Sequence record: NC_106514.1
Reading direction: 5' to 3' (one strand)
From: Escherichia phage vB_EcoS_ESCO40
Length of the DNA stretch: 64,000 nucleotides
Positions 1 to 64,000 of this stretch are shown here, piece by piece. A program made the translations under genes and the position numbers. The notes under the pieces were generated by a model. That model did not search any database and was not told the DNA's origin. It saw only the letters and a program-made list of their open reading frames with translations. How positions within the stretch are numbered: position 1 is the stretch's first letter; each line of letters opens with the position of its first letter.

Positions 1-60
1 CGGATACCCAGATTACGAGTAGCTTTCTTACCATTTTTACGAACATTTTTAGATACTGGC
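1..60 (-). CDS. 5' end of a CDS running off the window edge (N-terminus MPVSKNVRKNGKKATRNLGI...)
   Basis: ATG at 58-60 on minus strand, basic N-terminus, AAGGA upstream and an early-type promoter at 103-131; rest of gene lies outside the window. Confidence 0.4.
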
Positions 61-102
61 ATATTTGTTTTCCTTTTATTGTTTTCTCAAATTTATGAAT
101 AT

Positions 103-131
103 ATTATACAGAATTTTGGAGCCGGAAGCAA
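103..131 (-). promoter_or_regulatory. sigma70-type early promoter (TTGCTT-17bp-TATAAT) with conserved downstream CATAAATTTGAGA box
   Basis: minus strand reads TTGCTT (126-131), 17-bp spacer, TATAAT (103-108), then ATATTCATAAATTTGAGAAAAC. Confidence 0.6.
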
Positions 132-132
132 A

Positions 133-834
133 TCAAATTTTCATTTTTTCGATCATAGCTGCAACACAATAGCTTTCAACTAAGGCATCAAATGCAGGAT
201 CATGCTTAACCGGATAGATCCCATAACGAATGGTGTCCATCTTCTCCATTTTAGCTATTGCCCAGCTAATACCTTCGGTCTCTAGAGCCTTATAACTGTA
301 TCCAGCTTGCATCCAGAGATTACGAAGAGATCGAACATTACCCAAATTCCAGAATTTCCACGGAACTACCTCTTCATTGGTTCCAGCATGGAAAGTGTTT
401 GCAGAGTAGATAGTCATATCAAACTCTGGGCCATTGCCATAATACAAAGCATTTTCGCCTAGAGCCAACTCCATAATATTTTGAGCCATAGAGAAGGCAG
501 CATAGTTAGAGCCAAGTTTATTAGTACAATGATGTTTACCATTTTGGAAGGCAATCAGTTTTGGATTACGCTCGTTCATAGCTTCCATAATGTGGATAGC
601 AGACGGGCTATTTTTAGCTTGATCCATCCAGAATGCTAGAGTAGATGCTGTAACTTTGGCACCAGAATTAAGCTGATCTTGCACATCCAAAGTAACAAAT
701 ACTAGATTAGGGTCTTTATCAATCCCATGCATAGCCACAAAAGCGAAAGAAGGCATTACGATATGAGTAGTACCACAATCCCCTGGAGTTCCTAGAGATT
801 CAATATCTAACATACCAAATGGTTTTACTTTCAT
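133..834 (-). CDS. putative DEDD-type 3'-5' exonuclease (DexA-like)
   Basis: 233-aa ORF; N-terminal FGMLDIESLGT resembles the Exo I D-x-E box; sits in the early nucleotide-metabolism block. Confidence 0.4.
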   Translation of the reverse strand: MKVKPFGMLDIESLGTPGDCGTTHIVMPSFAFVAMHGIDKDPNLVFVTLDVQDQLNSGAKVTASTLAFWMDQAKNSPSAIHIMEAMNERNPKLIAFQNGKHHCTNKLGSNYAAFSMAQNIMELALGENALYYGNGPEFDMTIYSANTFHAGTNEEVVPWKFWNLGNVRSLRNLWMQAGYSYKALETEGISWAIAKMEKMDTIRYGIYPVKHDPAFDALVESYCVAAMIEKMKI

Positions 835-862
835 AACTTATCCTTTATTGCGTAGAAAACTA

Positions 863-1099
863 TTAAAGAGCTGTCTCTTTAATAGACTCCCACTTCTTGG
901 GGTCTTTAAAACCAGGAAGCATATCTTCACTAACATCCCAGTTTTCTTCCATAGAAAAGTCTGGCCATTCATTCCAGCTATCTTCCAGTTCTTCGTAGCA
1001 GGTATCCATTACCTCATGACTAGAAAGTCGTGTATAATCTCTAGCGGACTTATGAGTGCTAGCACGGTTAAAATCATTCTTTGCTACAAAATTACGCAT
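863..1099 (-). CDS. hypothetical acidic small protein
   Basis: 78-aa ORF with GGAGAAAC-ATG ribosome site, co-directional with neighbours; the overlapping plus-strand ORF 848-1114 is judged spurious. Confidence 0.5.
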   Translation of the reverse strand: MRNFVAKNDFNRASTHKSARDYTRLSSHEVMDTCYEELEDSWNEWPDFSMEENWDVSEDMLPGFKDPKKWESIKETAL

Positions 1100-1115
1100 A
1101 GTTTCTCCAAATAAG

Positions 1116-1132
1116 AGGGGCTTTCGCCCCCT
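1116..1132 (-). terminator. stem-loop GGGGC-GAAA-GCCCC (as read on minus strand), terminator-like
   Basis: perfect 5-6 bp GC stem with GNRA-type loop just downstream of the 1141-1356 gene; identical copy at 1395-1410. Confidence 0.45.
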
Positions 1133-1140
1133 GACTTAAA

Positions 1141-1356
1141 TTATTTGCCCAGCAGTTTAAGGATATTTTCCATAATAGTTTGGGCAGATTTTTCACTCTT
1201 GTTGGTTTCAGCCAACTTTAAAGCGAGTTCTTCCTGCTGTTTCTGAATATCAGCAGCAATTTTCTGATCAGCCTCGATACGAGCTTGAAGTTCATCAGTG
1301 ATAGTAGTAAAGGAAGCAACGATTTCAGTAACGGAACGTGGTTTCTTGGAGAACAT
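1141..1356 (-). CDS. hypothetical small coiled-coil protein
   Basis: 71-aa ORF, helical heptad-like sequence (QARIEADQKIAADIQKQQEELALKLAE). Confidence 0.5.
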   Translation of the reverse strand: MFSKKPRSVTEIVASFTTITDELQARIEADQKIAADIQKQQEELALKLAETNKSEKSAQTIMENILKLLGK

Positions 1357-1394
1357 AAAAATATCCTTGATTAGTTAGAGAGCTAGTTGACTGT

Positions 1395-1410
1395 AGGGGC
1401 TTTCGCCCCT
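1395..1410 (-). terminator. second copy of the AGGGGCTTTCGCCCCT stem-loop
   Basis: identical palindrome to 1116-1131, downstream of the 1416-1931 gene; no strong U-tract, so may be a processing or stability element rather than a terminator. Confidence 0.35.
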
Positions 1411-1415
1411 ATCTA

Positions 1416-1931
1416 TTACTTCGCTTTACGTTTACGAGCTGGTTTAGCAGATTTACGAGCGGAATCGCCCGTGAATTTAATACCTACACCATAACACAGA
1501 GCACGAACGTTATCTTTGCTATATTCTACACCAAAGATATTTGGCTTAACAGAACCAAACTGTCCACGAGTATCACGCAATACATCTGCTGTTGGTTTAC
1601 GCTTCTGGTTAACTGCCTTCTCATAGTCTTTCATAGACATACCATTACGAGAGAACAATTCAGCCCCAGCGTTGAAGCTCAGGGAAACTGGGACAGATTT
1701 GTGGCCGTAATTTTCTACATACATAACCATTTTGTAGGATTTACGGGTAGCATTTTTAGCTTTAGGCTTCTGACGAATCGGAGCCGGATTATTCAGTGCT
1801 TGTGCAGCCTGAGCATCGGTAGGATGCTTACGCAGGTGACGTTCCAGGCGAGCTTTGCGATTAGCCTCAGTCTTCGGGAAAGTTTTAACTGCCGGAGCTG
1901 CTTGAGTTTTTGCGTTTTTCTGCTTAGCCAT
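1416..1931 (-). CDS. hypothetical highly basic protein (Lys/Arg-rich termini), possible nucleic-acid binding
   Basis: 171-aa ORF with own promoter at 1971-1999; N- and C-termini rich in K/R/A. Confidence 0.55.
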   Translation of the reverse strand: MAKQKNAKTQAAPAVKTFPKTEANRKARLERHLRKHPTDAQAAQALNNPAPIRQKPKAKNATRKSYKMVMYVENYGHKSVPVSLSFNAGAELFSRNGMSMKDYEKAVNQKRKPTADVLRDTRGQFGSVKPNIFGVEYSKDNVRALCYGVGIKFTGDSARKSAKPARKRKAK

Positions 1932-1970
1932 TATTTATTTTCCTTTTTGTTTATCAATTTATGAAGTATA

Positions 1971-1999
1971 TTATACGAGAATTTGAAGCGTTTAGCAAA
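1971..1999 (-). promoter_or_regulatory. sigma70-type early promoter (TTGCTA-17-TATAAT)
   Basis: minus strand TTGCTA (1994-1999), TATAAT (1971-1976), followed by ATACTTCATAAATTGATAAAC. Confidence 0.6.
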
Positions 2000-2014
2000 T
2001 GAATTTTTTAAAAA

Positions 2015-2293
2015 TTATCTACCAACCATCTTAGCTTGTTCGGCATCTGAGACATATTGATACGCTCCTTTATTATACGCTGGAGCAGTACACATTTTCT
2101 TACGCTCAATCTCTTCTTGAGCTTTTCTTTCGCGTTCAGCTAATTCTTCGTCCAGATAAACTAAACGTTGTTCTGGAGGAGGTGGAAGACGTGTTTCTGG
2201 CTCACCAATATTAGCCTTTCTTATTTGACGAGGTGATTGTGCACGTTTTCTCAATGGTTTAAATCCTAATGAATTTGAGTTATAAATTCGCAT
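2015..2293 (-). CDS. hypothetical protein
   Basis: 92-aa ORF preceded by promoter at 2320-2348. Confidence 0.45.
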   Translation of the reverse strand: MRIYNSNSLGFKPLRKRAQSPRQIRKANIGEPETRLPPPPEQRLVYLDEELAERERKAQEEIERKKMCTAPAYNKGAYQYVSDAEQAKMVGR

Positions 2294-2319
2294 AAAGCCC
2301 CCTCACTTTCAATACGAAT

Positions 2320-2348
2320 ATTATACTAAATTAAAGGGCTTTAAGCAA
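2320..2348 (-). promoter_or_regulatory. sigma70-type early promoter (TTGCTT-17-TATAAT)
   Basis: minus strand TTGCTT (2343-2348), TATAAT (2320-2325). Confidence 0.55.
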
Positions 2349-2368
2349 GAAAATTTTTAATTTATTTA

Positions 2369-2845
2369 TCACATCTCAGCCATTTCAGCTTCAGTAATAA
2401 CTGTATTACATAGTGCATCTACAGCTTCATTACCACTAATTCCTGAGTGCCCTTTTACTTTAATAAAAGTAGGATTAGTATTGTGGAAGTTAATGTATTG
2501 CTGAGTTAATTTAAATGCTTCTTGCCAAAGTTCTAGATTAAGAGGGATTTCACCATCTGCTTTCTTCCAGCCTTTCTTTTGCCAAGAAAACATCCAACTT
2601 TCCATACCATTTTTGCAATAAGCAGAGTCAGTATATATAATAATTGGTCTATTATCTTTTTTAACGGACCAACGTAGAGCTTCTACAATAGCTGTGAGTT
2701 CCATCTCATTATTTGTAGTTTTAGGACTATAACCAGATTTAGAGCCTAAACGATCGTCGTTATCATCATAGACAATAAAACCCCAAGCACCCGGGCCAGG
2801 GTTGGACTTACAAGCACCATCTGTGTAAATGTGGAAAACCGACAT
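2369..2845 (-). CDS. rnh: ribonuclease H (RnhA-type)
   Basis: IYTDGACKSNPGPGAWG, ELTAIVEAL, IYTDSAY and KGHSGISGNEAVDALC match RNase H catalytic motifs; ATG at 2843-2845 preferred over the upstream TTG used in the ORF track. Confidence 0.85.
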   Translation of the reverse strand: MSVFHIYTDGACKSNPGPGAWGFIVYDDNDDRLGSKSGYSPKTTNNEMELTAIVEALRWSVKKDNRPIIIYTDSAYCKNGMESWMFSWQKKGWKKADGEIPLNLELWQEAFKLTQQYINFHNTNPTFIKVKGHSGISGNEAVDALCNTVITEAEMAEM

Positions 2846-3126
2846 TATACCTCCCAACTAATTTTAAGACCTATGTCTACAAAGGCGGCTTCTCGGTAGT
2901 ATTGTGAGAGATGATACCCCTTATCCGATAAGGTTTTTAGTACCGATTTAGCGGCTCCTGGCATTTCTCTAGGATTATATAGCCACCTAGCGTAAGGATT
3001 ATCTCGAATAATTACTTCTGTATTTCCAGACTTAGCAGCTTCTACAATCTTTTCTTCTATAAACTTTAGAAATGCGGGTACTTCTGTTAATCCTGCAAGT
3101 TCTTGGGCTTCTTTGGCTGAAATCAT
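2845..3126 (-). CDS. hypothetical protein
   Basis: 93-aa ORF, stop overlaps the RNase H start (TAATG coupling), own promoter at 3152-3180. Confidence 0.5.
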   Translation of the reverse strand: MISAKEAQELAGLTEVPAFLKFIEEKIVEAAKSGNTEVIIRDNPYARWLYNPREMPGAAKSVLKTLSDKGYHLSQYYREAAFVDIGLKISWEV

Positions 3127-3151
3127 TGTATACCTCCAATTTATAAAATAT

Positions 3152-3180
3152 ATTATATTTAAATTTCACTAAATAAGCAA
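3152..3180 (-). promoter_or_regulatory. sigma70-type early promoter (TTGCTT-17-TATAAT)
   Basis: minus strand TTGCTT (3175-3180), TATAAT (3152-3157), then ATATTTTATAAATTGGAGG. Confidence 0.6.
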
Positions 3181-3196
3181 ATGAAATTTAAATATA

Positions 3197-3214
3197 ATAG
3201 CCCCGAAGGGCTAT
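3197..3214 (-). terminator. stem-loop ATAGCCC-UUCG-GGGCUAU, terminator after thyA
   Basis: 7-bp stem with UUCG-type loop on minus strand followed by A/U-rich tract, directly downstream of thyA stop. Confidence 0.5.
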
Positions 3215-3219
3215 TTAAG

Positions 3220-4059
3220 TTAAGAGGACATTTTAGCTTTAAGAGCTGGATGAGGATCGTACCCCTCTAAATGGAATGACCAAGCTGCCGTATTATTTTC
3301 TAGTAAGTCGTAAAGATCTACAAACTCTGGCATTACTAGAGTTGGCAGAGGGCGTGGCTTGCGTTTTACCTGTTCTTCTACCTGTTCCATGTGGTCATTA
3401 TAGATATGAGTATCACCGCCACTAAAGATAAGATAACGAGGTTTTAATCCTGTCAGTTTTGCTAATATATGCGTTAATAAAGCATAACTAGCAATATTGA
3501 AAGGTAAACCGAGGAAACAATCCACAGAGCGTTGTGTCCATTTAAGATCTAGGTATCCATCGTTACTTACATAGCACTGGAAGCCATAGTGACATGGTGG
3601 TAATGCCATTTTATCAAGTTCAGCTACGTTCCACGCAGAAACTAGGTGTCTACGACCATGTGGATTATTCTTGAGTCCCTCAATGAGTTCTAAAATCTGA
3701 TCTCGTCCGCCAAAGTTGCGCCATTGTTTACCATATACTGGTCCTAGATTACCATTGTCATAACCCATGCTTATAGCTTGGTCTTCATAATTTGGGGTCC
3801 AGATGGTCCACTGTCCTTCGTCACGACCAAATGTGAATACACGTAGATCATGAAGATTTGTGGAACCAGACAAGAACCATAAAAGTTCTCCTACTACTGA
3901 TTTCCAGGCCAGGCGTTTAGTAGTTACAGCCGGGAACCCTTCACGTAAATCGAACTTAGCATAGGAATCAAAAATTGAAACTGTGCCTGTTCCTGTACGG
4001 TCATTACGGGGTTCACCTAGTAAAATTACATCTGTCAAAATTTTTAAGTATTGTTGCAT
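3220..4059 (-). CDS. thyA: thymidylate synthase
   Basis: 279-aa ORF with LPPCHYGFQCYV catalytic-Cys region and typical ThyA N-terminus (RNDRTGTGT). Confidence 0.9.
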   Translation of the reverse strand: MQQYLKILTDVILLGEPRNDRTGTGTVSIFDSYAKFDLREGFPAVTTKRLAWKSVVGELLWFLSGSTNLHDLRVFTFGRDEGQWTIWTPNYEDQAISMGYDNGNLGPVYGKQWRNFGGRDQILELIEGLKNNPHGRRHLVSAWNVAELDKMALPPCHYGFQCYVSNDGYLDLKWTQRSVDCFLGLPFNIASYALLTHILAKLTGLKPRYLIFSGGDTHIYNDHMEQVEEQVKRKPRPLPTLVMPEFVDLYDLLENNTAAWSFHLEGYDPHPALKAKMSS

Positions 4060-4592
4060 TAATAAGTAACCAATTCCTGTACAAATCGCAGGCTGTTATC
4101 ACTGTTTGCGCCAACTGCATAGACTAATCGGGTGGATTCATAGTTATAATCCAGTATCATACTATCTAGGTGTATATCTGCCTCTAGCTTCTGTTCGCTA
4201 AAGATTGTAGATACAAAAGCACTTTCTATATGCCCATGTTGGTACATTTCTAGAAGAAGATTAGCTCCGCCTAGAACTACTGTTTGCTGATCTTTTAGAA
4301 AGGTAGGTAATGTATCACCTATCATTGATATGGGAGTGTAAATATCATGTGTAATATCGTCTGGCAATGGACGATCAGCACGAATAAATAGGTCAGAAGC
4401 TCCAATCATACGTTCCCTAACGGCATATGGAAGAGCTAAATAAGTACCAGCACCAATGATGATGTTATCTGGATTCAACACGTCCAGTTGAGAATAGAAA
4501 GCATCTAGTTCTTCTTTGAAGGAACCCCATGGAAGTTTACCACGGAGGCCGAACTCCCCATTCGGCCCAACTGCATATATTGCTGTAATCAT
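4059..4592 (-). CDS. frd: dihydrofolate reductase
   Basis: 177-aa ORF, N-terminus ITAIYAVGPNGEFGLRGKLPW typical of DHFR; start overlaps thyA stop. Confidence 0.8.
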   Translation of the reverse strand: MITAIYAVGPNGEFGLRGKLPWGSFKEELDAFYSQLDVLNPDNIIIGAGTYLALPYAVRERMIGASDLFIRADRPLPDDITHDIYTPISMIGDTLPTFLKDQQTVVLGGANLLLEMYQHGHIESAFVSTIFSEQKLEADIHLDSMILDYNYESTRLVYAVGANSDNSLRFVQELVTY

Positions 4593-5734
4593 AAGAAATC
4601 TCCAAATTCATTACCCAGATCTTTCAGAGTATCAGTAGAGGTCTCAGTTACCTGACCTACACGGTAAGCTGCACCAATCTGGATTTCTTGCGGAGCAGGC
4701 TGTAGAGAAGTAGTATCCAACCAGTTCATGATCCACGGAATAGGGTTTTTGGTGATTACAGGCAGATTACTTGGCCATTCTACACCGATGTGCATAAATG
4801 CATTGCGCCCCACAAAGTACAGATATTCTTCTAGAAGTTCTGCATTCAAGCCAATCAGACTACGACCTTTGAAAATGAAATGACCCCATTCAATTTCAGT
4901 TTTCAGAGTTTTCAGGAGCTGTGCTGGTGCTTTAGCCACTGCCTCATCTACCAGATCTTTGTCAAATTGCTGAAACATAATCTGGATGATTGCTTTGGAC
5001 ATCTGAGTGTGCAGAGCTTCATCTTTAGCGATTAATTGCAGATTTTTAGCAATACCTTGCAGAATATCGTTCTCTGCTAATGCAAAGGTACATGCAAAGG
5101 ATGCGTAAAACTGCATTGCTTCCAGACCATAGATCGCAAAGTAAGCGTCTAATAGTTTAGCCTGAGTTTCACGTTTAACTTCAGGGAACTCAGTTTCTGG
5201 ATATGTATTGTCGCCACGATGATCGCGTACTGCAATGAAATACTGACCTAACTGGTACAGTTCATCGAATAGTTCAACAGAATCAGCGATGCGTGCGAAT
5301 GCTTCCTGGTTTTTGGTTACAGAATCAATAAATTCTGCTGGATCAGTCAACACATTACGAATAATATTACTATATGCACGGCTATGCAGATCTTCGAAGT
5401 AGCTCCACTGCTTGAGCATACCTTCCAATTCTGGACGACTTACAAGCGGCATAATAGCTGCTTCAGGAGCACGACTGATAAAGGAATCTGTTTGGGTCTG
5501 CCATGCTAAGTTCAGGAGTGTAATTTCCTGAATTTCACGTGGGAGGTTGGGCCATTGTTTCTTATCTGCTTCCAGACTGATTTCAGTTTCAGTCCAAAAT
5601 TGAGAGCGTTGCAGAAGTGCCAGACGCTCTAATTCTGGATGTGCTACACGCACATAATCTGCGATACCTAGAGAATCGCCCAGGAAAAGATCAGCGTTAG
5701 TATGATCCCAATTCAGGTTTAGTAAAGTAGTCAT
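4589..5734 (-). CDS. nrdB: ribonucleotide reductase class Ia small subunit
   Basis: 381-aa ORF immediately downstream of nrdA, typical NrdB size and helical composition; own promoter at 5766-5794. Confidence 0.8.
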   Translation of the reverse strand: MTTLLNLNWDHTNADLFLGDSLGIADYVRVAHPELERLALLQRSQFWTETEISLEADKKQWPNLPREIQEITLLNLAWQTQTDSFISRAPEAAIMPLVSRPELEGMLKQWSYFEDLHSRAYSNIIRNVLTDPAEFIDSVTKNQEAFARIADSVELFDELYQLGQYFIAVRDHRGDNTYPETEFPEVKRETQAKLLDAYFAIYGLEAMQFYASFACTFALAENDILQGIAKNLQLIAKDEALHTQMSKAIIQIMFQQFDKDLVDEAVAKAPAQLLKTLKTEIEWGHFIFKGRSLIGLNAELLEEYLYFVGRNAFMHIGVEWPSNLPVITKNPIPWIMNWLDTTSLQPAPQEIQIGAAYRVGQVTETSTDTLKDLGNEFGDFL

Positions 5735-5765
5735 TGATTTTCCTCTTTCTCACTATTTCAGGAAT

Positions 5766-5794
5766 ATTATAGCAAATCAGGTAGCGATTAGCAA
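5766..5794 (-). promoter_or_regulatory. sigma70-type early promoter (TTGCTA-17-TATAAT) for nrdB
   Basis: minus strand TTGCTA (5789-5794), TATAAT (5766-5771). Confidence 0.6.
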
Positions 5795-5812
5795 GTAAAA
5801 TTTCAAAGAAAA

Positions 5813-5832
5813 AGGAGACCCGAAGATCTCCT
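5813..5832 (-). terminator. stem-loop plus U-tract after nrdA
   Basis: AGGAGA / TCTCCT stem; minus-strand transcript ends ...CUCCUUUUUCUUUG. Confidence 0.5.
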
Positions 5833-5840
5833 TGTTTTTA

Positions 5841-8171
5841 TTAAATAGTACAACCACCGGATGCACAACCTGCTGCTTCTTCTCCAGCACCTCCACCATT
5901 TGCGGTATTGAAGTTAGCATAATACCAAGTTTTCCACCCATACTTAACAGCAGTCATGAAATCACGAACTACTACTGGGCCAGGAATAATTTCATTCTCA
6001 AACTTGGTGTAGTCATAGTACATATTCGTGCTGATAGACTGACTGAAGAATTTCTGCATAGTTGCTACCCATTTGATCCACTCGATACGATCTACATCAT
6101 AAGCCAATTTATAGCTCATTAACGTTTCCCAATCGGTTGCACCTGGAGCAATTGCAATTACTTTATTTACTGCACTACCTTTGATAGATACAATCTTACG
6201 AGGTGGTTCGATAGAGTTAGTAACACCTAACAGAACAGAAGAACTTTCTCCCGGCATCTGAGCAGTCAGAACAGAGTTACGCATACCATATTTCATAATA
6301 TCTGCACGCAGAGACTCCCAATCCATTTCTAGACCTACGGATACCAGTTCATCAACAGTTTTCTTGTACGTGTCGATTACCAGAATTCCTTTAGATGGTT
6401 TAGTACGATCAAACCACTCACATGCGCCCTGTTCTTTAGCCAGGCGTACGGAGGCTTTATGCAGGAAGTAAGATAGTTTTTCAGCCTCACGGTGGATCCA
6501 GTTACGAGCTTCAATACCTTCGTAAGCCAGACCTTCTGCTGCCATTGCACCTGCTGCGTTCATTAGTCCAATACCAACATTACGACGTTTCTTAGCCGTA
6601 TATTCCATAGTTGGGAACGGATAATCCTGAATTTCAATAATTGTATCAACGAATTTCAGAAGGATGTAGCAAGTTTTTTCCCACTCAGCCAGAGATTCCA
6701 TGCGTCCTAGTACAACACCACCTAAGTTGCACAGAGATACTTCACCAATATCCTCCGGCTTCATTTGATCAAGTTGTTCTTTTGTTTTATACAGTTCCGT
6801 GATATGATGGAACGGACGTGTAGGCTGAGTAATTTCAACACAAAGGTTTGTCATACGGATCGGATCAAGGAAGTTACCGTGACGATTAGATTCCCCGATG
6901 TGGTGAGCATACATACGTCCTGTTTCCATTCGGATACGTAGCCAAGTATCTAGGATTTCTTTTGCAGAGACTTTAGGAGCTGCTGGAACTGTTTTTCCTT
7001 CGTGGTCGATCTTTGTAAGAGATGCCACACGTTTCTCCGCTGCCACATAGATTTCTTCAAATTTAGCCTCGTCATCACTATAAAACGCTTCATGAACTTC
7101 TGGAGCATAGAAGTATGACATTAGCGTAATATCTTCATTTTTCAGATAACGTTTTAACAAAAGATTGTTGAAGCTCAGAGAATAATCCATCTTATCGATT
7201 TTATTCTCATCTGTAGCACGTTGCTGCTTAACCTGCATCAATTGAATGATTTCAGGGTCAAAGTATGGATAAGACACTGTAGCAGAACCACCACGAGTTT
7301 GCTGAGTATTGGCCTTTACTGAGCGGTCAATGTGTCGATAATATGGCAGTTTTCCGGAATGCGGGAATGCCCCATTTCGCACCGGATCAGCAATTGATCG
7401 GCTTTCAAGATGATACCCGATTCCCGCTCTGGCTGCGACCATTTTGAAGACGATGTGCTCGGCTGTGTCGATTGAATCCAATGTGTCAGTGGAATCCACG
7501 AGGCAACAACTAGCAAATCCACGATCACTAGAGCGCAAGCCAACCAATGGCGGCGTAGGAATGTTGATTTTGTGTAGCGACATTGCGTTGTAGAGGTCGA
7601 TTGCATCTAGAATTGTCCAATTAGGTTGAGATAACATCGCCATTGCCATACCCATATAGGCGAATTGCGGGGTTTCGTAAATTTCGCCAGTTGCGATATT
7701 ACGACGGGAATACTTATCAAAGAATTGTTTCAATCCTCCGCTAGTGAAAAGACGGTCGCGATCATGGTCGATAACCTGATTCAGAGCTTCAAATTGCTCA
7801 TCGGTAATCCATGCACTCATGTCTTCCCATGCACCTACACTAACCATATGATCGTGGAAGAAGCGTAGAGAAGGTGGTTCGAAGGAATCATAAAGGCGTT
7901 TACGCATCTGCGCAAGACGTAATTCCTTTGCTGGCACGTCGTATGCTGGATTATCTTTGATAAGACTTTCAGCAGCTTTAATTAAAGCATCCATCAGAGT
8001 GTCGGAATCTACAACCCCTTTAGGCAGAGTTTTTTGAGCAGCCATAGTAATGGCTGACCAACTTACATCAACTGTTTTGCAGCCATACTCTGCCCAACCA
8101 TTGAGTTTTTCAGGAGCAAAGTCTTCTACAGTACCGTCACGTTTAATTACTTTTTCAATGCGATGGCTCAT
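5841..8171 (-). CDS. nrdA: ribonucleotide reductase class Ia large subunit
   Basis: aligns by eye with E. coli NrdA from the ATP-cone (VIKRDG) to the C-terminal Cys pair; ATG at 8169-8171 with AAGGA site chosen over ORF-track start 8276. Confidence 0.9.
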   Translation of the reverse strand: MSHRIEKVIKRDGTVEDFAPEKLNGWAEYGCKTVDVSWSAITMAAQKTLPKGVVDSDTLMDALIKAAESLIKDNPAYDVPAKELRLAQMRKRLYDSFEPPSLRFFHDHMVSVGAWEDMSAWITDEQFEALNQVIDHDRDRLFTSGGLKQFFDKYSRRNIATGEIYETPQFAYMGMAMAMLSQPNWTILDAIDLYNAMSLHKINIPTPPLVGLRSSDRGFASCCLVDSTDTLDSIDTAEHIVFKMVAARAGIGYHLESRSIADPVRNGAFPHSGKLPYYRHIDRSVKANTQQTRGGSATVSYPYFDPEIIQLMQVKQQRATDENKIDKMDYSLSFNNLLLKRYLKNEDITLMSYFYAPEVHEAFYSDDEAKFEEIYVAAEKRVASLTKIDHEGKTVPAAPKVSAKEILDTWLRIRMETGRMYAHHIGESNRHGNFLDPIRMTNLCVEITQPTRPFHHITELYKTKEQLDQMKPEDIGEVSLCNLGGVVLGRMESLAEWEKTCYILLKFVDTIIEIQDYPFPTMEYTAKKRRNVGIGLMNAAGAMAAEGLAYEGIEARNWIHREAEKLSYFLHKASVRLAKEQGACEWFDRTKPSKGILVIDTYKKTVDELVSVGLEMDWESLRADIMKYGMRNSVLTAQMPGESSSVLLGVTNSIEPPRKIVSIKGSAVNKVIAIAPGATDWETLMSYKLAYDVDRIEWIKWVATMQKFFSQSISTNMYYDYTKFENEIIPGPVVVRDFMTAVKYGWKTWYYANFNTANGGGAGEEAAGCASGGCTI

Positions 8172-8315
8172 TTGGTTTTCCTTTTTATAGTTATCAGGAT
8201 TTAGGAAATAGTTTACTTTATTCTCAGTCATTTGGCAAATAAAATTTTCTGATAGAAAAGGCCCGAGTATTTTCATACCCAGGCCTTCTGTGTTGTCAGT
8301 CTAGTTTTTGGCCAC

Positions 8316-8513
8316 TTAAGTTCTCAGCAGAATATCTATTGAGGTACTTAGTTCATTATAATTGAAGGGCCGATTTGGATTTGAGGTTACAATTTTCCAC
8401 GCTAGGGTAGTCTTAGGACTTTCTTCCCCTTCCTTACGTGTAATCATATTAGCAGCACTCAGTGAAGTACGATGTATTTTAGTTTTACGGTGTAGATGTA
8501 CGACGTTTCCCAT
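8316..8513 (-). CDS. hypothetical small basic protein, translationally coupled to phoH
   Basis: 65-aa ORF starting 1 nt after the phoH stop, GGAAGG 8 nt upstream; the longer ORF-track version overlaps phoH. Confidence 0.3.
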   Translation of the reverse strand: MGNVVHLHRKTKIHRTSLSAANMITRKEGEESPKTTLAWKIVTSNPNRPFNYNELSTSIDILLRT

Positions 8514-8514
8514 A

Positions 8515-9267
8515 TTACACCTTCCCCATGTCTTTAAAAATATCATAGAATGCTTTAGACTCAACAGAACGAACGTTATCAATCAATTCGATCATTGAGA
8601 ATGGGGCATTTTCGTATTTCTCATAGACTTCCATAAGTAGTGCTAGACCTGAGTCACCTTTAATGTCTTTCTGAGCTATATCTCCGCAGATAATTAAACG
8701 GCAGTCTTGTCCTACACGAGTTAGGAGACAAACCATTGCCTCAACGGAAATATTCTGAGCTTCATCGACAATTACATAGGAGTTGTTGAAAGTTCTGCCA
8801 CGAGCATGTTCTATAGCCAAAAATTTAATTTTCTGACGTTCGACATATCCCTTATAGGCATGATCACCGATGGCCCATTTCATACCATCAGCTATTGGCT
8901 CTAACCAAGGCTCTAGCTTTTCCGCTAGATCACCAGGAAGCATACCAAGAGACTTACCTAGAGGTTCATTAGGACGTACGAGGATCACTTGCTCAATATC
9001 TGAGTGAATGTCTACGAGTTCCTGAGCTGCAAGAACAGACGGGATAAAGGTTTTACCAGTACCTGGCTCCCCGATACCCACAGTCACTGTGTTGTTCTTG
9101 ATCATATTGATATATGATTTTTGCTCGCGGTTTTTACCTACTAGGGATTTAGCAACTGGGTTAGCGTAATCATTAGAAAAATCAGCCTGAATTACGTTAT
9201 TCTCATATTTGTTGCCACGCTTTCTTGAACCATTGCGGTTCTCTCTTTTTTGACGTGCTTTTCCCAT
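8515..9267 (-). CDS. phoH: PhoH-like ATPase
   Basis: Walker A GEPGTGKTF and PhoH-like core; ATG at 9265-9267 with AGGAG 8 nt upstream preferred over GTG at 9276. Confidence 0.85.
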   Translation of the reverse strand: MGKARQKRENRNGSRKRGNKYENNVIQADFSNDYANPVAKSLVGKNREQKSYINMIKNNTVTVGIGEPGTGKTFIPSVLAAQELVDIHSDIEQVILVRPNEPLGKSLGMLPGDLAEKLEPWLEPIADGMKWAIGDHAYKGYVERQKIKFLAIEHARGRTFNNSYVIVDEAQNISVEAMVCLLTRVGQDCRLIICGDIAQKDIKGDSGLALLMEVYEKYENAPFSMIELIDNVRSVESKAFYDIFKDMGKV

Positions 9268-9343
9268 AAATAACACTCCTATAGTGTACTTCGCTTCTAA
9301 CAGAGGATCAACAAAGAGATCTTGTTTATCAACTTACAAATAT

Positions 9344-9372
9344 ATTATAACAAGGTTTACAGCAAAAAGCAA
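9344..9372 (-). promoter_or_regulatory. sigma70-type early promoter (TTGCTT-17-TATAAT) for phoH operon
   Basis: minus strand TTGCTT (9367-9372), TATAAT (9344-9349). Confidence 0.55.
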
Positions 9373-9544
9373 GTATAATTTTAAATAAACCTATGATATT
9401 GCTTTTAAGTAAAAAATTTACTTGCTTATAAAGGTAGAAATATGATACTAGATAATCATTTATTTATATGTAAAGATATTATGCTGTATAGCATCGATAA
9501 AAATTGATAAAAATCAAAAGTCAAATAGTATTAGAAAAATGTAG

Positions 9545-9573
9545 TTGACTTATGGGGTGGAATTGTGTATAAT
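9545..9573 (+). promoter_or_regulatory. sigma70-type promoter (TTGACT-17-TATAAT)
   Basis: TTGACT 9545-9550, TATAAT 9568-9573, followed by AAGGAG site and the 9595 start. Confidence 0.6.
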
Positions 9574-9594
9574 ATATGAATTAAGGAGAATTTA

Positions 9595-10266
9595 ATGGTA
9601 AGAAAGAAAATAACTACAGAAGATGTGAACTTAACACTTGCTCCCAGAGGAATAATTATGCTAAGCACGTATATATCAGCTAAATCCAATGCTATATTTA
9701 AGTGCTCTAATGGACATAGTTGGGAGGCTAGAGTAGATAATGTAAAAGGTGGGAGAGGTTGCCCTTATTGTGCTAGTCGTACTTTAGATCTTAAAGAGGT
9801 AAGTGAATCCTTAGCTGCTCGTGGAATAAAGATGGAAGGTAAATACATCAATTCTAAGAGTAAAATTATGTTCAGCTGTGAGAATAATCATAGGTGGGAG
9901 TCTACACTTGATAGTGTTAGAAACCATAGTTCTGGTTGTCCTATATGTTTATTAGAGAAGGATAATTATCCTACTAGCGTATATATTTTAATAAGTAATG
10001 TGGGAACCAAAATAGGAGTGTCTAGCAGAACTAAAGATAGACTCAGAGATATTAAAACTTCTTCTAACATACATGATTTAAAAATATTTAAGGAATATAG
10101 CTTTTCAGATAGATCAAAAGCTATGCGTATTGAAAGAGAGGCCCATTTACAGTTTAAGGAATATAATTGTCAGTACAAAGATTTTGATGGTGCTACAGAA
10201 TTTTTTAATATTGAGCCAGAAGTAGTAGCAAGGTTTATTGAGGAAATAATTAATGACAGAGAATGA
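9595..10266 (+). CDS. T5orf172 / GIY-YIG-like domain protein with two N-terminal zinc-ribbon repeats; putative homing-type endonuclease
   Basis: two repeats C-x-N-x-H-x-W-E...G-C-P-x-C (KCSNGHSWEARVDNVKGGRGCPYC, SCENNHRWESTLDSVRNHSSGCPIC); C-terminal VYILISNVGTKIGVSS...R..R pattern. Confidence 0.55.
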   Translation: MVRKKITTEDVNLTLAPRGIIMLSTYISAKSNAIFKCSNGHSWEARVDNVKGGRGCPYCASRTLDLKEVSESLAARGIKMEGKYINSKSKIMFSCENNHRWESTLDSVRNHSSGCPICLLEKDNYPTSVYILISNVGTKIGVSSRTKDRLRDIKTSSNIHDLKIFKEYSFSDRSKAMRIEREAHLQFKEYNCQYKDFDGATEFFNIEPEVVARFIEEIINDRE

Positions 10267-12079
10267 ATTAATTGAGAATTGCAAAGGTCTGCTCACTCTA
10301 ACTGCGGATAAGGACTTACAGCATAATAATGCTAATAAGCCTAGTGAGATGTTCCATACTCAAAGAGACTTATTAGCTGGGGAAATTAACAAGTATTTAG
10401 TATCGCAAGAATTACCTAAACACCTGTTAGACGCACATAATCTAGGTAAAATACACATTCATGACATGGACTACAGAGCACAAGGGTACACCAACTGTTG
10501 CTTAGTAGATCTAGGCGGTATGCTGAAAAATGGCACTAAAATTGGTAACGCAAATATTGAAACCCCTAAATCCATAACTACTGCATGCGCGATTACTGCT
10601 CAGATTATTGCTCAAGTATCGGGTGCTCAGTATGGTGGCACCTCTATTGATCGTATCGATGAGGTTTTAGCCCCCTATGTCAGAAAGTCTTATGATAAAC
10701 ACCTGGGTCGTGGGCTACGTTGGCTCAAGGATGAAAGAAAAGCTGCTGTGTATGCTACTGAGCTTACTGAAAAAGAGTGTTATGATGCATTCCAAGCCCT
10801 AGAGTATGAAACTAATTCATTATTTAACTCTAATGGGCAGACCCCTTTTGTTACGCTTGGCTTTGGATTAGGTCAAGAGTGGGAGGAAAGGATGATTCAG
10901 AAAGCCATCCTCCAAAATCGTATTAAAGGTTTAGGTGCTGCTGAGTCAACCCCTATCTTCCCTAAACTAGTATTCTCAGTTAAAGAAGGGTTAAATAAAA
11001 ATCCAGGTGATCCTAACTATGATATAAAACAGCTAGCACTTGAGTGTTCTGCTACTCGTATGTATCCAGACTATTTAAGTTACGAGAGAGTTGTAGCTGT
11101 TACTGGTGATTTTAAAGCCCCTATGGGTTGTCGTAGTTTTTTATCTGCTATCCCCTCTGGAGAAATTGCAGGGCGTAATAATTTAGGTGTTGTGTCTATC
11201 AATCTACCTATGGTTGCTGCTGAGGCAGATGGAGTTTTTGAAGATTTCTGGGATATTCTAGACAAATATGTGGATGAGGCTTTTGAAGCGCATGACTTCT
11301 TCTTAAACAGACTGAAGAAAGTTAAGGCTAAACAAGCCCCTATTCTTTATATGCACGGTGGTTTTGGTGTACGTTTAGAAGGGGAAGAATATGTATGGCC
11401 TATTTTTGAGGGTAGATCCTCTGTATCTCTTGGGTATATTGGGGTCTATGAGATGTGCCAAATAATGTTTAGTTTACCACAGACTCATAGGGACTGTATT
11501 GAATTTACAGAGGAAGTTCTCACTCACTTAAAAAATCGTTGCGAAGTTAAAGCTAATGAGACTAATCTTGGGTTTAGCTTGTATGCTACTCCTAGTGAGT
11601 CTCTGTGTAATCGCTTTAATAAATTACTGGAGCGTAGATTCCCAGAGTATTCTTGGTTAACAGACAAAGGCTATCTTACTAATAGTCACCATTTGGACGT
11701 AAGAGAGAAGGTAGCCCCAGATACTAAATTTGAGTACGAAGCTCATTTTACCAAAATAGCTAATGGGGGTAATATATCGTTTGTGGAATTACCACAAATG
11801 AAAAAATTCCATAAAGCTCTTGAATACGTAGTAGATAAGGGACTAGAGTGTAGCCATTATATCGGTGTTAATATACCGATTGACGAGTGTTTCAACTGCG
11901 GATATATGGGTGAATCTATTGCCTCTGAGCGTGGGTTTGTATGTCCAAGTTGTGGGTCTGAAGAAATAGAGGTTACACGTAGGGTTTGCGGGTACCTGGG
12001 ATCCCCGGGCAGTAGGCCTTTCAATTCTGGGAAACAAAAAGAAGTGCTTGGTAGAGTAAAACACTTAAATCTTAAGTAA
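10253..12079 (+). CDS. nrdD: anaerobic ribonucleoside-triphosphate reductase (class III)
   Basis: aligns by eye with E. coli NrdD including the C-terminal zinc site (CFNCG...CPSCG) and glycyl-radical motif RVCGYLGS; no N-terminal ATP cone. Confidence 0.9.
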   Translation: MTENELIENCKGLLTLTADKDLQHNNANKPSEMFHTQRDLLAGEINKYLVSQELPKHLLDAHNLGKIHIHDMDYRAQGYTNCCLVDLGGMLKNGTKIGNANIETPKSITTACAITAQIIAQVSGAQYGGTSIDRIDEVLAPYVRKSYDKHLGRGLRWLKDERKAAVYATELTEKECYDAFQALEYETNSLFNSNGQTPFVTLGFGLGQEWEERMIQKAILQNRIKGLGAAESTPIFPKLVFSVKEGLNKNPGDPNYDIKQLALECSATRMYPDYLSYERVVAVTGDFKAPMGCRSFLSAIPSGEIAGRNNLGVVSINLPMVAAEADGVFEDFWDILDKYVDEAFEAHDFFLNRLKKVKAKQAPILYMHGGFGVRLEGEEYVWPIFEGRSSVSLGYIGVYEMCQIMFSLPQTHRDCIEFTEEVLTHLKNRCEVKANETNLGFSLYATPSESLCNRFNKLLERRFPEYSWLTDKGYLTNSHHLDVREKVAPDTKFEYEAHFTKIANGGNISFVELPQMKKFHKALEYVVDKGLECSHYIGVNIPIDECFNCGYMGESIASERGFVCPSCGSEEIEVTRRVCGYLGSPGSRPFNSGKQKEVLGRVKHLNLK

Positions 12080-12086
12080 GCTAATC

Positions 12087-12119
12087 AGCCAGGTTGCTAG
12101 TCGACCTGGCTTTTATTTT
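12087..12119 (+). terminator. rho-independent terminator after nrdD
   Basis: AGCCAGGT / ACCTGGCT 8-bp stem followed by TTTTATTTTA. Confidence 0.65.
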
Positions 12120-12121
12120 AT

Positions 12122-12150
12122 TTGCTTTCAGCCAAAAATTTATATATAAT
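12122..12150 (+). promoter_or_regulatory. sigma70-type early promoter (TTGCTT-17-TATAAT) with CATAAATTTGAGAGG leader
   Basis: TTGCTT 12122-12127, TATAAT 12145-12150, then AGATTTATAAATTTGAGAGGAG. Confidence 0.65.
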
Positions 12151-12178
12151 AGATTTATAAATTTGAGAGGAGAAGACT

Positions 12179-12460
12179 ATGAGCGAATTGCTTCCTAAAG
12201 TAGATGTTTCTCATCTTGGAGAGCCTAGTGAAGAACGTAAGGCTCTTGATTGGCTAGGTTACTTTGATTATCGTCGTGTTGTTGCAACATGGAATGATAA
12301 GAAAGTTAAGAAGTTTCGGGTACATTATGTAGGTAAAGACAAGTGGCTCTGGATTGATTATGAGGAATCGAAGGGGTCTACTAAGGCTGTGAAAATTTAT
12401 TGTATGTATGGGTATTATTATGCTCACTGTGATAAGAATGAATTTACAGTACAGAACTAA
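12179..12460 (+). CDS. hypothetical protein
   Basis: 93-aa ORF with GAGGAG site and own promoter. Confidence 0.55.
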   Translation: MSELLPKVDVSHLGEPSEERKALDWLGYFDYRRVVATWNDKKVKKFRVHYVGKDKWLWIDYEESKGSTKAVKIYCMYGYYYAHCDKNEFTVQN

Positions 12461-12469
12461 GGAACAAGA

Positions 12470-12700
12470 ATGAAAGACGTAAAACATCTTAAATATCGCT
12501 TAATCTATAATGGACGTATGGAAACTGAGGAGCTAGCTCAATTAGCTACTAACTCTAATGAGGTTATGGTGCGTGCGCTAGCAATTGAAAAGTTGCGTGC
12601 TTCTTATGAAAGTCGTATTATGCGACTGGAGGAAACCCTTTATGGACTTCTTGAATCAGAGGCTAAAAGTAACCCAGAGGATGGGCCTTCTAAGCAATAG
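12470..12700 (+). CDS. hypothetical protein
   Basis: 76-aa ORF with AAGGAA site, tightly packed after preceding gene. Confidence 0.5.
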   Translation: MKDVKHLKYRLIYNGRMETEELAQLATNSNEVMVRALAIEKLRASYESRIMRLEETLYGLLESEAKSNPEDGPSKQ

Positions 12701-12752
12701 AGGGTAACTTTACCCAAAATATTATCAAAGGACTCAAGAGAGGAATCATATA

Positions 12753-13589
12753 ATGCGTAGATTAATTATTATTAGTGGTGCAGGTTTGAGTGTTGAAAGT
12801 GGTGTACGAGCCTTCCGTACTGATACTGCTAGTGGTAAAGCATTGTGGGATGATTATGATCTAGAAGAGGTGTGTAATATTCATGCCTTTCGTGGTAATT
12901 TTTACCATAAAACTCACGCATTTTACAATAAACGTCGTGAAGAGTTAGAAACTGTTGAACCTAATCTTGCACACTTGCGTATTGGTGAATGGTATAAACA
13001 ATACCCAGGTCAGGTAGTAAACTTGACTACCAACGTTGATGACCTTATTGAGCGTGCTGGTGTTCCGCATAGTGACATTCTGCACATTCACGGATACTTA
13101 AAAGAGGTTGTTGTAGCTGATAGCTACAATAGTAGCAATAAACGAATTATTGATGTTGGGTATAGCTCTATTGACCCAGATGATTATAAGTGGGTTAAAC
13201 CTAATGTAATCTTCTTCGGAGAACATGCTCCAGCATACGCGGAGATGTACAATGTTTTTGATGGTATTACCAGTCAAGATATGATTGTGGTGGTTGGTTG
13301 CTCTAACCAAGTAATTAACTTCTACTGGGAATTATTCCCTGTTCTTAATCGGACTGCTGCGAAACTTATGGTAGTTAACTACTACGATAGTGCCTTAGCG
13401 GCGGAACCAGGCTATCAAGGTATGACTCGTAGTGATATGTACCAACTGGAAGATCGTGATATTCCTTACTGGAGTAAAGGTGCGGTAGATGCTTTCAGTG
13501 ACCCTGGTTTTATCGCTCGTGTAGAAGCTCATCTAGAGGGTAGACCTTATATGCCGGAGAGAAGGGGAAACAGATATGTCCATAGTTAA
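12753..13589 (+). CDS. Sir2-like (sirtuin-fold) NAD-binding protein lacking the zinc-ribbon module
   Basis: ISGAGLSVESGVRAFRTD (Rossmann NAD site), TTNVDDLIERAG and LHIHGYL (catalytic His region); no CxxC pairs. Confidence 0.6.
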   Translation: MRRLIIISGAGLSVESGVRAFRTDTASGKALWDDYDLEEVCNIHAFRGNFYHKTHAFYNKRREELETVEPNLAHLRIGEWYKQYPGQVVNLTTNVDDLIERAGVPHSDILHIHGYLKEVVVADSYNSSNKRIIDVGYSSIDPDDYKWVKPNVIFFGEHAPAYAEMYNVFDGITSQDMIVVVGCSNQVINFYWELFPVLNRTAAKLMVVNYYDSALAAEPGYQGMTRSDMYQLEDRDIPYWSKGAVDAFSDPGFIARVEAHLEGRPYMPERRGNRYVHS

Positions 13590-13758
13590 ATCTGTATATA
13601 CACATCCCGATGATATATTTGTATGGGCGGATGGTAGTTGGTGTTATCGTTGTGAGCTATGGGAAATGGACTATAAATCTGATGACTATGGTGTCATATA
13701 TGTTGATACGGTTGAGTATGATACGTTCTTAGCAAGGGACAAAAATGGAAATAAGTAA
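13576..13758 (+). CDS. hypothetical small protein
   Basis: 60-aa ORF, AAGGGGA site, overlaps both neighbours by a few codons. Confidence 0.4.
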   Translation: MSIVKSVYTHPDDIFVWADGSWCYRCELWEMDYKSDDYGVIYVDTVEYDTFLARDKNGNK

Positions 13759-14251
13759 TACTCCAATTATTTTTCTAGATATTGATGGGGTGCTCAACTC
13801 GAGCATCTCTCATCACCATGCACCTGATGATGAAAAGATTTTCTTTGGAAGTGACTGGGTTTTTAAACCGCTTCTCAAGGCTTTTCAGGACTTTATTCGT
13901 CCTTCTCCAATAATGATTGTTGGGGTATCTTCATGGTTCTCTGTCAGGAATGAGATGGAGAACGTTCAGATTATGACCGGATTAGATCTTATCGATCGTT
14001 TTCTTGGTACAACGGATTTTACTGGTGGTGGGCTATCTAGGGGTAATTCTGTTCTTCGCTTCGTTGAAAAGTATAAGCTCAAACATTGGTGTGTGCTGGA
14101 TGACGCTGGTGCTATGATGTATCAGTATCCAACGGTTATAGTCAATGGTAGAACTGGAATAAATCTTCAAGATTTAAGAGCTGTTAGCTATATGTTAGAA
14201 TTTAGTCCAGATCTTGAAATGTGTAAAGCCCTACAACAATTTAAGGTGTAA
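13745..14251 (+). CDS. HAD-superfamily phosphatase-like protein (possible nucleotidase)
   Basis: N-terminal IIFLDIDGVLN matches HAD motif I (DxDx[TV]); 168 aa. Confidence 0.55.
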   Translation: MEISNTPIIFLDIDGVLNSSISHHHAPDDEKIFFGSDWVFKPLLKAFQDFIRPSPIMIVGVSSWFSVRNEMENVQIMTGLDLIDRFLGTTDFTGGGLSRGNSVLRFVEKYKLKHWCVLDDAGAMMYQYPTVIVNGRTGINLQDLRAVSYMLEFSPDLEMCKALQQFKV

Positions 14252-14253
14252 AT

Positions 14254-14682
14254 ATGTTTAATAATGTATTCTCTAAAGAAGCTAACCCAATATTGGTTAA
14301 TTTTTGGCGTACTCTTCCAGACAACCTGTACAATGAGGCTATTAATGCCCTGAAAATATGGTGTGAGAATAATGAAATCTCCTTTGCTTTTAGAGGTGAG
14401 GTTGAAGAATCTCCCTGTATTGGTTTAATTGTGCAGGTAGAGGATGGTTTTGAAGAGATTGTCGGCTGGAAAGAGTTAGATGAAATGGGCTTGGTTTTTG
14501 CATTAAACTATAAGCTGTTTATGCCTAATAAACACCGTATTGTTGTTAACTATAAAACCAATGAATCTCCTGGTTTTCAAGTTAATGAACATTACGGTTG
14601 GTCTTACTCACCGGAAGAGGTAAATGATGGTATCCAGAAACTTCGTCGTTTTGGTTATCAGATTCCTGGTTTAACTGCCTAA
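14254..14682 (+). CDS. hypothetical protein, paralogue A of a tandem pair
   Basis: 142-aa ORF; shares blocks with the next ORF (SPCIGLIVQVEDG / WKELDEMGLVFALNYKLFMP / YQIPGLT). Confidence 0.55.
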   Translation: MFNNVFSKEANPILVNFWRTLPDNLYNEAINALKIWCENNEISFAFRGEVEESPCIGLIVQVEDGFEEIVGWKELDEMGLVFALNYKLFMPNKHRIVVNYKTNESPGFQVNEHYGWSYSPEEVNDGIQKLRRFGYQIPGLTA

Positions 14683-14691
14683 GGGGACACA

Positions 14692-15084
14692 ATGGAACAA
14701 GTATATTGGCGTCAGATTGATCCTAGTTTGGTGAAGCGTGCGGAGAAGCTGCTACAACGTTGGTTGGGGGTAAGACAAGCCTCCTTCACTTTTCCAGAGC
14801 AGCAAATAGATGATCCCTGTGTTGGTGTTTTCCTATCAGGCTACGCTAGGGAATGGGAATTGGATTGGAATGAATTGTCTGCTATGGGTTTAATTGTTGC
14901 ACTAAATTTCTCTTTGTTCCATCCACGTGGTTTGGCCATATGTCGTGTGCCTGGTGACGGTTGTTCGCCCCATCTTTTACAGGTGGAAGATGATATTTGG
15001 GAGTACACTCCAGGTATTCTCAAAGAAGCTAAAGAACAATTAAATCGTGTTGGAATCTATGTTCCGGGACTAAATGATGAATAA
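14692..15084 (+). CDS. hypothetical protein, paralogue B of a tandem pair
   Basis: 130-aa ORF; DPCVGVFLS / WNELSAMGLIVALNFSLFHP / HLLQVEDD / YVPGLN match paralogue A. Confidence 0.55.
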   Translation: MEQVYWRQIDPSLVKRAEKLLQRWLGVRQASFTFPEQQIDDPCVGVFLSGYAREWELDWNELSAMGLIVALNFSLFHPRGLAICRVPGDGCSPHLLQVEDDIWEYTPGILKEAKEQLNRVGIYVPGLNDE

Positions 15085-15268
15085 AGAATATTGGGTATGT
15101 TATGGTAAAATTAAAAAGTGGAATAAGGGTCAACTTTCCGCTAAACAAGTAAAATTTATGGCGAGATATTTGACTGATCCCACTTTCGATATTAAAAAGT
15201 TAAGTAGCTCAAACCGCGCTATTATACTTAAATTTGCTAATACTATTCGTGGTCTTTTTTATGATTAA
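15074..15268 (+). CDS. hypothetical small protein
   Basis: 64-aa ORF overlapping previous stop, followed by terminator. Confidence 0.4.
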   Translation: MMNKEYWVCYGKIKKWNKGQLSAKQVKFMARYLTDPTFDIKKLSSSNRAIILKFANTIRGLFYD

Positions 15269-15275
15269 TCCGTAT

Positions 15276-15302
15276 AACCGAGTCATTTTGGCTCGGTTTT
15301 CT
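15276..15302 (+). terminator. rho-independent terminator
   Basis: AACCGAG / CTCGGTT stem followed by TTTTCTCT. Confidence 0.6.
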
Positions 15303-15344
15303 CTGTACTCAAAGACACTGATAGCACCATCCGGAAAATTTTAC

Positions 15345-15373
15345 TTGCATGATACTCAAAATCTTGATATAAT
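15345..15373 (+). promoter_or_regulatory. sigma70-type promoter (TTGCAT-17-TATAAT) heading a ~500-nt untranslated leader
   Basis: TTGCAT 15345-15350, TATAAT 15368-15373, then ATTTATATTGAATTGAGAGAC and a 10-bp hairpin (15394-15419). Confidence 0.55.
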
Positions 15374-15873
15374 ATTTATATTGAATTGAGAGACATTAGT
15401 AAAAATTGGTTTTACTAATTTTTCTTGTTTACAATCCGCGATACGGAACAGTTAGGCTGCCCCATTAAGGGTTGTTTTAACTGTTACGTGTTAGTTTTTA
15501 AACAAATAGTTAATAGAATACTTAGCGATCTGCGTCCCATAGGAACCCTGGTAAGGCCTCGAAGCAACCTAGTATGAGGTGGTTGTGAAGTGAGATGGGA
15601 GGAGTGAAAAACTACCGAGACGTGATTCTGTAAGTTATATTGCATCTAGTATGAGCTAGTATATGAAGCATTAGGTGAGCAAATCTGGCTTAGCGGCCAT
15701 CCTCAAGGATTTGTGCGGTATAATGAGGCAGCAGCGCAGCGTGAAAGTGGAAGTTGCCACCCCACTTCAGTATTTGCGATTAATTTGTTGAGAAATTGAC
15801 AGTAACAGTTGTTCTATTCTTTCTGAATAGTCCTAAAGAAAACTTATTTCATTTCCAACACAGGAGTATTGTT

Positions 15874-18663
15874 GTGTTTTCAATCCTACAAGGTCATGCA
15901 GGATTTCATCGCGATTTAGCCACAGGCAATTGGCGAGAAGTTAAAGCAGAAGATTATCTTTTTGCTAAAAGATTTTCCTCAAAGCATCCTGAAGGTAAAC
16001 CAGCTTCAATGCCCTTCAAGTTTGATGTAATTGACGAAGTTGATCCTCAAACCCTAGTAGAAATGCTCCCTCTTATGAGACGTTTAACGTCTGACCCTCA
16101 TATCGTTGCGGTACGAGGTCGATGTCTTGCACCTAAAAATAATGTGCGGCGTAAGAAGGGCAACTTTAATGTATCTAATCCAAGTCATATAATCGCAATG
16201 GATGTGGATGGTATTGTAGATACAGGAGGTTGTAACAAGTTTGATCTTGTTGGCGTGGCTCGACATATTATTAGGATGTTAAATAGTATTAGTGAGGATA
16301 TGTTTCCTCTTGATGCAGGGTTTATCGCTCATGCATCGTCTTCGGCTGGACTAAAACCAGGTATCCGAATGCACTTAATACTAGAATCTAATGTTAAAGT
16401 TACACAGGGTCAGATCAAGTTCTTATTTACATCTATCAACGAAAGTAGTAGACAAAAGTATGGCTTTGATATTGCCGACTTAGCTTATTACTCTTCCGTA
16501 CAGCTCCACTATTTCGCAGATCCTTTATTTATTGATGGTATAGTCGATCCGTTTAAAGCGGAGGGTGCTTCACGTCTGGTATTTGTTAAAGGCTCAAAAG
16601 TAAATTTACCTAATAATCTAGTTGACTATGAAACAACTAGAGGAGAGTTTAAAGAGGAATTCTACTCTTTACTCGATCAAATTAAAGGTAAAAAAGCTGC
16701 CTCTGATAAAGTAGAGGAAACTATCAGTGAGCTAGAAGAGGCTGATGATGGGGTATACTTACGTATTATTCCAAAGCTATATCACCGAGCGTTAGAGGAT
16801 GGGGTAGATTTTGGTTGGCTAGAAAAAGAAATCCGCCCAGCTTTATCAGAATATATTGCAACTAAAGATAATAGCCGTAATATTCAGGATTATTTCAATA
16901 ACGGACGGAAACAGGCATTAAAAGCCTTTGTGAATAACTCTAAGCGTGAGATCCCTGAAGTATTAAAAGGTATCCCCCTTAAAAAGCTAGAAACTAATTC
17001 ACTAGAGACTGACAACTTCTTGAAATTAAATACTGTACCACCAGAAGGCTATATGACTTTTGTAAAAGCAAGTCTAGGCACAGGTAAAACCACGGCGGTT
17101 GTGCGTTGGTTAGATTCAGGGGTTATTAAAGGTAATTTCTTAGCAATTACCAATACTAGAGCACTGGTATCTTCAAATGCTAAGAAATTTAGTGCAGGAC
17201 AATATGATAAGTCTGTAGATATGCTTAATTTTAAGCGTGGTGCTATTGACCGTATGTCCACAACTATTCACTCTTTGCATAAATTCAAGAGTTTTATTGG
17301 TCAAATTGACGCAATCTTTATCGATGAATGTGATGCAGTAATGAATGACCTATTATTCGCTCCGGTTGTTAAGCAACGTCGCGAGTGTATTCAGGTTCTT
17401 CGTGATATTCTTGCAACTGCAAAAATAATTATATTATCTGATGGGGATATTAGTGCAGAAACAATTGAAGCATATGGTTCTTTGATTGAGTTCGATAAAC
17501 CAGTTGCATTTTACAATCACCACCGTAAAATGCTGTCAAAAGCTCATGCTTATGAGTTCCCTGATGAATCCAGTATTTGGGTTGCACTTCAGACTTCTCT
17601 AGAGATGGGTGAGAAATCTATTCTAGTATCTGATTGTGGCCCGGATGAGCTGAATGAGAAAGGTATGGCACTGCGTCGTAATACGGGTGCGTTAGTTAAG
17701 GAAATCCATTCAAACTCTACCTCAGATGTGGATATTCGACGTATTCTGGATTACACAACTAATGAACTAATTGATCAACAAATTGATTGCTTATTATGTA
17801 GTCCATCCGTAACGAGTGGTGTTGACTTTAACTATTTTGATAACGTATTTGTTATTACTAGAACTAGTAATCAAGCGCCAAACATGCGTTTTCAAGCAAT
17901 CAGGCGCGACCGTGGTGCTCAGAATATCTATTATTTTATTGATAAATCCACTAGTGGGTTCTCTGCTGGTTCTGAACAATATAATATTGATGAAGGTTGG
18001 CTGGAGTTAGCACAGCAGTTATATGCGCGTCGCAGGGAGCTAGAATCTAGGAACTATACTAGTACTTTACGTTATTACTTGCTTGATCAAGGTGCAACTA
18101 TTGATATTTTCAGCGAAAGCTGGGGAACTATTGAAGGTGCTGGTAAAGAGTACACAGAAGAGCGAATCAAAGCTATTCTGCATTCAACTCCAGATTATTG
18201 TGCTCCACGTCATGCGGATGCGTATGAAGCTAAACTACTTCTTGTTCGCTATTATCATCTTGAGTCTATTAAAGATGTAACAGTTGAGCATGTTGAACAA
18301 TATATCAAAGATAAGCCGAATGATCGAGCTGCATTCTTCCATAAGATGCACGAGATGTTCTGGGAAGATATTAAGAAGTGTTCAAATGTGACCATTAAAC
18401 CATTCATAGAAGCTCTGAAAGGTAAGAAGAAGGACTTCTTCCTTAAAACAGGTCAGAGTGCTAACCCAAAATATGCTAGAATGTATCTTGGTATGATGGG
18501 TATTGGTAAAGATATGAACACGGAGAATATCGTAGACTGGTACAGAACCTATTGTAAAATCGAGTGTATGCCAATTCCTTATAAGTTCATGACTGACGAG
18601 GAAAAACATATGCACGATGAAGCAATGTCAGAGCTAGGTGCTAGAAATGACAGTGAAGAATAA
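15874..18663 (+). CDS. large replication protein: N-terminal domain plus P-loop NTPase / DExD-type helicase domain (candidate origin-binding helicase)
   Basis: Walker A ASLGTGKTTAVV, Walker B AIFIDECDAV; GTG at 15874 with AGGAG 7 nt upstream chosen over ORF-track TTG at 15796; start uncertain. Confidence 0.6.
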   Translation: MFSILQGHAGFHRDLATGNWREVKAEDYLFAKRFSSKHPEGKPASMPFKFDVIDEVDPQTLVEMLPLMRRLTSDPHIVAVRGRCLAPKNNVRRKKGNFNVSNPSHIIAMDVDGIVDTGGCNKFDLVGVARHIIRMLNSISEDMFPLDAGFIAHASSSAGLKPGIRMHLILESNVKVTQGQIKFLFTSINESSRQKYGFDIADLAYYSSVQLHYFADPLFIDGIVDPFKAEGASRLVFVKGSKVNLPNNLVDYETTRGEFKEEFYSLLDQIKGKKAASDKVEETISELEEADDGVYLRIIPKLYHRALEDGVDFGWLEKEIRPALSEYIATKDNSRNIQDYFNNGRKQALKAFVNNSKREIPEVLKGIPLKKLETNSLETDNFLKLNTVPPEGYMTFVKASLGTGKTTAVVRWLDSGVIKGNFLAITNTRALVSSNAKKFSAGQYDKSVDMLNFKRGAIDRMSTTIHSLHKFKSFIGQIDAIFIDECDAVMNDLLFAPVVKQRRECIQVLRDILATAKIIILSDGDISAETIEAYGSLIEFDKPVAFYNHHRKMLSKAHAYEFPDESSIWVALQTSLEMGEKSILVSDCGPDELNEKGMALRRNTGALVKEIHSNSTSDVDIRRILDYTTNELIDQQIDCLLCSPSVTSGVDFNYFDNVFVITRTSNQAPNMRFQAIRRDRGAQNIYYFIDKSTSGFSAGSEQYNIDEGWLELAQQLYARRRELESRNYTSTLRYYLLDQGATIDIFSESWGTIEGAGKEYTEERIKAILHSTPDYCAPRHADAYEAKLLLVRYYHLESIKDVTVEHVEQYIKDKPNDRAAFFHKMHEMFWEDIKKCSNVTIKPFIEALKGKKKDFFLKTGQSANPKYARMYLGMMGIGKDMNTENIVDWYRTYCKIECMPIPYKFMTDEEKHMHDEAMSELGARNDSEE

Positions 18664-18888
18664 AAAATGGGAAACAAGGAAGTTTCCAGTAAAAGAACGT
18701 AAGGTTCCTGTTTATGATACTTCGGAAAAGCTATGTAGGGTGGTACCACACAGATTAGCTGGTATCCCTAACATATCCGAGTGGTTACTTAAACAACGGA
18801 GGACTAGCGTATCCCTCCGCATAGGGTTTGAGTTAGATAAAGTATATGCTGAACTTTCTTCTTTGCTCAAAGAATCATAAAAAATTAT

Positions 18889-18917
18889 TTGCTTTCAGGA
18901 AAAATTTTCTGTATAAT
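18889..18917 (+). promoter_or_regulatory. sigma70-type early promoter; sequence matches (from memory) the classical T5 PN25 promoter
   Basis: AAATTATTTGCTTTCAGGAAAAATTTTCTGTATAATAGATTCATAAATTTGAGAGAGGAG; TTGCTT 18889-18894, TATAAT 18912-18917. Confidence 0.75.
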
Positions 18918-18948
18918 AGATTCATAAATTTGAGAGAGGAGTTTAAAT

Positions 18949-19653
18949 ATGGCTGGTTCTCGCAGAAAGAAACATATCCATGAAATCCCGGATGAAGTCT
19001 TTAAAAAAGTTATAGAGCATCTGGAGAACGGTGGTACTAAGAAAGCAGCATGTGAAATGCTCGGCGTATCATCCAATCCAACTATGGAAAGGATGATTGA
19101 AGAATGGCAAGACCGCCAGATTCAAGTTGCCGAAATGAAGAAAAAGAAACGTGGTACACTCATTGAAGGTATTGAGTTGGCCAACGTTATTGAGCAGTAT
19201 CTATCTGGTGACTCCTTTGAGGAGATTGCCGATCGTAATTATCGTTCTGTAGCAATGGTTAAATCTGTTCTGGAACGATATGGTGCTCTACTTCGTTTGA
19301 ACGATATTGTAGATCCATTGAATCCACCAATTATTCCTGATGATGCTGTAGCAGAAGAATTTGAGGTAGGCGAGCTTGTTTGGGTTCCTGGATACCAGTG
19401 TATCGGTGAAATCAAAAAGGCAATGGATAATCCTGTTGGTTGCTACCGTGTATGGCTTCTATCAGAAGGCAAACAACAGAACGTTCATTATATGAATTAT
19501 GAATTAGCTTCTGTAAAGCATTTGGAAAAGTTAGGGGTTGACGTAAAATCTCTGGGGTACAAGTGGACTCGTGAAGAAGTTATTACGTTGATTAACGAAG
19601 CTGTTAAGGCTGCCCTGAAACTTGATAAAGAAAAAGGAAAACGCCGTGAGTAG
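18949..19653 (+). CDS. putative DNA-binding protein with helix-turn-helix motifs
   Basis: 234-aa ORF; TKKAACEMLGVSSNPTMERMI and SFEEIADRNYRSVAMVKSVLERY look HTH-like; driven by the PN25-like promoter. Confidence 0.5.
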   Translation: MAGSRRKKHIHEIPDEVFKKVIEHLENGGTKKAACEMLGVSSNPTMERMIEEWQDRQIQVAEMKKKKRGTLIEGIELANVIEQYLSGDSFEEIADRNYRSVAMVKSVLERYGALLRLNDIVDPLNPPIIPDDAVAEEFEVGELVWVPGYQCIGEIKKAMDNPVGCYRVWLLSEGKQQNVHYMNYELASVKHLEKLGVDVKSLGYKWTREEVITLINEAVKAALKLDKEKGKRRE

Positions 19654-19897
19654 ACTAACTGATTTACTTAAAGATGGGGAAGTAAAAACACTATATCGCA
19701 GAAGCTGGGGTAACGATAATAACGGCTTAGTGTTACTAACTTTAGATGCTGACTCGGATGTAGCTACCCAGCATACCTGGGTAGCCGGTAACTATCCATA
19801 TAGCGAGGTCGTTTCATTAACAGTATGCGAAGCTATTGCGGACGATTGGGAGGTTGCCAGCATTGATGATATGCTCGCTGTTGGCCTGGTGGAGTAA
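19646..19897 (+). CDS. hypothetical protein
   Basis: GTG start with AAGGAAA site overlapping previous stop; the ORF-track TTG start at 19622 is less likely. Confidence 0.4.
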   Translation: MSRLTDLLKDGEVKTLYRRSWGNDNNGLVLLTLDADSDVATQHTWVAGNYPYSEVVSLTVCEAIADDWEVASIDDMLAVGLVE

Positions 19898-19914
19898 CTA
19901 CTTAAAAATTTCAG

Positions 19915-19943
19915 TTGCTTAATCCTATAATTCTTGATATAAT
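19915..19943 (+). promoter_or_regulatory. sigma70-type early promoter (TTGCTT-17-TATAAT)
   Basis: TTGCTT 19915-19920, TATAAT 19938-19943. Confidence 0.6.
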
Positions 19944-20000
19944 ATTCTCATAGTTTGAAAGAACTATTCTGTTTAATTCTTAATTAAGGAAATATAAAAT

Positions 20001-20411
20001 ATGACTACTCCAACTCAGTGGACTGATGAACTGTTCGAAAAAATGTCTTCCGAATACGTTGCTCGTATGGAGCAATTCCCAGAGGATGAACGTCCGAGTG
20101 TTAGTATGGAAATTGTTAGTGAAATTGCCCAAGAAAATGGTGTAACTCCGAACGGTTTTCGTATGAAGCTGACTAAAGCAGGTGTGTATATCAAGAAAGC
20201 TGCTGGTTCTGCTTCTAAATCTAGCGCATCTACTGGAGAAAAAGCTTCTGGTGGTTCTCGTACCTCCAAAGCCCAAGCTCATGCCGACCTGCGTTCAGCA
20301 TTCTCTGATGCTGGCTTAGCACCAGATTTTCTGGATGATGCAATTATCGACAAACTGACCGGTAAAGCGGCCGCTCATCTGGCAGAAGCAATCCGAGCTA
20401 TCACTAAGTAA
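20001..20411 (+). CDS. hypothetical protein with high-expression codon usage
   Basis: 136-aa ORF, Ala/Ser-rich middle, GGT/GCT/CTG/CGT-biased codons distinct from AT-rich neighbours. Confidence 0.55.
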   Translation: MTTPTQWTDELFEKMSSEYVARMEQFPEDERPSVSMEIVSEIAQENGVTPNGFRMKLTKAGVYIKKAAGSASKSSASTGEKASGGSRTSKAQAHADLRSAFSDAGLAPDFLDDAIIDKLTGKAAAHLAEAIRAITK

Positions 20412-20448
20412 TATTTAGATAAATCCACCAACAAAAGGAACTACAGTT

Positions 20449-20745
20449 ATGACCAAAGCTGAAATTATCGCACAGTGTGAAAAATTTGGTGAGTTTTATC
20501 TTCATTACGAGAAACTTCGTCAGAAAGGAACCACGTACCTTCAGGGTACAATGGAATTTGATCCGGCCCAAGATAAATATCTGGCTGAGCGTATTAAACG
20601 TGAACGTATTCGTAAAGCGAAAGATGATGAAATCCTTGTCTTCTCTCGTACTAATGATAGCTTCCGTTTTATTCCTGTCGAGAAAGTTCGTCGTGTGACT
20701 AGCCTCCAATCAGAGTTAGATCGTGCTTCTCCAGTAGGCCGATAA
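20449..20745 (+). CDS. hypothetical protein
   Basis: 98-aa ORF with AAAGGAA site, followed by terminator. Confidence 0.5.
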   Translation: MTKAEIIAQCEKFGEFYLHYEKLRQKGTTYLQGTMEFDPAQDKYLAERIKRERIRKAKDDEILVFSRTNDSFRFIPVEKVRRVTSLQSELDRASPVGR

Positions 20746-20755
20746 GAAAACAATT

Positions 20756-20782
20756 AGCCCCTATATGGGGCTTTTTGTGTAT
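20756..20782 (+). terminator. rho-independent terminator
   Basis: AGCCCC-TATAT-GGGGCT stem-loop then TTTTTGTGTATTT. Confidence 0.65.
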
Positions 20783-20795
20783 TTGGGATATGTAA

Positions 20796-21104
20796 ATGAG
20801 CGAACAGGTAAATCAAAACTATGAAGGACACGTTGATGACCAGTCCATCATACTTTGGGAGAAGGAGGGGGAACAAGTAAGATTAACAGTATCTGAATTT
20901 CGTGGGAATCTATACATGGGTATTCGTTACTGGCTTCTTGATATTAATGATGAATGGTTTCCAACGAAATCTGGCTTCTCTTTTCCTTACACCCTAGAAA
21001 CAACATCACAGCTTTTCTATGCGTTTACACAGATTCTTAGTGAATCTGAGGTTTTACATGAAGTACAGAAACGAGCTGAAGAACTCAAAGCCAAGAATGC
21101 CTAG
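20796..21104 (+). CDS. hypothetical protein
   Basis: 102-aa ORF; stop lies inside the following terminator stem. Confidence 0.5.
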   Translation: MSEQVNQNYEGHVDDQSIILWEKEGEQVRLTVSEFRGNLYMGIRYWLLDINDEWFPTKSGFSFPYTLETTSQLFYAFTQILSESEVLHEVQKRAEELKAKNA

Positions 21105-21122
21105 TTCTTGGCTTTTTCTTTA
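21089..21122 (+). terminator. rho-independent terminator
   Basis: AGCCAAGAA / TTCTTGGCT 9-bp stem then TTTTTCTTTAT. Confidence 0.7.
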
Positions 21123-21131
21123 TAAATGTAT

Positions 21132-21160
21132 TTGCTTTCAACTCAGTTTTGTTATATAAT
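21132..21160 (+). promoter_or_regulatory. sigma70-type early promoter (TTGCTT-17-TATAAT)
   Basis: TTGCTT 21132-21137, TATAAT 21155-21160, then ATTTATATAAATTAATGAGAGG. Confidence 0.65.
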
Positions 21161-21174
21161 ATTTATATAAATTA

Positions 21175-21390
21175 ATGAGAGGATCAATCATGGCAATGAC
21201 AGTAACACTTCCCAAGATTCAAGCAAAACTTAATCTACTTTCCACAGCACGTATTAATTATCAAGATAGCATAGGCACAGTAAATCAAAAAGCGTACAAA
21301 GATGCGTTTCTGAAAGAATCTGCTGATTTGATGGATATGGTTACACAATATAATAAAGAACTCAAGATGGAAATCGCCGATGATGAATAA
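21175..21390 (+). CDS. hypothetical small protein
   Basis: 71-aa ORF with GAGAGGA site; overlaps the ligase start. Confidence 0.5.
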   Translation: MRGSIMAMTVTLPKIQAKLNLLSTARINYQDSIGTVNQKAYKDAFLKESADLMDMVTQYNKELKMEIADDE

Positions 21391-22354
21391 TGTAAAAGGC
21401 TTTATTAGGCGTTGTCAAGAAGCATATTATCAAGGCATGTCTTTAATCTCTGATGAGGAGTATGATTGCCTGGTAAAACGCTTCCCGTTAGAAGAAGAGA
21501 TCGGGCCTAAAGGTGATATTCCACATCTGTATCGTATGTATTCTTTACAGAAAGTTTATTATAATCGTGGAGATAAACCCCCATTTAACCCCTTAGGTCA
21601 GGTAGAAACTGATAAGTTAGATGGTTGTGCAATTTCTCTGTTATATATTAACGGCGAATTTGTCCAAGCATTAACCCGTGGTAATGGTATTCTAGGGAAT
21701 GATGTCACAAGCAACGTAAGATTGCTGAACATTCCTAAAAAGATTTCCCAAAAAGTACCTACTCAAATCACTGGTGAAGTTCTAATTACAAAAGAAGTAG
21801 AAAATAAACGTAACTTTGCCTCTGGTGCTATTAACCTCAAAGATAGTGATGATTTCGTACAACGCATTGGAGAAGGCGGTTTAATCTTTGTTGCTTACGG
21901 TATCCAATGTTCTGCTGAATCTGTAGGTATTACAGAAGCATACTTAAAAGATATGCTTTGGCTAGAGAATGAGAACTTCTTAACAGTTGTTAATGTGCGT
22001 TCCTTCTTTAAATGGATTCCGACGGACGGTAAAGTTGTTCGTATTAATGACAACAACAAATTCTTCCGTGAAGGCTGGACTAATAAATTCCCTCGTGGAG
22101 CATTCGCTATTAAAGAGGATGAAGAAGGCGAAATTACAACTCTTACTAAAGTTGAATGGCAGGTAGGGGCTTCTGGTAAAGTAACTCCAGTTGGTTATTT
22201 CGAACCGGTAATTATTGATGATGCTACAATTGTTAAGGCGACTCTTAATAACGTTGATTATATTAACTCTCTCGATCTAGAGATCGGTTGCCAGATTCGA
22301 GTGATTCGTGCTGGTGGTGTAATCCCGTGCATAGTAGAGCGAGTATACGATTAA
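21380..22354 (+). CDS. ligA: NAD-dependent DNA ligase, N-terminal (adenylation/OB) half
   Basis: KLDG adenylation-lysine motif (ETDKLDGCAISLLY), TRGNGILGNDVT; ORF ends before the Zn-finger/HhH/BRCT part. Confidence 0.75.
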   Translation: MMNNVKGFIRRCQEAYYQGMSLISDEEYDCLVKRFPLEEEIGPKGDIPHLYRMYSLQKVYYNRGDKPPFNPLGQVETDKLDGCAISLLYINGEFVQALTRGNGILGNDVTSNVRLLNIPKKISQKVPTQITGEVLITKEVENKRNFASGAINLKDSDDFVQRIGEGGLIFVAYGIQCSAESVGITEAYLKDMLWLENENFLTVVNVRSFFKWIPTDGKVVRINDNNKFFREGWTNKFPRGAFAIKEDEEGEITTLTKVEWQVGASGKVTPVGYFEPVIIDDATIVKATLNNVDYINSLDLEIGCQIRVIRAGGVIPCIVERVYD

Positions 22355-22404
22355 TACATAACCCTTTGCTACCCATCTACCATATCGGAATTATAAAGTG
22401 GTTA

Positions 22405-22433
22405 TTGACATTTTCGCCGCTTAGGTATATACT
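22405..22433 (+). promoter_or_regulatory. sigma70-type promoter (TTGACA-17-TATACT) inside the ligase spacer
   Basis: TTGACA 22405-22410, TATACT 22428-22433; followed by an 8-codon mini-ORF (ATG GCG AGG GTA AGC AAA GTT AGT TAA). Confidence 0.5.
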
Positions 22434-22497
22434 ATTATCATTCAGTTGAGGGATAGAAAGTTATGGCGAGGGTAAGCAAAGTTAGTTAAAATTGTAG

Positions 22498-22526
22498 TTG
22501 CTAAATGCTTAAATACTTGCTATAAT
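22498..22526 (+). promoter_or_regulatory. sigma70-type early promoter (TTGCTA-17-TATAAT)
   Basis: TTGCTA 22498-22503, TATAAT 22521-22526, then ATTTATATAAATTGATAAGGAAG. Confidence 0.65.
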
Positions 22527-22556
22527 ATTTATATAAATTGATAAGGAAGAAATTTG

Positions 22557-23336
22557 ATGAAAATCGAAATTCCAACACAATGTCCCTCTTGTGGTTCTAA
22601 GCTAGATCTTGTCAACGGACAATTATTCTGTCGTAATAAGTCCAACTGTCCAGCGCAATCAAGTAAGTTAATTGAGAACTTCTGTACAAAAATGAAGTTA
22701 AAGGGCTTTGGCCCGAAAACTATTGAGAAGCTGGAGCTGACGAAGATTTCAGAACTATTTTACCTAACCGAAGAAGATTTGGTTAGAGCCGTGGGTAGCA
22801 AGGTTGCCGCTAAGTTAATTAGCGAATTAAATACTAAAGTTCGCGGAGACATTGACTTTGGTTCAGTTCTCGGTTCTTTAGGAATCCCTCTAATTGGAGA
22901 GGTTGCAGCAAAGAAATTGTCCCAAAATTGCACCAGTTTTCAAGATGTGAGAGCTGATGGCAAAGCTGGAGAAAATTATAAAGCCTGGCTAAATTCCCCA
23001 CAAGGCAAGGATGTTATCGAATTACCGTGGAAATTCACAACTGGTATTAAAGGTGCTAAAGCTGGGGTCATCATTACTGATGGTCTAGTAGCCCAGCCAA
23101 ATGGAATCACGGTGTGTATTACCGGGTCTTTGCAAGATTTTGCAAATAGAACGGATGCAACAAATTATTTAGAAGGTCTAGGGTATACTGTTAAAAAATC
23201 AGTTACCAAAGACGTTAAATACCTAATCTGTGAGGATGAATCGAAGCGTTCTTCCTCATCTTATAAGAAAGCCGAAACGAATGGGATAGAAATCCTGTCG
23301 ATTAAAGAACTATTGGAGAAAAATAATAATGTCTAA
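22557..23336 (+). CDS. ligA: NAD-dependent DNA ligase, C-terminal (zinc-finger/HhH/BRCT) half
   Basis: four-Cys zinc finger CPSCGSKLDLVNGQLFCRNKSNCPAQ and HhH-like KLKGFGPKTIEKL; ATG 22557 with AAGGAAG site. Confidence 0.7.
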   Translation: MKIEIPTQCPSCGSKLDLVNGQLFCRNKSNCPAQSSKLIENFCTKMKLKGFGPKTIEKLELTKISELFYLTEEDLVRAVGSKVAAKLISELNTKVRGDIDFGSVLGSLGIPLIGEVAAKKLSQNCTSFQDVRADGKAGENYKAWLNSPQGKDVIELPWKFTTGIKGAKAGVIITDGLVAQPNGITVCITGSLQDFANRTDATNYLEGLGYTVKKSVTKDVKYLICEDESKRSSSSYKKAETNGIEILSIKELLEKNNNV

Positions 23337-24096
23337 ACTGAACTGGAACGTAGAAGGTGTAACCGAGTCTCTGAAAGCAAAAGCCACTGCTCTGGGTGTT
23401 GATGTAATCTCTCAAGAACAAGTAGCTACTATCGCTGCTGAACTGGCCGCTGAAACTGGCAAAGACGTTACCGCTCGCTCTGTTGGCTCTAAGCTGCGTA
23501 AAGAAGGTTTCGAAGTACAGAAAGCTAACGAAGTACAGAAATCTCCGTGGACTCCTGAGCAGGAAGCTGAACTGGTTGATTTCCTGAACGCTCATGCTGG
23601 TCAGTATACTTATGCTGAAATCGCTGCTGCTGTAGCTGGTGGTCAATTTGGTGCTAAGCAGGTACAGGGTAAGATCCTGAGTCTGGAAATGACCGCTTCT
23701 GTTAAACCAACTGAAAAAGCTGCTGCTGTTCGTTCCTTCACTCCGGATGAAGAAACTGACTTTGTTAATCAGGTTGTTGCTGGTGCTACTATTGAAGCTA
23801 TCGCTGCTCACTTCGGTCGTAATATCAAGCAGATCCGTGGTAAAGCTCTGAGTCTGCTGCGTGAAGGTCGTATCGCTGCTATGCCGGTACAGGAAACTTC
23901 AAGTGCTAAAACCCGTGAAGATCTGTTAGAAGGTCTGGATCTGGCTAATATGACCGTTGCTGAGATCGCTGAGAAAACTGGTAAGTCTGAGCGCGGTGTT
24001 AAATCTATGCTGTCTCGTCGTGGTCTGGTTGCTAAGGACTATGATGGTGCCGCTAAGCGTGCTAAACTGGATGCAAAAGCTGCGGCTGCTGAATAA
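23329..24096 (+). CDS. abundant-type protein with four degenerate ~30-aa HTH-like repeats (candidate DNA-binding protein)
   Basis: repeats TIAAELAAETGKDVTARSVGSKLRKEG / TYAEIAAAVAGG..QGKILSLE / TIEAIAAHFGRNIKQIRGKALSLLREG / TVAEIAEKTGKSERGVKSMLSRRG; strongly biased E. coli-optimal codons. Confidence 0.55.
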   Translation: MSKLNWNVEGVTESLKAKATALGVDVISQEQVATIAAELAAETGKDVTARSVGSKLRKEGFEVQKANEVQKSPWTPEQEAELVDFLNAHAGQYTYAEIAAAVAGGQFGAKQVQGKILSLEMTASVKPTEKAAAVRSFTPDEETDFVNQVVAGATIEAIAAHFGRNIKQIRGKALSLLREGRIAAMPVQETSSAKTREDLLEGLDLANMTVAEIAEKTGKSERGVKSMLSRRGLVAKDYDGAAKRAKLDAKAAAAE

Positions 24097-24114
24097 TCTG
24101 GTAAATTAAACCTA

Positions 24115-24150
24115 AGGGGAGGGGGCTATGCTCCTTCCCCTTTTTGCATT
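24115..24150 (+). terminator. rho-independent terminator
   Basis: GGGGAGG...CCTTCCCC stem then TTTTTGCATTT. Confidence 0.6.
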
Positions 24151-24178
24151 TAGAAGGCACGAAAGCGTGCAAAGGAGA

Positions 24179-25651
24179 ATGACCTTGTTTAACGTGCAAG
24201 CTGTAGTGTTGAAGATGCTTCTAGCTTCAGAACAGAAGCAAATAGCATTGGAAACATTCTCAAAACTGCATAAAGATCATTTTAATGACGCTTTCTCCTC
24301 AATTTACCAAGCCGTCCAGAATTATTATAAAAAATATAACACAATGCCGTCCATTGACGCACTGATGCTTGAGGCTAATAGGAACGCCCGCCTTTCTCAA
24401 GCTCTAGTCGTTTTAGCTAACACTCAAATTCCAGAAGTTAGCATGGAACAGGCACTTGAAGTCTTAGAGGCCGAGTATACACAGGATTTATTCCTGAAGC
24501 TTCTAGAAACAGACGTGCTTCAAGATTTAACAATGCTGGATCAGGGAGAAATTCTTAACCGAGTTGCCTCCCTTCACTTAAAATTAGAAGAGAAAGTAAC
24601 GAATACTGGAAAAGTATTCAACGCAGATAACATGCGTATTTTCCAGAGAGAAGAAGATACCAAACTGAACTTAATCGCTCTTGGTATTTGTAATGAGTTC
24701 GATGCTCAAATTGGTTTAGCTCGCACAGAAACGTTACTGCTTGGTGGTTGGCGTGGTACTGGTAAATCCATTATCTGTTCAAACATACAGGTTCAGCAAT
24801 ATTTGAATGGAGATATTGCTCCATACTTCTCAATTGAGATGAAAGAACATGAAGTATTTAGACGTAATCTAGCCATGTTAGCTGGTGTATCAGCACTAGC
24901 AATGCGTAATAATACTCTAGAAGGTGCAGCTCTGTTGAGATTAGCCAGAACTAGAGCTAGGATGTTTAATGGTGGTGAGGAGCTTTTCGATAACTTCGTT
25001 AAACAGTACACAATGGCTAAGATGAGTGATTTCTACGATATGGAAAGTAAGCTAATAGAAGGATATGAGCTACATACTCCTATGATTATTGTTTATGATC
25101 CTGAGCTGTCTATTACAACAGTTGACGTAGAATTAAATAAATTAGTTGCTAGATATGGGGATAAAGTTACAGTAGCTTTACTGGACTATATTAACCAAAC
25201 CCGACTTCCAGACTCTAAAACCATTGATATGTATGACTGGAAAGAACAGATGGTTGTTAGCTCGTCTTTCAAATCTATCTGCCAGAAACATAACGTGGCT
25301 GGTGTAGCCCCTTACCAGATTGATCAAGATGGTAGAACACGTATGTCAAAGGGGATTCTTGATTCCGCAGACATGGCTGCTAATCTTAATGCTGCTAAAG
25401 CTGATAATGGTCAAGGTGCTATTATGTTTGACTTCGTTAAGACCCGTTCTTCTGATAGCGTGAAGTTTATGCCTAAAATGAACTGGGAAACCCTGCGAAT
25501 GGATAACACTACCAACCTAGCAATGGAAGATATATCTCAAATGGAAGCTGAGTTCGTTATCCCTATTGAGAAGGATAAGCCAGCTCAATCTAAACGTGCT
25601 AAGAAAGACAAAGCTGAAAATTCAACAGGTGAACAGGCCAGCGATATATGA
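24179..25651 (+). CDS. putative replicative helicase (RecA-fold P-loop ATPase)
   Basis: Walker A LLGGWRGTGKSI, DnaB-like C-terminal organisation, followed directly by primase; ORF-track start 24128 lies inside the upstream terminator so ATG 24179 is preferred. Confidence 0.6.
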   Translation: MTLFNVQAVVLKMLLASEQKQIALETFSKLHKDHFNDAFSSIYQAVQNYYKKYNTMPSIDALMLEANRNARLSQALVVLANTQIPEVSMEQALEVLEAEYTQDLFLKLLETDVLQDLTMLDQGEILNRVASLHLKLEEKVTNTGKVFNADNMRIFQREEDTKLNLIALGICNEFDAQIGLARTETLLLGGWRGTGKSIICSNIQVQQYLNGDIAPYFSIEMKEHEVFRRNLAMLAGVSALAMRNNTLEGAALLRLARTRARMFNGGEELFDNFVKQYTMAKMSDFYDMESKLIEGYELHTPMIIVYDPELSITTVDVELNKLVARYGDKVTVALLDYINQTRLPDSKTIDMYDWKEQMVVSSSFKSICQKHNVAGVAPYQIDQDGRTRMSKGILDSADMAANLNAAKADNGQGAIMFDFVKTRSSDSVKFMPKMNWETLRMDNTTNLAMEDISQMEAEFVIPIEKDKPAQSKRAKKDKAENSTGEQASDI

Positions 25652-26538
25652 GTAGAATAACAGAACTACTTGATCTGAAAGGCATTGAATATAAAGACAC
25701 AGGTGGGGACATCCTCATCTGTTGTCTCAATCCAGATCATGACGATAAACACCCAAGTTTGCGTATTGACCCTGAAACAGGTATTATGCACTGCTTGAGT
25801 TGTGGCTTCGGTAAAGGTATACCGAGCATTTACCATTATTTTAATGAGACTCAGTACCGACAGTCCCCAAGGCTATCGCAAGTACGTAAAAAGATTTCAG
25901 AGATTAGGAATGGATCAACGAATCTTGCAATTCCTGAATCTGCTTACCTTTTCGAAGGTGATTTCCGGGGTATAAGTTCTAAGACCTTGAAGAAATATTT
26001 TGCTTTCCAACACCAAGAGAGCTGGGAAGGCAGAATTGTATTCCCAATCACAGATGCTGTTGGACGCAATATCCTATTTTTGGGTCGTTCTATAAACAGT
26101 TCTGCCCCTCCTAAATACTTAGTAAAACCAAAACAAGTTTCACCGCCAATTTTTCCTGTACGATATAATACTCCAGTTCTTATTCTAGTTGAAGGCATCT
26201 TTGATATGCTGAACCTAGAGGATAATGGTATAGACTATGCTTCTTGCTGCTTTGGTACACATCAGTTTACTTCGGATAACATTGCAGATAAGTTCAGTCC
26301 TTATATTATTGCTGGGGTAAAAGTTGTTGTTATCTTACTAGATAATGATGCTTCCGGTAATAAAGCTGCACAAGCACTGGCCAAGCTAATTCGTACAAAA
26401 ACGCGTTTAACACCTGTAGTTGCTAACTTTCTTCTGCCCGAAGGTAAAGACCCCGGTGATTTAAATAAAGAAGAGATTGATATGTTAGCAAAACGTATTG
26501 AAATTTTAGTTGCTGAATCACTTAAAGATTTGGTATAA
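25648..26538 (+). CDS. DNA primase (zinc-binding domain plus Toprim)
   Basis: CHC2 zinc finger CCLNPDHDDKHPSLRIDPETGIMHCLSCG; Toprim acidic motifs ILVEGIFDMLNLED and VILLDNDASG. Confidence 0.85.
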   Translation: MSRITELLDLKGIEYKDTGGDILICCLNPDHDDKHPSLRIDPETGIMHCLSCGFGKGIPSIYHYFNETQYRQSPRLSQVRKKISEIRNGSTNLAIPESAYLFEGDFRGISSKTLKKYFAFQHQESWEGRIVFPITDAVGRNILFLGRSINSSAPPKYLVKPKQVSPPIFPVRYNTPVLILVEGIFDMLNLEDNGIDYASCCFGTHQFTSDNIADKFSPYIIAGVKVVVILLDNDASGNKAAQALAKLIRTKTRLTPVVANFLLPEGKDPGDLNKEEIDMLAKRIEILVAESLKDLV

Positions 26539-26564
26539 TAGTCCTAAATAACTGAGGAGCTACT

Positions 26565-26894
26565 ATGGAATATGTATATATTTATGAAGATGTTCCAGTA
26601 TACGATAGTATAACACACGAAGAAGTTAAACTAGAGCTATTTACAGTACTAGAGTCCCTTAATAAACGAAAGGATTTCCATTTATTTGGTGATCCTAAAT
26701 TACCTGCATCTTATATTTTCTTTAAAGTAAAAGATACAGGTCAAGAGGTGTATCTAACTTATGATTGGGCTGTTGTAGAAAATACTGAGCAATCTATGAA
26801 AGTGTTAGGTGCTTTTCTGCGTATAGATGAAGAATTTCGGTCACTAGAAAAGCAGCGCAATGAAATGCGTAAATTACTACATACCTATAAATAG
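26565..26894 (+). CDS. hypothetical protein
   Basis: 109-aa ORF with GAGGAG site. Confidence 0.5.
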   Translation: MEYVYIYEDVPVYDSITHEEVKLELFTVLESLNKRKDFHLFGDPKLPASYIFFKVKDTGQEVYLTYDWAVVENTEQSMKVLGAFLRIDEEFRSLEKQRNEMRKLLHTYK

Positions 26895-26897
26895 TAT

Positions 26898-26927
26898 TTG
26901 CTATTATCCCAATATTTTTGATACAAT
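26898..26927 (+). promoter_or_regulatory. sigma70-type promoter (TTGCTA-18-TACAAT) for the DNA polymerase gene
   Basis: TTGCTA 26898-26903, TACAAT 26922-26927; 5' leader forms a 9-bp hairpin (26931-26939 / 26967-26975) abutting the AAGAGGAG site. Confidence 0.55.
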
Positions 26928-26988
26928 ATATTGGTAAGTTAGAGAAGAAACACTGAAGTTATACTTACTTACCAAGAGGAGATTAAAT

Positions 26989-29556
26989 TTGAAAATCGCA
27001 GTAGTTGATAAAGCTCTAAATAACACTCGTTATGATAAACATTTCCAGCTATACGGCGAGGAAGTTGATGTATTCCATATGTGTAACGAGAAGTTGTCCG
27101 GTCGTTTGCTCAAAAAGCATATTACTATCGGGACTCCGGAAAACCCATTTGACCCGAATGATTATGATTTTGTTATACTGGTAGGTGCCGAACCTTTCCT
27201 ATACTTTGCAGGTAAGAAAGGTATTGGTGATTATACTGGTAAACGTGTAGAGTATAATGGATATGCTAACTGGATTGCGAGTATCAGCCCAGCCCAGTTA
27301 CACTTTAAACCTGAAATGAAACCAGTTTTTGGTGCAACAGTAGAGAATATCCACGATATTATCAATGGTCGTGAGAAGATTGCAAAAGCTGGTGATTACC
27401 GTCCTATTACTGACCCGGATGAGGCAGAAGAATATATCAAGATGGTGTATAATATGGTTATCGGACCTGTCGCATTCGACTCCGAAACCTCAGCACTATA
27501 CTGTCGAGATGGTTATCTGCTTGGTGTTTCTATGTCTCACCAAGAGTATCAGGGTGTATATATCGATTCTGATTGTCTCACAGAAGTTGCAGTATATTAC
27601 CTCCAGAAAATTCTAGATAGTGAAAACCACACTATTGTTTTTCACAACTTGAAGTTTGATATGCACTTTTATAAGTACCATCTGGGACTTACTTTTGATA
27701 AAGCACATAAAGAACGCAGGCTCCATGATACCATGTTGCAGCACTATGTTCTAGATGAACGTCGGGGTACTCATGGCTTGAAATCTCTAGCAATGAAGTA
27801 TACCGATATGGGTGACTATGACTTCGAACTAGATAAGTTCAAAGATGATTACTGCAAAGCACATAAAATCAAGAAAGAAGATTTCACCTATGATTTAATT
27901 CCGTTTGATATTATGTGGCCTTACGCTGCGAAAGATACAGATGCTACCCTACGTTTACACAACTTCTTCTTACCGAAAATTGAGAAGAATGAAAAACTTT
28001 GCAGTCTGTACTATGATGTTTTGATGCCTGGTTGCGTATTCTTGCAACGTGTTGAGGATCGTGGAGTACCTATCTCTATTGATCGTTTGAAAGAAGCTCA
28101 GTATCAATTGACTCATAATTTGAATAAAGCCCGTGAGAAACTGTACACTTATCCAGAAGTTAAACAGCTAGAACAAGATCAGAATGAAGCATTTAACCCG
28201 AACTCTGTTAAGCAACTTCGTGTTCTTCTGTTCGATTATGTTGGTTTGACTCCAACTGGTAAGTTAACAGATACTGGTGCAGATTCTACAAACGCAGAAG
28301 CTCTGAATGAGTTGGCAACCCAGCATCCGATTGCTAAAACTCTTCTAGAGATTCGTAAGCTGACTAAGCTGATCTCTACTTATGTTGAGAAGATTCTACT
28401 GAGTATTGATGCAGATGGTTGCATTCGTACTGGTTTCCATGAACATATGACTACTTCTGGTCGTCTGAGTTCTTCTGGTAAACTGAACCTGCAACAGTTA
28501 CCTCGTGATGAATCTATCATTAAGGGTTGTGTAGTTGCACCACCTGGATACCGTGTAATCGCATGGGACTTAACAACTGCGGAAGTTTATTATGCTGCTG
28601 TTCTATCTGGTGATAGAAATATGCAACAAGTATTTATCAACATGAGAAATGAACCTGATAAATACCCTGACTTCCACTCTAACATCGCCCACATGGTATT
28701 TAAATTGCAATGTGAACCTCGTGATGTTAAGAAGTTGTTCCCAGCTCTACGTCAGGCAGCTAAGGCAATTACCTTTGGTATTTTGTATGGTTCTGGCCCG
28801 GCTAAAGTAGCACATTCTGTTAATGAAGCATTGCTAGAACAAGCAGCCAAAACTGGTGAACCGTTTGTTGAATGTACTGTTGCAGATGCTAAAGAGTATA
28901 TTGAGACTTACTTTAGTCAATTCCCACAGCTTAAGCGTTGGATTGATAAGTGCCACGATCAGATCAAGAATCATGGATTTATCTATAGTCACTTTGGTCG
29001 TAAACGTCGTCTACATAATATCCACTCCGAAGACCGTGGCGTTCAGGGTGAAGAAATTCGTTCTGGATTTAACGCAATCATTCAGTCTGCTTCTTCTGAT
29101 AGTCTCCTTTTAGGTGCTGTAGATGCAGATAATGAGATCATTTCTCTTGGCTTAGAACAAGAGATGAAGATTGTTATGCTGGTTCATGACTCCGTAGTTG
29201 CTATTGTTCGTGAGGATTTGATCGACCAATACAATGAACTTCTGATTCGTAATATTCAGAAAGACCGTGGTATCAGTATTCCTGGTTGTCCTATTGGTAT
29301 TGATTCAGATTCTGAAGCTGGAGGTTCTCGTGACTATTCTTGTGGTAAGATGAAGAAACAGCACCCATCAATCGCTTGTATTGATGATGATGAGTATACT
29401 CGTTATGTCAAGGGTGTATTACTTGATGCAGATTTCGAGTATAAGAAATTAGCTGCAATGGATAAAGAGCATCCAGACCACAGCAAGTACAAGGATGATA
29501 AGTTTATTGCTGTATGTAAAGATCTGGATAACGTGAAAAGGATTCTCGGTGCTTAA
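26989..29556 (+). CDS. DNA polymerase, family A, with 3'-5' exonuclease domain
   Basis: 855 aa; Exo I FDSETSALY, motif B RQAAKAITFGILYGSG, motif C MLVHDS; TTG start 7 nt after AAGAGGAG. Confidence 0.9.
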   Translation: MKIAVVDKALNNTRYDKHFQLYGEEVDVFHMCNEKLSGRLLKKHITIGTPENPFDPNDYDFVILVGAEPFLYFAGKKGIGDYTGKRVEYNGYANWIASISPAQLHFKPEMKPVFGATVENIHDIINGREKIAKAGDYRPITDPDEAEEYIKMVYNMVIGPVAFDSETSALYCRDGYLLGVSMSHQEYQGVYIDSDCLTEVAVYYLQKILDSENHTIVFHNLKFDMHFYKYHLGLTFDKAHKERRLHDTMLQHYVLDERRGTHGLKSLAMKYTDMGDYDFELDKFKDDYCKAHKIKKEDFTYDLIPFDIMWPYAAKDTDATLRLHNFFLPKIEKNEKLCSLYYDVLMPGCVFLQRVEDRGVPISIDRLKEAQYQLTHNLNKAREKLYTYPEVKQLEQDQNEAFNPNSVKQLRVLLFDYVGLTPTGKLTDTGADSTNAEALNELATQHPIAKTLLEIRKLTKLISTYVEKILLSIDADGCIRTGFHEHMTTSGRLSSSGKLNLQQLPRDESIIKGCVVAPPGYRVIAWDLTTAEVYYAAVLSGDRNMQQVFINMRNEPDKYPDFHSNIAHMVFKLQCEPRDVKKLFPALRQAAKAITFGILYGSGPAKVAHSVNEALLEQAAKTGEPFVECTVADAKEYIETYFSQFPQLKRWIDKCHDQIKNHGFIYSHFGRKRRLHNIHSEDRGVQGEEIRSGFNAIIQSASSDSLLLGAVDADNEIISLGLEQEMKIVMLVHDSVVAIVREDLIDQYNELLIRNIQKDRGISIPGCPIGIDSDSEAGGSRDYSCGKMKKQHPSIACIDDDEYTRYVKGVLLDADFEYKKLAAMDKEHPDHSKYKDDKFIAVCKDLDNVKRILGA

Positions 29557-30046
29557 TTTCAAATTGCCCGTCTATGCGTTACGGGCGTTTGTATCAATTG
29601 AGCAAGAAGGTGATTATTCCGTAATTACAACAAGATATAATAAATATGTGCTAGATAACAGGAAGTTGCCTGGCACGTTTTCTCAACGTAGGCTTATTCT
29701 ATTTGAGAAACGGAAAGAATTACCATACAAGCTTTATCCTATTAGGGGTAGAATATCAATGTTGTCTCAATTAGTTGGGTCAAAGCGTGACCAATTTATA
29801 GATTCTGATGGAAATCTTATTAATTGGAAGAAAACTACGTTCTATGATGTTGTCACCTCTAAAGTTTTGCATTCAGCTAGAATTTATAATGGAAAATACC
29901 AATGCTATGTGGCTAAAGTCCCTTATCCATTTGTACTATCCTATGTTCCAGCTTATATAAGCTATATTCTGGTAAATAATAGCCCTGTTATTTATCAAGC
30001 CCATCAAGAGGAGCCTGAAATTCCTAGACTTAGAATAAAATTATGA
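29549..30046 (+). CDS. hypothetical protein (AT-rich, atypical codon usage)
   Basis: 165-aa ORF exactly filling the gap between polymerase and helicase, GTG start, no internal Met until residue 71; may be shorter or non-coding. Confidence 0.3.
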   Translation: MLNFKLPVYALRAFVSIEQEGDYSVITTRYNKYVLDNRKLPGTFSQRRLILFEKRKELPYKLYPIRGRISMLSQLVGSKRDQFIDSDGNLINWKKTTFYDVVTSKVLHSARIYNGKYQCYVAKVPYPFVLSYVPAYISYILVNNSPVIYQAHQEEPEIPRLRIKL

Positions 30047-31395
30047 AGGTTGTTATATCTAATAAAGCCTATTTCAAGCCCGATGATGAACTTTGGGATT
30101 ATTGTAGTAAGCAAACCACTTATCACATAGAGACAATGACTAGTAAATACCCTATTATGTATAAGAATAGTGGTGTTGTTGCCAAAGAGATTAAGTGGAT
30201 TCCTATTACGCGTCTGGACTTACTAGATGCTAAAGGAGTAAAATACGAATTAGTCGATAAACGCACATTAGCTCCGGTAGATATACCAAAACCTAAGTTC
30301 AAACTGCGTGAAGAAGATCAGCTTCCAATATACGAAGAATGCGATGATACCTGTATTATTAATGGTAAGCCTGGATTTGGTAAAACTATCCTAGCCCTTG
30401 CACTTGCGTATAAATTTGGCCAGAAAACTTTGGTAATCTGTACGAATACATCCATTCGTGAAATGTGGGCGGCAGAAGTTCGTAAATGGTTTGGGTTTGA
30501 ACCAGGCATCATAGGTTCTGGGAAATACAATATTGATCCACCAATTGTAGTTAGTAATATTCAAACAGTGAATAAACATGCGAATAATCTTTCTAAAGTA
30601 TTCGGTACTGTTATAGTTGATGAAGTTCACCATTGTGTAGCTACAACTTTCACTAACTTCCTAGAAATATCATGTGCTCGCTATAAAATTGGACTATCCG
30701 GTACACTAAAACGAAAAGATGGTTTGCAAGTTATGTTCAAAGATTTCTTTGGATATAAAATCTTTAGTCCTCCAGTTAATAATACTGTTGCTCCTACAAT
30801 CCACAGGTACTCCGTACCAGTTGAATTGTCTGGAAACCAAAACGTACCGTGGGCATTACGTGCTAACGATGTGTATAATCATCCTGAATATCGAGAGACC
30901 ATTATAAACCTAGCACATTTATATGTGAATATGGGACATAAAGTACTCATTGTAAGTGATAGAACAGAGTTAATCCAAACAGTACTAGAAGCACTATCTC
31001 AGAGAGGAGTCACAACCTATGAGATTATTGGCGCAACCCACTTAGATGACCGATTAAAAATTCAGGAAGATATAGCAAAAGGTGGGTCTTGTGTACTTGC
31101 AGCAGCTCAAAGTATCTTCTCTGAAGGTATTTCCCTTAACGAGCTGTCTTGTTTAATAATGGGAAGCCTCATTAATAATGAATCTCTCATCGAACAGCTT
31201 GCAGGCCGTGTTCAACGTATTGTCGATGGTAAACTCGACCCTATTGTTGTAGATCTAATTATGAAAGGTGGCACTGGGTTAAGGCAGGCTTCTGGACGTA
31301 TGGCAGTATATCGTAACAACGGGTGGAAAACTATTACTATGACTCCGGAGAAAGCAGTTCAATTAGCTAAAATTGCATTTGGCAACAGCTCATAA
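30043..31395 (+). CDS. SF2 DNA helicase (DEVH-box)
   Basis: Walker A NGKPGFGKTILALALA, Walker B VIVDEVHHC, helicase C-terminal domain. Confidence 0.85.
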   Translation: MKVVISNKAYFKPDDELWDYCSKQTTYHIETMTSKYPIMYKNSGVVAKEIKWIPITRLDLLDAKGVKYELVDKRTLAPVDIPKPKFKLREEDQLPIYEECDDTCIINGKPGFGKTILALALAYKFGQKTLVICTNTSIREMWAAEVRKWFGFEPGIIGSGKYNIDPPIVVSNIQTVNKHANNLSKVFGTVIVDEVHHCVATTFTNFLEISCARYKIGLSGTLKRKDGLQVMFKDFFGYKIFSPPVNNTVAPTIHRYSVPVELSGNQNVPWALRANDVYNHPEYRETIINLAHLYVNMGHKVLIVSDRTELIQTVLEALSQRGVTTYEIIGATHLDDRLKIQEDIAKGGSCVLAAAQSIFSEGISLNELSCLIMGSLINNESLIEQLAGRVQRIVDGKLDPIVVDLIMKGGTGLRQASGRMAVYRNNGWKTITMTPEKAVQLAKIAFGNSS

Positions 31396-31478
31396 ATGAT
31401 GTATAATATATACATAAATTTGAGAGAGAAAGTTTCGGATTGATAAGAAAGTCCGAAGCAGAAAAATAAAAATTTTAG

Positions 31479-31508
31479 TTGCTAAATTCTCTCGAAATCT
31501 AGTATAAT
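31479..31508 (+). promoter_or_regulatory. sigma70-type early promoter (TTGCTA-18-TATAAT)
   Basis: TTGCTA 31479-31484, TATAAT 31503-31508, then ATATACATAAATTCGAGGAG; a related TATAAT / CATAAATTTGAGAGAG element sits at 31402-31430. Confidence 0.55.
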
Positions 31509-31615
31509 ATATACATAAATTCGAGGAGAAAACAAAAATTAAATTCTTCGATTATGAAAAGCTATACTTACTAGCTAGAGGAAATTCTGACCTAATTATT
31601 AAGCTATTCAAAAGA

Positions 31616-31900
31616 ATGCTTACAGAGCCTGATGCTCACCAATTATTGGTCGGTTCCTCATTTATTTTGAATGAATCAACAATAGTTGATAATCCAAATA
31701 AATTGTCTAATAGACAACTGGCAGAATATCTAGGAATTTTAAGTCTACGAAATTATGCCGAATACAAGTTTACAAACGATCCTAGTTTGGACATACAATA
31801 TGTTCCAGTATGGATACCACGTTTAGTAATCGACACTAACCCACTAATCGCAATTAACAAATCGAAATTAATCTTTAAAGAGGAAATAAAATATGGCTAA
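31616..31900 (+). CDS. hypothetical protein (doubtful)
   Basis: 94-aa ORF without a convincing ribosome site; region may be a long leader for the next gene. Confidence 0.25.
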   Translation: MLTEPDAHQLLVGSSFILNESTIVDNPNKLSNRQLAEYLGILSLRNYAEYKFTNDPSLDIQYVPVWIPRLVIDTNPLIAINKSKLIFKEEIKYG

Positions 31901-32666
31901 GTCTTGGGGCGAAACTACTGGCGGTTCTAACGATAAAATCGAATTCCTGAAGTTCAACAACGGTATCACTCGTGTTCGTATCGTTTCTGGTGTTCTTCCA
32001 CGTTATGTCTATTGGCTGACTAATAAAGAGGGTAGCGTAGCTCCTTTCGAATGTCTCCGTTTTAACCGCGACAAAGAGAGCTTTGTTCGTGGTAAAGCTG
32101 ATCCGGTTCATGAGATGGGTTTCTTTGAGAAAGAGCTGGATAAAGATGGTAATCGCGTTCCGCTGAAACCGAAGAAAAACTATATCGCTTTTGTTATCGA
32201 CCGTTCTGATAACAAACTGAAAGTAATGGAAGTCAAGGCTACTATTCTGAAAGGCATCCAGTCTATCATGAAGCAGTTGAATCTGGCGACTCCGTTTGAT
32301 ATTGATATTTCTATTGAGAAGAAGGGTAAAGGTTTCGATACCGAGTATGATGTACAGCAGATTGCTGCTATGCAGTTCCAAATTAAGCTGCAAGATCCTA
32401 ACAGCGCAGAATCTAAGCAATATGCTGCGGATGTAGATCTGATCGGTGAAGCTATGTGTGATGAAGATGGCGACATCATCAAGTTCGAAAAAGTTCCTTC
32501 TCTGGAACAAACATATCCGGTTCCTACCTATGAAGAGCAGAAAGAAGCAATTCAAGCCTTCATGGAAGGTCGTGAGAATAAAGATGATGATGCCAAATCT
32601 GGTAACAGCAATGCTGGTTCCCAGAAAGGTATTGACCAAGAAGCTGCAAGCGATCTGGACGACTAA
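31893..32666 (+). CDS. abundant replication-module protein with acidic C-terminal tail; possible ssDNA-binding protein
   Basis: 257-aa ORF, AAGAGGA site, high-expression codon usage, C-terminus ...QEAASDLDD; assignment is inferential. Confidence 0.4.
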   Translation: MAKSWGETTGGSNDKIEFLKFNNGITRVRIVSGVLPRYVYWLTNKEGSVAPFECLRFNRDKESFVRGKADPVHEMGFFEKELDKDGNRVPLKPKKNYIAFVIDRSDNKLKVMEVKATILKGIQSIMKQLNLATPFDIDISIEKKGKGFDTEYDVQQIAAMQFQIKLQDPNSAESKQYAADVDLIGEAMCDEDGDIIKFEKVPSLEQTYPVPTYEEQKEAIQAFMEGRENKDDDAKSGNSNAGSQKGIDQEAASDLDD

Positions 32667-32673
32667 TAAATAG

Positions 32674-32698
32674 AGGGGCTTCGGCCCCTTTCTTTTTA
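32674..32698 (+). terminator. rho-independent terminator
   Basis: AGGGGC-UUCG-GCCCCU stem-loop then TTCTTTTTAA. Confidence 0.7.
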
Positions 32699-32702
32699 AC
32701 TT

Positions 32703-33233
32703 ATGAGAAATAAGCTATATTCCTTATTTTTGGAAGACCCTAAAAAATTCATTTTATTAGTAAATAAATTCAGAGAAAGATTTTCTTATGATCCTGAGTC
32801 CGGCCTACTCTCTAGGAAAGTAGGAACGGGTGGTCAGTTAGCAGGATCTATAGTAGGCACGGATAATGGAAAAGGGTATTTAAGAACCTCATTTAATAAT
32901 GAGCAGTATCTTGTACATTTAATTATTTATGCCATGCAGACTAATGAAATGGCAGAAGTAGTAGACCACAAAGACTTAGATAAGAAGAATAATAGATGGA
33001 ATAATCTAAGACCAACTAATAAATCAGGTAATGAAAGAAACACAAGCGTAAGATCTAATAGTACCACAGGTGTTAAAAACGTATATTGGATACCTGGGAG
33101 ACATAAGTATAGGGTTCAGTTTAAAATCCACGGAGAAACAAAATACTTTGGATATTATGATACTATTCAAGAAGCAGAAGTAGTAGCTGATAGGGAACGT
33201 AGGCGACTACACGGAGAATTTGCCAGATCATGA
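32703..33233 (+). CDS. HNH endonuclease with AP2-type DNA-binding domain (homing-endonuclease-like)
   Basis: GYLRTSFNNEQYLVHLIIYA...VDHKDLDKKNNRWNNLRPTNKSGN (HNH core) then VYWIPGRHKYRVQFKIHGETKYFGYYDTIQEA (AP2-like). Confidence 0.7.
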   Translation: MRNKLYSLFLEDPKKFILLVNKFRERFSYDPESGLLSRKVGTGGQLAGSIVGTDNGKGYLRTSFNNEQYLVHLIIYAMQTNEMAEVVDHKDLDKKNNRWNNLRPTNKSGNERNTSVRSNSTTGVKNVYWIPGRHKYRVQFKIHGETKYFGYYDTIQEAEVVADRERRRLHGEFARS

Positions 33234-34207
33234 AAATACTCTTTAGTGCTGATCACCATATAAAACTTGGGCAAGATAAAATTCCCAAAGAATGGCAGAA
33301 GAAAAGATTCTTAATGCTGGGAGACCGTCTAAATGATATATTCCATAATCATAACTGTGATTTGCATATTATTGGTGGTGATTTATTTGATCATTCCGAC
33401 CCGTCGTCGGAAGAAGTAGAACTTCTAGAAAAATTTATGTCTAGGCTAGATCATATAGGAATGGTATTTACAGGTAATCATGAATTAATAACTAAAACCA
33501 TTTCGTGCCTATATCATTATGCGGGGGTTATTAACAAAGTAACTAGTGGGAAGTGGGAAGTAATTACCAAACCATATCGTTCCCCTGAATTTGATATTGT
33601 TCCGTATGATGAGATCCATAAATCTAAGTGGAAACCTCCTGTATCAAAACTATGTTTCACGCATGTTCGTGGTGAAATCCCTCCGCATGTAAAACCAGAA
33701 ATTGATCTAACTAAGTACAACTGTTATGATACTGTAATTGCTGGCGATTTACATTCTTATACTAATAGCCAGACTATCGGATCTACTAGACTTCTCTACC
33801 CAGGCTCTCCATTAACTACATCGTTCCATAGAGAACGCACAAAAGGTACAAATGGTTGCTTTATCATTGATACCGACACATTAAAAGTAGAATGGATTGA
33901 ACTAGGTGATTTACCACAACTGATTCGTAAAACAATCGGAGCAGGTGAAGAGATGGAACCTAGTGATTATGATCGTGTAGTCTACGAAGTTACTGGTGAC
34001 GTTGTTCAATTAAAGTCTATTAAAGACTCTGATTTATTAGATAAGAAGATTAACCATCGAGTTACTAAAGATGCTAAGTTAAATCTTGTTGATCTTGATA
34101 TGTTGGGCGAACTTGAACTTTACTTCCGTGAAGTCGAGAAGCTATCTCAAGGCGACATTGATAGAATCTTGGCTAGAGCTGCGAAATATGTCAAAGATTA
34201 CAATTAA
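33230..34207 (+). CDS. SbcD/Mre11-like nuclease subunit
   Basis: calcineurin-type phosphoesterase motifs FSADHH, GGDLFDH, TGNHE. Confidence 0.8.
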   Translation: MKILFSADHHIKLGQDKIPKEWQKKRFLMLGDRLNDIFHNHNCDLHIIGGDLFDHSDPSSEEVELLEKFMSRLDHIGMVFTGNHELITKTISCLYHYAGVINKVTSGKWEVITKPYRSPEFDIVPYDEIHKSKWKPPVSKLCFTHVRGEIPPHVKPEIDLTKYNCYDTVIAGDLHSYTNSQTIGSTRLLYPGSPLTTSFHRERTKGTNGCFIIDTDTLKVEWIELGDLPQLIRKTIGAGEEMEPSDYDRVVYEVTGDVVQLKSIKDSDLLDKKINHRVTKDAKLNLVDLDMLGELELYFREVEKLSQGDIDRILARAAKYVKDYN

Positions 34208-36026
34208 GACACTAAAATTTAGTAACGTTATGTCTTACGGTAAGGACATCGTAATTCATTTCGATAAGAATCCAGTTACTCAACTAATTGGTGGCAATGG
34301 GCTAGGGAAATCCACCATCGCTACGGTTATCGAGGAATTGTTTTATAACAAGAACTCTCGAGGTATCAAGAAGGATGCTCTATTCTCCTGGGCTTCTCCG
34401 AAGAAAGAATACGATATGCACGCTTACTTTTCAAAAGATGATGATGAGTATGAGCTGCATAAAGTTGTCAAGTCAACTGCTAAAGTAACGTTGATTAAGA
34501 ATGGGGAAGATATTAGTGGGCACACGGCAACCCAAACATACAAGATGATTGAAGAGATTATGGGTGGTGACTTTCAAACATTCACCAAACTGATTTATCA
34601 ATCAGTGGGTTCTAATCTAGATTTTCTAAAAGCAACAGATGCAACACGTAAGGCTTTTCTTGTTAACTTGTTCAATCAGGAACAATACAAAGAAATGTCG
34701 GAAACTATTAAGGCCGACCGTAAAGAAATAGCAAATACCTTAAATAATTTGCAGGGCCAAATGGCTGTAATTACGAAAATCCTTAATGGAAAAAATAATC
34801 TAGGAACTTTGCAGGAACCTGTAGAGGTGCCGGAGTTTGATGAAGAGCCATTAGCGCAAGAACTTACTGAATCGAAAATTAAGGCGGCATTAGCCAAGTC
34901 TCAAGAGGCTAATATTACTAAGTTGCGTAATTTGGACAAAGCTGTACAAGTTGCCGAACAATCTTTCGAACCTTTCAAAAATTTGCCCGCGCCCACCGAC
35001 CAAAATGAAGAGATCTCGAGTGTTACGCGTGACCTAACGATTGTGACCTCACGTGCGAGCGAAGTTAAGAAACGTTATCAGAAGTTCAAGCAAGAGGCTT
35101 CGAATACTGAATGCCCTACTTGCGGTACTCATCTAGATACAACTGCTGCTCAAAAAGCAATGGATATGGCTAGAGTAGAATATGATCCTCTGTTCAAAGA
35201 GAAGCAATCTCTTGAAGCTAAGCTAGAACAGTTGAAGAAAGAACAACTTGAGTACGTTGCGTATACTAGAGCAAAAGATGCTCTTGATAAAGCGGTGGTA
35301 GCTAGAGACGAGTTCAAAAATTCAATGAGTGATGCTTCTTTTGAAGAACTCAATGTGCAAATCCTACAGGTGCAAATCCGACAATTAGAACAGGCAATCG
35401 CTGATGGACGTTCTAAGGTTGCAATTGCCAAAGAGCATAATGCAAATGTAGAATTAGCCAATGCAAAATATAAAGCAAAGTTAGAACAGATTGAGAAAGC
35501 AGAAGCAGAAATGACTGAGATTACTTCCAAACTGAATGGAGTAGCCGAAGCTGTAGCTGATCTTGATATTCTAATTGCTGCTTTGAAAAATCTGGTGGGG
35601 TATAAACTAGAGCATAGTGTGAAAGTATTTGAAGAACTAATTAATAAATACCTTTCCATTATGACTGGAGGTAAATTCGCACTTGGATTTGAACTGGATG
35701 AAACGAAGTTACAAGTAGTAATCTTCAATGATGGAAACCGTACCAGTATGGAGAACTGCTCTACTGGTCAGCAAAGTCGAATTAATCTAGCAACCCTGTT
35801 AGCTATTCGGATGCTGTTAACATCTATTAGTAAAGTTAATATTAATCTTCTATTCCTTGATGAAGTAATTAGCTTTATTGATACGAAAGGACTTGATACT
35901 CTCGTTGAACTATTAAATGAGGAAGAAAGTCTAAATTCTATCATTGTTTCTCATGGGCATACGCATCCATTAGCTCATAAGATTACTGTCAAAAAAGATG
36001 CAGAAGGATTTTCCTACTTAGAATAA
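34188..36026 (+). CDS. SbcC/Rad50-like ATPase subunit
   Basis: Walker A GGNGLGKSTI, zinc-hook CPTCG within long coiled coil, signature CSTGQQSRIN, Walker B LLFLDEV; ATG 34188 (MSKITIKTLKF) used instead of ORF-track 34086. Confidence 0.8.
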   Translation: MSKITIKTLKFSNVMSYGKDIVIHFDKNPVTQLIGGNGLGKSTIATVIEELFYNKNSRGIKKDALFSWASPKKEYDMHAYFSKDDDEYELHKVVKSTAKVTLIKNGEDISGHTATQTYKMIEEIMGGDFQTFTKLIYQSVGSNLDFLKATDATRKAFLVNLFNQEQYKEMSETIKADRKEIANTLNNLQGQMAVITKILNGKNNLGTLQEPVEVPEFDEEPLAQELTESKIKAALAKSQEANITKLRNLDKAVQVAEQSFEPFKNLPAPTDQNEEISSVTRDLTIVTSRASEVKKRYQKFKQEASNTECPTCGTHLDTTAAQKAMDMARVEYDPLFKEKQSLEAKLEQLKKEQLEYVAYTRAKDALDKAVVARDEFKNSMSDASFEELNVQILQVQIRQLEQAIADGRSKVAIAKEHNANVELANAKYKAKLEQIEKAEAEMTEITSKLNGVAEAVADLDILIAALKNLVGYKLEHSVKVFEELINKYLSIMTGGKFALGFELDETKLQVVIFNDGNRTSMENCSTGQQSRINLATLLAIRMLLTSISKVNINLLFLDEVISFIDTKGLDTLVELLNEEESLNSIIVSHGHTHPLAHKITVKKDAEGFSYLE

Positions 36027-36029
36027 AAC

Positions 36030-36512
36030 ATGGCTGTAGATAGTAGAGAGAAAGGTAAACGTGGTGAATATCAGGTAAGAGATATTTTACGTGAGCGTAC
36101 AGGTCTTGAGTGGGAACGTGTTCCTGGCTCTGGTGCTTTTGGCCAGAGCCACGGACTGAAAGGTGACATCTACCTTCCACCACAAAGCGGACACATTAGT
36201 AAATACTGCTTCGAAGTTAAGTGGTATAAAGATGATAATATATCAAGTAATTTATTTAATGTTGGTGAATCCACTCTAGAGAAGTGGTGGCAGCAGTGTT
36301 CACGTGAAGGTGAGCAGATGAACTCCAAACCTGCATTAATATTCAAAAAAGACAGAGGACAGTGGTTAATAGCTTTGGATAGCTCAGACCCGATGGTTGA
36401 CAACTTAATGAGTCGTACCCATATGGTCTTAAATAAGAAAGGCATGGAAATCGTAATCGGTTTATTTGAGCCGTGGCTACATAATGCATCTGTTGAGGAC
36501 TTAATTAAATAA
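36030..36512 (+). CDS. putative PD-(D/E)xK-type recombination endonuclease / resolvase-like protein
   Basis: 160-aa ORF; GEYQVRDIL...KGDIY...FEVKW pattern resembles Hjc-type nuclease core; position next to the SbcCD pair. Confidence 0.4.
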   Translation: MAVDSREKGKRGEYQVRDILRERTGLEWERVPGSGAFGQSHGLKGDIYLPPQSGHISKYCFEVKWYKDDNISSNLFNVGESTLEKWWQQCSREGEQMNSKPALIFKKDRGQWLIALDSSDPMVDNLMSRTHMVLNKKGMEIVIGLFEPWLHNASVEDLIK

Positions 36513-37387
36513 TGAGTAAATCCTGGGGAAAATTTATTGAAGAAGAGGAAGCTGAAATGGCTTCCCGTCGTAACCTAATGATTGTCGATGGAACTAACTT
36601 AGGCTTTCGCTTCAAACATAACAACAGTAAAAAACCATTTGCCTCAAGTTATGTTTCAACTATTCAATCTCTGGCAAAATCCTACTCTGCAAGAACCACG
36701 ATTGTTTTAGGCGATAAAGGGAAGTCTGCATTTCGCCTAGAGCATCTTCCGGAGTATAAAGGGAATCGAGACGAGAAATACTCTCAGCGTACGGAAGAGG
36801 AGAAAGCGTTAGATGAGCAGTTCTTCGAGTATTTGAAAGATGCTTTCGAACTATGTGAAACTACATTCCCAACCTTCACTATTCGTGGCGTAGAAGCAGA
36901 TGATATGGCAGCTTATATTGTTAAGCTCATCGGGCATCTATATGATCACGTTTGGTTGATTTCTACTGACGGTGACTGGGATACCTTATTAACTGATAAA
37001 GTTTCTCGCTTCTCTTTCACAACACGTCGTGAATATCATCTTCGTGATATGTACGAGCATCATAATGTTGACGATGTAGAGCAGTTTATCTCTCTGAAAG
37101 CAATTATGGGTGATTTAGGGGATAATATCCGAGGTGTTGAAGGTATCGGGGCAAAACGCGGGTATAACATTATTCGTGAATTCGGTAACGTTCTGGATAT
37201 TATTGATCAGCTTCCATTGCCTGGAAAACAGAAATATATACAGAATTTAAATGCTTCGGAAGAGTTGCTTTATCGAAACCTAATTCTGGTTGATTTACCT
37301 ACCTACTGCGTGGATGCTATTGCTGCTGTAGGTCAAGATGTATTAGATAAGTTCACAAAAGATATTTTGGAGATTGCAGAACAATGA
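36512..37387 (+). CDS. D15: flap endonuclease / 5'-3' exonuclease
   Basis: 291 aa; N-terminal NLMIVDGTNLGFRF and acidic clusters typical of FEN-family nucleases; matches the size of T5 D15. Confidence 0.8.
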   Translation: MSKSWGKFIEEEEAEMASRRNLMIVDGTNLGFRFKHNNSKKPFASSYVSTIQSLAKSYSARTTIVLGDKGKSAFRLEHLPEYKGNRDEKYSQRTEEEKALDEQFFEYLKDAFELCETTFPTFTIRGVEADDMAAYIVKLIGHLYDHVWLISTDGDWDTLLTDKVSRFSFTTRREYHLRDMYEHHNVDDVEQFISLKAIMGDLGDNIRGVEGIGAKRGYNIIREFGNVLDIIDQLPLPGKQKYIQNLNASEELLYRNLILVDLPTYCVDAIAAVGQDVLDKFTKDILEIAEQ

Positions 37388-37830
37388 TTAAAATTAAATT
37401 AACTCACCCAGATTGTATGCCTAAGATTGGTTCCGAAGATGCCGCAGGTATGGATCTGCGAGCATTCTTTGGTACAAACCCTGCCGCAGATTTACGTGCT
37501 ATTGCGCCAGGCAAATCCCTAATGATTGACACCGGTGTCGCGGTAGAAATTCCGCGAGGTTGGTTCGGTTTGGTGGTTCCTCGCAGCTCTTTAGGTAAGC
37601 GCCATTTGATGATTGCAAACACCGCTGGAGTGATCGACTCAGACTATCGTGGTACTATTAAGATGAACCTTTATAACTACGGTTCTGAAATTCAAACTCT
37701 GGAGAATTTTGAAAGACTTTGCCAGTTAGTGGTACTACCGCATTACTCAACCCATAATTTTAAAATCGTTGATGAACTAGGGGAGACTGATCGTGGAGAG
37801 GGTGGATTTGGAAGTTCAGGAAGCAAATAA
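37384..37830 (+). CDS. dut: dUTPase
   Basis: motifs AGMDLRA, VVPRSSLG, GVIDSDYRG, RGEGGFGSSG. Confidence 0.9.
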   Translation: MIKIKLTHPDCMPKIGSEDAAGMDLRAFFGTNPAADLRAIAPGKSLMIDTGVAVEIPRGWFGLVVPRSSLGKRHLMIANTAGVIDSDYRGTIKMNLYNYGSEIQTLENFERLCQLVVLPHYSTHNFKIVDELGETDRGEGGFGSSGSK

Positions 37831-38056
37831 TTTTACTGATCCTAATATGGTAGGTATTGATACTAATGTGTCAACTTATCAGACTAAAACTACAGAACCG
37901 GAAAGATTTGTACTAAAAACAGACAAAGAAGGTAATGTTACTTTCTGGGATCCTGAAGGTTTTGTAGAGCTTTGTACTAATACAGATAATGAGCAGTTAA
38001 AATTACTATTAACTATTTATAATCTTGGTATTATAGAAGGTTGTAGAAGAGAATAG
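37793..38056 (+). CDS. hypothetical small protein
   Basis: 87-aa ORF, GTG start with GGGGAG site inside the dut 3' end; followed by a terminator. Confidence 0.35.
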   Translation: MERVDLEVQEANNFTDPNMVGIDTNVSTYQTKTTEPERFVLKTDKEGNVTFWDPEGFVELCTNTDNEQLKLLLTIYNLGIIEGCRRE

Positions 38057-38062
38057 TAGAGA

Positions 38063-38098
38063 AAACCCCAGTGGACAAAATCCGCTGGGGTTTCTTAT
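38063..38098 (+). terminator. terminator-like stem-loop closing the early plus-strand block
   Basis: AAACCCCA / TGGGGTTT 8-bp stem with internal loop, then CTTATTA. Confidence 0.5.
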
Positions 38099-38441
38099 TA
38101 TGATATTAGCTTATTAGCTAATATTTTTAGTTTGTCCCTATTTGAGTGGGTTATTTAGATGTTTTTAGTGCCACTATCCCTGCCCCCAAATCCTACGTTT
38201 GTTTACTTAGATACTAGACAAATCCTAGTAGACCACAAGGGTTGGGGCCTACTAAAGGCCTATCTCTATCCTACCAGTATCACGAGTGTCCTTTTAAGCT
38301 CCATTGCTATATTTGGTATATTAAGATGCTATACCCTCCCGTTGGCAATAACACCGAAGTTGGTAGGACTATGTACGCACAACATCAGAATAGGGTAGAA
38401 AATTCTACATCTGCAGAATTTTTAGAGGAATCCAGGTGGCG

Positions 38442-40121
38442 TTACTTCTGTACCATTAGATTGACCAGTTCTCTGAGTTCAGCCAATTCAGCTTTCATCT
38501 CAGCCAACTCCCTATCCTGCTCCTGTACCACTGCCACGATATCTGCTAGTATCGCACGATCGTTCAGGTTGAGCATTCCAGACATGCTACCGGAAAACGC
38601 GTAAATCTCATCCGCTTCTTTAGCTTCCTGAGCAACAAATCCGCGATCTTTGCGCCCATCTGATAGCCATTCAAACTCACGCGCAACAAGGCGGTTAATA
38701 CGGTCACGTGGGGTGTTGCCTTCCGTATTGGTGGTGTCTGTGATCTTGTCTTTGAGGCGACGATCTGAACCGCCAGGTTGGATAAGGCCTAAATTAGTGT
38801 CGATACATGAATTTTCCCATTTAAACGCCCAATATTTATTACCTCCTACGGCTCTATTAATATTTAGTTGTACGGCTCTAAATTGTGTATTACCTTCACG
38901 TATGCCACCAAATTCCCACCTATCGTCATACCAATGACCACGAATAATATTTACATAGGTATTACCTTCGCTACTAGGAGTAACATTGAAAAACTCGATG
39001 GCATTGGGTTCTCCTGTATTACCTACGAAAAAACCACCTCTCCCTGGTACTGTTACCACACCAATTGAGTTAACAGACATTACCTCCCGCAACGTACCTT
39101 CTTGTCCTTTTACTTCTAGTGCAGAATAAAAATCTGTCCCAAAAAGAATCTTGGTACGCAATTGTGAGACATATGCTTCCGCGCCAGCAATATTGTATAC
39201 AGATCGCACAGCACCGCCATAGGCCATTACGCCGTTAGATGGACTTGTCGCATCACCATTAATAACACTCCACGAGGTATTCGCAGCCACGAACCCCCCA
39301 GAAGCACGGATTACCCAGACGCCGACAAAGTTTCGTGTAAGGATTTCGTCCCTTGATGCCCCGTAGATAGGGCTTGAGCGTGAGGCGTCAAAATTTAATG
39401 TATTATAGCGCCCAGCTACTGCAATATTTCCTGTACTTGGAATTGCATCCCCATCCCCATTAGGAAAAATCGCATTATCAACAAAGAAAGCACCGCTAGC
39501 AGCAGAACCAAATACCTGAGCGTAACTACCCCCTGAGTAACTAGGAACAGCAGCAGTAATATTAGGCGCAGCGGATTCAAATAGCTGGCCATTTGCACCA
39601 CTATTCCCACCATCACCACGACCGTAGAGAGCACGTATTGATCCTTGTTGCACACCGTTCCTATCTGGCACACGGAAAGTAGTTGTACCGTCACCCAATG
39701 AGTATCTGCCACGCTGAAATTTATCTGCTAACCAAACTGAATCATCTATAGCCCCAACCATTTGTGCATACGCCCAAAGTTCAGGCCAGTCAGCCCTATT
39801 AAGAAGCTGTCCGTCAGAAACGACTTCGTATGGTTGAATATACGCACGACTATCTCGAAGGTGGAAATCACCAACACCGTAATTCATAACACCATTCATA
39901 GTGGGACCGACTGTACCGGTGTTAATCTTATTCTCTACCCAACGTTTAGTTGCGGCATCATAGTCCCCAACAGGATCCCCCGCAAGAGGGGTGGACCCAA
40001 TAGGACGCACATTTAACCATGCTGCTGCACGGTCTGCAAGATCGGATAAATTGTTGTTTTTATCCATCTTTTCGTCTTTAAGTTTTGTAATATCCTGGGG
40101 GATATTAGTATAAGTAGTCAT
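38442..40121 (-). CDS. distal tail-fibre protein with C-terminal intramolecular chaperone (S74-like) domain
   Basis: 559 aa; N-terminal NNLSDLADRAAAWLNV fibre-attachment-like motif; C-terminal ...GGSDRRLKDKI... chaperone-type domain with coiled-coil end; strong AAGAGGTGA site. Confidence 0.7.
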   Translation of the reverse strand: MTTYTNIPQDITKLKDEKMDKNNNLSDLADRAAAWLNVRPIGSTPLAGDPVGDYDAATKRWVENKINTGTVGPTMNGVMNYGVGDFHLRDSRAYIQPYEVVSDGQLLNRADWPELWAYAQMVGAIDDSVWLADKFQRGRYSLGDGTTTFRVPDRNGVQQGSIRALYGRGDGGNSGANGQLFESAAPNITAAVPSYSGGSYAQVFGSAASGAFFVDNAIFPNGDGDAIPSTGNIAVAGRYNTLNFDASRSSPIYGASRDEILTRNFVGVWVIRASGGFVAANTSWSVINGDATSPSNGVMAYGGAVRSVYNIAGAEAYVSQLRTKILFGTDFYSALEVKGQEGTLREVMSVNSIGVVTVPGRGGFFVGNTGEPNAIEFFNVTPSSEGNTYVNIIRGHWYDDRWEFGGIREGNTQFRAVQLNINRAVGGNKYWAFKWENSCIDTNLGLIQPGGSDRRLKDKITDTTNTEGNTPRDRINRLVAREFEWLSDGRKDRGFVAQEAKEADEIYAFSGSMSGMLNLNDRAILADIVAVVQEQDRELAEMKAELAELRELVNLMVQK

Positions 40122-40131
40122 TGATCACCTC

Positions 40132-40398
40132 TTATGCCCATTTGCGTACATCAGGATTCTTAATAATGAATTGTTCGATGTCTGACAAGTCTATATTATC
40201 TCCTACTATCCTTATATTTATGTAATAACCTTCTTTACCAATAATAGCAGGGGTTTTACTTTTAGGGTCGTCTACCACAGGGATAAAACCAATTTCATCT
40301 ATAAACACGTTACCGTAGTTTGTCTTAAGCCACCCACTATCAACGACAACATCCAGATAATGTTTTTCATCCTTGAATTGTAAATTAATATCTTTCAC
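40132..40398 (-). CDS. hypothetical 88-aa protein between the two fibre genes
   Basis: in frame with the upstream 815-aa ORF and separated by a single TAA; GTG start immediately after that stop, GGGAGA 8 nt upstream. Confidence 0.35.
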   Translation of the reverse strand: MKDINLQFKDEKHYLDVVVDSGWLKTNYGNVFIDEIGFIPVVDDPKSKTPAIIGKEGYYINIRIVGDNIDLSDIEQFIIKNPDVRKWA

Positions 40399-42846
40399 TT
40401 AAACTTTCTCCCGCATTTGACTATCTGTTAATACTCTATTCCATATTCTAAGGTTACGAATATGACCATACAATTTAGTTGAATCTGAAAGTCTACCGCC
40501 TATTTCTACTAGTGCGTCCGCGTCCGTTCCTTTCCATGTAAAACCGTGTGAGGTCTCACCCCTATTACCATTAACAAACGAGGTGACCTCTACATCGCCA
40601 CGGAGAATAAAACCAAATACATGTGGAGAAAATTGTTTTTCAAATGAATAACCTCTGGACAGTATAGTTGATCCATCCTCAGTTACCACATACGTGTAAG
40701 GTGTAACGGAGGTTCTGTCAAATTCCGCAACAAATGCTTTTCCTCTTACGAAGTAGTGGTTGTTATCCACTATCATTGGGTATATATTATCTAAGTGAAA
40801 GCTATCCCAGTTAACACTTACCTCAGCAAGTAATGAAATATTTGTCCCGAAGAAATTATTCCTTGCTGGTATAGTAACATAGTCTAGAGCCCTTGTTGCA
40901 GGCGTGCTTCCCGTAATAATGAAGGAGGATGCACAAAAACCCTTTTCAAATTGCGGGTTACAAAATGATATTTCATCCCCAACTTGTAAAGGCTGACCAT
41001 CCACCCGACAATAATTCACCGAACCAATAGAATTTCCGCCAATCTCCACAAATTTACACATAGCTTCAACTTTCAACCATCCGTTGTCTTCTCTATATAT
41101 TCTATGTGCTATAGTCCCGCTCCCTTCTACTACAGAAGAAATTTCGCCGGTTCCGCAACTTATGACAGATCTAGCGCCGAGAATAAGTCCTCCGTCCTCA
41201 CCTACTAAATAAAATTGAGGGGTAATATAGATATCCTGGCCTGCTTTTACTCGTATGGATAAAGAGACATATTCATTTTTCTGACAGTTAATCGCATTTG
41301 CTGTTTCACAATAAAATAGGTTTGGCGTATCACCTTGACCATTTTGGTTTACAGTTGCCGTTGTGTATGTAAAACCATACTTATCAACACCATATGTAAC
41401 ATCGATACGATGTCTATCCGTATTTAAAGAAGCCGGGTCGTTACTGAAAGTAATGTGATTTGTCCTCTGCCCTTCAATCAAGAGTCCTTGCTTTTCAAAT
41501 CTAGGCTCATCGATATTGGCAATACAAAACTCACCGTGTTTGTTTATATATGTTGCATTTGATGCGCGGGAGAAACTGACAACCTTATCCGAGGGCATTG
41601 TAATAACATCTTCACCAACTGTTATTTTCTTGTATCCTGGCGAGTAACCTGCAAGCATATCAAGCGAGTCATTAAAGGGAATCCATACGTCAGGGAATGG
41701 TTGAAGATCCGGAGCCCTGTTAGCTGCAATTTCCGCACGGTCTGCTTCTGCTTTTGCACGGTCTGCCTCTACTTTAGAGCTATTTGCACTACCAGCAGCA
41801 TTGCTAGCTTGTTGCCCGGCCTCAACAGCACTATTACCTGCTTGTGTAGCAGAAGCAGCAGCTTGGTTTTTTAAAGTTGTTGTCTCAGATACCGCGCTAT
41901 CCTTAATACCTTGTGTATCTGTTTTTAATTGCTCAACCTCTGCTTTTAAAGCTGTTGTCTCTGTTACAGCACTATTTTTAATGGCCTGGGTATCAGATTT
42001 TAACTGTTCGACATCCGCTTTTAAAGCTGTTGTCTCTGTTATAGCACTATTTTTAATGGCCTGGGTATCAGATTTTAATTGTTCAACATCTGATTTAAGT
42101 CCTTGAATAGTAGTTACAGATTGGTTGGCGGAGGCTGCAGACCCTGCCGCATTAGTTTCGCTAGCCTTAGCTTTTGTTTCCGAGGTTTTTGCATTGGTTT
42201 CAGAGATTTTTGCCGCAGATGCCGATGCAGCAGCTTGCCCAGAAAATATTTCCGCCTCATTCCTAAAACCGCTAGAATCAGCTGCTGATTGAGCTGCATT
42301 AGTCTCACTGACCTTTGCATTACCCTCGCTAAGTTTTGCATCAGTAGCTGATTGAGCTGCATTAGTCTCACTTGCCTTTGCATTAGTCTCACTAATTTTT
42401 GCAGCAGCAGCTGATGCGTCAGCATTAGTTTCACTAGTCTTCGCATTAGTTTCACTAGTCTTCGCATTAGTTTCACTAGTCTTCGCATTAGTCTCGGATA
42501 TTTTAGCTGCGGCAGCGGACTCTGCAGACTTATTGGCTGACGCTGCGGACTGAGTAGCAGAGGTAGCAGACTGAGTAGCAGAAGCTTCTGAAGCTCCAGC
42601 AGAAATAGCAGCTTCCTGTTCAGAGTTCTTAGCATTAAGCTCTGAAGTCTTAGCTGCTATTTCAGAATCTTTTGCAGCCGCAGCAGACTTAGCAGCGGCC
42701 TCTATAGAGGATACTAACTCATTAGCAGTAATAGAGCTAATAGAATTTCCAAGAGTTACTGTGTATCTAGGAAATTTACTAGCAGTAGCTTTAGTATCAT
42801 CAATATTTAATATTTGTTGTACAATAATCTTAGTAGTTATTGCCAT
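40399..42846 (-). CDS. ltf: proximal L-shaped tail-fibre protein (LtfA-like) with Ala/Ser/Thr-rich tandem repeats
   Basis: 815 aa; repeated SETNAKT heptads and three ~25-aa repeats (DVEQLKSDTQAIKNSA.TETTALKA); position after the baseplate genes. Confidence 0.65.
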   Translation of the reverse strand: MAITTKIIVQQILNIDDTKATASKFPRYTVTLGNSISSITANELVSSIEAAAKSAAAAKDSEIAAKTSELNAKNSEQEAAISAGASEASATQSATSATQSAASANKSAESAAAAKISETNAKTSETNAKTSETNAKTSETNADASAAAAKISETNAKASETNAAQSATDAKLSEGNAKVSETNAAQSAADSSGFRNEAEIFSGQAAASASAAKISETNAKTSETKAKASETNAAGSAASANQSVTTIQGLKSDVEQLKSDTQAIKNSAITETTALKADVEQLKSDTQAIKNSAVTETTALKAEVEQLKTDTQGIKDSAVSETTTLKNQAAASATQAGNSAVEAGQQASNAAGSANSSKVEADRAKAEADRAEIAANRAPDLQPFPDVWIPFNDSLDMLAGYSPGYKKITVGEDVITMPSDKVVSFSRASNATYINKHGEFCIANIDEPRFEKQGLLIEGQRTNHITFSNDPASLNTDRHRIDVTYGVDKYGFTYTTATVNQNGQGDTPNLFYCETANAINCQKNEYVSLSIRVKAGQDIYITPQFYLVGEDGGLILGARSVISCGTGEISSVVEGSGTIAHRIYREDNGWLKVEAMCKFVEIGGNSIGSVNYCRVDGQPLQVGDEISFCNPQFEKGFCASSFIITGSTPATRALDYVTIPARNNFFGTNISLLAEVSVNWDSFHLDNIYPMIVDNNHYFVRGKAFVAEFDRTSVTPYTYVVTEDGSTILSRGYSFEKQFSPHVFGFILRGDVEVTSFVNGNRGETSHGFTWKGTDADALVEIGGRLSDSTKLYGHIRNLRIWNRVLTDSQMREKV
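41867..42091. repeat. tandem 75-bp direct repeats (about 3 copies) inside the fibre gene
   Basis: GCTTTTAAAGCTGTTGTCTCTGTTA(C/T)AGCACTATTTTTAATGGCCTGGGTATCAGATTTTAA... repeated with period 75. Confidence 0.8.
42422..42484. repeat. tandem 21-bp direct repeats (3 copies) inside the fibre gene
   Basis: GCATTAGTTTCACTAGTCTTC x3, encoding (T)SETNAK heptads. Confidence 0.85.
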
Positions 42847-43268
42847 TATCTAGTTACCCCATCACTGATAAATACTTTACCCTCCATTATACGAAAAGAG
42901 CTAATAGCTGATCCTATGACATCTCGTGTCATAATTATATCATAGTATCCTGCAAAACGTTGGCGAGGGTTATACTTATCTCTCTCTTTGGTAGCTTTTT
43001 CACCAATATTATCTACCGCCTCTACAGGTAAACTTATAGCTATGGCACCCTGAGCAGCATCAATAATTTTAGTAGTAAAAGATGCCAAAGTTTCCGCATT
43101 CTCATCAAGCCCGGCCTTTATAGTACCCCTTAGGGAATACCCTGTTAAGTTAACAGGGGTATTTGTAGGTGGATAAGTACTATCATCAACATCTAAGAAT
43201 TGCATCATTAGACCATAAGGTACTTTCTCATCTATCACTAAGTCTATAACTCTATTTTCAGTACTCAT
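42846..43268 (-). CDS. small tail-tip/collar protein
   Basis: 140-aa ORF between pb4-like and fibre genes; size and position match the T5 collar protein. Confidence 0.5.
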
Positions 43269-43274
43269 TATTTA

Positions 43275-45347
43275 TTACCTTATATGGATATACCCACTAT
43301 TTAGGTCTATCTTCATCTTGTAGTATGCCTCAGGGTTTCCTGATAACGCAGCGTTCCTATCATAAATGATGTTAACACCGATCTGAGATAAGAAAGCATT
43401 TCCTGCTACAATTTTATCTGCCGTCACCGTTCCGTTAACAATCATGTTTCCATGGAGAACCATTGCAGGGTTAACCCAACCAGACCCATTCCATTGCCTT
43501 GTAAATGCTGATTGTGGGGCATTACTATTAAATTCAGTTAATACATCGTATTTAACTGGTGGAGAACCGAAGTTACTTTGAAAGAAGGAATTAGCTTGTC
43601 CATCATCCCAACCACCTAAACCTGCTATACCTACAGAATACATCCCAGGACCACGTTGTCCATCATGCCCTATAGTACCTTCAGTACCACTCCACTGAAC
43701 TACATCCGACCAGCTAGTACCCTCTAATAACCTATTAGTAACTGGATCAAGCGTACCTGTAGTGGCATAGATATTTTGTGTCATATCTGTACGGTTAGGT
43801 GGAGTTTTTGACCAACCAGGAGGTGGATAATCTTGTTCTAGTGGTTTAGCCGGTAGAGATGTTGCTAACTTATAAACAAATACTGTCTGTTTACCTTGTA
43901 AACCAGTTTCAATATCTACGTCACCATTTGGTGTTCCAATTACTACACCACTAGAGATACGCAAAGTAGTACCATCATAACGTATCCATTGTGTAGCATT
44001 ACCAATGTCTAATTTAGCTTTGGCAGAGGTATTATCCATACCCATCCAAATACCGGAGTTATTATCCCCCCAAGATTTACCTTGAGTGTAAATTGCTGGG
44101 TTATCCTTACCAGATAAGTTAGTCATGATAAAGTTCGCAGCATTAATATCCCTAGTAATTACTTTACCATCAACGTTAACAACACGGTTTATAGGATCAA
44201 AAGAAATAGGTGCTTTTCCTTCTTCATCTAGCAGACCAATGTTAATAGCACCAGTAGCTGCGTCGATTAAGAATGTCTGTCTCCAGATTTCTCCATCTTT
44301 CATGCTGCCCTTAATAAAGGCATAATTAACATCAATACCCGTCTCATTGACAAAGCTGTTGTCTAGAGGAGTATCTTCATTCAATATAAATGTTACAGGA
44401 GCTGATTCTGTTATATCTTGCTTATTTGGTCCCCAGGCAATTGATGATACCTTAAAAGTATGCTCAACTTTCCATGGGAATGATATAATCGTTGCAGCTC
44501 TAGCAGCCCCAACGTTTATCTTTTGAGCTTTAGCCCAACCAGTCTTAGCGTATTCTTCAGAGTTTATATAAGTAACCAGAAATTCACGGACATTAGCACC
44601 CGCACCACGTTCCCAGTCCCACTCTATTCTAACATCATATCGTTCCTTACCATCTGCGATTCGTGCAGCTTTAAAGGCAATGTTAGTAGGTGCAGTAGGT
44701 GGTACGAAATTATAAGCTACAGTGAAAATGCTAGGATATTCATAATAGCCAGATGAGTCAACTGTAACACCATCTGGCATAGTAACTTGACCAGATATTC
44801 TGATCTTATAGTTGCCAACAGGAACACCACCAAATTTGATAGTAGGTCCCAGCGCGCCTATATAATATTTAACCCATTCACTATCTTCTGATGCAGTACT
44901 TTTTAATTCAATAGTGCAGTAACTAGCTTCACCAGCAGTCTCTACAACAACTATTGGAGCACCAACACCAACATCAACGGGTTCTGATTCAGATCTTGCT
45001 GCAGTAATTATTGGCTTTTCCTTTGTTCTAAAGTTAGTTTCATTAGAGAGGTTGATACCAATTTTTGCATTTAAAAGCTCTGAGTCGATAATTGAGTCAT
45101 AGAAAGCCCCCTGAATCTCATAGGAGGTAGAGGGGGTTAGATTATTAATCATTACGAAGAAAGTATCTATACCGGTGTAATCACGTCTATCTATACTTTC
45201 TCCTATTTTTAACCAAAAAGATCTACCAATAACATCATAATCAGTATAAATGGAGTGCTGGACATAAGCCAAAGTATATCCAGTCATTATACTATTTAAG
45301 ACCATTTTGGCTGGTGCATTATTTGAAATCATTAAATGGATGCCCAC
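43275..45347 (-). CDS. baseplate/tail-tip protein (pb4-like)
   Basis: 690-aa ORF downstream of the hub gene; size and order as in T5-like phages; start uncertain (overlaps preceding gene). Confidence 0.6.
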   Translation of the reverse strand: MGIHLMISNNAPAKMVLNSIMTGYTLAYVQHSIYTDYDVIGRSFWLKIGESIDRRDYTGIDTFFVMINNLTPSTSYEIQGAFYDSIIDSELLNAKIGINLSNETNFRTKEKPIITAARSESEPVDVGVGAPIVVVETAGEASYCTIELKSTASEDSEWVKYYIGALGPTIKFGGVPVGNYKIRISGQVTMPDGVTVDSSGYYEYPSIFTVAYNFVPPTAPTNIAFKAARIADGKERYDVRIEWDWERGAGANVREFLVTYINSEEYAKTGWAKAQKINVGAARAATIISFPWKVEHTFKVSSIAWGPNKQDITESAPVTFILNEDTPLDNSFVNETGIDVNYAFIKGSMKDGEIWRQTFLIDAATGAINIGLLDEEGKAPISFDPINRVVNVDGKVITRDINAANFIMTNLSGKDNPAIYTQGKSWGDNNSGIWMGMDNTSAKAKLDIGNATQWIRYDGTTLRISSGVVIGTPNGDVDIETGLQGKQTVFVYKLATSLPAKPLEQDYPPPGWSKTPPNRTDMTQNIYATTGTLDPVTNRLLEGTSWSDVVQWSGTEGTIGHDGQRGPGMYSVGIAGLGGWDDGQANSFFQSNFGSPPVKYDVLTEFNSNAPQSAFTRQWNGSGWVNPAMVLHGNMIVNGTVTADKIVAGNAFLSQIGVNIIYDRNAALSGNPEAYYKMKIDLNSGYIHIR

Positions 45348-48181
45348 TCCACAGACTGTTCTCCATCATCCCCTTCAGCTCTAATACGAAAATACAATTT
45401 TCTATTTATACCTAGAGCACCGCTGTTTTGGAGAGCAAAATCTGCCTTATTATACGTTAATAAATAGTCATAAGTATACTGATTTTCAATACGTACACTT
45501 CTTAACATCCTATTTTGTGAATCGTGTATTTCAAGTGTATAAAATATACTCTCTATTATATCTTCTTCAGGTATTCTATCCCAGGCTAGTTTCACATCTG
45601 GGCCAACAAACTCAGTTACATCTCCAGAAGCCGTATTAGTTACTCTAAAATTAGATACTACACTAAGGTTTTTAGCAGAGTTAAGCTCTATGGACAGAGT
45701 CACCGGGGAACTTCTTCTACCATTAATATCTACTGCCCTTATCTCAAATATAGCCAGACCTGCTGGTTCCCCAATTATTTCTTGGATCATACGTTCATTA
45801 GGGTTGGTCTCTAACTGTTGTACTATGTAAGGTTCGGCATGGCCTGAGTGCACAATAGAGTAATAAACTACATTATTGGTTAGACTCGGAAGCCAAGATA
45901 ACTCACCATTTTTACCTATAGAGCCTACTAAACCGCCAGGAGTAGGGGTATACTTAAAGTCTCTAGGAGGAAGGACATTATTACTAATATCGGGAATATC
46001 ATTACCGCTATTATCAACCTGCTCAGAGTTGATGAATACATCTTCTCCATACTCCTGTAGAGTAACATTTATCTTTCCTTCCCTAGAGTTTTCCACTTCG
46101 TCTACTAGGAAGTACTTCTTATCCCATCCGTAACGGTCATACGTGAATGCAATAGCATCATTGGGTTCAATCCCTATGAACTGGTATGGTAATGAGAAAG
46201 AAAGTGTTCTTGAGTATCTGGATTTCTTAAGTTCCCTATCAGCAAAACTTCTTGCAGTATAGTAATTAGTAATATTAGCAAAAGATAGTTGTAATTTTTT
46301 ATCTAGGTTCTTGTCCTGTTCCTTATACTTGGAATTATAGAATGTAATAGAATTAGTTTTCCAGCTAAGGGCGGGATCTACGATAGATGCTTGAACTGAG
46401 TTGAATTTATTTCTACCAGTAGTATCTGATAGCTCCAAATCACCGTAAGTATCTAGAAAATTAATCTCTAAGGGAGTATTAGAGTATTTTTCTACAGTAA
46501 CCCTATACTGGCCAGATAAATTGTTAATAGCCCCACCATAGGACTCTAACAAACCTTGCACATTTTTAAATACTGATTCAGATGTATCCAGAATAGTATT
46601 CATTTGTACTATTTGTCTATTTTCTGCTAGTGGATCAGTCCACCCAACGTATCTCCAATATGGCTGCCAAGATACCTGATAGGATTCATCTATAATATCT
46701 AAAATAGCTGCCTCCTGTATTAATTGCTGAAGAGGAAACTGATCAATGGTAATATTAGCGCCATATCTATCAGAGGTTAAGTAATCAAGTGTTTGCCAAA
46801 TACCATTTAAACTAGTACTATTAGCAGTTACTCTACCATCAGAATGATAGACTTTTACTTTTTTACCTTGAATTTCAGCACTAACTTCTGGAATCTCAGT
46901 CCTATTTTCATTAATAGTGAAGCGCACCACTGCGTATGCAGTATCTAGTAGCTTATATCTAGCATCCCAGTACTCCGGCCCATTGCCATTCATATTCTGA
47001 AGGTAGAATCCACGTTCTTTAGCTATATCTACTAGTACTTCAGAGGCTGTTTGATCAGATTTTCCGTGATAAGTCCAAATCCTTATGTCACCATTTCCAT
47101 CATTATACTTATACTCTTGACCATGGACGGATGGACTACTAGAAGAGGTTCCAGATGCTATCCTCTGCATTGTATCTCCTGCTATTTTTTTAGTACCAAA
47201 GCAGGTTCTAGCGGAGCTGTCATTAGCATCTACGCAGATCATAGGGTTATCACCAAAGGAGAAATCAAGAAAACCATCAATCTCCCCCTCAGCAAAGGCG
47301 TATACGACATAAACTATGTTGGGATTGTGTAGTTCTGTATCAGCAAAAATGGGTATTCCAGGAATTTTTTGAACTCCATAAACCACCGGTATGTATTTAG
47401 CAGCAAGGTTAAAATCTATATCCACTTCCTTAGTGACAGTTTCATAGTATTTTTTAAGGCTGTAGCTTCTAGATAAACCAAATAATTTTTTCTTTGATTT
47501 TAGCTTGTATCTTTCTTCTTGAACCTGATATTTTGCTAGGATAGAGATACTTTTATTAGAGTGGAAGAACCCATAGTCTTCTTGGTACTCAGGTCTTTTA
47601 GCCCCGTTAGATGGAACTAATTGTCCTGCTACAACTTCAAGCCCTCTATGGGAGGCGTCATCAGTATATCTACCGTTAACTCTATCAAAGTCATAGAATT
47701 GGTTAGAACAATTCCAGGTAATTGTAGAGGTTCCTACCCCAGAGGTACTAATATTATCTTTAATGCCCCCTCCAGTAATCCTCCCCCTAAAGTATAGTAA
47801 AGGACCATTTGTATCTGGGTCTACTGGTAGAATAGAACCATCTTCGGTAATAATTGCTTGATGAATTGATACGGTTCTATCTAAGAAGGATACACCATTT
47901 TGCACTAGTTTTAGTACTTCATCCTGTGCTGTACCAGTAATAGTAAAAGATAGACTACCAATAGATAAATCTCTATTTTGTTTGTGTGAGCTAATAGACT
48001 TAACTTTACCTGCCTGGTATAAGATGCCATTATATAGTACATCCCTAAAATAATCAGTTAAATAAATAAAAGCAGTACTAGTACCAGTAGAGCCAGGTAA
48101 CTCTAGAGAAATTAGACTAGCAGTTTTTATTCTGCTATTATTTTTTAAGTAGTTTCTAGCACTATCTAGTATTTTTTTCAT
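45332..48181 (-). CDS. baseplate hub protein (pb3-like)
   Basis: 949-aa ORF following the distal tail protein; size and order as in T5. Confidence 0.65.
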   Translation of the reverse strand: MKKILDSARNYLKNNSRIKTASLISLELPGSTGTSTAFIYLTDYFRDVLYNGILYQAGKVKSISSHKQNRDLSIGSLSFTITGTAQDEVLKLVQNGVSFLDRTVSIHQAIITEDGSILPVDPDTNGPLLYFRGRITGGGIKDNISTSGVGTSTITWNCSNQFYDFDRVNGRYTDDASHRGLEVVAGQLVPSNGAKRPEYQEDYGFFHSNKSISILAKYQVQEERYKLKSKKKLFGLSRSYSLKKYYETVTKEVDIDFNLAAKYIPVVYGVQKIPGIPIFADTELHNPNIVYVVYAFAEGEIDGFLDFSFGDNPMICVDANDSSARTCFGTKKIAGDTMQRIASGTSSSSPSVHGQEYKYNDGNGDIRIWTYHGKSDQTASEVLVDIAKERGFYLQNMNGNGPEYWDARYKLLDTAYAVVRFTINENRTEIPEVSAEIQGKKVKVYHSDGRVTANSTSLNGIWQTLDYLTSDRYGANITIDQFPLQQLIQEAAILDIIDESYQVSWQPYWRYVGWTDPLAENRQIVQMNTILDTSESVFKNVQGLLESYGGAINNLSGQYRVTVEKYSNTPLEINFLDTYGDLELSDTTGRNKFNSVQASIVDPALSWKTNSITFYNSKYKEQDKNLDKKLQLSFANITNYYTARSFADRELKKSRYSRTLSFSLPYQFIGIEPNDAIAFTYDRYGWDKKYFLVDEVENSREGKINVTLQEYGEDVFINSEQVDNSGNDIPDISNNVLPPRDFKYTPTPGGLVGSIGKNGELSWLPSLTNNVVYYSIVHSGHAEPYIVQQLETNPNERMIQEIIGEPAGLAIFEIRAVDINGRRSSPVTLSIELNSAKNLSVVSNFRVTNTASGDVTEFVGPDVKLAWDRIPEEDIIESIFYTLEIHDSQNRMLRSVRIENQYTYDYLLTYNKADFALQNSGALGINRKLYFRIRAEGDDGEQSVEWASI

Positions 48182-48792
48182 AAACTTTCCCGTAAATTTA
48201 ATGAGATGCCGGAATATGTTCCGTTATTGTTTAATGTAGATCCGAAAGCATCACCATTCATGAGTTTTGTTCTAAACAGTATCCCATTAAATACTGGTTT
48301 TTCAGCTCCAGTAGTCGTTACAAATAAATCAGGGTATAGATTTATAGACCATGTATTGCCTGATTTGTTAAATGATGTTATTTTGTAAACTTTTGGGTGA
48401 TTGGATAATTTAAATAAATCACCTGGTTTAGGGATACCGGTAAGAACACCTTTTGTATCCATAGTAATATTGGAACCTTTTTGTCCTGCTGGTATATTTA
48501 CTAAGTTAGTATTACCCCTAACCCTAAAAGCCTCATACTGAGGTAATATAACATCAATGTAGCCTCCTGTCCTCTTATACTCTAGAATAAAGGAATCTAG
48601 AACACTATATTCATCAGGAAACAATTCTGGGTAAGAAATATTTATACCCCAGTACTGAGCAGATACCTTAACTTCGTTAACTTTACCATTAGGTAACTCA
48701 TCACGAATTACTGGGTCATTATCAATCAGGTTAACACTTTCGAATCCTAATCCTGAAAGTTCTGGATTCGTGTATGGGTCTGGTAATCTCAT
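48178..48792 (-). CDS. distal tail protein (pb9-like)
   Basis: 204-aa ORF immediately after the tape measure gene; AAGAGGAGAAATTAACT site before ATG. Confidence 0.65.
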   Translation of the reverse strand: MRLPDPYTNPELSGLGFESVNLIDNDPVIRDELPNGKVNEVKVSAQYWGINISYPELFPDEYSVLDSFILEYKRTGGYIDVILPQYEAFRVRGNTNLVNIPAGQKGSNITMDTKGVLTGIPKPGDLFKLSNHPKVYKITSFNKSGNTWSINLYPDLFVTTTGAEKPVFNGILFRTKLMNGDAFGSTLNNNGTYSGISLNLRESL

Positions 48793-48859
48793 AGTTAATT
48801 TCTCCTCTTAGATACAATTATTATAATAGTATTAGAAAATTTTATCAAGAAATTTTTAT

Positions 48860-48894
48860 TTTTCCATAAAGAAAAGGAGGACTCAAAGTCCTCC
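48860..48894 (-). terminator. stem-loop plus U-tract after the tape measure gene, with A/T box
   Basis: perfect 8-bp stem GGAGGACT / AGTCCTCC, 3-nt loop; minus-strand transcript continues UUUUCUUUAUGGAAAAAUAAAAA. Confidence 0.6.
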
Positions 48895-48901
48895 TCCAGT
48901 T

Positions 48902-51900
48902 TTAAGAATTTCCTAGTGTTTTTAGGCTAGCACCATTCTCATTCAGAGCTAATTCTACTGCATCCCTCAGAGCACCGCTATTACTAGAGGCGAACTCTCT
49001 AAAACTAGCAGCATCCATAGCACTAATATTCAGGATGATAGGTCTTCCTGAGGTTGAATTAGAGGAATTTTTTAACTCATCATTAGGTGTAGCTTTCATA
49101 GGAATCATAGGTGTAATTACTTCTGTACCATGTTCTCCCATCTGGTAGCTAACCCCTGGGTACATATTACCACCTTCGGCACGAGGCACAAATGAATTAG
49201 CATTACCAATACCTTGATCACCACGTACATAGGATAGTTCCCCAGCATTAGCAGACATAGATACATCAATGTTCTTCTGACGCTCCCCAAGAGTTAAATA
49301 ACTAGTAGTATCCGCTCCAGAATCTGCAATACTTGACATACTAGAGGCAGAGGATGCCTGCGCTAATGCCAGAGCACCTGCTAATCCTGCCGCTACCATT
49401 AGAGGGATAGAGAACGGGTATGGTACAGCTGTTGCTGCCTGCATAACTGCTACTGCAGTTTGGATGATAATCTGCTTCTTAGCTGCATCTTGTTGAATCT
49501 TCAGCTTTTCAGCTTCTAGCTTCTTCAATTTAGCTTTAGATGCCTCAGATTTACCATCACGTTTCTGTTCGGCGGCGATAGCCTGATCAATGGCACTAAC
49601 CTGCTGACTAGTACTATATTGAATCATGGAAGCCACAGTCTGCATACCAACTGCAATAGTAGAAGTGGTATCTAGAGATCCCTGGGAGAACTGAATCATA
49701 GCATTGGCTAAGTTACCCATACTTTGTGCTACCGCAGTTGCTTCGGAGTTTAGCTCGGACAGCTTAGAGATTGCTTGGTCATAAGAAGCCAATTGATTTC
49801 CCATATCTGCAAATTTCTTATCTTCTCCAGATAACCCAGTAGTAGGGGTGTATACAGCACCTAAAGAAGATCCAACAGAAGCTTGCATTTGAGCATTACG
49901 TTGCGCTGTTAAAGCAGACATTTGAGCCCTTGTCTTAGCTATTTCAGCATTCCAGCGCATCTGCTCATTAGCATTACCTTTAGTAAGTTCCTTCATCTGA
50001 GTATAAAAATCTAGCTGCATTTCCATTTTCTGCATTTCCCCAGCCAGAGGGAACATGGAAGTTAGTGTATTTTCAAAGGCTTCTTGCCTTTTGCGGGTCA
50101 TTTCAGCTTGCTGATCTTGGCGGAATTTCCAGATTTCACGCTCTATCTGTGCTTGAGCACGCCTAGATTGTTCAGCCTCTTTTTGTTTATCTGCCTGTTT
50201 TGTGTACCACTCATACTTTTCCTTTTCAATAGTCAGCTCTAGATTTAACTGCGCCAGACGATACTGAGTATCAGTCATAGTACGGTTATTCAAGAGAGCA
50301 ATCTCACGATCTACACCAAGAATTTTATCTGTGTAATCCTTGACCTTCTTCTGAGCTTCCATACCCTGATTGGTAAGTTTAAGTTTCTCCAGCTGAATTT
50401 TTTCAATTTCTTTCTCAACAGCTTTATTCCCCTGGTTTGTTTTAAGAACACGGCGTAAAGCAGCTTCTTGCTCTTCTAACTGTTGCAACTCTAAACGTCT
50501 ACCAGCTTCCTGAGCCTTTTCCTTATCCTTAGTTTGATTATACACATCAGCTATTTTCTGTTGAACTGCTAACTGATTTTTAGTTTCATTACCAGTTAGT
50601 TTAACATACTCAGATAGAGCCTGAGATGCAGTTTTCATTTCAGACAGGGTGTTATAGCCCAGGTTAAGGTTTTTAACATATTCATCGGCACTCTTACCAG
50701 TGCCTAAGGATAGAGATTCTATGTTTTTTATAGCATCTGCTAAAGTAGCACTAGTTTTAGCAGCAGTATCTGTATTCTGAGCAACGTTCTGTATATCATT
50801 AGCTAAGTCACTAGCAGTTTTCTTAGTTTGATTATATGCTTTCTGTTGTTCAGTTAGCCCTTTTAATACTGTGGAGTTAAAGTCATATACAGCACCAGGA
50901 TCAGTAGTATCCCTCTGTAGATTAATCTGTTTTTGGAATTCTGGATTAGCTTTTGCAGCAGCAGCACCCGCAGCTTGATAGGCTGACTTCCAAGCATTAA
51001 GGTTTTCAGTAGAATCTTCTACCTCCTTACCTAGTCTGGTTACTTGTAGACCCATAGCTGCAGTTTCTTCTACGAACTTTTTATTAGCTTCGGAAGCACC
51101 AGCAGCAGCAAGACCAACAGGAATACCTTCACCAACTTGACGTATGGCTAATCTTGTATAGAAATCCGCTTGCTCCATTCGTTTATCGAATTCGGATTTT
51201 AGCTTATTACGCTTATCAAGAGATTCCTTATACATATCTAGAGCTTTATTATAGCCTTCTTCAGAAGCGGCCAAACTTAAAGCAACAGCACCAACGTTGG
51301 TAGGATCTATCTGTCTATTAGTTTTTTCTTGAGCTCTAGCTGCTTCAGCAGATACAGAAGCCTGAGAAGTATAAAATACTGTGTTGATAGCATCAATTAC
51401 TGGTCCTAAGTACTTAGCAGCAGCTTGTTGTATTGTTCTTAATGCAGCATCAGCATTAGCAGCAAACTGCTCCCATGGAGTAGCACGCAGAACTTCATCT
51501 AGATACCCGAATTGTTTAGTAGATTCTGCTATAGCAGCCTTAGCGTATGCCTGCTGTTTCTGGAAAGTAGTAAGACTATTAATGTTATAAGTTATACCCG
51601 TGTTAGCAGCATTTAGCTGTTTAACATAGTCAGCATAAGCATCGTTAAGACGAATAGTAATACCAAGTTCATCCATAAGTTCGATTTCTTGTTTAGATAT
51701 ACCCTTAATTACACGGTTAAGTGCATCAGTCATATCAACACCAAGAACAGCAGCCGCACGACGTGCTATCAAACCAAACTGCTCCAGTTGTTCAGCATCA
51801 AATCCGTACGCAGAAGCAGAGGATGCTTGTCTCATTGCTTCTTCAAAGGAGATAGCATATCCGGCAGCTTCTTGTAGTGATCTAGCAAGAGACTGAACAG

Positions 51901-52585
51901 GAGTACCTGTCTGAGTACCTACTATAACACCAAATTTTTCTAGACGATTTAGCTGGTCACCTAGTTTAAGTTGTTCGAATGCAGATTGCAAAACGAAGAT
52001 GTTGGAAGCAAGAGCTGCGTACATAATAGGTAAACTACCACCTATCTTAGCCATTGCTGCAAAATCACGAGTTGCACCGCGTGCTGAACCAGAAGTATTA
52101 CCAATAGCTCTAGAAGCCCTACCAGCAGCACCAGTAGTATCATTAAAGCCTTTAGTTGTACCACCTAAAGCTCTATTAGTATCGTATAACCTATCTTGAA
52201 CTTTCTCTGTTGCAGATGCAACATCATTACCCATTGCTTTAACAGATCTAGAAACCCCATCGAATCCAATTTCTAGCTTATCTGTTACTTCAATAAGTTG
52301 AATAGCCAGGTAATCTAGCTTATCACCAATACCCTCAATGGATTTAGTGATACCAGCCATACCCCTACTAGCTTGCATTTTAGTAAGACTTTTTGCTGCC
52401 CTGTCTGCTGCCCTCTCAATGGAGTATAGAGTTTTGGGCATTTTACCTAACTGTTCATTTGTCAGTTCGGAAGCAGCAGCAGCATTTTCTAATGCATCAG
52501 ATACGTTTTCAATAGACTTCGCAGTACGGGTTGCCCCTTTCTGTTTAACGTCTATTAGTAATTCTCGTATTAGCTTATCAGTCAT
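48902..52585 (-). CDS. tail tape measure protein
   Basis: 1227-aa ORF, long Ala/Gln-rich helical regions, between tail-chaperone-sized ORFs and the distal tail protein. Confidence 0.8.
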   Translation of the reverse strand: MTDKLIRELLIDVKQKGATRTAKSIENVSDALENAAAASELTNEQLGKMPKTLYSIERAADRAAKSLTKMQASRGMAGITKSIEGIGDKLDYLAIQLIEVTDKLEIGFDGVSRSVKAMGNDVASATEKVQDRLYDTNRALGGTTKGFNDTTGAAGRASRAIGNTSGSARGATRDFAAMAKIGGSLPIMYAALASNIFVLQSAFEQLKLGDQLNRLEKFGVIVGTQTGTPVQSLARSLQEAAGYAISFEEAMRQASSASAYGFDAEQLEQFGLIARRAAAVLGVDMTDALNRVIKGISKQEIELMDELGITIRLNDAYADYVKQLNAANTGITYNINSLTTFQKQQAYAKAAIAESTKQFGYLDEVLRATPWEQFAANADAALRTIQQAAAKYLGPVIDAINTVFYTSQASVSAEAARAQEKTNRQIDPTNVGAVALSLAASEEGYNKALDMYKESLDKRNKLKSEFDKRMEQADFYTRLAIRQVGEGIPVGLAAAGASEANKKFVEETAAMGLQVTRLGKEVEDSTENLNAWKSAYQAAGAAAAKANPEFQKQINLQRDTTDPGAVYDFNSTVLKGLTEQQKAYNQTKKTASDLANDIQNVAQNTDTAAKTSATLADAIKNIESLSLGTGKSADEYVKNLNLGYNTLSEMKTASQALSEYVKLTGNETKNQLAVQQKIADVYNQTKDKEKAQEAGRRLELQQLEEQEAALRRVLKTNQGNKAVEKEIEKIQLEKLKLTNQGMEAQKKVKDYTDKILGVDREIALLNNRTMTDTQYRLAQLNLELTIEKEKYEWYTKQADKQKEAEQSRRAQAQIEREIWKFRQDQQAEMTRKRQEAFENTLTSMFPLAGEMQKMEMQLDFYTQMKELTKGNANEQMRWNAEIAKTRAQMSALTAQRNAQMQASVGSSLGAVYTPTTGLSGEDKKFADMGNQLASYDQAISKLSELNSEATAVAQSMGNLANAMIQFSQGSLDTTSTIAVGMQTVASMIQYSTSQQVSAIDQAIAAEQKRDGKSEASKAKLKKLEAEKLKIQQDAAKKQIIIQTAVAVMQAATAVPYPFSIPLMVAAGLAGALALAQASSASSMSSIADSGADTTSYLTLGERQKNIDVSMSANAGELSYVRGDQGIGNANSFVPRAEGGNMYPGVSYQMGEHGTEVITPMIPMKATPNDELKNSSNSTSGRPIILNISAMDAASFREFASSNSGALRDAVELALNENGASLKTLGNS

Positions 52586-52633
52586 AATTTATTTTTCCCA
52601 ATAAAAAAGGCTCTGGGCAAATCACCCAGAGCC
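52586..52633 (-). terminator. stem-loop plus conserved TTTTTTATTGGGAAAAATAAAT box immediately upstream of the tape measure start
   Basis: perfect 9-bp stem GGCTCTGGG / CCCAGAGCC; minus strand then reads UUUUUUAUUGGGAAAAAUAAAUU-AUG. Confidence 0.55.
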
Positions 52634-52667
52634 AAGCCTCATCGTGGAACGCCCATTGGAGGAAACC

Positions 52668-53036
52668 TTACCGTGCTCGAGATTTGGCATGTGGCTTAAC
52701 GTTAGGTATTCTACCGTTTTGCGGCTTATGCTTCTCAGCACGTTTACGTGCAGCGTCTACAGCTTTAGCATCAAATATATTGATAATGTGTAGAACAAAT
52801 TCTTTTTCTATAGGATCAGTAATCCCATAAATATCAAATAAAACACCTAAAGCAGCTTTGTCTTTACCTATAAAGATAGGGAAGTCACCAGGTATGAAAC
52901 AGTCAACTAGACTATTATAAATATTCATACTAATAGCTACAATAGGTGGAAAGTCTTCAAGTTCAACAGGCATAGCCTTAGGATCAGGTTCTATACCCAT
53001 TGACTCACAAAGTATTAGATATTGTTGTTTAGTCAT
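52668..53036 (-). CDS. hypothetical protein (candidate tail assembly chaperone by position)
   Basis: 122-aa ORF directly upstream of tape measure gene. Confidence 0.4.
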   Translation of the reverse strand: MTKQQYLILCESMGIEPDPKAMPVELEDFPPIVAISMNIYNSLVDCFIPGDFPIFIGKDKAALGVLFDIYGITDPIEKEFVLHIINIFDAKAVDAARKRAEKHKPQNGRIPNVKPHAKSRAR

Positions 53037-53097
53037 TTTAGATGCTGAGCTTTTAATACACTTATCTGCAAAATCAGCAACAGCATCTAGTAATTCT

Positions 53098-53517
53098 TTA
53101 CGCTTTTGAGCTACGAAAAGTATCTAAGTGGAACACTGTCTGGTTGATCCAAGAATCAAACGCAGCAGAGTTCTGCATAAGCATTACAGCATTATCACGA
53201 CTAAATGGAACTTCAGTAGCAGGATCAGCATCTGTTTCAATCAGCATCAGTTTTTCAACGTCACCTACAGTCAAACCAGTCCAACCTTTAATTGCAGCAT
53301 CAACGAAAGCTTCGATAAACTTATCGTCATCCTGTACTTGAATTAGAGTACCATTAACCCACTCATCGCGTTTGGCAGAAGAGACAACACGTTTAGAAGT
53401 AGCACGAGACATGTAGTTAAGCTCTAGCTTAAAGTTTGGCATACCTGGGTATGAAAGAGTAATAGTACGGGTATCAAGAGTAATATCTTTTAAATTAATC
53501 ATTTTTAATTTCTCCAA
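53098..53517 (-). CDS. hypothetical protein (candidate tail assembly chaperone by position)
   Basis: 139-aa ORF between tail genes. Confidence 0.4.
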   Translation of the reverse strand: MEKLKMINLKDITLDTRTITLSYPGMPNFKLELNYMSRATSKRVVSSAKRDEWVNGTLIQVQDDDKFIEAFVDAAIKGWTGLTVGDVEKLMLIETDADPATEVPFSRDNAVMLMQNSAAFDSWINQTVFHLDTFRSSKA

Positions 53518-54397
53518 AGAAATCTATTCTCACTGGGTCTGAAGAAGCAGTAGGTATAATATCCCACTCAACTTTATACACATCTGAGAAATCTAGGCGT
53601 TTTGTAATACGTGCTAAAGGAAAATCTATAGAAATATTATTATTTCTTATATTTAAAGGTACATCGGTTTCTGGTTCAATATTGTAAACCATATCTCCAG
53701 CAAAACGTTTTAAGTAATATAGAGAAATGGTTGCTGAAGCATTCATTTCATTTACATAGGCTCTTTTATTATTATAGATTTTATTTATATCAAAAACACT
53801 CTTATCTTCTCTCCAAGAGCATTGCTGTTGAAAAGATAAAGAAGCGGAAATAAGGCCAGGTAAGATGCTACCGTTAGTAGAAACTATTACCGGGCTATAA
53901 GACATTGCTTCACCTTGTATAATAGAAGCTGCTTCTCTATATGTAGATACCTCGGAAAATTTCCCTGATTCAATACCAACGTTAAGAATTGGTATATTCT
54001 TATCTAAAGAAAAATCTACAGTAGATACATAGCAGTTCTCAAAGTATACACAGTTATTATCTTTATTTACTATATAGATATTAAACATAATAGGTTCAAT
54101 ATTGTTACTATATAGTGGTAGTAAGAAAGTATTACCTTTTCTATCAAAACCTAGCCATTCGAAAAAATTAGCTTCAGTAAGCGTATTACTAAAATTTACT
54201 GCTAGAGAGATAGAAGAAGGAGTTTGAGCATTTATAATAGAGTCTGCATAGTTAGTTCTACGATGAATAGTCCTACGAAGGGTCTTAAATTCTTCGTAGG
54301 AGGTTTGTACATCATAGTTTGATAGGGCATCAAAATGAAATGCCCTACCATCATACTCAACTATAACTTTTGACTCTCGCATTAGAGAGTAGTACAT
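53495..54397 (-). CDS. tail protein
   Basis: 300-aa ORF immediately downstream of the tail tube gene. Confidence 0.45.
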   Translation of the reverse strand: MYYSLMRESKVIVEYDGRAFHFDALSNYDVQTSYEEFKTLRRTIHRRTNYADSIINAQTPSSISLAVNFSNTLTEANFFEWLGFDRKGNTFLLPLYSNNIEPIMFNIYIVNKDNNCVYFENCYVSTVDFSLDKNIPILNVGIESGKFSEVSTYREAASIIQGEAMSYSPVIVSTNGSILPGLISASLSFQQQCSWREDKSVFDINKIYNNKRAYVNEMNASATISLYYLKRFAGDMVYNIEPETDVPLNIRNNNISIDFPLARITKRLDFSDVYKVEWDIIPTASSDPVRIDFFGEIKND

Positions 54398-54401
54398 TTA
54401 T

Positions 54402-55808
54402 TTATTCACCAGCACTAACTGTGATAGTTTTAGTACCTTTTACGCCAGAACCGTCTTTAGCTACAGCCTTCACAATAACTTCGCCCGTTTTAGAAACATC
54501 AGCAGTTAATAGTCCAGATTCGGCATCAATCGTAGCGGCATCACCACTAGAAATAGACCAAGTCACAGCCTTATTAGTAGCTTCTGGAGGGGTTACCTCA
54601 ACAGACATCTGTAAAGTATTACTATTTGTTACAGAAGTAGCATCAGCAGCAGATTTAACTGTGATTGATTCGACCAGTTTTGGTGGAGTTTTAGCACCAT
54701 CCCCCGTAGCAATCAGATTAGCCACAGTAGTTTTTGTATACTTGTTAGAAAATCCAAGATAACCTTCGTCACCAGTATCCAAATCTGTAGGAATAGCCTT
54801 AAACTCTACTGAAGTACCAAGTACATCATCAGTCTCAATAGTAGGAATGTTAACGTGCGCCTGTTTAGCAACTAACACAGCTGCCGGACGTTCATCATCA
54901 TATTCACCACCAAGGATAAGTGCAATCTCAAACCTGTTAACTACCTTAAGAGTTTTAATTAGATCTTTATATAATTCCATAGATCCTAGAGCTTTATCGT
55001 TAAGGTATGCTGTTAGAGAACCAGTTAATTCAAATGCACCCGTAAATGAGCCGATTGGAATATTTACACGTGACATAATATTCGGGGTTAGATACGTGAT
55101 GTTGTTATTAATGGTAAAAGTACCACCAGTAATAGGAATATCATATGCCTTATCAGAATCCATATCCTTAATTTTTAGGATAGTTAACTTGTTCTTAATG
55201 TAAGAACTCTGAATAGTCATGTAGGTTTCATCATCAATACCTAATGCATCTGGATCAAATGGTTGGCTATCTAACGGAATGAGCTGATTACCATTACCAG
55301 ACCAAGTTACACGACCAATATCTTCAATATCAACGTTAACTTCTGCCTGGTTGATCTGGCAAGAGTCAATATAGCTCCATGCTTTGTCAGTAAGAATGTA
55401 GATGTGCAGCATAGCCAACTCATGATAAGAGTTATCTTTAAAGTTAACCATGAAGTTAGCTTCATTATTATGCGCACCTGTGTCTCCCTCAAGGTTTAAC
55501 GCTTTACCACTAGAAAGAGCATGCCATAACATGTAGTCGGGAACAATCTGTTTATTAGAGGTTTTATCCTTGTATGGCAGGATATAAGTAGAAAAACTCC
55601 ACTCAGCCGCATTCAAGGAATCGTTAAAACGTTTAGAACCACGAGTAGGACGCGGACCAGCTTCGTTAACAGTAATATCTGTTGAGTTGCTGTCCTGACC
55701 CCAAGAAATATCATCCTGAACTAGAATCTCTTGCGTGTTGGTCTTATTGTGACCAGTCTTAACCGTAGACACGAAGATTCGAGTATTACGTAATAGTTGT
55801 AAAGACAT
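54402..55808 (-). CDS. major tail tube protein (pb6-like) with C-terminal Ig-like domain
   Basis: 468 aa; C-terminal ...VTWSISSGDAATIDAESGLLTADVSKTGEVIVKAVAKDGSGVKGTKTITV resembles a bacterial Ig-like domain; position and size. Confidence 0.7.
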   Translation of the reverse strand: MSLQLLRNTRIFVSTVKTGHNKTNTQEILVQDDISWGQDSNSTDITVNEAGPRPTRGSKRFNDSLNAAEWSFSTYILPYKDKTSNKQIVPDYMLWHALSSGKALNLEGDTGAHNNEANFMVNFKDNSYHELAMLHIYILTDKAWSYIDSCQINQAEVNVDIEDIGRVTWSGNGNQLIPLDSQPFDPDALGIDDETYMTIQSSYIKNKLTILKIKDMDSDKAYDIPITGGTFTINNNITYLTPNIMSRVNIPIGSFTGAFELTGSLTAYLNDKALGSMELYKDLIKTLKVVNRFEIALILGGEYDDERPAAVLVAKQAHVNIPTIETDDVLGTSVEFKAIPTDLDTGDEGYLGFSNKYTKTTVANLIATGDGAKTPPKLVESITVKSAADATSVTNSNTLQMSVEVTPPEATNKAVTWSISSGDAATIDAESGLLTADVSKTGEVIVKAVAKDGSGVKGTKTITVSAGE

Positions 55809-55834
55809 TTAATTATTTTCTCCTAATCTGTAAC

Positions 55835-56320
55835 TTATCTGCGAAGTGACCTACGTGGAGGCTGATACCTCACTGTTACATTTATTTCTGCTAAACCATA
55901 TGGGGCCAGTAGACCCTCATCTGTACTAACTGATGTAATGCTCATATCAGTCGCCTCACATGGGAAGGTCGATCCATTAGGTTTACTAACAGTATATTCT
56001 AAATTTCCACCTGTGTCAATAACGGTTTTTATATCCGCTACGAGTTTTTCAAGTTGCTCTTGAATGTCTGTTTTCTCTTTATCGTACACCAGGATTGGAA
56101 GTTCTAAAAACATCCACTGTTGGCCTGAAGGAAGATACTGCCCAGTTTCAGTTCCGATATGAACTGCAACATAAGGAAACTCTCGTATCTCCTCAAACTT
56201 ATAAGTTTGACGTGAGACGTTTCCATACAAGTTATTAAAATATTCATCTGGTTGAGAGCCATCCATTTGTTTGGCTATTCGGTCAACCAGAGCTTGTGCT
56301 ATACTTGTTCTGTGATCCAT
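55835..56320 (-). CDS. tail completion / neck protein (by position)
   Basis: 161-aa ORF between head and tail tube genes. Confidence 0.45.
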   Translation of the reverse strand: MDHRTSIAQALVDRIAKQMDGSQPDEYFNNLYGNVSRQTYKFEEIREFPYVAVHIGTETGQYLPSGQQWMFLELPILVYDKEKTDIQEQLEKLVADIKTVIDTGGNLEYTVSKPNGSTFPCEATDMSITSVSTDEGLLAPYGLAEINVTVRYQPPRRSLRR

Positions 56321-56323
56321 TTA

Positions 56324-57091
56324 TTAGGTTCCTTGATTAACCTTAATTTTGTATCTGGAGTGAATTAAGTCTCTTGCAGCTTTAGCTATCGCCTCTCCAA
56401 TTAGTCTTTGAGGATTTCTAGCACCTGGGTAGGGTCGTAATGACAATCTTCGATATGTAGATACTGCAGGATTAAATACTGAATATGGACGTACCATATA
56501 ATTATATGTAACATTTAATTCAGGAGCACCTTTGCTAGTTCCAGCATCTCTAAGCATAACATCTTTAACTTTTAGAGAATTTGCAAAACGACCTGTTCTA
56601 AATTTAAGTGGAGCTCCTGCTTTTTTCATATCCTTTATTAAGTATTCTTTAGCAACCAACTCCAGAATAACCTTCATATTACTATTTGACACAAAACGAC
56701 CAGAAGCACCGGTTACTGCACCAGAATATCCGTCTTCTACATCTCTAGGATCCCCAAAGTTTACCTCTACTCTACCAGTAGAGCGTTTTTTACCTACAGA
56801 AGATTTCTTGCCTGCGGTTGATTGAATAAGGCTTTCTAAAGCCCCTAGATCTCCTGTTAGGTCTAAGCTAGAAGAAACTGCTTTTAGAATAGAGGCTGTC
56901 CTAACACTAAGGAGATCCTGTGATACCGGTTTTGAGAATTTAAAAGATACTTGAGCAACAGTACCATCTCTAGTGGGATCTTTTAATCCTGTTTCAACAG
57001 AATATACAACAGTATTCTTATTGTTCTCGGAACGTCCAACATTATCTAGCTGCTCCTTAATAATTTGTGTAGCTAAATCAGAAAGAGACAT
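56324..57091 (-). CDS. head-tail joining protein (by position)
   Basis: 255-aa ORF. Confidence 0.45.
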   Translation of the reverse strand: MSLSDLATQIIKEQLDNVGRSENNKNTVVYSVETGLKDPTRDGTVAQVSFKFSKPVSQDLLSVRTASILKAVSSSLDLTGDLGALESLIQSTAGKKSSVGKKRSTGRVEVNFGDPRDVEDGYSGAVTGASGRFVSNSNMKVILELVAKEYLIKDMKKAGAPLKFRTGRFANSLKVKDVMLRDAGTSKGAPELNVTYNYMVRPYSVFNPAVSTYRRLSLRPYPGARNPQRLIGEAIAKAARDLIHSRYKIKVNQGT

Positions 57092-57603
57092 TATACTCTC
57101 CTGTAAACTTCAATAATAGTACGAATATGCTCTGGAATACCAGACTTAGTATTATTAAAGGTAACTGTTTCTCCGCCAATTGTTTTAGCTTGACGGTAAT
57201 CCTGTTTATGCCAATGATCTACTAGCATACATGCTGCAAGTTTGAGATCTTCAGGAATTGGGTTAAATCCACCTTGTGTGTATTCTACATCCATATAACC
57301 TTCCGGAGGATTAAATTTAAGAAGTATAACCCCATCAGAATACAACTTATACTGTTTGGGATCTATCTCCTTATCATTAATAGTCATTTTAGTTACTGAA
57401 GTAGCCGAGGGAGAACTTAAGAAGTATTTTTTACGAGTAGGTTTTGTATTGATTAACTGGTCTACCGCATCAGCATCATCCATACCTAAGAGGCTAGTAA
57501 TCAGCGCGTTGGCAGCAGTAATCATCATCTCTACTCCAGATTCTAGTTCCGGTCGTTTTAACCCGCCGTATAGTCTATAGTCTTCAGCTGTGATTATTTG
57601 CAT
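57091..57603 (-). CDS. head completion / head-tail connector protein (by position)
   Basis: 170-aa ORF whose ATG directly follows the conserved hairpin + A/T box. Confidence 0.45.
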   Translation of the reverse strand: MQIITAEDYRLYGGLKRPELESGVEMMITAANALITSLLGMDDADAVDQLINTKPTRKKYFLSSPSATSVTKMTINDKEIDPKQYKLYSDGVILLKFNPPEGYMDVEYTQGGFNPIPEDLKLAACMLVDHWHKQDYRQAKTIGGETVTFNNTKSGIPEHIRTIIEVYRRV

Positions 57604-57642
57604 TTATTTTTCCCAATAAAAAAGGAGAGCCGAAGCTCTCCT
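57604..57642 (-). terminator. strong stem-loop (UUCG loop) plus U-tract after the major capsid gene, with conserved A/T box
   Basis: AGGAGAGC-UUCG-GCUCUCCU then UUUUUUAUUGGGAAAAAUAAAU-AUG on minus strand. Confidence 0.65.
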
Positions 57643-57662
57643 TATCGGCTGAAAAGCCTGTA

Positions 57663-59039
57663 TTAAGATGCAGCGTAAGTACCAGATACAACGCCATTAT
57701 TAAAGTAACGTTGCAGGTTAACACGCTGAGTAACGTAGTATGCATCACGCTGTTTACCAGCTTGGCGCTCACGTTCAACAGTAACAGCACGCTGACGCGG
57801 CATTACGAAGTTATCTTTATAAACAATAACTGCGAACTCTGCTGAGTTAGCTTTAGCTGGGAAGAATTCAGAAACTACAACCGGCAGACCGTAAATACGA
57901 CCAACTTGACCTTGCAGTTTAACAGCATCGTTACCAACCTGTGCAACATCCTGCCATTCTTCATCTTCCAGCAGATCGTAGTAAGCATCCATAGATACGA
58001 TCAGTACCAGCTTGCTTAGTTTCAGACCATGACGGCCCAGTTTACGACGCAGTTTAGAGATAGTCTTAGCGGTTACCTTTACGGAACCGTCAGCTTTAGC
58101 TTCTGTGACAACCTTAGCACTATCTTCACTAGCAAGGGTCAACAGACCTTTCGGCTTACCAGAACCATCACCAGTCATAAATGCTTCTTCGATAGAAACA
58201 GCGTGTGCTTCAATCAGACGTTTACGCAGCAGCGGTAGCAGAGAGAAGATTGCATCTTCTTCAGTTTCATCAGTAATAAAGGACTTAGCAGCCAGTTTGT
58301 AGGTTTTAAAACTAATTTCAGTTAATGTACCTTTAACTTCGTTACCAGTAGTATTGTCAGTACCATAAGCGGAAGCATCTACCCAAGTAGCTTTACCAGC
58401 TTCTGGTTCAACCAGCATAGTAAGAATCTTACTAGACATCGGCAGTTCTTCGAACAGTGCGCCAACTACCAGTTCTTTCTGCAGGTCACGAATGATACGG
58501 GTAGAGAAAATAGTTTCGTAGTTTTCGCTAGAAACCTGAACTGAGGAAGAAGAGTTTACAGCTTTAAGGTGATTCTGACCATGTTCAGTTTCGAATACGC
58601 CTTTTTCCATTACATAAGATAACAGAACCAGTTTTTCAACTTCATCTTCAAAGGCTTCCTGAGTACCGTACAGTGCTTTAGCAACACTATCACCAACGAA
58701 GGAACGACCTTCACGAGCTGTCAGCAGGGATTTGATTTCGTCCTGAAGACCAACAATAGTTTCCTGCTGTTTTTCTACAGTTTGTGCAAACAGTTCTGCG
58801 CTCTTCTTAGATTTTTCATCCAGGGATTTAACCAGTTCCAGAGCTTCTTCCAGACGCTTACGGTCTTCGCCAACTGCTTTAGAAACCAGGTCATTCATAC
58901 GAGCCAGTTCTTTTTCTTCCTGCTCTTTACGCATACGTTCAGCTTCCTGAGCTTTCTGAGCAGCGGTCAGACCTTCCAGAGATTTAGCCAGATCACCCAG
59001 ACCAAGTTCTTCTTTCAGCTTATTAATATCAATAGTCAT
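57663..59039 (-). CDS. major capsid protein precursor with N-terminal scaffolding (delta) domain
   Basis: 458 aa; N-terminal ~150 aa Glu/Lys-rich coiled coil, high-expression codon usage, follows prohead protease gene. Confidence 0.8.
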   Translation of the reverse strand: MTIDINKLKEELGLGDLAKSLEGLTAAQKAQEAERMRKEQEEKELARMNDLVSKAVGEDRKRLEEALELVKSLDEKSKKSAELFAQTVEKQQETIVGLQDEIKSLLTAREGRSFVGDSVAKALYGTQEAFEDEVEKLVLLSYVMEKGVFETEHGQNHLKAVNSSSSVQVSSENYETIFSTRIIRDLQKELVVGALFEELPMSSKILTMLVEPEAGKATWVDASAYGTDNTTGNEVKGTLTEISFKTYKLAAKSFITDETEEDAIFSLLPLLRKRLIEAHAVSIEEAFMTGDGSGKPKGLLTLASEDSAKVVTEAKADGSVKVTAKTISKLRRKLGRHGLKLSKLVLIVSMDAYYDLLEDEEWQDVAQVGNDAVKLQGQVGRIYGLPVVVSEFFPAKANSAEFAVIVYKDNFVMPRQRAVTVERERQAGKQRDAYYVTQRVNLQRYFNNGVVSGTYAAS

Positions 59040-59056
59040 TTTTAAATAATTCTCCG

Positions 59057-59689
59057 TTATTCTTTAACGTAGCCTAAAGCTATCGCAAGTTTTTCTAGTT
59101 CAGAAAGATTACGTTCTTGAGCTGGGACAGCTTTAGAACTTATTGCAGTAAAAGATTTACGCCATTCAGTATAATCATGACCATTCATGCTCTTAGCGAG
59201 ATTGAACGTTGAGTCCTGATTACAAGGTACAGAAACTACCGAAACTTCGTATAGTTCTAAATCTTTAATAATAAATATATCAGTAGCTTCATCCCACTCT
59301 GCATCTAGGCAGCGGAATCCGATACTAAAAGTTTTCAGTACACCGTTTTTAATTAGTGAAAAGATAGCCGGGTCAGAACTTTCATAGATCTCGCATTCGA
59401 TTTCGAGACCCATTTCAGTAGGGTTAAGATCAATACACTTGCCGATTGGACGACGATGATCGTGTCCGAAAAGAATAATCGGGTTTTTCATGTAGTTAGC
59501 AAGTGCATTAGATGTTTTCCACGCAGAAGCAGGAATTACATCACCAGCGCGATCTTTACTAATTGTGTTAGCGAATCCACGGATTTTTACAACACCTTCT
59601 TTGGATTCGCTATCAATAGATTTAATATAAGCATCTAAATGAACGGGTGCTGATTTTAACTTGTTATAGTCAATAGCAGCTTGTGTCAT
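59057..59689 (-). CDS. prohead protease
   Basis: 210-aa ORF between decoration and capsid genes; size and position. Confidence 0.6.
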   Translation of the reverse strand: MTQAAIDYNKLKSAPVHLDAYIKSIDSESKEGVVKIRGFANTISKDRAGDVIPASAWKTSNALANYMKNPIILFGHDHRRPIGKCIDLNPTEMGLEIECEIYESSDPAIFSLIKNGVLKTFSIGFRCLDAEWDEATDIFIIKDLELYEVSVVSVPCNQDSTFNLAKSMNGHDYTEWRKSFTAISSKAVPAQERNLSELEKLAIALGYVKE

Positions 59690-59692
59690 TTA

Positions 59693-60187
59693 TTAGCCTC
59701 CAGGAACAGTAGGATTAACTGTCACAGCACATGTAGTAGAGTCCTTGCTTACTTGCTTACTATCTGTTACAGTTACTTTATAGGCTCCAGAATCCTCCGT
59801 AGCTGCTGCAGGCTTAGTATAGGTAGCTCCTGAAGCATCCGGAATAGGAGAACCATCTTTAGTCCATGCATAAGTATATGGACCAGTACCACCAGTTGCA
59901 GTAACAGAAAGTGTTAATGCTGTTCCCTCTTCAACGGACATGCTAGCAGTTAAATCTTTAGAAAGAGTTAACGGTGGGGCCGGTGGAGCAGGAGGAACTG
60001 CTTTACCATAAGCCTCTACAAATTTCTTCCATACTTTACGGTTAGTATGCGCAGATGAAAGTCCTAGTTCTCTACGCAGAAAAGCATAGCTAGGAACATA
60101 TTTATGCGCAGCAACCGTAGCAAAGAAGATATGAGATTCTGGCAGTTTTTCACCAAAAATGGTCTTTAGACCATTATAATCAATCAT
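59693..60187 (-). CDS. head decoration protein with C-terminal Ig-like domain
   Basis: 164 aa; Pro-rich linker PPAPPAPP then Ig-like region (TLSVTATGGTGPYTYAWTKDG...YKVTVTD). Confidence 0.65.
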   Translation of the reverse strand: MIDYNGLKTIFGEKLPESHIFFATVAAHKYVPSYAFLRRELGLSSAHTNRKVWKKFVEAYGKAVPPAPPAPPLTLSKDLTASMSVEEGTALTLSVTATGGTGPYTYAWTKDGSPIPDASGATYTKPAAATEDSGAYKVTVTDSKQVSKDSTTCAVTVNPTVPGG

Positions 60188-61401
60188 TCTTTATCTCCCT
60201 CGGTGGAACCTTGAGGTCTACCACCTTCTTGACCAGATACACCTGTTGCAGAACCAGCAACGTTAGCAGGAATACGAATCTTATCCATCTGCTCATCATC
60301 TAAAGGTTCAAGGTTCAGCTCTAAACGAGCTTCGTTACCAGTCATAATACCATTATTAACCAATGAGGTTAAATGTTTAGCCTCAGCTTCTTTATCTGGG
60401 GTTAATGCAGCTACCTCCTTAGTATTAGGGGTAATCTTATAACCAAAAAAGAAAGTAAGAGAACTAGTCAGTTTGTTCAGCATAGGAATGATAGTCATAT
60501 AATAGAACAATTCGATGTTTGGTCGAATATTCGCATTATTACCACCATCAAGCAGTACTTGCGGAACACCAAAGGCTAGACAGATAGATTTATTAAATCC
60601 TTCGATGTCTTCCTTAAAGTCTAGATCTTTAAAAGAGGATATTTGGGAGTACGGTTTAGCTTTCATACCACCATCTAGAATCAGGACAGAAGACTGACCC
60701 GTACTAGGATTATAATCGAGTTGTAATTCTTCTTGTTTACGCTCACGCAATTTCTTGTTCAGGATTTCATCCGTCTCAAGAATAAGACCAATCACGGTAC
60801 CGTTATCGAGGAATTTCTCTTTAAAGTTAAGCATTTTAGAACGCTTCTCGAGAGAATCAATAACAGTAGCAACACGAGATTGTCCAGAAATTTGAGAATT
60901 TGTGCCACACACGTAACTGTTATCCTTTATAAAGATAATCTCATCTACGCGATAGTCTATCTGATTATTAAATATAAATTTTTTGATAAACTTATTGGCA
61001 TCTGCCTCGACCTGCATAAGAGCGGCCGGGACATGGTAAAGCGATGTGCCATCCCAATAGATGTATGCACAACCTTCAAAAAGTAGGTCAGTGACTACAA
61101 GTCTACGGAATGTGCTTATATCCATGAATGGATTAGGTCGTACATTTAAGAGAGTGTCTAGAGTCTTTGTCTTGATGCCATTGGCATACGTGACAATATT
61201 ATATTTATCTCCGACAGTATAAGAACACTCCGCCGCACTATCTATAACCATATTGGCAGTTCGATTGAGAATCTCAATCTTGCTATAGGCTTGTCCAGTG
61301 GTAAAAGGCTTACGGTTAGTGCGATGACTAACTGGTTCCATGTCTCTTATAATACGTTGACCCGGATTTAACTTTTCAGTAATCCAGCTTTTTAAACCCA
61401 T
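60184..61401 (-). CDS. portal protein
   Basis: 405-aa ORF between the terminase region and head genes; size and position. Confidence 0.65.
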   Translation of the reverse strand: MGLKSWITEKLNPGQRIIRDMEPVSHRTNRKPFTTGQAYSKIEILNRTANMVIDSAAECSYTVGDKYNIVTYANGIKTKTLDTLLNVRPNPFMDISTFRRLVVTDLLFEGCAYIYWDGTSLYHVPAALMQVEADANKFIKKFIFNNQIDYRVDEIIFIKDNSYVCGTNSQISGQSRVATVIDSLEKRSKMLNFKEKFLDNGTVIGLILETDEILNKKLRERKQEELQLDYNPSTGQSSVLILDGGMKAKPYSQISSFKDLDFKEDIEGFNKSICLAFGVPQVLLDGGNNANIRPNIELFYYMTIIPMLNKLTSSLTFFFGYKITPNTKEVAALTPDKEAEAKHLTSLVNNGIMTGNEARLELNLEPLDDEQMDKIRIPANVAGSATGVSGQEGGRPQGSTEGDKE

Positions 61402-61838
61402 TATAAGAACCTTGCGAATCCTGATTTTATTTCAGTCTTGACTTGTGTCTTTTCTTGAGGATTCTGTAATTTGTCTTTCTGCTTTTGAACCCACACTTTT
61501 TGCTTATTAGCAGAAAATAAAGGAGGTTCTTTTGTGTAAACCTTATGTAATAGTTGGTGATGGTGTACACAAAGGGTAACAGTGTCTTCTACCAGCTCAT
61601 GCCTATATCGATCATAGAATGCCGTCCTATTTGAAAGGACTGTTTCTTCGTCAGTGAAATCCAATTGGAGTTCTTTAGCAAATTTTTTAACTAGTAGAGA
61701 CACCGTATGGTAATGATGAAGCTCTAATTCTTCAGCACAACCGCAGATAGCACATTGAGAGTCTTTTTTATATTGACTTTTTATTCCGTCTCTCATAAGG
61801 GATATAGCATCGCGTTTATATTTTATATTGCTTGCCAT
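61401..61838 (-). CDS. HNH endonuclease (zinc-binding), free-standing cassette
   Basis: CAICGCAEELELHHYH ... LCVHHHQLLHK; ATG 61836-61838 with GAGGAG site; own promoter and upstream terminator. Confidence 0.65.
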   Translation of the reverse strand: MASNIKYKRDAISLMRDGIKSQYKKDSQCAICGCAEELELHHYHTVSLLVKKFAKELQLDFTDEETVLSNRTAFYDRYRHELVEDTVTLCVHHHQLLHKVYTKEPPLFSANKQKVWVQKQKDKLQNPQEKTQVKTEIKSGFARFL

Positions 61839-61864
61839 AGTGTTCTCCTCAACTGTATGAATAT

Positions 61865-61893
61865 AGTATACATAATCGTATCGAATTTGTAAA
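61865..61893 (-). promoter_or_regulatory. sigma70-type promoter (TTTACA-17-TATACT) for the HNH gene
   Basis: minus strand TTTACA (61888-61893), TATACT (61865-61870). Confidence 0.5.
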
Positions 61894-61915
61894 GGGGATT
61901 TTAAAATACAGGAAT

Positions 61916-61939
61916 GGGATACCAACTGAGTAGTATCCC
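61916..61939 (-). terminator. stem-loop after the large terminase gene
   Basis: GGGATAC / GTATCCC 7-bp stem; minus strand then reads AUUCCUGUAUUUUAAAAUC. Confidence 0.45.
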
Positions 61940-61952
61940 ATCCTATACTTAT

Positions 61953-63269
61953 TTATTTACCACGGGAAATAGAGTAAATTCCATAGCGGAGCGCATCACA
62001 AAGGTGAGAGTTAGCATCATGACGTGGTTTTTCACGTGATAATTTCTCTTCACCTTCTTGGAAATCCCACTTATAGTTCTGCAGTGCATGGATTAATGAG
62101 GAACATGAAGCATCTACAATAATCTTACCCTGTTGGAATAGTGCCTGCAGACATGCTAGGCCATCTAGGACAGATTTTTTAGCTGGAGCCGATGCGATTT
62201 CATGCTCATAAGCTAAGTCCTGTCGGAACTGAGCTGCTGCAGAGTCAACAAAAATACGATCAACTTTATAACGATCTATACAGTGCTGAATATAAGCAGC
62301 ATGCTGAGCTGTAGTTTTCTCCGCCTGCTGGTACTCTTCTAATACATAGTAAGTATCCGTATCGTAATGATATTTAATAGTAAGAACTGCTGTAGGATCA
62401 CGATAACCAACGTCAATACCAAGCAACGTTTCGAATGCTTCATCATCTTTAAAGAAGTGACGCATACCTTTGAGGTCTTTAACATGATCGATAGCATTAA
62501 AGGTATCAAAGATCTGGCCCTCGAATACAGAGAAGTCAGCCTCGTATTCTTGGCGGAAGTAGTTTTTACTAACTGTACGGCGTGCTTCCTCAATATCATT
62601 CAAGTCAGCACGTGGGTTATCACGATATGTACCATGAATAGATACCCAGTTAGGCAACGTATCATCAAATCCGTAGGCGTAAAACTCTTTAAACCAGTTA
62701 CCTCCACGAGGGGTGGAAATAAATAGAGCCTTAGAATTAGGTTTATCCAGAGTAGGACGCAGCTGAACCCTGAAAGCATCACCACCCACGTCGGAAATTG
62801 CCGCTTCGTCAAAGATGATAAAATCATATGAACGTCCAACTGCGGAGTCAGCCTGCGCCGCAGAAGCTAGTTTGAAGAGCGAGCCGTTTGCCAGCTCAAT
62901 CTCTTTATCTTTGGCGTTTTCACGTTCGGTTTGTAGGCCATACTTCTTGATAAGACCACGAATCTGTGACCAACCAATGTTAGCCAGTGAGTAGTTAGGG
63001 GCAACTACTAGTACCTTCACATTAGGTTCCAGCAATTTTAGGAACCCAAGTGTGTATGCTATAAAGGACTTGCCTACACGGCGTGATACACACGCCGTTA
63101 CAAAACGATGTCTAGGGTCTTCTAGGGCATTGATAATTGCTATTTGAGGGCCATTAGGCGTGATACCCTCTTGTGCTAGTATTCCGGAAACAGGTAAACG
63201 AAAGAAACGCTTATCTATTCCGAAATCAATAACATCTACTGTGTTAACATAGGGTCTTGATACTTCCAT
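61953..63269 (-). CDS. terminase large subunit
   Basis: 438 aa; Walker A-like CVSRRVGKSF, Walker B IIFDEAAISD, C-terminal nuclease-like region. Confidence 0.8.
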   Translation of the reverse strand: MEVSRPYVNTVDVIDFGIDKRFFRLPVSGILAQEGITPNGPQIAIINALEDPRHRFVTACVSRRVGKSFIAYTLGFLKLLEPNVKVLVVAPNYSLANIGWSQIRGLIKKYGLQTERENAKDKEIELANGSLFKLASAAQADSAVGRSYDFIIFDEAAISDVGGDAFRVQLRPTLDKPNSKALFISTPRGGNWFKEFYAYGFDDTLPNWVSIHGTYRDNPRADLNDIEEARRTVSKNYFRQEYEADFSVFEGQIFDTFNAIDHVKDLKGMRHFFKDDEAFETLLGIDVGYRDPTAVLTIKYHYDTDTYYVLEEYQQAEKTTAQHAAYIQHCIDRYKVDRIFVDSAAAQFRQDLAYEHEIASAPAKKSVLDGLACLQALFQQGKIIVDASCSSLIHALQNYKWDFQEGEEKLSREKPRHDANSHLCDALRYGIYSISRGK

Positions 63270-63751
63270 TACTTTTTACCTCCAGTAGCTAGGGAAGTAA
63301 TTAAGTCCATGTAGTTTTGGTCCCCAGCTCCAGCAATAATGTTATTCTGGATATTGGTCTGATTAGCAGGAGCACGGACAGCAGCTTTAGCTTTCTCTAA
63401 CTCTACCATCATCTTCATTTCTTCCATCTTCATTTTGTGTGCCTTCCAGAGAATATCCATAATATCTTGGTCAGAACCCATGCCAGTTTCTTCTAGCTCT
63501 TCTAGCTTACGCTTAATAACCTCATCTAGAACACCAAATAAACGATCCCTATTACGGAATCCACTCTCCATAAAAATATCGTTTAAGTAGTTCTTAACTT
63601 CACTACGATTCATAATATCTCGAAAAGCAATTTCGGACATTCCAAGGCTACGTGCGGCAGAAGGCACATCGCTACCACACTGTAAATAAGCTTCAATCAC
63701 ATCCATCCCTTCAGGGGACATAAGATCTGGTACTAATACATCATTTGCCAT
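63269..63751 (-). CDS. putative terminase small subunit / DNA-binding protein
   Basis: 160-aa ORF immediately upstream of the large terminase with HTH-like [17 protein letters not shown]. Confidence 0.45.
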
Positions 63752-63761
63752 ATTTCCTCCT

Positions 63762-63959
63762 TTAGGTAAGGCGCTGAACTGTTACTCTTAATCTAGGTAG
63801 GAAAACTGCGCTACCCAAACTCACGTGCATAACTACTCCTAACTCTACATTTCCATTTCCTAAATTTTTAACAGTGTATATAAAACTGTTCCTACTTAGA
63901 GCATTGTTAGGTGTATATCTAAAAGCAGATGTAGTATGAAAAGGTACTAGATAACCCAC
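63762..63959 (-). CDS. hypothetical small protein
   Basis: 65-aa ORF near the window edge; no further support. Confidence 0.25.
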
Positions 63960-64000
63960 AGGTAGCGTTAAAATCTGGTGGAATATTGCATCTCCATTAC

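Follow-up and report, generated by a model that had tools for sequence, protein, structure and literature searches.

Early promoters of the T5-like Escherichia phage vB_EcoS_ESCO40: a known promoter family and the anatomy of its downstream box

Early promoters in the window

The window analysed here, 64,000 nucleotides of Escherichia phage vB_EcoS_ESCO40 (NC_106514.1), covers both the early and the late region of a phage of the T5 type (Tequintavirus) and is ~97% identical to the phages chee24 and oldekolle (96-97% to T5-like phages). Seventeen promoter sites were located (Table 1), all of them within 1-31.5 kb, upstream of early genes and in the same orientation as those genes. They diverge from a point near 9.4 kb, and the genes driven by them serve nucleotide metabolism and replication. 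The initial annotation had listed 14 sites; all of them exist and each matches an annotated T5 promoter, with the position 1971 corrected to 1970. Three further sites were absent from that list, P31A (31379-31407), P-K28b (22405-22433) and a second Ppol-type promoter (26510-26539).

The strict pattern TTGCTW-N16-19-TATAAT occurs at 12 sites in the window, compared with 0.30 expected from shuffled sequences (shuffle maximum 2), and these are 12 of the 14 listed sites. The claim that the copies share TTGCTT or TTGCTA together with TATAAT holds for these 12 but not for two slightly degenerate sites, 15345 (TTGCAT) and 26898 (TACAAT and an 18-bp spacer). Among the added sites, 26510 (TTGCTG), P31A (TTGGCA) and P-K28b are further exceptions to TTGCTw/TATAAT. 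The spacer is 17 bp and, as had been noted, occasionally 18 bp, which was found only at 26510, 26898 and 31479.

The copies were aligned and a weight matrix was built from them, as had been proposed. It returned 16 strong members with 40-59 bits, all in 1-31.5 kb, while the next best site in the window reached 20.7 bits and the maxima in shuffled sequences stayed below 0. A scan of the window with the generic TTGACA/TATAAT consensus showed no enrichment (34 sites versus 43.6 in shuffles); most members of the family are lost by it, since a TTGCTw hexamer receives a low score against TTGACA.

Table 1. Early promoters in the window (-46 to +14; box, downstream box)
Promoter	Coordinates	Strand	T5 counterpart	-35, spacer, -10	Box	Leader or start codon	Context
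Early promoter	83..142	-	44393-44467	TATAAT at 103-108; +1 about 96	strong, ATATTC ATAAATTTGAGAA	start codon about +35	
P-H207 orthologue	1950..2009	-	P-H207, 75/75 identical		displaced by 1 nt, CATAAATTGATAAA	start codon +33	
Early promoter	2300..2359	-	46337-46411		weak, ATTCGT ATTGAAAGTGAGG	start codon +21	
Early promoter	3132..3191	-	homology stops at 3143/3144		contains the end of T5 homology		drives ORF 2845-3126, a gene not in T5
Early promoter	5746..5805	-	50061-50135, upstream half identical through TATAAT-AT				upstream of nrdB; homology breaks past TATAAT-AT because T5 has the HNH endonuclease gene hegH there
Early promoter	9324..9383	-	53638-53712		ATATTT GTAAGTTGATAAAC	leader about 70 nt	upstream of phoH-like gene
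Early promoter	12111..12170	+	55708-55782, homology lost after +11		strong		directly follows terminator hairpin 12087-12111
Early promoter	15334..15393	+	58999-59073	TTGCAT	strong	non-coding leader about 420 nt	followed by A/T-rich hairpin and T-run, leader, then origin-binding-protein gene
PN25 orthologue	18878..18937	+	P-N25; -10, discriminator and +1 to +20 all the same	TATAAT	AGATTC ATAAATTTGAGAGAGGAGTT		upstream of D2
PN26 orthologue	19904..19963	+	P-N26		ATTCTC ATAGTTTGAAAG, kept as far out as Klebsiella phage IME260	leader 51 nt	upstream of D3
Early promoter	21121..21180	+	65284-65358, homology lost after +15				after terminator 21087-21115; additional window ORF 21175-21390
P-K28b orthologue	22394..22453	+	P-K28b, 75/75 identical	atypical, TTGACA / TATACT, without A-tract	weak		forms a tandem with P-K28a, which follows 93 nt downstream
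P-K28a orthologue	22487..22546	+	P-K28a, 75/75 identical		ATTTAT ATAAATTGATAAGG		upstream of ligB
Ppol-type promoter, upstream copy	26500..26559	+	equals upstream half of Ppol	18-bp spacer			drives ORF 26565-26894 (109 aa, no Pfam match)
DNA polymerase gene promoter	26888..26947	+	downstream half equals downstream half of Ppol	TACAAT, 18-bp spacer		leader 55 nt	
P31A orthologue	31368..31427	+	P31A, 75/75 identical	TTGGCA	exact CATAAATTTGAGAG		forms a tandem with P31B, which follows 101 nt downstream
P31B orthologue	31469..31528	+	P31B, 75/75 identical	18-bp spacer	ATATAC ATAAATTCGAGGAG	leader about 100 nt	

Orthology to the early promoters of T5

All 17 sites align to annotated 75-mers of T5 promoters, mostly at 95-100%, with partial matches only at 3152, 5766, 26539 and 26927. 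The named T5 promoters among the matches are P-H207, P-N25, P-N26, P-K28a/b, Ppol and P31A/B. This orthology supports the reading of the motif as the early promoters of a T5-type phage. The copy at 18889 had been recognised as PN25, and correctly so: positions 18870-18943 match the annotated T5 P-N25 75-mer at 97.3% (73/75), with one indel and one substitution, both located upstream of the -10 hexamer. The comparison with T5 likewise confirmed the orthologue of PN26. Homology between the window and T5 often breaks inside early promoters.

The T5 orthologues were mapped in vitro by Gentz and Bujard (1985), as cited in later papers, and only 11 of 19 in-vitro promoters of T5 gave primer-extension products in vivo (Klimuk 2020, PMC7472727). 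Judged by sequence, the repeated motif is the known family of strong promoters that a T5-like phage uses for its early genes, with PN25 among them.

Anatomy of the conserved unit

The conserved stretch extends from -46 to +14 and reads AAAATTT, TTGCTw, the 17-18 bp spacer, TATAAT, ATaTty and ATAAAtTtGAgag. When the copies were aligned on the -10 hexamer, the columns -6 to +14 carried 0.5-1.7 bits each, compared with a null mean of 0.13 and a 99.9th percentile of 0.71. In the discriminator, A at -6 is found in 17 of 17 and T at -5 in 14 of 17 copies, and the columns +1 to +14 hold 0.5-1.1 bits each. The downstream box is therefore the discriminator together with the initial transcribed sequence. 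It had been placed at about +5 to +25, which is wrong. Here +1 is the A seven bases after TATAAT, so that CATAAATTTGAGAG spans -1 to +13; the numbering follows Klimuk 2020 (PMC7472727), where N25 from -12 to +2 is given as TATAATAGATTCAT.

The exact 14-mer CATAAATTTGAGAG is present at 18923 and 31413 only, and with one mismatch at 84 and 12156. With up to three mismatches it is not enriched in the window (16 matches versus 12.1 expected), and the box signal becomes visible only when a position-specific matrix is fixed to the -10 hexamer. In leave-one-out scoring the boxes of about 10 copies ranked among the best 3-37 of 127,948 20-mers. Six to seven copies have weak boxes; those at 1970 and 3152 are shifted by one base, and those at 2320, 5766 and 26539 are poor in any register. 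Because 6-7 copies are weak or shifted, the box is not strictly required. To call the copies near-identical was thus an overstatement, since the box is graded, from about 10 strong to 6-7 weak examples.

Each copy is a composite of blocks, in which a non-consensus -35 hexamer (TTGCTw) is followed by a spacer of 17-18 bp that carries an AAATTT tract and, at -25, a conserved C. Next come a perfect TATAAT and the discriminator A(T/G)ATTy, which is rich in A/T. The start is an A, and the initial transcribed sequence ATAAATTTGAGAG is A/T-rich to +8, purine-rich from +9 and nearly without C. Upstream, the A/T tract AAAATTT at -45 to -39 holds 0.8-1.4 bits, and the columns -59 to -47 are weak. The tract resembles the proximal half (subsite) only of an UP element and may act as such.

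Class specificity and depth of conservation

The box matrix derived from the window was applied to T5. There, 16 of the 20 early promoters outside the window's region fell into the top 1% of 20-mers that follow TANNNT. This was the case for none of three pre-early promoters and for one of four late or late-region promoters, and that one only marginally.

The promoter architecture recurs in Klebsiella phage IME260 and Providencia phage PSTCR5, and more weakly in Vibrio phage D153. In seven orthologous pairs from the window and IME260 the identity was 100% for the -10 hexamer, 76% for the discriminator and 61% for +1 to +14, compared with 55% for the spacer and 37% for +15 to +40. In relatives of D3 from IMG/VR (28 loci) the whole promoter and leader are invariant. 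As the P-N26 leader is wholly invariant in Tequintavirus, a comparison of close relatives cannot tell constraint on the box apart from that on the remaining leader.

Taken together, the 16 typical copies and the atypical P-K28b are very probably host sigma-70-dependent promoters of the early class, with the discriminator and the initial transcribed sequence as their box.

Leaders and ribosome-site context

The box keeps a constant spacing to the -10 hexamer, and the leaders vary from 19 to >400 nt. The start codon is found at +20 to +26 in 8 of 17 copies and at +33 to >+400 in the other nine. In about half of the copies (leaders of 19-25 nt) the purine run at +9 to +16 doubles as Shine-Dalgarno sequence, and so the box has a second, translational use there.

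It is improbable, in our view, that the box is shared ribosome-site context only, i.e., an A/U-rich leader and GAGAGG kept for translation initiation with no role in transcription. The eight copies in which the purine run is the Shine-Dalgarno sequence and the box forms the whole leader speak for such a reading, as do the first 14 nt, which are largely unpaired in several copies. However, the box is at least as strong in the nine copies with a distant start codon (mean leave-one-out box score, worked out by hand, 12.5 in long-leader versus 9.7 in short-leader copies), and its register follows the -10 hexamer and not the start codon. The fixed short distance to the start codon that marks a Shine-Dalgarno sequence or translation enhancer is missing in these nine copies. 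In addition, the unpaired probability of +1 to +14 is 0.62 compared with 0.60 in random 50-mers (p = 0.80), and the N25 transcribed sequence showed its effect on RNA in vitro (PMC12464699). The initial proposal of a translational enhancer or ribosome-site context therefore stands for the short-leader copies but does not explain an equally strong box in the long-leader ones.

A 5'-terminal RNA-stability hairpin was considered as well. Folding of +1 to +50 of all copies revealed no shared 5' structure but heterogeneous predicted folds, and such a hairpin was therefore rejected; the suggested mRNA-stability element is not supported. No match to Rfam was obtained anywhere in the window.

The box and promoter escape

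For PN25 the role of the transcribed sequence is established. According to Kammerer 1986 (cited in PMC12464699 and PMC5961368), its 'downstream sequence region' from +3 to +20 affects the amount of productive RNA about 10-fold via promoter escape. The output of PN25 is limited at escape because its open complexes are very tight and long-lived in published kinetics, and the antiDSR variant of N25 reaches one tenth of the output (PMC12464699; PMC5961368). With the native transcribed sequence escape is fast and abortive cycling rare, and replacement of +3 to +20 leads to about 10-fold less full-length RNA. The box fits the position of such an escape element, as it lies within about +1 to +20 and is set by the start site and not by the start codon. 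The similarity of the other copies to PN25 suggests that the mechanism may operate there too. The shared post-initiation function predicted for the box was thus right in substance, given that +3 to +20 of PN25 acts on escape, whereas the functions offered as examples fared less well. A TG step slows escape when it lies near +6 (PMC5961368). A step of this escape-slowing kind is conserved at +8/+9, therefore the transcribed sequence is not simply optimised for escape.

Through the early-specific discriminator, phage factors may also distinguish early from late promoters, a putative role published as a hypothesis. In a separate reading the box, mainly its discriminator, would be the cis-target of a phage switch that shuts off early transcription, either through polymerase modified by gpT5.026 or through D5. 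This latter reading appears unlikely, although several observations point to it. The box separates early from pre-early and, less cleanly, from late promoters, and a homologue of the D5 DNA-binding protein is encoded in the window at 23329-24096. In T5, gpT5.026 weakens binding of polymerase to the -12/+2 strand of N25 about 8-fold, early transcripts rise without gpT5.026, and all early promoters share the discriminator ATATT, which was proposed to affect the action of gpT5.026 (Klimuk 2020, PMC7472727). However, gpT5.026 changes transcription in vitro by no more than two-fold, and the switch from early to late still takes place without it (PMC7472727). No protein is known to bind +1 to +14. 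Moreover, PN25 is very strong in uninfected E. coli (PMC12464699; PMC5961368), therefore the main effect of the box does not depend on a phage factor. A regulator-binding site, another of the functions first suggested, is possible for the discriminator part only (Klimuk 2020, PMC7472727).

A sigma-70-dependent pause was also weighed. TAAATT at +2 to +7 would then be a -10-like element that recaptures sigma-70 and causes a pause near +16 to +18, serving as a checkpoint as at lambda PR'. We consider this highly unlikely. In 12 of 17 copies TANNNT was read from the alignment, at +2 to +7 or, in the two shifted ones, at +3 to +8, and an element within +2 to +10 that slows escape was discussed by Heyduk 2018 (PMC5961368), where the literature on sigma-70 pausing is cited. 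However, after decades of dissection in vitro, the accounts of PN25 consulted here describe abortive products 2-10 nt long and place escape at +11 but mention no pause at 16-18 nt, and the hexamer is a poor match to TATAAT (4/6). No Q-like factor is known.

Promoters as possible junctions of gene cassettes

The breaks of homology inside promoters suggest that these act as junctions for the exchange of gene cassettes. In T5-family phages the conserved promoter including its box may thus double as a short homology for gain, loss or swap of small cassettes, which we put forward tentatively. The link to recombination is inferred from one pairwise comparison and one presence/absence survey, and a literature search on promoter-mediated recombination in T5-like phages returned nothing relevant.

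Taken further, the similarity of the copies would be largely historical, with promoters as short homologies where cassettes were gained, lost and exchanged, and not due to base-by-base selection on the box. We regard this as conceivable but would not favour it. At five promoters (3152, 5766, 12150, 21160 and 26539/26927) T5 homology is lost within the box or at its border, and T5 Ppol is an exact hybrid of the two promoters that flank a 376-nt cassette in the window. Of 437 related genomes, 49 have this cassette. For the gene upstream of P-N26, two alleles meet at about -47. However, each orthologous promoter retains its particular box variant from one genus to the next even as the spacers diverge, which indicates purifying selection at each site, and the box is class-specific in T5. 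Junctions could also lie at promoters because, among insertions into intergenic DNA, those that are expressed were selected.

If promoters do serve as sites of cassette exchange, this would be a Demerecviridae counterpart of the shuffling by the 'promoter early stem-loop' of T4, the mobile regulatory cassettes of T4-type phages reportedly described by Arbiol, Comeau and Krisch in 2010. It would also account for the close similarity of so many dispersed copies. Many of the differences between related phages start exactly within these promoters, which points to a possible mechanism of genome mosaicism.

Comparison with known systems

The 'T5 promoter' of commercial expression vectors is based on PN25. 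Together with its kin PN25 has provided standard tools and model systems since the 1980s, and the promoters described here carry little weight as a discovery. The family is real but ordinary and already known: the T5 reference genome (NC_005859) annotates these promoters, and the same consensus was published in 2012. What was gained is an anatomy of the box fixed at -6 to +14 and its recognition as a class signature of early promoters, conserved over several genera of the family.

The closest relatives are the T5 early promoters themselves (Bujard laboratory collection, NC_005859), which share with the window the same genes, positions, -35, spacer, -10 and downstream region. In difference to T5, PN25 of the window has two changes upstream of the -10 hexamer, several downstream genes differ, and two promoters surround an additional ORF in place of the single Ppol of T5. 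No counterpart exists in the window for the T5 promoters at 53776 and 53884. The published consensus of the T5-like phage AKFV33 (Niu et al. 2012, PMC3326045), TTGCTw, 17-18 bp and TATAATA with A/T-rich blocks at -43 (AAAAATT) and +1 (TAAATT), is the same motif as that of the initial annotation. There, the +1 block is given only as A/T-richness, and neither the purine run at +9 to +14 nor the class specificity is mentioned.

With the initial transcribed sequence of PN25 (Kammerer 1986; Hsu laboratory) the PN25 copy of the window is identical from -12 to +20, and both the PN25 region and the boxes of the window are A/T-rich and then purine-rich within +1 to +20. The escape function was measured for PN25 alone, and the other 15-16 copies in the window carry variants. 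The pause element of lambda PR' and the boxes have in common a -10-like non-template hexamer within the first 10 transcribed bases; in contrast to lambda PR', the published accounts consulted here report no pause for PN25, and the resemblance is at the sequence level only. The T4 'promoter early stem-loop' belongs to another phage family and has another promoter sequence, but in both systems repeated early promoters, often beside a terminator hairpin, border variable small ORFs.

Identification of the early promoter family

A 4-kb query (window 18000-22000) matched 447 phage records, and the top matches, Salmonella phage oldekolle, Escherichia phage chee24 and other T5-like phages, were about 97% identical. 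The T5 reference genome (NC_005859) is collinear with the window, whose position 1 corresponds to about T5 position 44,317. From this alignment, 1-38 kb can be assigned to the T5 early region, with nucleotide metabolism and replication; beyond 38 kb the late, structural region follows. Early-region genes change from the minus to the plus strand at ~9.4 kb, a layout that the GC skew fits.

Twelve sites match the strict pattern TTGCTW-N16-19-TATAAT, where 0.30 are expected. A relaxed pattern adds the sites at 15345 (TTGCAT), 26898 (TACAAT) and 26510 (TTGCTG), the last one absent from the initial annotation, whose 14 promoter coordinates were all right to within one base. Two further sites, P31A (31379-31407) and the atypical P-K28b (22405-22433), emerge when T5 is used for comparison. 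The weight matrix proposed earlier was built as a two-block matrix trained on all 17 sites and scanned over the 64 kb and over shuffled sequence. Sixteen of the 17 sites, all inside 1-31.5 kb, scored 40-59 bits, the next-best position reached 20.7 bits and shuffled sequence never exceeded -2.7. Each site aligns to a promoter annotated as a 75-nt feature in the T5 reference record. The copy read as PN25 in the initial annotation is indeed the counterpart of T5 PN25, to which it is identical from -12 to +20.

Early promoters in the window, their T5 counterparts and the junctions at which homology with T5 ends
Feature	Window position	Strand	T5 counterpart or homology
Promoter	103	-	T5 feature 44393
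Promoter	1970	-	P-H207, 75/75
Promoter	2320	-	T5 feature 46337
Promoter	3152	-	T5 feature 46937, partial
Promoter	5766	-	T5 feature 50061, upstream half
Promoter	9344	-	T5 feature 53638
Promoter	12122		T5 feature 55708
Promoter	15345		T5 feature 58999
Promoter	18889		P-N25, 97.3%
Promoter	19915		P-N26
Promoter	21132		T5 feature 65284
Promoter	22405		P-K28b
Promoter	22498		P-K28a
Promoters	26510 and 26898		Two halves of Ppol
Promoter	31379		P31A
Promoter	31479		P31B
Junction at 3152 promoter	3143/3144		Homology ends at ~+2
Junction at 5766 promoter	5760-5763		After TATAAT-AT; T5 has HNH endonuclease gene hegH here
Junction at 12150 promoter	12167/12168		Homology ends after +11
Junction at 21160 promoter	21181/21182		Homology ends after +15
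Junctions at both ends of 376-nt cassette	26541-26916		

The conserved box comprises the discriminator and the initial transcribed sequence

Klimuk et al. (2020, PMC7472727) give -12 to +2 of N25 as TATAATAGATTCAT, which places +1 at the A seven bases beyond the -10 hexamer. Information content was calculated per column for the sites aligned on -10 and compared with a sampling null (mean 0.13 bit, 99.9th percentile 0.71). Above this null are AAAATTT at -45 to -39, TTGC at -35 to -32, C at -25 (14/17 copies), an AAATTT tract at -21 to -15, the hexamer TATAAT, A at -6 (17/17), T at -5 (14/17) and most columns of +1 to +14 (ATAAAtTtGAgag), with C nearly absent from +2 to +14. The initial annotation had placed a conserved downstream box at +5 to +25; these blocks instead place it at -6 to +14, where it takes in the discriminator and the initial transcribed sequence. 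Its conservation was borne out, but not its uniformity: the exact 14-mer occurs only twice and the strength is graded. The 14-mer with up to three mismatches is not enriched. By leave-one-out box scoring about 10 copies are among the best 3-37 of 127,948 20-mers and 6-7 are weak, two of these being only shifted by one base.

When the box matrix derived from the window was applied to T5 promoters outside its region, 16 of 20 early promoters were in the top 1% of 20-mers following a TANNNT hexamer, versus none of the three pre-early promoters and one of four late or late-region promoters (P-G25, marginally), which marks the box as a signature of the early promoter class. Klebsiella phage IME260 (Sugarlandvirus) has the same architecture at ~20 sites, e.g., TATAAT AGATTC ATAAATTTGAGAGAGG, as has Providencia phage PSTCR5 (Priunavirus); Vibrio phage D153, with a polymerase only 50% identical, shows it more weakly. 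When seven promoters of the window were compared without gaps with their IME260 orthologues, identity was 100% in the -10 hexamer, 76% in the discriminator, 61% at +1 to +14, 55% in the spacer and 37% at +15 to +40. At the D2, D3 and ligB promoters, whose spacers have diverged, 13 of the 14 bases at +1 to +14 are kept. That box variants are retained promoter by promoter speaks for selection acting at each site.

Close relatives from IMG/VR say nothing on the box, since P-N26 does not vary in them anywhere in its promoter or leader. Across 29 T5-like genomes, two very different alleles occur for the 3' end of the gene preceding P-N26 (window 19861-19905); they converge at ~-47 of the promoter, which is invariant together with its leader.

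Translation context and RNA structure

The box had also been proposed to act as translational enhancer; alternatively it would be no more than shared ribosome-site context. Eight copies have their predicted start codon at +20 to +26, which makes the purine run at +9 to +16 their Shine-Dalgarno sequence, and here a translational role holds. Pure translation context fails, however, for the nine long-leader copies, with start codons at +33, +35, +52, +56, +71, ~+102, +115, ~+203 and >+400. The register of the box is fixed to the -10 hexamer in all copies, and the mean leave-one-out score is no lower for long leaders (12.5) than for short ones (9.7; means by hand). Therefore the box is not merely ribosome-site context, yet it also serves as such in half of the copies.

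The suggested mRNA-stability element found no support, and the box as RNA structure was rejected: predicted folds of +1 to +50 differ among the copies without a common structure, the unpaired probability of +1 to +14 is 0.62 versus 0.60 in random 50-mers, and an Rfam search of the whole window gave no match.

A possible role in promoter clearance

According to PMC12464699, the N25 open complex is extremely stable (half-life ~180 min) and promoter escape is rate-limiting. The same paper, citing Kammerer 1986 and Hsu 2003/2006, states that an 'antiDSR' at +3 to +20 reduces full-length RNA to about one tenth and increases abortive products, and that escape is fastest with the native A/T-rich, purine-rich N25 sequence. 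The initial transcribed sequence can alter promoter output more than 10-fold (Heyduk and Heyduk, 2018, PMC5961368). In the best-supported explanation, the discriminator and initial transcribed sequence of these tight-binding early promoters would be co-adapted so as to allow quick polymerase clearance; for copies other than PN25 we infer this mechanism from sequence. Secondarily, the box may serve as the Shine-Dalgarno sequence where leaders are short, and phage factors may use it to tell promoter classes apart.

It is also possible that the discriminator is a regulator target: ATATT in the discriminator is common to all known T5 early promoters, and the phage protein gpT5.026 weakens polymerase contacts at -5 to +2 (Klimuk et al., 2020). 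A sigma-70-dependent pause near the start would be suggested only by the hexamer TANNNT at +2 to +7 (+3 to +8 in two shifted copies), found in 12 of 17 copies, but the N25 literature examined reports none.

Cassette junctions at early promoters

Alignment of the window with T5 revealed 14 indels or replacements within 1-33.2 kb; at five, the homology stops within a promoter zone (-12 to +20) or at its border. These breaks lend some support to a historical, recombinational origin of the box similarity. Different or extra genes follow at the 3152, 5766, 12150 and 21160 junctions. T5 Ppol, within T5 70967-71104, is an exact hybrid of the two promoters flanking the 376-nt cassette in window 26500-26947, with breakpoints at the -10 hexamers. 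Between these promoters, where T5 has the single Ppol, lies a 109-aa ORF (26565-26894) without Pfam match; 49 of the 437 related phage genomes carry the cassette, BF23 among them. It is notable that the junction breakpoints coincide with box edges. Promoter zones make up ~1.6% of the sequence and, roughly estimated, perhaps 15% of intergenic DNA, so the enrichment over an intergenic-only null is modest. The breakpoints are consistent with recombination between promoter copies without proving it, and early promoters seem to be junctions of cassette exchange.

Whole-gene insertions of T5 also occur at gene boundaries (window 18643-18650, 25648-25651, 52586-52599); T5-only inserts are the HNH endonuclease genes hegI and hegJ and a 773-nt insert. 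Window-only insertions at gene boundaries are 1131-1394 and 32710-33229, and the extra ORFs relative to T5 encode 71 aa and 176 aa (32703-33233).

Elements neighbouring the promoters

Intrinsic-terminator hairpins at 12087-12111, 15276-15298 and 21087-21115 (plus strand) and ~3192-3210 and ~5805-5820 (minus strand) directly precede early promoters, the T-tail running into the promoter's upstream A/T tract to give compact terminator-promoter modules. Downstream of the 15345 promoter, in window 15380-15880, an A/T-rich hairpin (ATTAGTAAAA / TTTTACTAAT) with a T-run occupies +14 to +40 and resembles a terminator or attenuator. One A to G difference from T5 in its stem would retain a G-U pair, and the fold z-score is -2.1. 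A non-coding leader of ~420 nt then extends to the origin-binding-protein gene. Of this stretch the first ~155 nt and last ~90 nt are conserved in T5, and the middle ~300 nt are almost unalignable except for an island, GGCTTAGCGGCC.

Between divergent early promoters, ORF 9595-10266 (T5orf172 / MUG113 and DUF4379 zinc-finger domains) has its own promoter, TTGACT-17-TATAAT (9545-9573), without the family box. T5 differs at 9400-10270, having a 53776(-) promoter and the nrdD promoter. In the late region, 61837-61935 (minus strand) contains a hairpin followed by TTTACA-17-TATACT ATATTC ATACAGTTGAGGAGAACACT ATG, with an early-type box and without A-tract or TTGCTw. This best scorer outside the family (20.7 bits) lies exactly where T5 has an extra endonuclease gene (T5.154).

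Relation to known T5 promoters

The promoters of the window are already annotated in the T5 reference. For the T5-like phage AKFV33, the consensus with its -43 AAAAATT and +1 TAAATT blocks appeared in 2012 (Niu et al., PMC3326045), and studies of what the PN25 downstream region does go back to 1986 (Kammerer 1986, as cited in PMC12464699). The repeated promoters are a correct rediscovery of the known T5 early promoters.

Follow-up and report, generated by a model that had tools for sequence, protein, structure and literature searches.

The window analysed here is the whole 64,000-nt stretch of Escherichia phage vB_EcoS_ESCO40 DNA, which is T5-like (Markadamsvirinae) and, over the 3 kb around the locus under study, 97.5% identical to Escherichia phage vB_EcoS_VAH1. 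Between the spacer that follows phoH and the anaerobic ribonucleotide reductase gene nrdD, an open reading frame (hereafter the ORF) was confirmed on the plus strand at 9595–10266, with an ATG start and 223 encoded amino acids. At the G+C content of the ORF, which is 33% against 39–41% in its neighbours, the chance of a 223-codon open frame is about 3e-8. The start of nrdD at position 10253 makes the overlap between the two genes exactly 14 nt, as the original prediction had stated. VAH1 carries a gene that is 99% identical to the ORF at the nucleotide level. A tblastn search of the whole 64-kb window with the ORF protein returned no paralogue, so that no local gene family was available for comparison. 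The features of the locus are as follows.

9277–9461, no strand assigned: spacer separating phoH from the cassette, with homologues throughout the T5-like phages
9462–9544, plus strand: left end of the variable cassette, including an A-rich stretch upstream of the promoter
9545–9573, plus strand: predicted sigma-70 promoter, TTGACT–17 nt–TATAAT, 11 of 12 positions matched
9583–9588, plus strand: Shine-Dalgarno sequence AAGGAG of the ORF, 6 nt before its ATG, assigned from the sequence
9595–10266, plus strand: very probable homing endonuclease gene of the T5orf172 family (allele a), 223 aa
9604–9771, plus strand: zinc-finger module 1, aa 4–59, probable ligands C37, H41, C56 and C59, Pfam DUF4379/CapR
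9778–9948, plus strand: zinc-finger module 2, aa 62–118, probable ligands C95, H99, C115 and C118, also with Pfam matches
9970–10257, plus strand: T5orf172/GIY-YIG-fold nuclease domain, aa 126–221
10162–10256, plus strand: 3' end of the ORF, about 88% identical to allele b and retained in all decayed remnants
10253–12079, plus strand: nrdD, anaerobic ribonucleotide reductase, 608 aa, of the minority window-type lineage
12087–12111, plus strand: predicted intrinsic terminator closing the ORF–nrdD unit, with a terminator annotated at the equivalent place in VAH1

The N-terminal part of the protein consists of two homologous modules (aa 4–59 and aa 62–118), which are identical at 23 of 57 positions (40%) and give an internal-repeat alignment score of 126, compared with 22 ± 4.8 for shuffled sequences (z of about 22). 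Their motifs read C37-SNG-H41-SWE...G-C56-PY-C59 and C95-ENN-H99-RWE...G-C115-PI-C118, and residues C37, C56, C59, C95, C115 and C118 were invariant in an alignment of 50 full-length homologues. Pfam returned two matches to the DUF4379 treble-clef zinc finger (1.5e-14) and two stretches of CapR homology domain (2.5e-8; 34.4 bits against a cut-off of 24.2). Module 1 was modelled with a pLDDT of about 90, and a DUF4379 protein was also among the matches of the fold comparison, where it paired with the finger modules. These modules would constitute the DNA-binding part of the protein.

For the C-terminal part, a single-sequence, word-indexed protein search gave only six hits, four of them through the zinc fingers alone, and was unusable for modelling the nuclease domain. 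It was replaced by an alignment built on phage paralogues, with which more than 3,000 relatives were found. Pfam T5orf172 (PF10544, GIY-YIG clan) matched aa 128–218 at 3.2e-11, with 44.0 bits against a cut-off of 20 and coverage of profile positions 14–100 of 101; the sister model MUG113 matched at 9.3e-11 (42.6 bits against a cut-off of 22.3) and PHROG 681, annotated as endonuclease, at 2.7e-49. A search of the PDB sequences with the family profile yielded one marginal match, the GIY-YIG protein 1zg2 (E 0.041), and a comparison of folds was therefore needed. The AF2 model, with a pLDDT of 88 overall and 91–97 over most of the nuclease domain, places strands at 127–133, 138–143 and 163–170 and helices at 146–156 and 173–186, which is the three-stranded sheet with flanking helices (alpha/beta) by which the GIY-YIG fold is defined. 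I-TevI, UvrC, Eco29kI, EndoII, PD-T4-3 and UPF0213 were also matched by this domain in the fold comparison. Across the 50 homologues, Y130, K139, G141, R149, E180, H184, G199 and E202 were invariant. In the second motif, K-I-G stands in place of Y-I-G, a non-canonical catalytic centre that is nevertheless the norm in this family. Profile alignment to Odn (gp88) of phage ICP1 (hhalign, 92% probability) superposed E180 and R149 on E180 and R148 of Odn, respectively, and the E180A substitution in Odn eliminates cleavage both in vitro and in vivo (PMC8263062). On the strength of these sequence and model comparisons, the fold and the catalytic residues of the domain are established, and from them we infer nuclease activity. 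Both halves of the architecture that had been read from the letters alone, the two zinc-ribbon repeats with their motifs and the T5orf172/GIY-YIG-like C-terminal domain, were thus borne out, the former by the Pfam matches and the latter by Pfam scores above cut-off, the fold comparison and the Odn alignment. The ORF was intact in all five copies examined, with a dN/dS of 0.13–0.22 between diverged copies, and is under purifying selection; together with the intact catalytic residues, these values argue for a working enzyme.

The promoter at 9545–9573 is the best site within 9200–12300. Promoter-like sites are not enriched in that interval, with 6 found against 10.9 expected from shuffles, so the credibility of this one rests on the quality of its match and on positional homology: it aligns position for position with the annotated nrdD promoter of T5 (AY543070). 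Between it and nrdD, neither a terminator nor a further promoter matching at more than 9 of 12 positions was found, and the 3' end of the ORF contains both the Shine-Dalgarno sequence (GAGGA, 10240–10244) and the ATG of nrdD. The original prediction had assigned this promoter to the ORF as its own. The site itself stands, but not its privacy, since it is also the only strong promoter of nrdD; the assignment to the ORF alone was rejected, as the comparison of occupied and empty sites (see below) shows a cassette-borne promoter serving both genes. We accordingly describe it as a predicted strong, early-type promoter that, judging from the locus alignments, supplants the resident nrdD promoter and drives the ORF and nrdD as a single unit, given the absence of an intervening terminator or second strong promoter. 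The predicted co-transcription of nrdD with the ORF is probably accompanied by translational coupling.

Comparison of the region upstream of nrdD among T5-like genomes, which had been put forward together with the idea of a mobile nuclease, covered 50,697 phage records. Of these, 426–439 T5-like ones contain the spacer on the phoH side, and the states of the site were counted over 426.

Allele a upstream of the nrdD lineage of the window: 8 records
Allele a upstream of a T5-type nrdD: 11 records
Allele b (287 aa, three fingers, 45% identical, same position and same 14-nt overlap): 27 records
Allele b with an internal frame-breaking deletion, leaving a frameshifted stub (Kenya-K36 type): 8 records
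Degenerate 3' stub of about 130 nt with stop codons (Gostya9, DT57C, DT571/2): 6 records
No match beyond the spacer: 366 of 426 records, among which T5 and smaug proved empty on inspection and SE24 holds another endonuclease gene

The ORF is therefore sporadically distributed among its T5-like relatives, as would be expected of a mobile endonuclease gene: about 86% of the records have no cassette, about 11% an intact allele (allele a totals 19 of about 430 T5-like records) and about 3% decayed remnants. The sites of Gostya9 and K36 had been candidates for empty sites, which was rejected because both hold remnants of allele b. The spacer of T5 itself is a plain one of 370 bp that contains the annotated nrdD promoter and no ORF, and SE24 (Epseptimavirus) carries at the site, on the opposite strand, a gene for a 163-aa HNH_3 (3e-13) plus AP2 endonuclease, so that three different endonuclease genes occupy the phoH–nrdD site.

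The cassette was found in both Tequintavirus and Epseptimavirus, and in a form about 95% identical it precedes two nrdD lineages that share 57–60% amino acid identity. NrdD of the window is 57% identical to that of T5 and about 99% identical to those of Shivani and Gostya9, whereas the NrdD proteins of SA001 and YZU-L1, which lie behind the same cassette, are 90% identical to that of T5 and only 60% to that of the window. The window-type nrdD lineage is accompanied by the gene or a remnant in 49 of 49 records, a linkage which indicates that the distribution is in part due to vertical inheritance and decay, not to repeated invasion. The promoter and the final 100–190 nt of the gene persist in each of the 14 decayed copies, probably owing to the location of the promoter, ribosome-binding site and start codon of nrdD within the cassette; the need of nrdD for these expression signals would probably explain the retained 3' piece.

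Members of the family also occur elsewhere in phage genomes, namely T5.154 between the terminase and portal genes of T5, a gene just downstream of nrdD in cott162, one near the ligase gene in smaug, and others among the head and neck genes of Kuttervirus and Limestonevirus. Such locations are typical of homing genes.

The distribution bears directly on the second option that had been raised for the ORF, namely that its product is a domesticated DNA-binding regulator that does not home and whose zinc fingers repress or tune the shared promoter and hence nrdD, after the model of CapR from PLE or of I-TevI autorepression. The position of the ORF between nrdD and its sole strong promoter would suit such a role, as would the CapR-homology domains that exceed the Pfam cut-off; CapR is documented as a repressor that descends from a T5orf172 endonuclease lineage (PMC8096241), and purifying selection is also compatible with a function that benefits the host genome. 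However, the protein has a complete nuclease domain with every invariant catalytic residue, so that the CapR-like combination of a lost nuclease domain and a fixed regulatory role was not found in the ORF. Moreover, the gene is dispensable, being absent from about 86% of the relatives, in which nrdD is expressed from a plain promoter; it has decayed repeatedly, and the cassette moves between backgrounds. In the locus alignments, viewed at the level of the junctions, the surroundings of the promoter showed no repeated motif resembling an operator. Because the catalytic residues are all kept and the cassette behaves as a mobile one, domestication is the less likely of the two options, and we regard it as highly unlikely as a full account, although a regulatory and a homing role need not exclude each other.

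The alternative of a mobile nuclease gene is well supported by the junctions of the cassette, which comprises the promoter and the ORF and spans about 0.8 kb, from 9462 to about 10256. On the left, the alignments lose homology to T5, smaug and the allele-b genomes between 9461 and 9462, and the blastn match to T5 likewise has its last position at 9461. On the right, the boundary is set by identity profiles against SA001 and YZU-L1, in which about 95% similarity gives way to about 60% exactly at the ATG of nrdD. The same sharp boundaries recur in distant backgrounds. When the occupied site of YZU-L1 was aligned with the empty site of smaug, the flanks were 97–100% identical, including 100% identity in the adjacent phoH, and a block of about 0.9 kb was replaced: the promoter region and the first 14 nrdD codons of the empty allele (MNRNEELKYKGMQS..LIRNCK) are exchanged for the cassette and a shorter nrdD start (MNKDE..LIRNCK). 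Within the left spacer, the window and YZU-L1 have several variants in common, among them a CTT indel and AACAAGGTTTACAGC, for which T5 and smaug share the alternatives. This haplotype of about 190 bp co-varies with occupancy in the handful of genomes aligned (window, YZU-L1 and Shivani versus T5 and smaug), while Gostya9 and K36, which bear remnants, carry the spacer haplotype of empty sites. In these few genomes, the spacer haplotype may represent a co-conversion tract.

The same region is highly mosaic, with two nrdD lineages and variable small ORFs downstream, which raises the alternative that general recombination merely shuffles the cassette as a passive module, the nuclease being uninvolved and perhaps inactive on phage DNA. 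An exchange of alleles a and b, in particular, could proceed by ordinary recombination through the left spacer and the shared 3' end. Passive shuffling is hard to reconcile, though, with the selection on the ORF (dN/dS of 0.13–0.22) and its intact catalytic residues, with the presence of three endonuclease genes at one spot, with identical boundaries in distant backgrounds, or with the frequency of remnants, which is as found in a cycle of invasion, fixation and decay. As an account of the whole locus, we hold it to be very improbable.

We therefore assign the ORF, with considerable confidence, to the free-standing homing endonuclease genes of the T5orf172 (GIY-YIG) type. Sporadic presence, clean gain and loss, divergent backgrounds, a base composition foreign to that of the neighbouring genes, conserved catalytic residues and purifying selection all support the reading as a mobile nuclease that had originally been offered beside that of a regulator. 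The product would be a "beads on a string" enzyme, in which two treble-clef zinc-finger modules recognise DNA and the C-terminal GIY-YIG-fold domain cuts it. Upon co-infection with a cassette-free T5-like phage, the enzyme would cut the naive genome in or near the phoH–nrdD spacer or the 5' end of nrdD; the zinc fingers presumably bind near the promoter or the 5' end of nrdD, and since the insertion alters this sequence, carrier genomes would be immune. Recombinational repair from the carrier genome would then copy in the cassette together with flanking sequence. Such spread by cleavage and repair is suggested by analogy with the family and by the population pattern. Decay after fixation can be seen in other phages, whose remnants retain the 3' piece that nrdD needs, and the frequency of remnants fits the invade-fix-decay cycle typical of homing genes. 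Homing has not been experimentally verified for the T5orf172 genes of ICP1, for which only the nuclease activity of Odn has been shown (PMC10448857).

That activity suggests a further alternative, in which the ORF product is a nuclease of competition or defence that, like Odn, cuts the DNA of rival phages or satellites without promoting its own copying. Odn demonstrates that a T5orf172 nuclease is capable of this role, and transcription of the ORF from a predicted early-type promoter would be in keeping with it. Yet the pattern across genomes, in which one particular site is either occupied or empty, the junctions are precise and shared and the flanking haplotype is linked, is what homing produces, and the specificity of Odn comes from a target-derived RepA_N part, whereas the ORF has the standard zinc fingers of the putative homing family. 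We consider a purely defensive function scarcely probable, and exclusion of rival markers and homing are in any case not mutually exclusive.

If the ORF is taken as a homing endonuclease gene, the main value of the analysis lies in its correct annotation as a selfish endonuclease gene that stands outside nucleotide metabolism. Novelty is low, as the class has been published (Barth et al. 2023) and the gene is already annotated in GenBank, and current understanding is unchanged. Mildly new and specific to this locus are the carriage of the nrdD expression signals by the cassette, its occurrence with both nrdD lineages, the constant linkage of the minority nrdD lineage to the gene or a remnant (49 of 49), the junction exactly at the nrdD ATG and the invariable retention of the 3' remnant. 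The locus also illustrates how a cassette may come to provide the expression signals of the gene next to it. A more far-reaching proposal, which we put forward tentatively and regard as rather doubtful, is that the cassette took over nrdD expression, may also have brought in or fixed the alternative nrdD allele, and encodes a protein that might autoregulate the promoter as I-TevI does; if true, the locus would offer a concrete example of an endonuclease driving the replacement and "entrenchment" of a gene of an essential pathway. The locus further provides a natural series, with an empty site, two intact alleles (of two and three fingers), two kinds of remnant and an HNH-AP2 occupant, which would make it a convenient system for a first experimental test of T5orf172 homing.

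Among known systems, the closest is the family of putative T5orf172 homing endonucleases with repeated CapR/DUF723/DUF4379 zinc fingers, which are enriched in T5-like phages (PMC10448857). A ribonucleotide reductase gene is found in 33% of T5orf172 gene neighbourhoods (Barth, Dunham & Seed 2023, PMC10448857), and variable presence, deletions between repeats and domain swapping have been described for these genes (PMC10448857). The ORF shares with this family the N-terminal zinc-finger repeats followed by a C-terminal T5orf172 domain, the occurrence in T5-like phages beside a ribonucleotide reductase gene, the variable presence, the in-frame or internal deletions and the alleles with two versus three repeats. 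Nothing of substance differs, and the locus-specific details were not found in the papers searched; likewise, no description of the phoH–nrdD T5orf172 locus was found in the literature on homing endonucleases of T5-like phages or Tequintavirus and on nrdD or ribonucleotide reductase. In GenBank and RefSeq, the gene or its sister allele appears as "T5orf172 domain protein", "endonuclease", "GIY-YIG nuclease family protein" or "putative homing endonuclease", with VAH1_00110 as an example of the first, NR01 gp030 of the second and the SelmaRatti sister allele of the last.

With the Seg proteins of T4 and with I-TevI, the ORF product has in common a GIY-YIG catalytic domain joined to separate DNA-binding modules (a zinc finger in I-TevI) and an intergenic, intron-less location beside nucleotide-metabolism genes. 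That family spreads by cutting naive alleles with co-conversion of the flanks, and I-TevI represses its own promoter. The order of domains differs, I-TevI and the Seg proteins having the nuclease at the N-terminus and the ORF product at the C-terminus; the latter also has K-I-G instead of Y-I-G, no intron, and tandem treble-clef fingers in place of NUMOD or helix-turn-helix modules.

Odn, the only biochemically characterised T5orf172 nuclease (PMC8263062), has the same T5orf172 domain as the ORF product, with coincident Glu (E180 in both), Arg and His residues. It differs in being an anti-satellite weapon whose RepA_N DNA-binding part was taken from its satellite target, as opposed to two zinc-finger modules and insertion at a specific site. 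CapR of PLE, finally, has a zinc-finger module homologous to those of the ORF product (the Pfam CapR homology domain). It has been described as repressing transcription of the ICP1 capsid operon, binding DNA via four conserved cysteines and resembling ICP1 endonucleases in the DNA-binding domain, and no nuclease activity is reported in that description (PMC8096241). This description sets CapR apart from the ORF product, which keeps a complete nuclease domain.

The reductase gene cluster of the window also varies outside the endonuclease gene that precedes nrdD (positions 9595–10266). Relative to T5, the entire block at 9462–12478 constitutes a divergent mosaic segment, in which nrdD shares ~68% nucleotide and 57% amino-acid identity with its T5 counterpart, while the flanks on both sides are 91–96% identical. 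This nrdD lineage was found in only 49 records, and the endonuclease gene or its decayed remnant was present in 49/49. The further features of the window considered here are the following:

5759–5764, nrdB/nrdA junction without hegH, from comparison with T5 and SA001.
5841–8276, minus strand, nrdA, 811 aa, intein-free.
~8316–8513, minus strand, small ORF downstream of phoH, 65–73 aa in relatives.
12179–12460, plus strand, 93-aa ORF of variable presence, right after the nrdD terminator.

In T5 and SA001, nrdB and nrdA are separated by the HNH endonuclease gene hegH (P-TflVIII), which is missing from the window. The T5 stretch at 3563–4085 of locus L005 has no counterpart there, and the homology blocks lie just 4 bp apart. 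Within this cluster, hegH is a second endonuclease presence/absence polymorphism. A third type of variable selfish element in the cluster is the nrdA intein: the gene has the same length in the window as in T5, reaches 3,243 nt in Shivani, where it is annotated as "contains intein splice site", and extends to 3,462 nt in Kenya-K36.

The 93-aa ORF, for which no Pfam match was obtained, is common to the window, VAH1, Shivani, NR01 and smaug, and is missing or replaced in SA001, T5, Gostya9 and Kenya-K36. The small ORF downstream of phoH is labelled "tail length tape measure protein" in RefSeq records of relatives, which is probably a propagated mis-annotation, as its size and its position among nucleotide-metabolism genes make a tape measure implausible.

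As to host labels, OR848434.1 ("Listeria phage LM 4-14-1") and MG065692.1 ("Campylobacter phage C13") contain this T5-like locus, with identities of 98% and 92%, respectively. These labels appear to be wrong, or else T5-like phages of enterobacteria had contaminated the samples.

Other endonuclease genes were located in three T5-like phages (coordinates internal to each locus):

Salmonella phage SE24 (L017), 3957–4448, minus strand, HNH_3 + AP2 endonuclease gene, 163 aa, at the phoH–nrdD spot equivalent to window ~9462.
cott162 (Epseptimavirus; L009), 2001–2687, paralogue of the window's endonuclease, 43% identical, directly downstream of nrdD.
T5 (L008), 1842–2675, T5.154, the member of this endonuclease family in T5 itself, 36% identical, flanked by the genes for large terminase and portal.

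The SE24 gene occupies the same spot as the window's endonuclease gene on the opposite strand, and only a 47-aa fragment of it is annotated in its record, as "HNH endonuclease". Since the cott162 paralogue adjoins nrdD downstream, insertion sites are found at both ends of nrdD. T5.154 comprises DUF4379, CapR and T5orf172 domains, and is described in the T5 record only as [quoted passage not shown].

Follow-up and report, generated by a model that had tools for sequence, protein, structure and literature searches.

The phage sirtuin clade was defined by Iyer, Burroughs, Anantharaman and Aravind in 2022 (Viruses 14:1977; PMC9503650), who predicted a role in RNA repair (section 3.7.3). In their neighbourhood type 3, found in Escherichia phage SP15, the sirtuin is accompanied by a Swiss-army-knife HAD phosphatase. 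The locus analysed here carries the identical gene and the same HAD_SAK_2 (PF18143) neighbour in a T5-like phage; it differs in nothing essential and is one further member of the clade. Both the Sir2–HAD pairing and the RNA-repair prediction are already published (PMC9503650), and the Sir2 gene, which hundreds of phage genome annotations already list as 'Sir2-like protein', is a re-discovery and not a new element. Beyond Iyer et al., we add family-wide figures for zinc loss and for a Gln-to-Thr substitution, natural Sir2–HAD deletions and the occurrence of HAD_SAK_2 in NARP1-like operons. No biochemical or genetic study of the sirtuin of T5 or of the phage clade was found in the literature.

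Viral Sir2/CobB proteins were also described from the Vibrio 'schizoT4-like' phages KVP40, phiSt2 and phiGrn1 by Skliros et al. (2016, PMC5107563), who listed T5 Sir2 as a homolog. These proteins (approximately 40% identity by tblastn) are likewise CobB-like with replaced zinc ligands, for which the authors proposed salt bridges, but they belong to another phage lineage and an NAD salvage context. Deacetylation of Acs was favoured as their function, in silico only (PMC5107563). The SIR2 NADases of bacterial defence systems (ThsA, DSR1/2, SIR2-HerA/Nezha, SPARSA and Avs5; SIR2_2 or 'SIRim') resemble the phage protein in the Rossmann-type SIR2 fold, the missing zinc tetrathiolate and the expected consumption of NAD. 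With Tpt1/KptA, together with Poa1p and Adpp, the possible analogy is one of context logic, namely NAD-dependent removal of an RNA phosphate followed by a phosphatase. The Tpt1 fold is unrelated to Sir2, and phage Adpp is a Macro domain, whereas the partner here is a HAD protein.

The analysed stretch of 64,000 nucleotides (the window) derives from a T5-like phage with 95% identity to BF23. The Sir2 gene lies in its early region, in an operon of small genes on the + strand (12179-15268) flanked by terminators, with nrdD on one side and the origin-binding protein gene on the other. The operon comprises the following features:

12087..12111, +, terminator-like hairpin 3' of nrdD (10-bp stem with 6 GC pairs, then a T-run)
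12179..12460, +, operon ORF 1, 93 aa (PHROG 7953, E 2.6e-64)
12470..12700, +, operon ORF 2, 76 aa (PHROG 5236, E 9.4e-43)
12753-13589, +, Sir2-like ORF, 278 aa (ATG at 12753, stop ending at 13589)
13576..13758, +, orf60, 60 aa (PHROG 5116, E 3.4e-29)
13745..14251, +, HAD_SAK_2 phosphatase, 168 aa (PF18143, 70 bits)
14254..14682, +, DUF7415 protein a, 142 aa, two DUF7415 repeats (PF24187, 107.8 bits, 2 stretches)
14692..15084, +, DUF7415 protein b, 130 aa (PF24187, 106.8 bits), same operon as protein a
15276..15298, +, terminator-like hairpin at the operon 3' end (10-bp stem)

The hairpin at 12087..12111 is the upstream limit of the operon; at the equivalent place the BF23 annotation has a terminator together with an early-promoter prediction, and at the place equivalent to 15276..15298 a terminator. 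Because a promoter scan was not enriched over shuffled sequences (10 found, 12.3 expected), the operon limits rest on the terminators and the BF23 annotation. The original prediction of a 278-aa Sir2-like ORF standing alone among small early genes beside a HAD phosphatase was borne out by the start and stop codons, a ribosome-binding site (GAGAGGA, 8 nt 5' of the start) and the Pfam matches of both proteins. As read from the sequence, orf60 shares 14 nt with the end of the Sir2 gene and another 14 nt with the beginning of the HAD gene, which suggests translational coupling of the three genes; the HAD start lies 156 nt 3' of the Sir2 stop. Among T5-like loci, ORF 1, for which a Pfam search gave no match, was found in 16. 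ORF 2 is directly 5' of Sir2 in 29 loci, and orf60 adjoins Sir2 in 29, two of which are non-T5 contigs without HAD. The DUF7415 proteins are tandem paralogs, both matching PHROG 2502. A tRNA scan of the window found none, and there is therefore no local tRNA link.

The Sir2 ORF matched Pfam PF02146 (SIR2) over practically the whole domain (profile positions 1-178 of 180) with 86.6 bits and E 2.7e-24, against a curated gathering score of 24 bits, and matched PHROG 2162 with E 1.7e-119, values that leave no room for a chance match. The predicted structure was confident and sirtuin-like. All three predicted sirtuin signatures were present: GAGLSVESGVRAFRTD (aa 9-24), TNVDDLIERAG (aa 93-103) and LHIHG (aa 110-114). 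The main elements of the protein map to the window as follows:

12777..12791, +, GAGLS, NAD-binding glycine-rich motif (aa 9-13); G9, A10, G11 and S13 invariant in 70-121 family members
13026..13043, +, TTNVDD motif (aa 92-97); T93, N94, V95 and D96 invariant
13089..13091, +, codon of catalytic His113, invariant (121/121) and aligned with the CobB catalytic His
13092..13196, +, three-stranded small-domain insert (aa 114-148), zinc-ribbon equivalent without Cys ligands (0 Cys)
13212..13223, +, FFGE motif (aa 154-157), canonical sirtuin substrate/NAD loop; F154, F155 and E157 invariant

Invariance in the family extended to F21, R22, G182, S184 and N209. With the Rossmann NAD pocket (GAGxS), the nicotinamide-pocket residues N94 and D96 and the catalytic His all in place, the residues mark the protein, as judged from its sequence, as a real NAD-using sirtuin type. 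The class III Y-x-x-R pair (Y58, R61) was invariant too and aligned with the CobB motif FYNARR. Two positions departed from the canonical pattern: the Gln of TQN[IV]D was Thr93 in 121/121 sequences, and the post-GTS V-x-P substrate loop had no Pro (GCSNQVINF). Loss of this Pro was dropped as a sign that the protein is no peptide deacylase, as 46 zinc-containing relatives had it and 47 did not. With a pI of 5.46 the protein is acidic, as is the family (median 5.2).

The absence of the zinc-module Cys pairs, also predicted originally, held for the window protein and across the family. Its only two cysteines, C41 and C183, lie outside the insert, and the four Cys of the aligned CobB segment are replaced by V121, Y145, W147 and V148. 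Among 120 homologs, the insert contained no Cys in 66, one in 50 and two in 4, and neither CxxC nor CxC in any. The predicted structure kept the three-strand topology without zinc ligands (strands 114-122, 131-134 and 147-152; pLDDT 90-97), and the insert contained a conserved (D/N)[IV]GY motif. The zinc ribbon has probably been swapped for a metal-free hydrophobic mini-sheet. Thr at the TQN[IV]D Gln position and loss of zinc went together across 150 representatives (33/10 versus 13/77; Fisher p 2.6e-12, uncorrected for phylogeny).

The phage Sir2 is kin to protein deacylases and not to the NAD-destroying defence enzymes of bacteria. E. coli CobB was the top match in both sequence (E 4.9e-18) and structure (TM 0.85), and the further top matches, SIRT5, Sir2Af1/2, Sir2Tm and SIRT1-4, were all deacylases. 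With CobB and human SIRT5 the protein shares GAGxS, the FR loop, the nicotinamide-pocket Asn and Asp, the catalytic His, FGE, GxS and Y-x-x-R. It differs from them in the missing zinc cysteines, Thr for the conserved Gln, the lost V-x-P Pro, a 4-residue insertion in the cofactor loop and extra C-terminal helices, at 22-24% identity. In the Pfam comparison of SIR2 with SIR2_2, only PF02146 was matched. Kinship with defence effectors was rejected: the PADLOC defence models gave no SIR2 match to the ORF at E <= 1. Defence SIR2s were not among the closest structural neighbours. No SLOG, HerA, pAgo/APAZ, STAND or TIR partner was fused or adjacent, the neighbours being small ORFs, HAD_SAK_2 and DUF7415 proteins.

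Sir2 homologs were detected in 976 of 50,697 phage genome records (approximately 2%), including the model phage T5, and the gene belongs to a large clade on phages and phage-sized contigs. HAD_SAK_2 is its conserved partner in T5-like phages, lying within 0.1-2.4 kb of Sir2 in five T5-like clusters (32 loci) and in three layouts: Sir2-orf60-HAD as in the window, HAD-x-Sir2 in Erwinia phage KEY, and the two genes 2.4 kb apart in locus L062. In six clusters of rV5/Mydo-like phages, the order was Metallophos, T4 Rnl1 RNA ligase, cREC, AAA_33 kinase and SIR2, reproducing the type 2 context of Iyer et al. (Rnl1, cREC, kinase and calcineurin-like phosphoesterase). The sirtuins of this Rnl1 cassette are orthologs with 50-63% identity to the window protein. 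On a 608-kb megaphage contig, the gene for a 36%-identical sirtuin has an Rnl1 ligase gene 1.2 kb upstream. In the syntenic slot of phage ChuuTotoro, Sir2, Rnl1, kinase, metallophosphatase and cREC were jointly absent, the scan for a sirtuin covering the first 50 kb of this genome. Linkage of Sir2 to nucleic-acid end-processing genes recurs across lineages, synteny among related phages not being independent evidence. Approximately 11 of 25 Sir2 clusters had no end-processing gene nearby. In phi92-like and jumbo phages, the Pfam matches of the neighbours were DUFs only, bar Rnl1 in locus L065 and a nucleoside 2-deoxyribosyltransferase-like gene adjoining the sirtuin in L063; the phi92-like neighbours include DUF7275/7277 and further proteins of 168-227 aa. 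In the 64-kb window itself, no homolog of Rnl1, kinase, metallophosphatase, cREC, NADAR or Prs was found.

A second set of neighbours concerns NAD. NADAR and NARP1-like genes flank the sirtuin of rV5-like phages. In ECO340P2, a gene for an Acb2/Tad1-like sponge is found 4 kb upstream of the sirtuin gene. HAD_SAK_2 was also found as the first gene of operons that continue with Prs-like and Nampt-like genes, an arrangement known from NARP1, with no sirtuin within 6 kb. NARP1 operons recruit an ADPR-1''P phosphatase (bioRxiv 10.64898/2026.01.28.702374).

We tentatively read Sir2–HAD as an accessory NAD-consuming module for RNA-end repair, a reading that we hold with somewhat less than even confidence. 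The Sir2 protein, probably an active, NAD+-consuming enzyme that belongs with the canonical CobB/SIRT5-like sirtuins, would be expressed from the T5 early operon and coupled through the 60-aa ORF to a capless HAD phosphatase, the pair acting as an accessory RNA-repair or NAD/ADPR module. It would move ADP-ribose from NAD+ onto the phosphate of a damaged RNA end, for example the 2'-phosphate left by a metal-independent (anticodon) nuclease, releasing nicotinamide and phosphorylated ADP-ribose as Tpt1/KptA does. The HAD protein would act in one of two ways, by removing the phosphate from the RNA end or by dephosphorylating the by-product ADPR-phosphate, the latter in parallel with yeast Poa1p and the Macro-domain Adpp of phage NARP1-AP operons. 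Sealing of the RNA in T5-like phages may be left to a host ligase. The more specific form of this idea is doubtful: here Sir2-orf60-HAD would be a self-contained NAD-fuelled repair module, with a sirtuin that acts on a nucleic-acid phosphate and not on acyl-lysine as an analogue of Tpt1, and a HAD protein that clears the RNA-end or ADPR-1''-phosphate product, shielding T5-like phages from host defences that cleave RNA or phosphorolyse NAD. In favour of RNA repair are the intact enzyme residues, the confident sirtuin-like model, the context in independent lineages, the link of HAD_SAK_2 to ADPR recycling through NARP1-like operons, the prediction reached independently by Iyer et al., and the joint loss of Sir2 and HAD in phages Bas34 and DT57C together with the sensitivity of Bas34 to OLD and PARIS. 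Against it stand the closeness of the domain to deacylases with the acidic acyl-lysine pair Y58/R61 kept, a window without RNA ligase, kinase or metallophosphatase, the clusters without end-processing context, the attribution of the Bas34 phenotypes to tRNA loss and the chemistry of OLD and AriB. Tpt1 is a basic protein and the phage Sir2 acidic, so direct RNA binding is mildly disfavoured. We know of no sirtuin that has been demonstrated to act on RNA.

The main rival is a CobB-like lysine deacylase (deacetylase, desuccinylase or similar) that remodels the acylation of host or phage proteins soon after infection begins, beside or instead of host CobB, with zinc loss a mere structural simplification. 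We regard this as possible, though less likely than not. Besides the top matches to deacylases, it draws on the invariance of the catalytic residues, FFGE and Y58-x-x-R61, on a small-domain fold kept without zinc, and on the like argument of Skliros et al. for the Vibrio proteins (PMC5107563). The NCBIfam deacylase models were the best matches too, but scored far under their cut-offs (NF001753, 102 bits versus 243; NF040867, 91 bits versus 320); moreover, the TQN[IV]D Gln is an invariant Thr and the V-x-P Pro is absent. The host supplies a CobB of its own, it is hard to see what a HAD phosphatase would do with O-acyl-ADPR, and a deacylase leaves unexplained why genes for RNA ligase, kinase and phosphatase recur near the sirtuin. 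A counter-defence role in which Sir2 and HAD work as a pair on small NAD/ADPR molecules is unlikely; they would convert or destroy NAD-derived immune signals or toxic products, or channel NAD breakdown products to recycling, with no RNA substrate. The NARP1-type operons led by HAD_SAK_2, the NADAR and NARP1-like neighbours in rV5-like phages, the Acb2/Tad1-like and deoxyribosyltransferase-like genes, and dispensability on laboratory hosts, which is usual for counter-defence genes, point that way; yet Rnl1, kinase and metallophosphatase genes accompany the sirtuin more often, and more closely, than NAD-salvage genes do, and the T5-like window has no NARP genes. We are not aware of any canonical-type sirtuin that acts on NAD-derived immune signals. 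A protein ADP-ribosyltransferase with SirTM/SIRT6-like chemistry, modifying a host factor or defence protein, is less likely still; no SirTM-type macrodomain partner, operonic or fused, was found for the phage Sir2. Least credible is an NADase that drains host NAD+ so as to shut off the host or exclude superinfecting phages; its host-takeover form led the original prediction. A zinc-less standalone domain and the basal NAD glycohydrolase activity of sirtuins speak for it, but the phage has its own NAD-dependent DNA ligase gene (window 21380-23336) and sirtuin-bearing relatives have NAD-rebuilding genes adjacent to the sirtuin, which makes it very improbable.

If RNA repair were the function, sirtuin chemistry would reach nucleic-acid phosphates, and T5-like phages would gain a second protective layer against RNA-targeting immunity beside their tRNA genes. 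A Tpt1-like sirtuin would be the first sirtuin acting on RNA, and HAD_SAK_2 could be assigned a function, that of an ADPR-phosphate phosphatase without a Macro domain that feeds NARP1. Were the protein a deacylase, phages would edit the host acylome.

Two independent natural deletions, in phages Bas34 and DT57C, each take out Sir2 and HAD jointly. Both phages are viable, and Sir2–HAD is dispensable on laboratory E. coli. Bas34 was the sole Tequintavirus restricted by the tRNase OLD and was also sensitive to PARIS. The authors who reported these Bas34 phenotypes put them down to missing tRNA genes, and tRNAs rescued the phage. OLD and AriB are Toprim nucleases, which need metal and would not be expected to leave ends with a cyclic phosphate. 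Bas34 is therefore confounded as a natural knockout, because its tRNA set is reduced and restoring tRNAs is sufficient for rescue. The deletion phages sit in widely used collections, which makes the question of function cheap to test, and the deletions may be an unrecognised confounder of published defence screens. Among the other T5-like BASEL phages looked at, Sir2 was intact in Bas32 and HAD in Bas27.

The 278-codon open reading frame (ORF) at 12753-13589 (+) starts with ATG behind the ribosome-binding site GAGAGGA and encodes all three sirtuin motifs quoted in the original prediction. Its product, Sir2, matched the SIR2 profile PF02146 end to end (86.6 bits, E 2.7e-24; Pfam) and PHROG 2162 'Sir2 (NAD-dependent deacetylase)' (E 1.7e-119). 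The adjacent gene, proposed to be HAD phosphatase-like, was identified as PF18143 (HAD_SAK_2), 'HAD domain in Swiss Army Knife RNA repair proteins' (70 bits, Pfam). Based on the annotation of Escherichia phage BF23 and a terminator scan, Sir2 was located in a compact plus-strand operon of the T5 early region, with nrdD on one side and the gene of the replication-origin-binding protein on the other:

12087-12111, terminator at the operon start
between this terminator and Sir2, + strand, two small ORFs
12753-13589, + strand, Sir2
13576-13758, + strand, 60-aa ORF (PHROG 5116) between Sir2 and HAD
13745-14251, + strand, HAD (PF18143)
14254-14682 and 14692-15084, + strand, two tandem DUF7415 paralogs with two DUF7415 repeats in each
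after the DUF7415 paralogs, + strand, 64-aa ORF, the last gene
15276-15298, terminator at the operon end

The 60-aa ORF shares 14 nt with the Sir2 stop and 14 nt with the HAD start, which suggests translational coupling of the three genes, and it may be a partner of Sir2 rather than filler. The same ORF was observed 3' of Sir2 in contigs L038 and L041, with a metallophosphatase in place of HAD, and in L058/59, without HAD. The DUF7415 pair was retained beside Sir2 in 33 T5-like loci, including the HAD-less L055 and L058/59.

The Sir2 gene is already annotated and widely distributed in phages, and its zinc-less state and HAD partnership are already in the literature. Megablast recovered the gene from 233 phage records, every one T5-like (Demerecviridae), with BF23 as the closest match (95.3%, annotated 'Sir2-like protein'). 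Homologs were detected by tblastn in 976 of 50,697 phage records. Likely annotation errors were a Sir2 ortholog called 'tail assembly protein' in Klebsiella phage vB_Kpn_3 and an 'endolysin' over the Sir2 match in vB_Kpn_K18PH07C1. The short records 'Listeria phage LM 4-14-1' and 'Campylobacter phage C2', with Enterobacteria-phage-like Sir2 genes (95% and 58% identity), are likely labelled wrongly.

Sir2 has two cysteines (C41 and C183), neither of which lies in the small-domain insert (aa 114-148). In an alignment to E. coli CobB, V121, Y145, W147 and V148 stand where CobB has the four cysteines of this segment. The predicted absence of the zinc-module cysteine pairs held across 120 homologs (49-94% identity, contigs all ≤ ~154 kb, named members all phages): the insert contained no cysteine in 66, one in 50 and two in 4, and CxxC in none. 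Invariant in this set were the NAD-pocket and catalytic residues G9, A10, G11, S13, F21, R22, N94, D96 and H113, together with F154, F155, E157, G182, S184 and N209, and the class III pair Y58 and R61. The Gln of TQN[IV]D was replaced by an invariant Thr93 (codon 13029-13031). Very likely, Sir2 is enzymatically active and uses NAD. When 1.84 billion representatives were searched exhaustively, 43 matches below 1e-30 and 780 below 1e-10 were obtained, forming a graded continuum. The nearest representatives had no zinc cysteines and the motif TTNVDD, while the farther ones were small sirtuins of 230-260 aa in which CxxC...CxxC and TQN[IV]D were present again; the family is thus an offshoot of canonical small sirtuins that lacks the zinc site. 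Among 150 representatives, the Thr93-type replacement tracked the loss of zinc cysteines (33/10 vs 13/77, Fisher p 2.6e-12, kinship ignored). A (D/N)[IV]GY-type small-domain motif occurred in about a third of the farther zinc-type sirtuins (35/93), compared with 31/53 zinc-less ones.

The AlphaFold model of Sir2 was confident (pLDDT 90.2, pTM 0.88), with the cofactor-binding loop as its only weak region, and it kept the three-stranded sheet that in canonical sirtuins holds the zinc (strands 114-122, 131-134 and 147-152, pLDDT 90-97). In structure comparisons, canonical sirtuins (Sir2Af1, PfSir2A, SIRT1, SIRT4, SIRT2, Hst2) scored 15.8-20.7, the ADP-ribosylating SirTM 14.4, and defence SIR2 NADases (PsSIR2, HerA-Sir2, ThsA, Avs5) 9.3-13.3. 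Neither the SIR2 models of PADLOC nor Pfam SIR2_2 matched the protein. Since the structural likeness is to canonical sirtuins and these defence models were unmatched, the step from zinc-less to defence-type NADase was not supported; the original observation was correct, its interpretation only partly right.

According to Iyer et al. 2022 (PMC9503650, section 3.7.3), the majority of viral sirtuins belong to a distinct clade, predicted to be KptA/Tpt1-like and to act in RNA repair. Three neighbourhood types were described for it, and type 3, in which the sirtuin of T5-like phage SP15 lies beside a Swiss-army-knife HAD phosphatase (PMC9503650), corresponds to the Sir2-HAD locus of the window. Replacement of the zinc ligands was reported for Vibrio-phage Sir2/CobB proteins, with T5 Sir2 listed among the homologs (Skliros et al. 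2016, PMC5107563). In some GenBank and UniRef records, the HAD is already named 'RNA repair protein'. A literature search for experiments on any member of the phage clade found no study.

We collected 66 loci, searched all ORFs with iterated HMMs seeded from neighbour proteins, and grouped the sirtuins into 25 clusters at 80% identity. HAD_SAK_2 was present within 0.1-2.4 kb in five clusters, all T5-like, in three arrangements including a reversed HAD-x-Sir2 in Erwinia phage KEY. Six clusters, from rV5/Mydo-like myoviruses, had a metallophosphatase, a T4 Rnl1 RNA ligase, sometimes cREC, and an AAA_33 kinase 0-3 kb upstream of Sir2; two had the metallophosphatase only, and one, on a 608-kb contig (sirtuin 36% identity), had Rnl1 1.2 kb upstream. 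About 11 of the 25 had no end-processing neighbour within a few kb, among them phi92-like phages, where the neighbours were DUF7275/7277 and unknown proteins only. In the syntenic slot of Serratia phage ChuuTotoro, Sir2, Rnl1, kinase, metallophosphatase and cREC were jointly absent. From these counts and this joint absence, we conclude that the sirtuin is genuinely linked to genes for end healing and sealing, repeatedly and in phage lineages unrelated to each other, although not everywhere. Within the 64-kb window, RNA ligase, kinase and metallophosphatase genes were all absent. The sirtuin of phi92-like phages lies directly 3' of a conserved DUF7277/DUF7275 gene and of three genes for unknown proteins (168-227 aa); in one such phage, Escherichia phage ECO340P2, an Acb2/Tad1-hairpin (signal-sponge) gene was located 4 kb upstream (L005 1940-2215). 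On jumbo contigs, distant sirtuin homologs lie near a nucleoside 2-deoxyribosyltransferase-like gene on a 279-kb contig (L063 8713-9195) and beside the Rnl1-type ligase and an arginase-family gene on the 608-kb contig (L065 5582-7720).

The HAD retained all catalytic motifs, and its confident model (pLDDT 94.6) was most similar to MDP-1 and Scp1, two capless HADs. In such HADs the active site is open, which suits bulky substrates. In ChuuTotoro-like myoviruses, ~150-kb Vequintavirinae-like phages, HAD_SAK_2 is the leading gene of an operon that also encodes Prs-like and Nampt-like proteins (L068 6001-9217, L069 6001-9519 and, in ChuuTotoro, L070 35888-39104), followed in ChuuTotoro by a 22-tRNA array. 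No sirtuin was found within 6 kb of these operons. Their layout is that of the NAD-reconstitution pathway NARP1 (PMC13586617, PMC12774641), whose operons recruit a Macro-domain phosphatase converting ADPR-1''-phosphate to ADPR (bioRxiv 10.64898/2026.01.28.702374); its yeast counterpart, Poa1p, acts downstream of Tpt1. The NARP1-like operon and the distance from any sirtuin suggest a possible role of HAD_SAK_2 as an ADPR-phosphate phosphatase of non-Macro type. A Tpt1-like sirtuin acting first, followed by the HAD as ADPR-phosphate phosphatase, would explain the RNA-repair and NAD-rebuilding contexts together.

We therefore tentatively read Sir2-HAD as an RNA-end repair/ADPR module, which is quite possible though short of probable: it accounts for the gene contexts, but Sir2 is acidic (pI 5.46) and T5-like phages lack the ligase. 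Every likeness of sequence and structure, plus the Y-x-x-R pair, points instead to a putative CobB-like deacylase; this activity would account for none of the gene contexts, Sir2 falls below the NCBIfam cut-offs, and we consider it rather unlikely. Small-molecule NAD/ADPR counter-defence would fit the NARP1-like, NADAR and Acb2/Tad1-like neighbours, but is without precedent and improbable. Protein ADP-ribosylation, which sirtuin chemistry permits, is more doubtful still, as the macrodomain partner is absent. The standalone, zinc-less domain had also suggested NAD depletion for host takeover; this is very improbable, given that the phage has its own NAD-dependent DNA ligase (window 21380-23336) and that NAD-rebuilding genes adjoin the sirtuin in relatives. 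The ligase is encoded by two genes, ligA and ligB (21380-22354 and 22557-23336), a split shared with BF23 and T5; both lie in the early region, which also contains the gene of the NAD-consuming sirtuin.

Two viable T5-like phages carried independent deletions inactivating both Sir2 and HAD. SelmaRatti (BASEL Bas34; MZ501103) had a 1,042-bp deletion corresponding to window 13063-14104, which created an in-frame fusion of Sir2 residues 1-103 with HAD residues ~121-168, joined at an ERAG/DDAG microhomology, and removed His113 and the HAD DxD motif. DT57C (NC_027356) had two different deletions (window 12747-13245 and 13389-14111). The module is thus dispensable on laboratory E. coli and has been lost whole on at least two occasions. 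Being present in model phage T5 and in ~2% of the phage genomes sequenced, with a function that is only predicted and natural deletion strains at hand, this already annotated gene is worth more as an experimental opportunity than as a discovery. Among Tequintaviruses, Bas34 alone was reported to be restricted by the tRNase OLD, and it is also PARIS-sensitive; the authors of these findings attributed both to missing tRNA genes, and tRNA expression rescues, so that these sensitivities are only a confounded hint to a role of Sir2-HAD. Many defence screens use Bas34 without mentioning the loss of Sir2-HAD.

PHROG 18062 (92 aa), also named 'Sir2 (NAD-dependent deacetylase)', matched the HAD protein (E 1e-57), and Sir2 over a short stretch only, covering window 13257-13400 (Sir2 aa 169-216) and 13973-14248 (HAD aa 77-168). 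It appears to have been built from deletion chimeras, and intact HAD genes are consequently mislabelled as Sir2 in several GenBank records, e.g. SSP1, Stitch and SE24.
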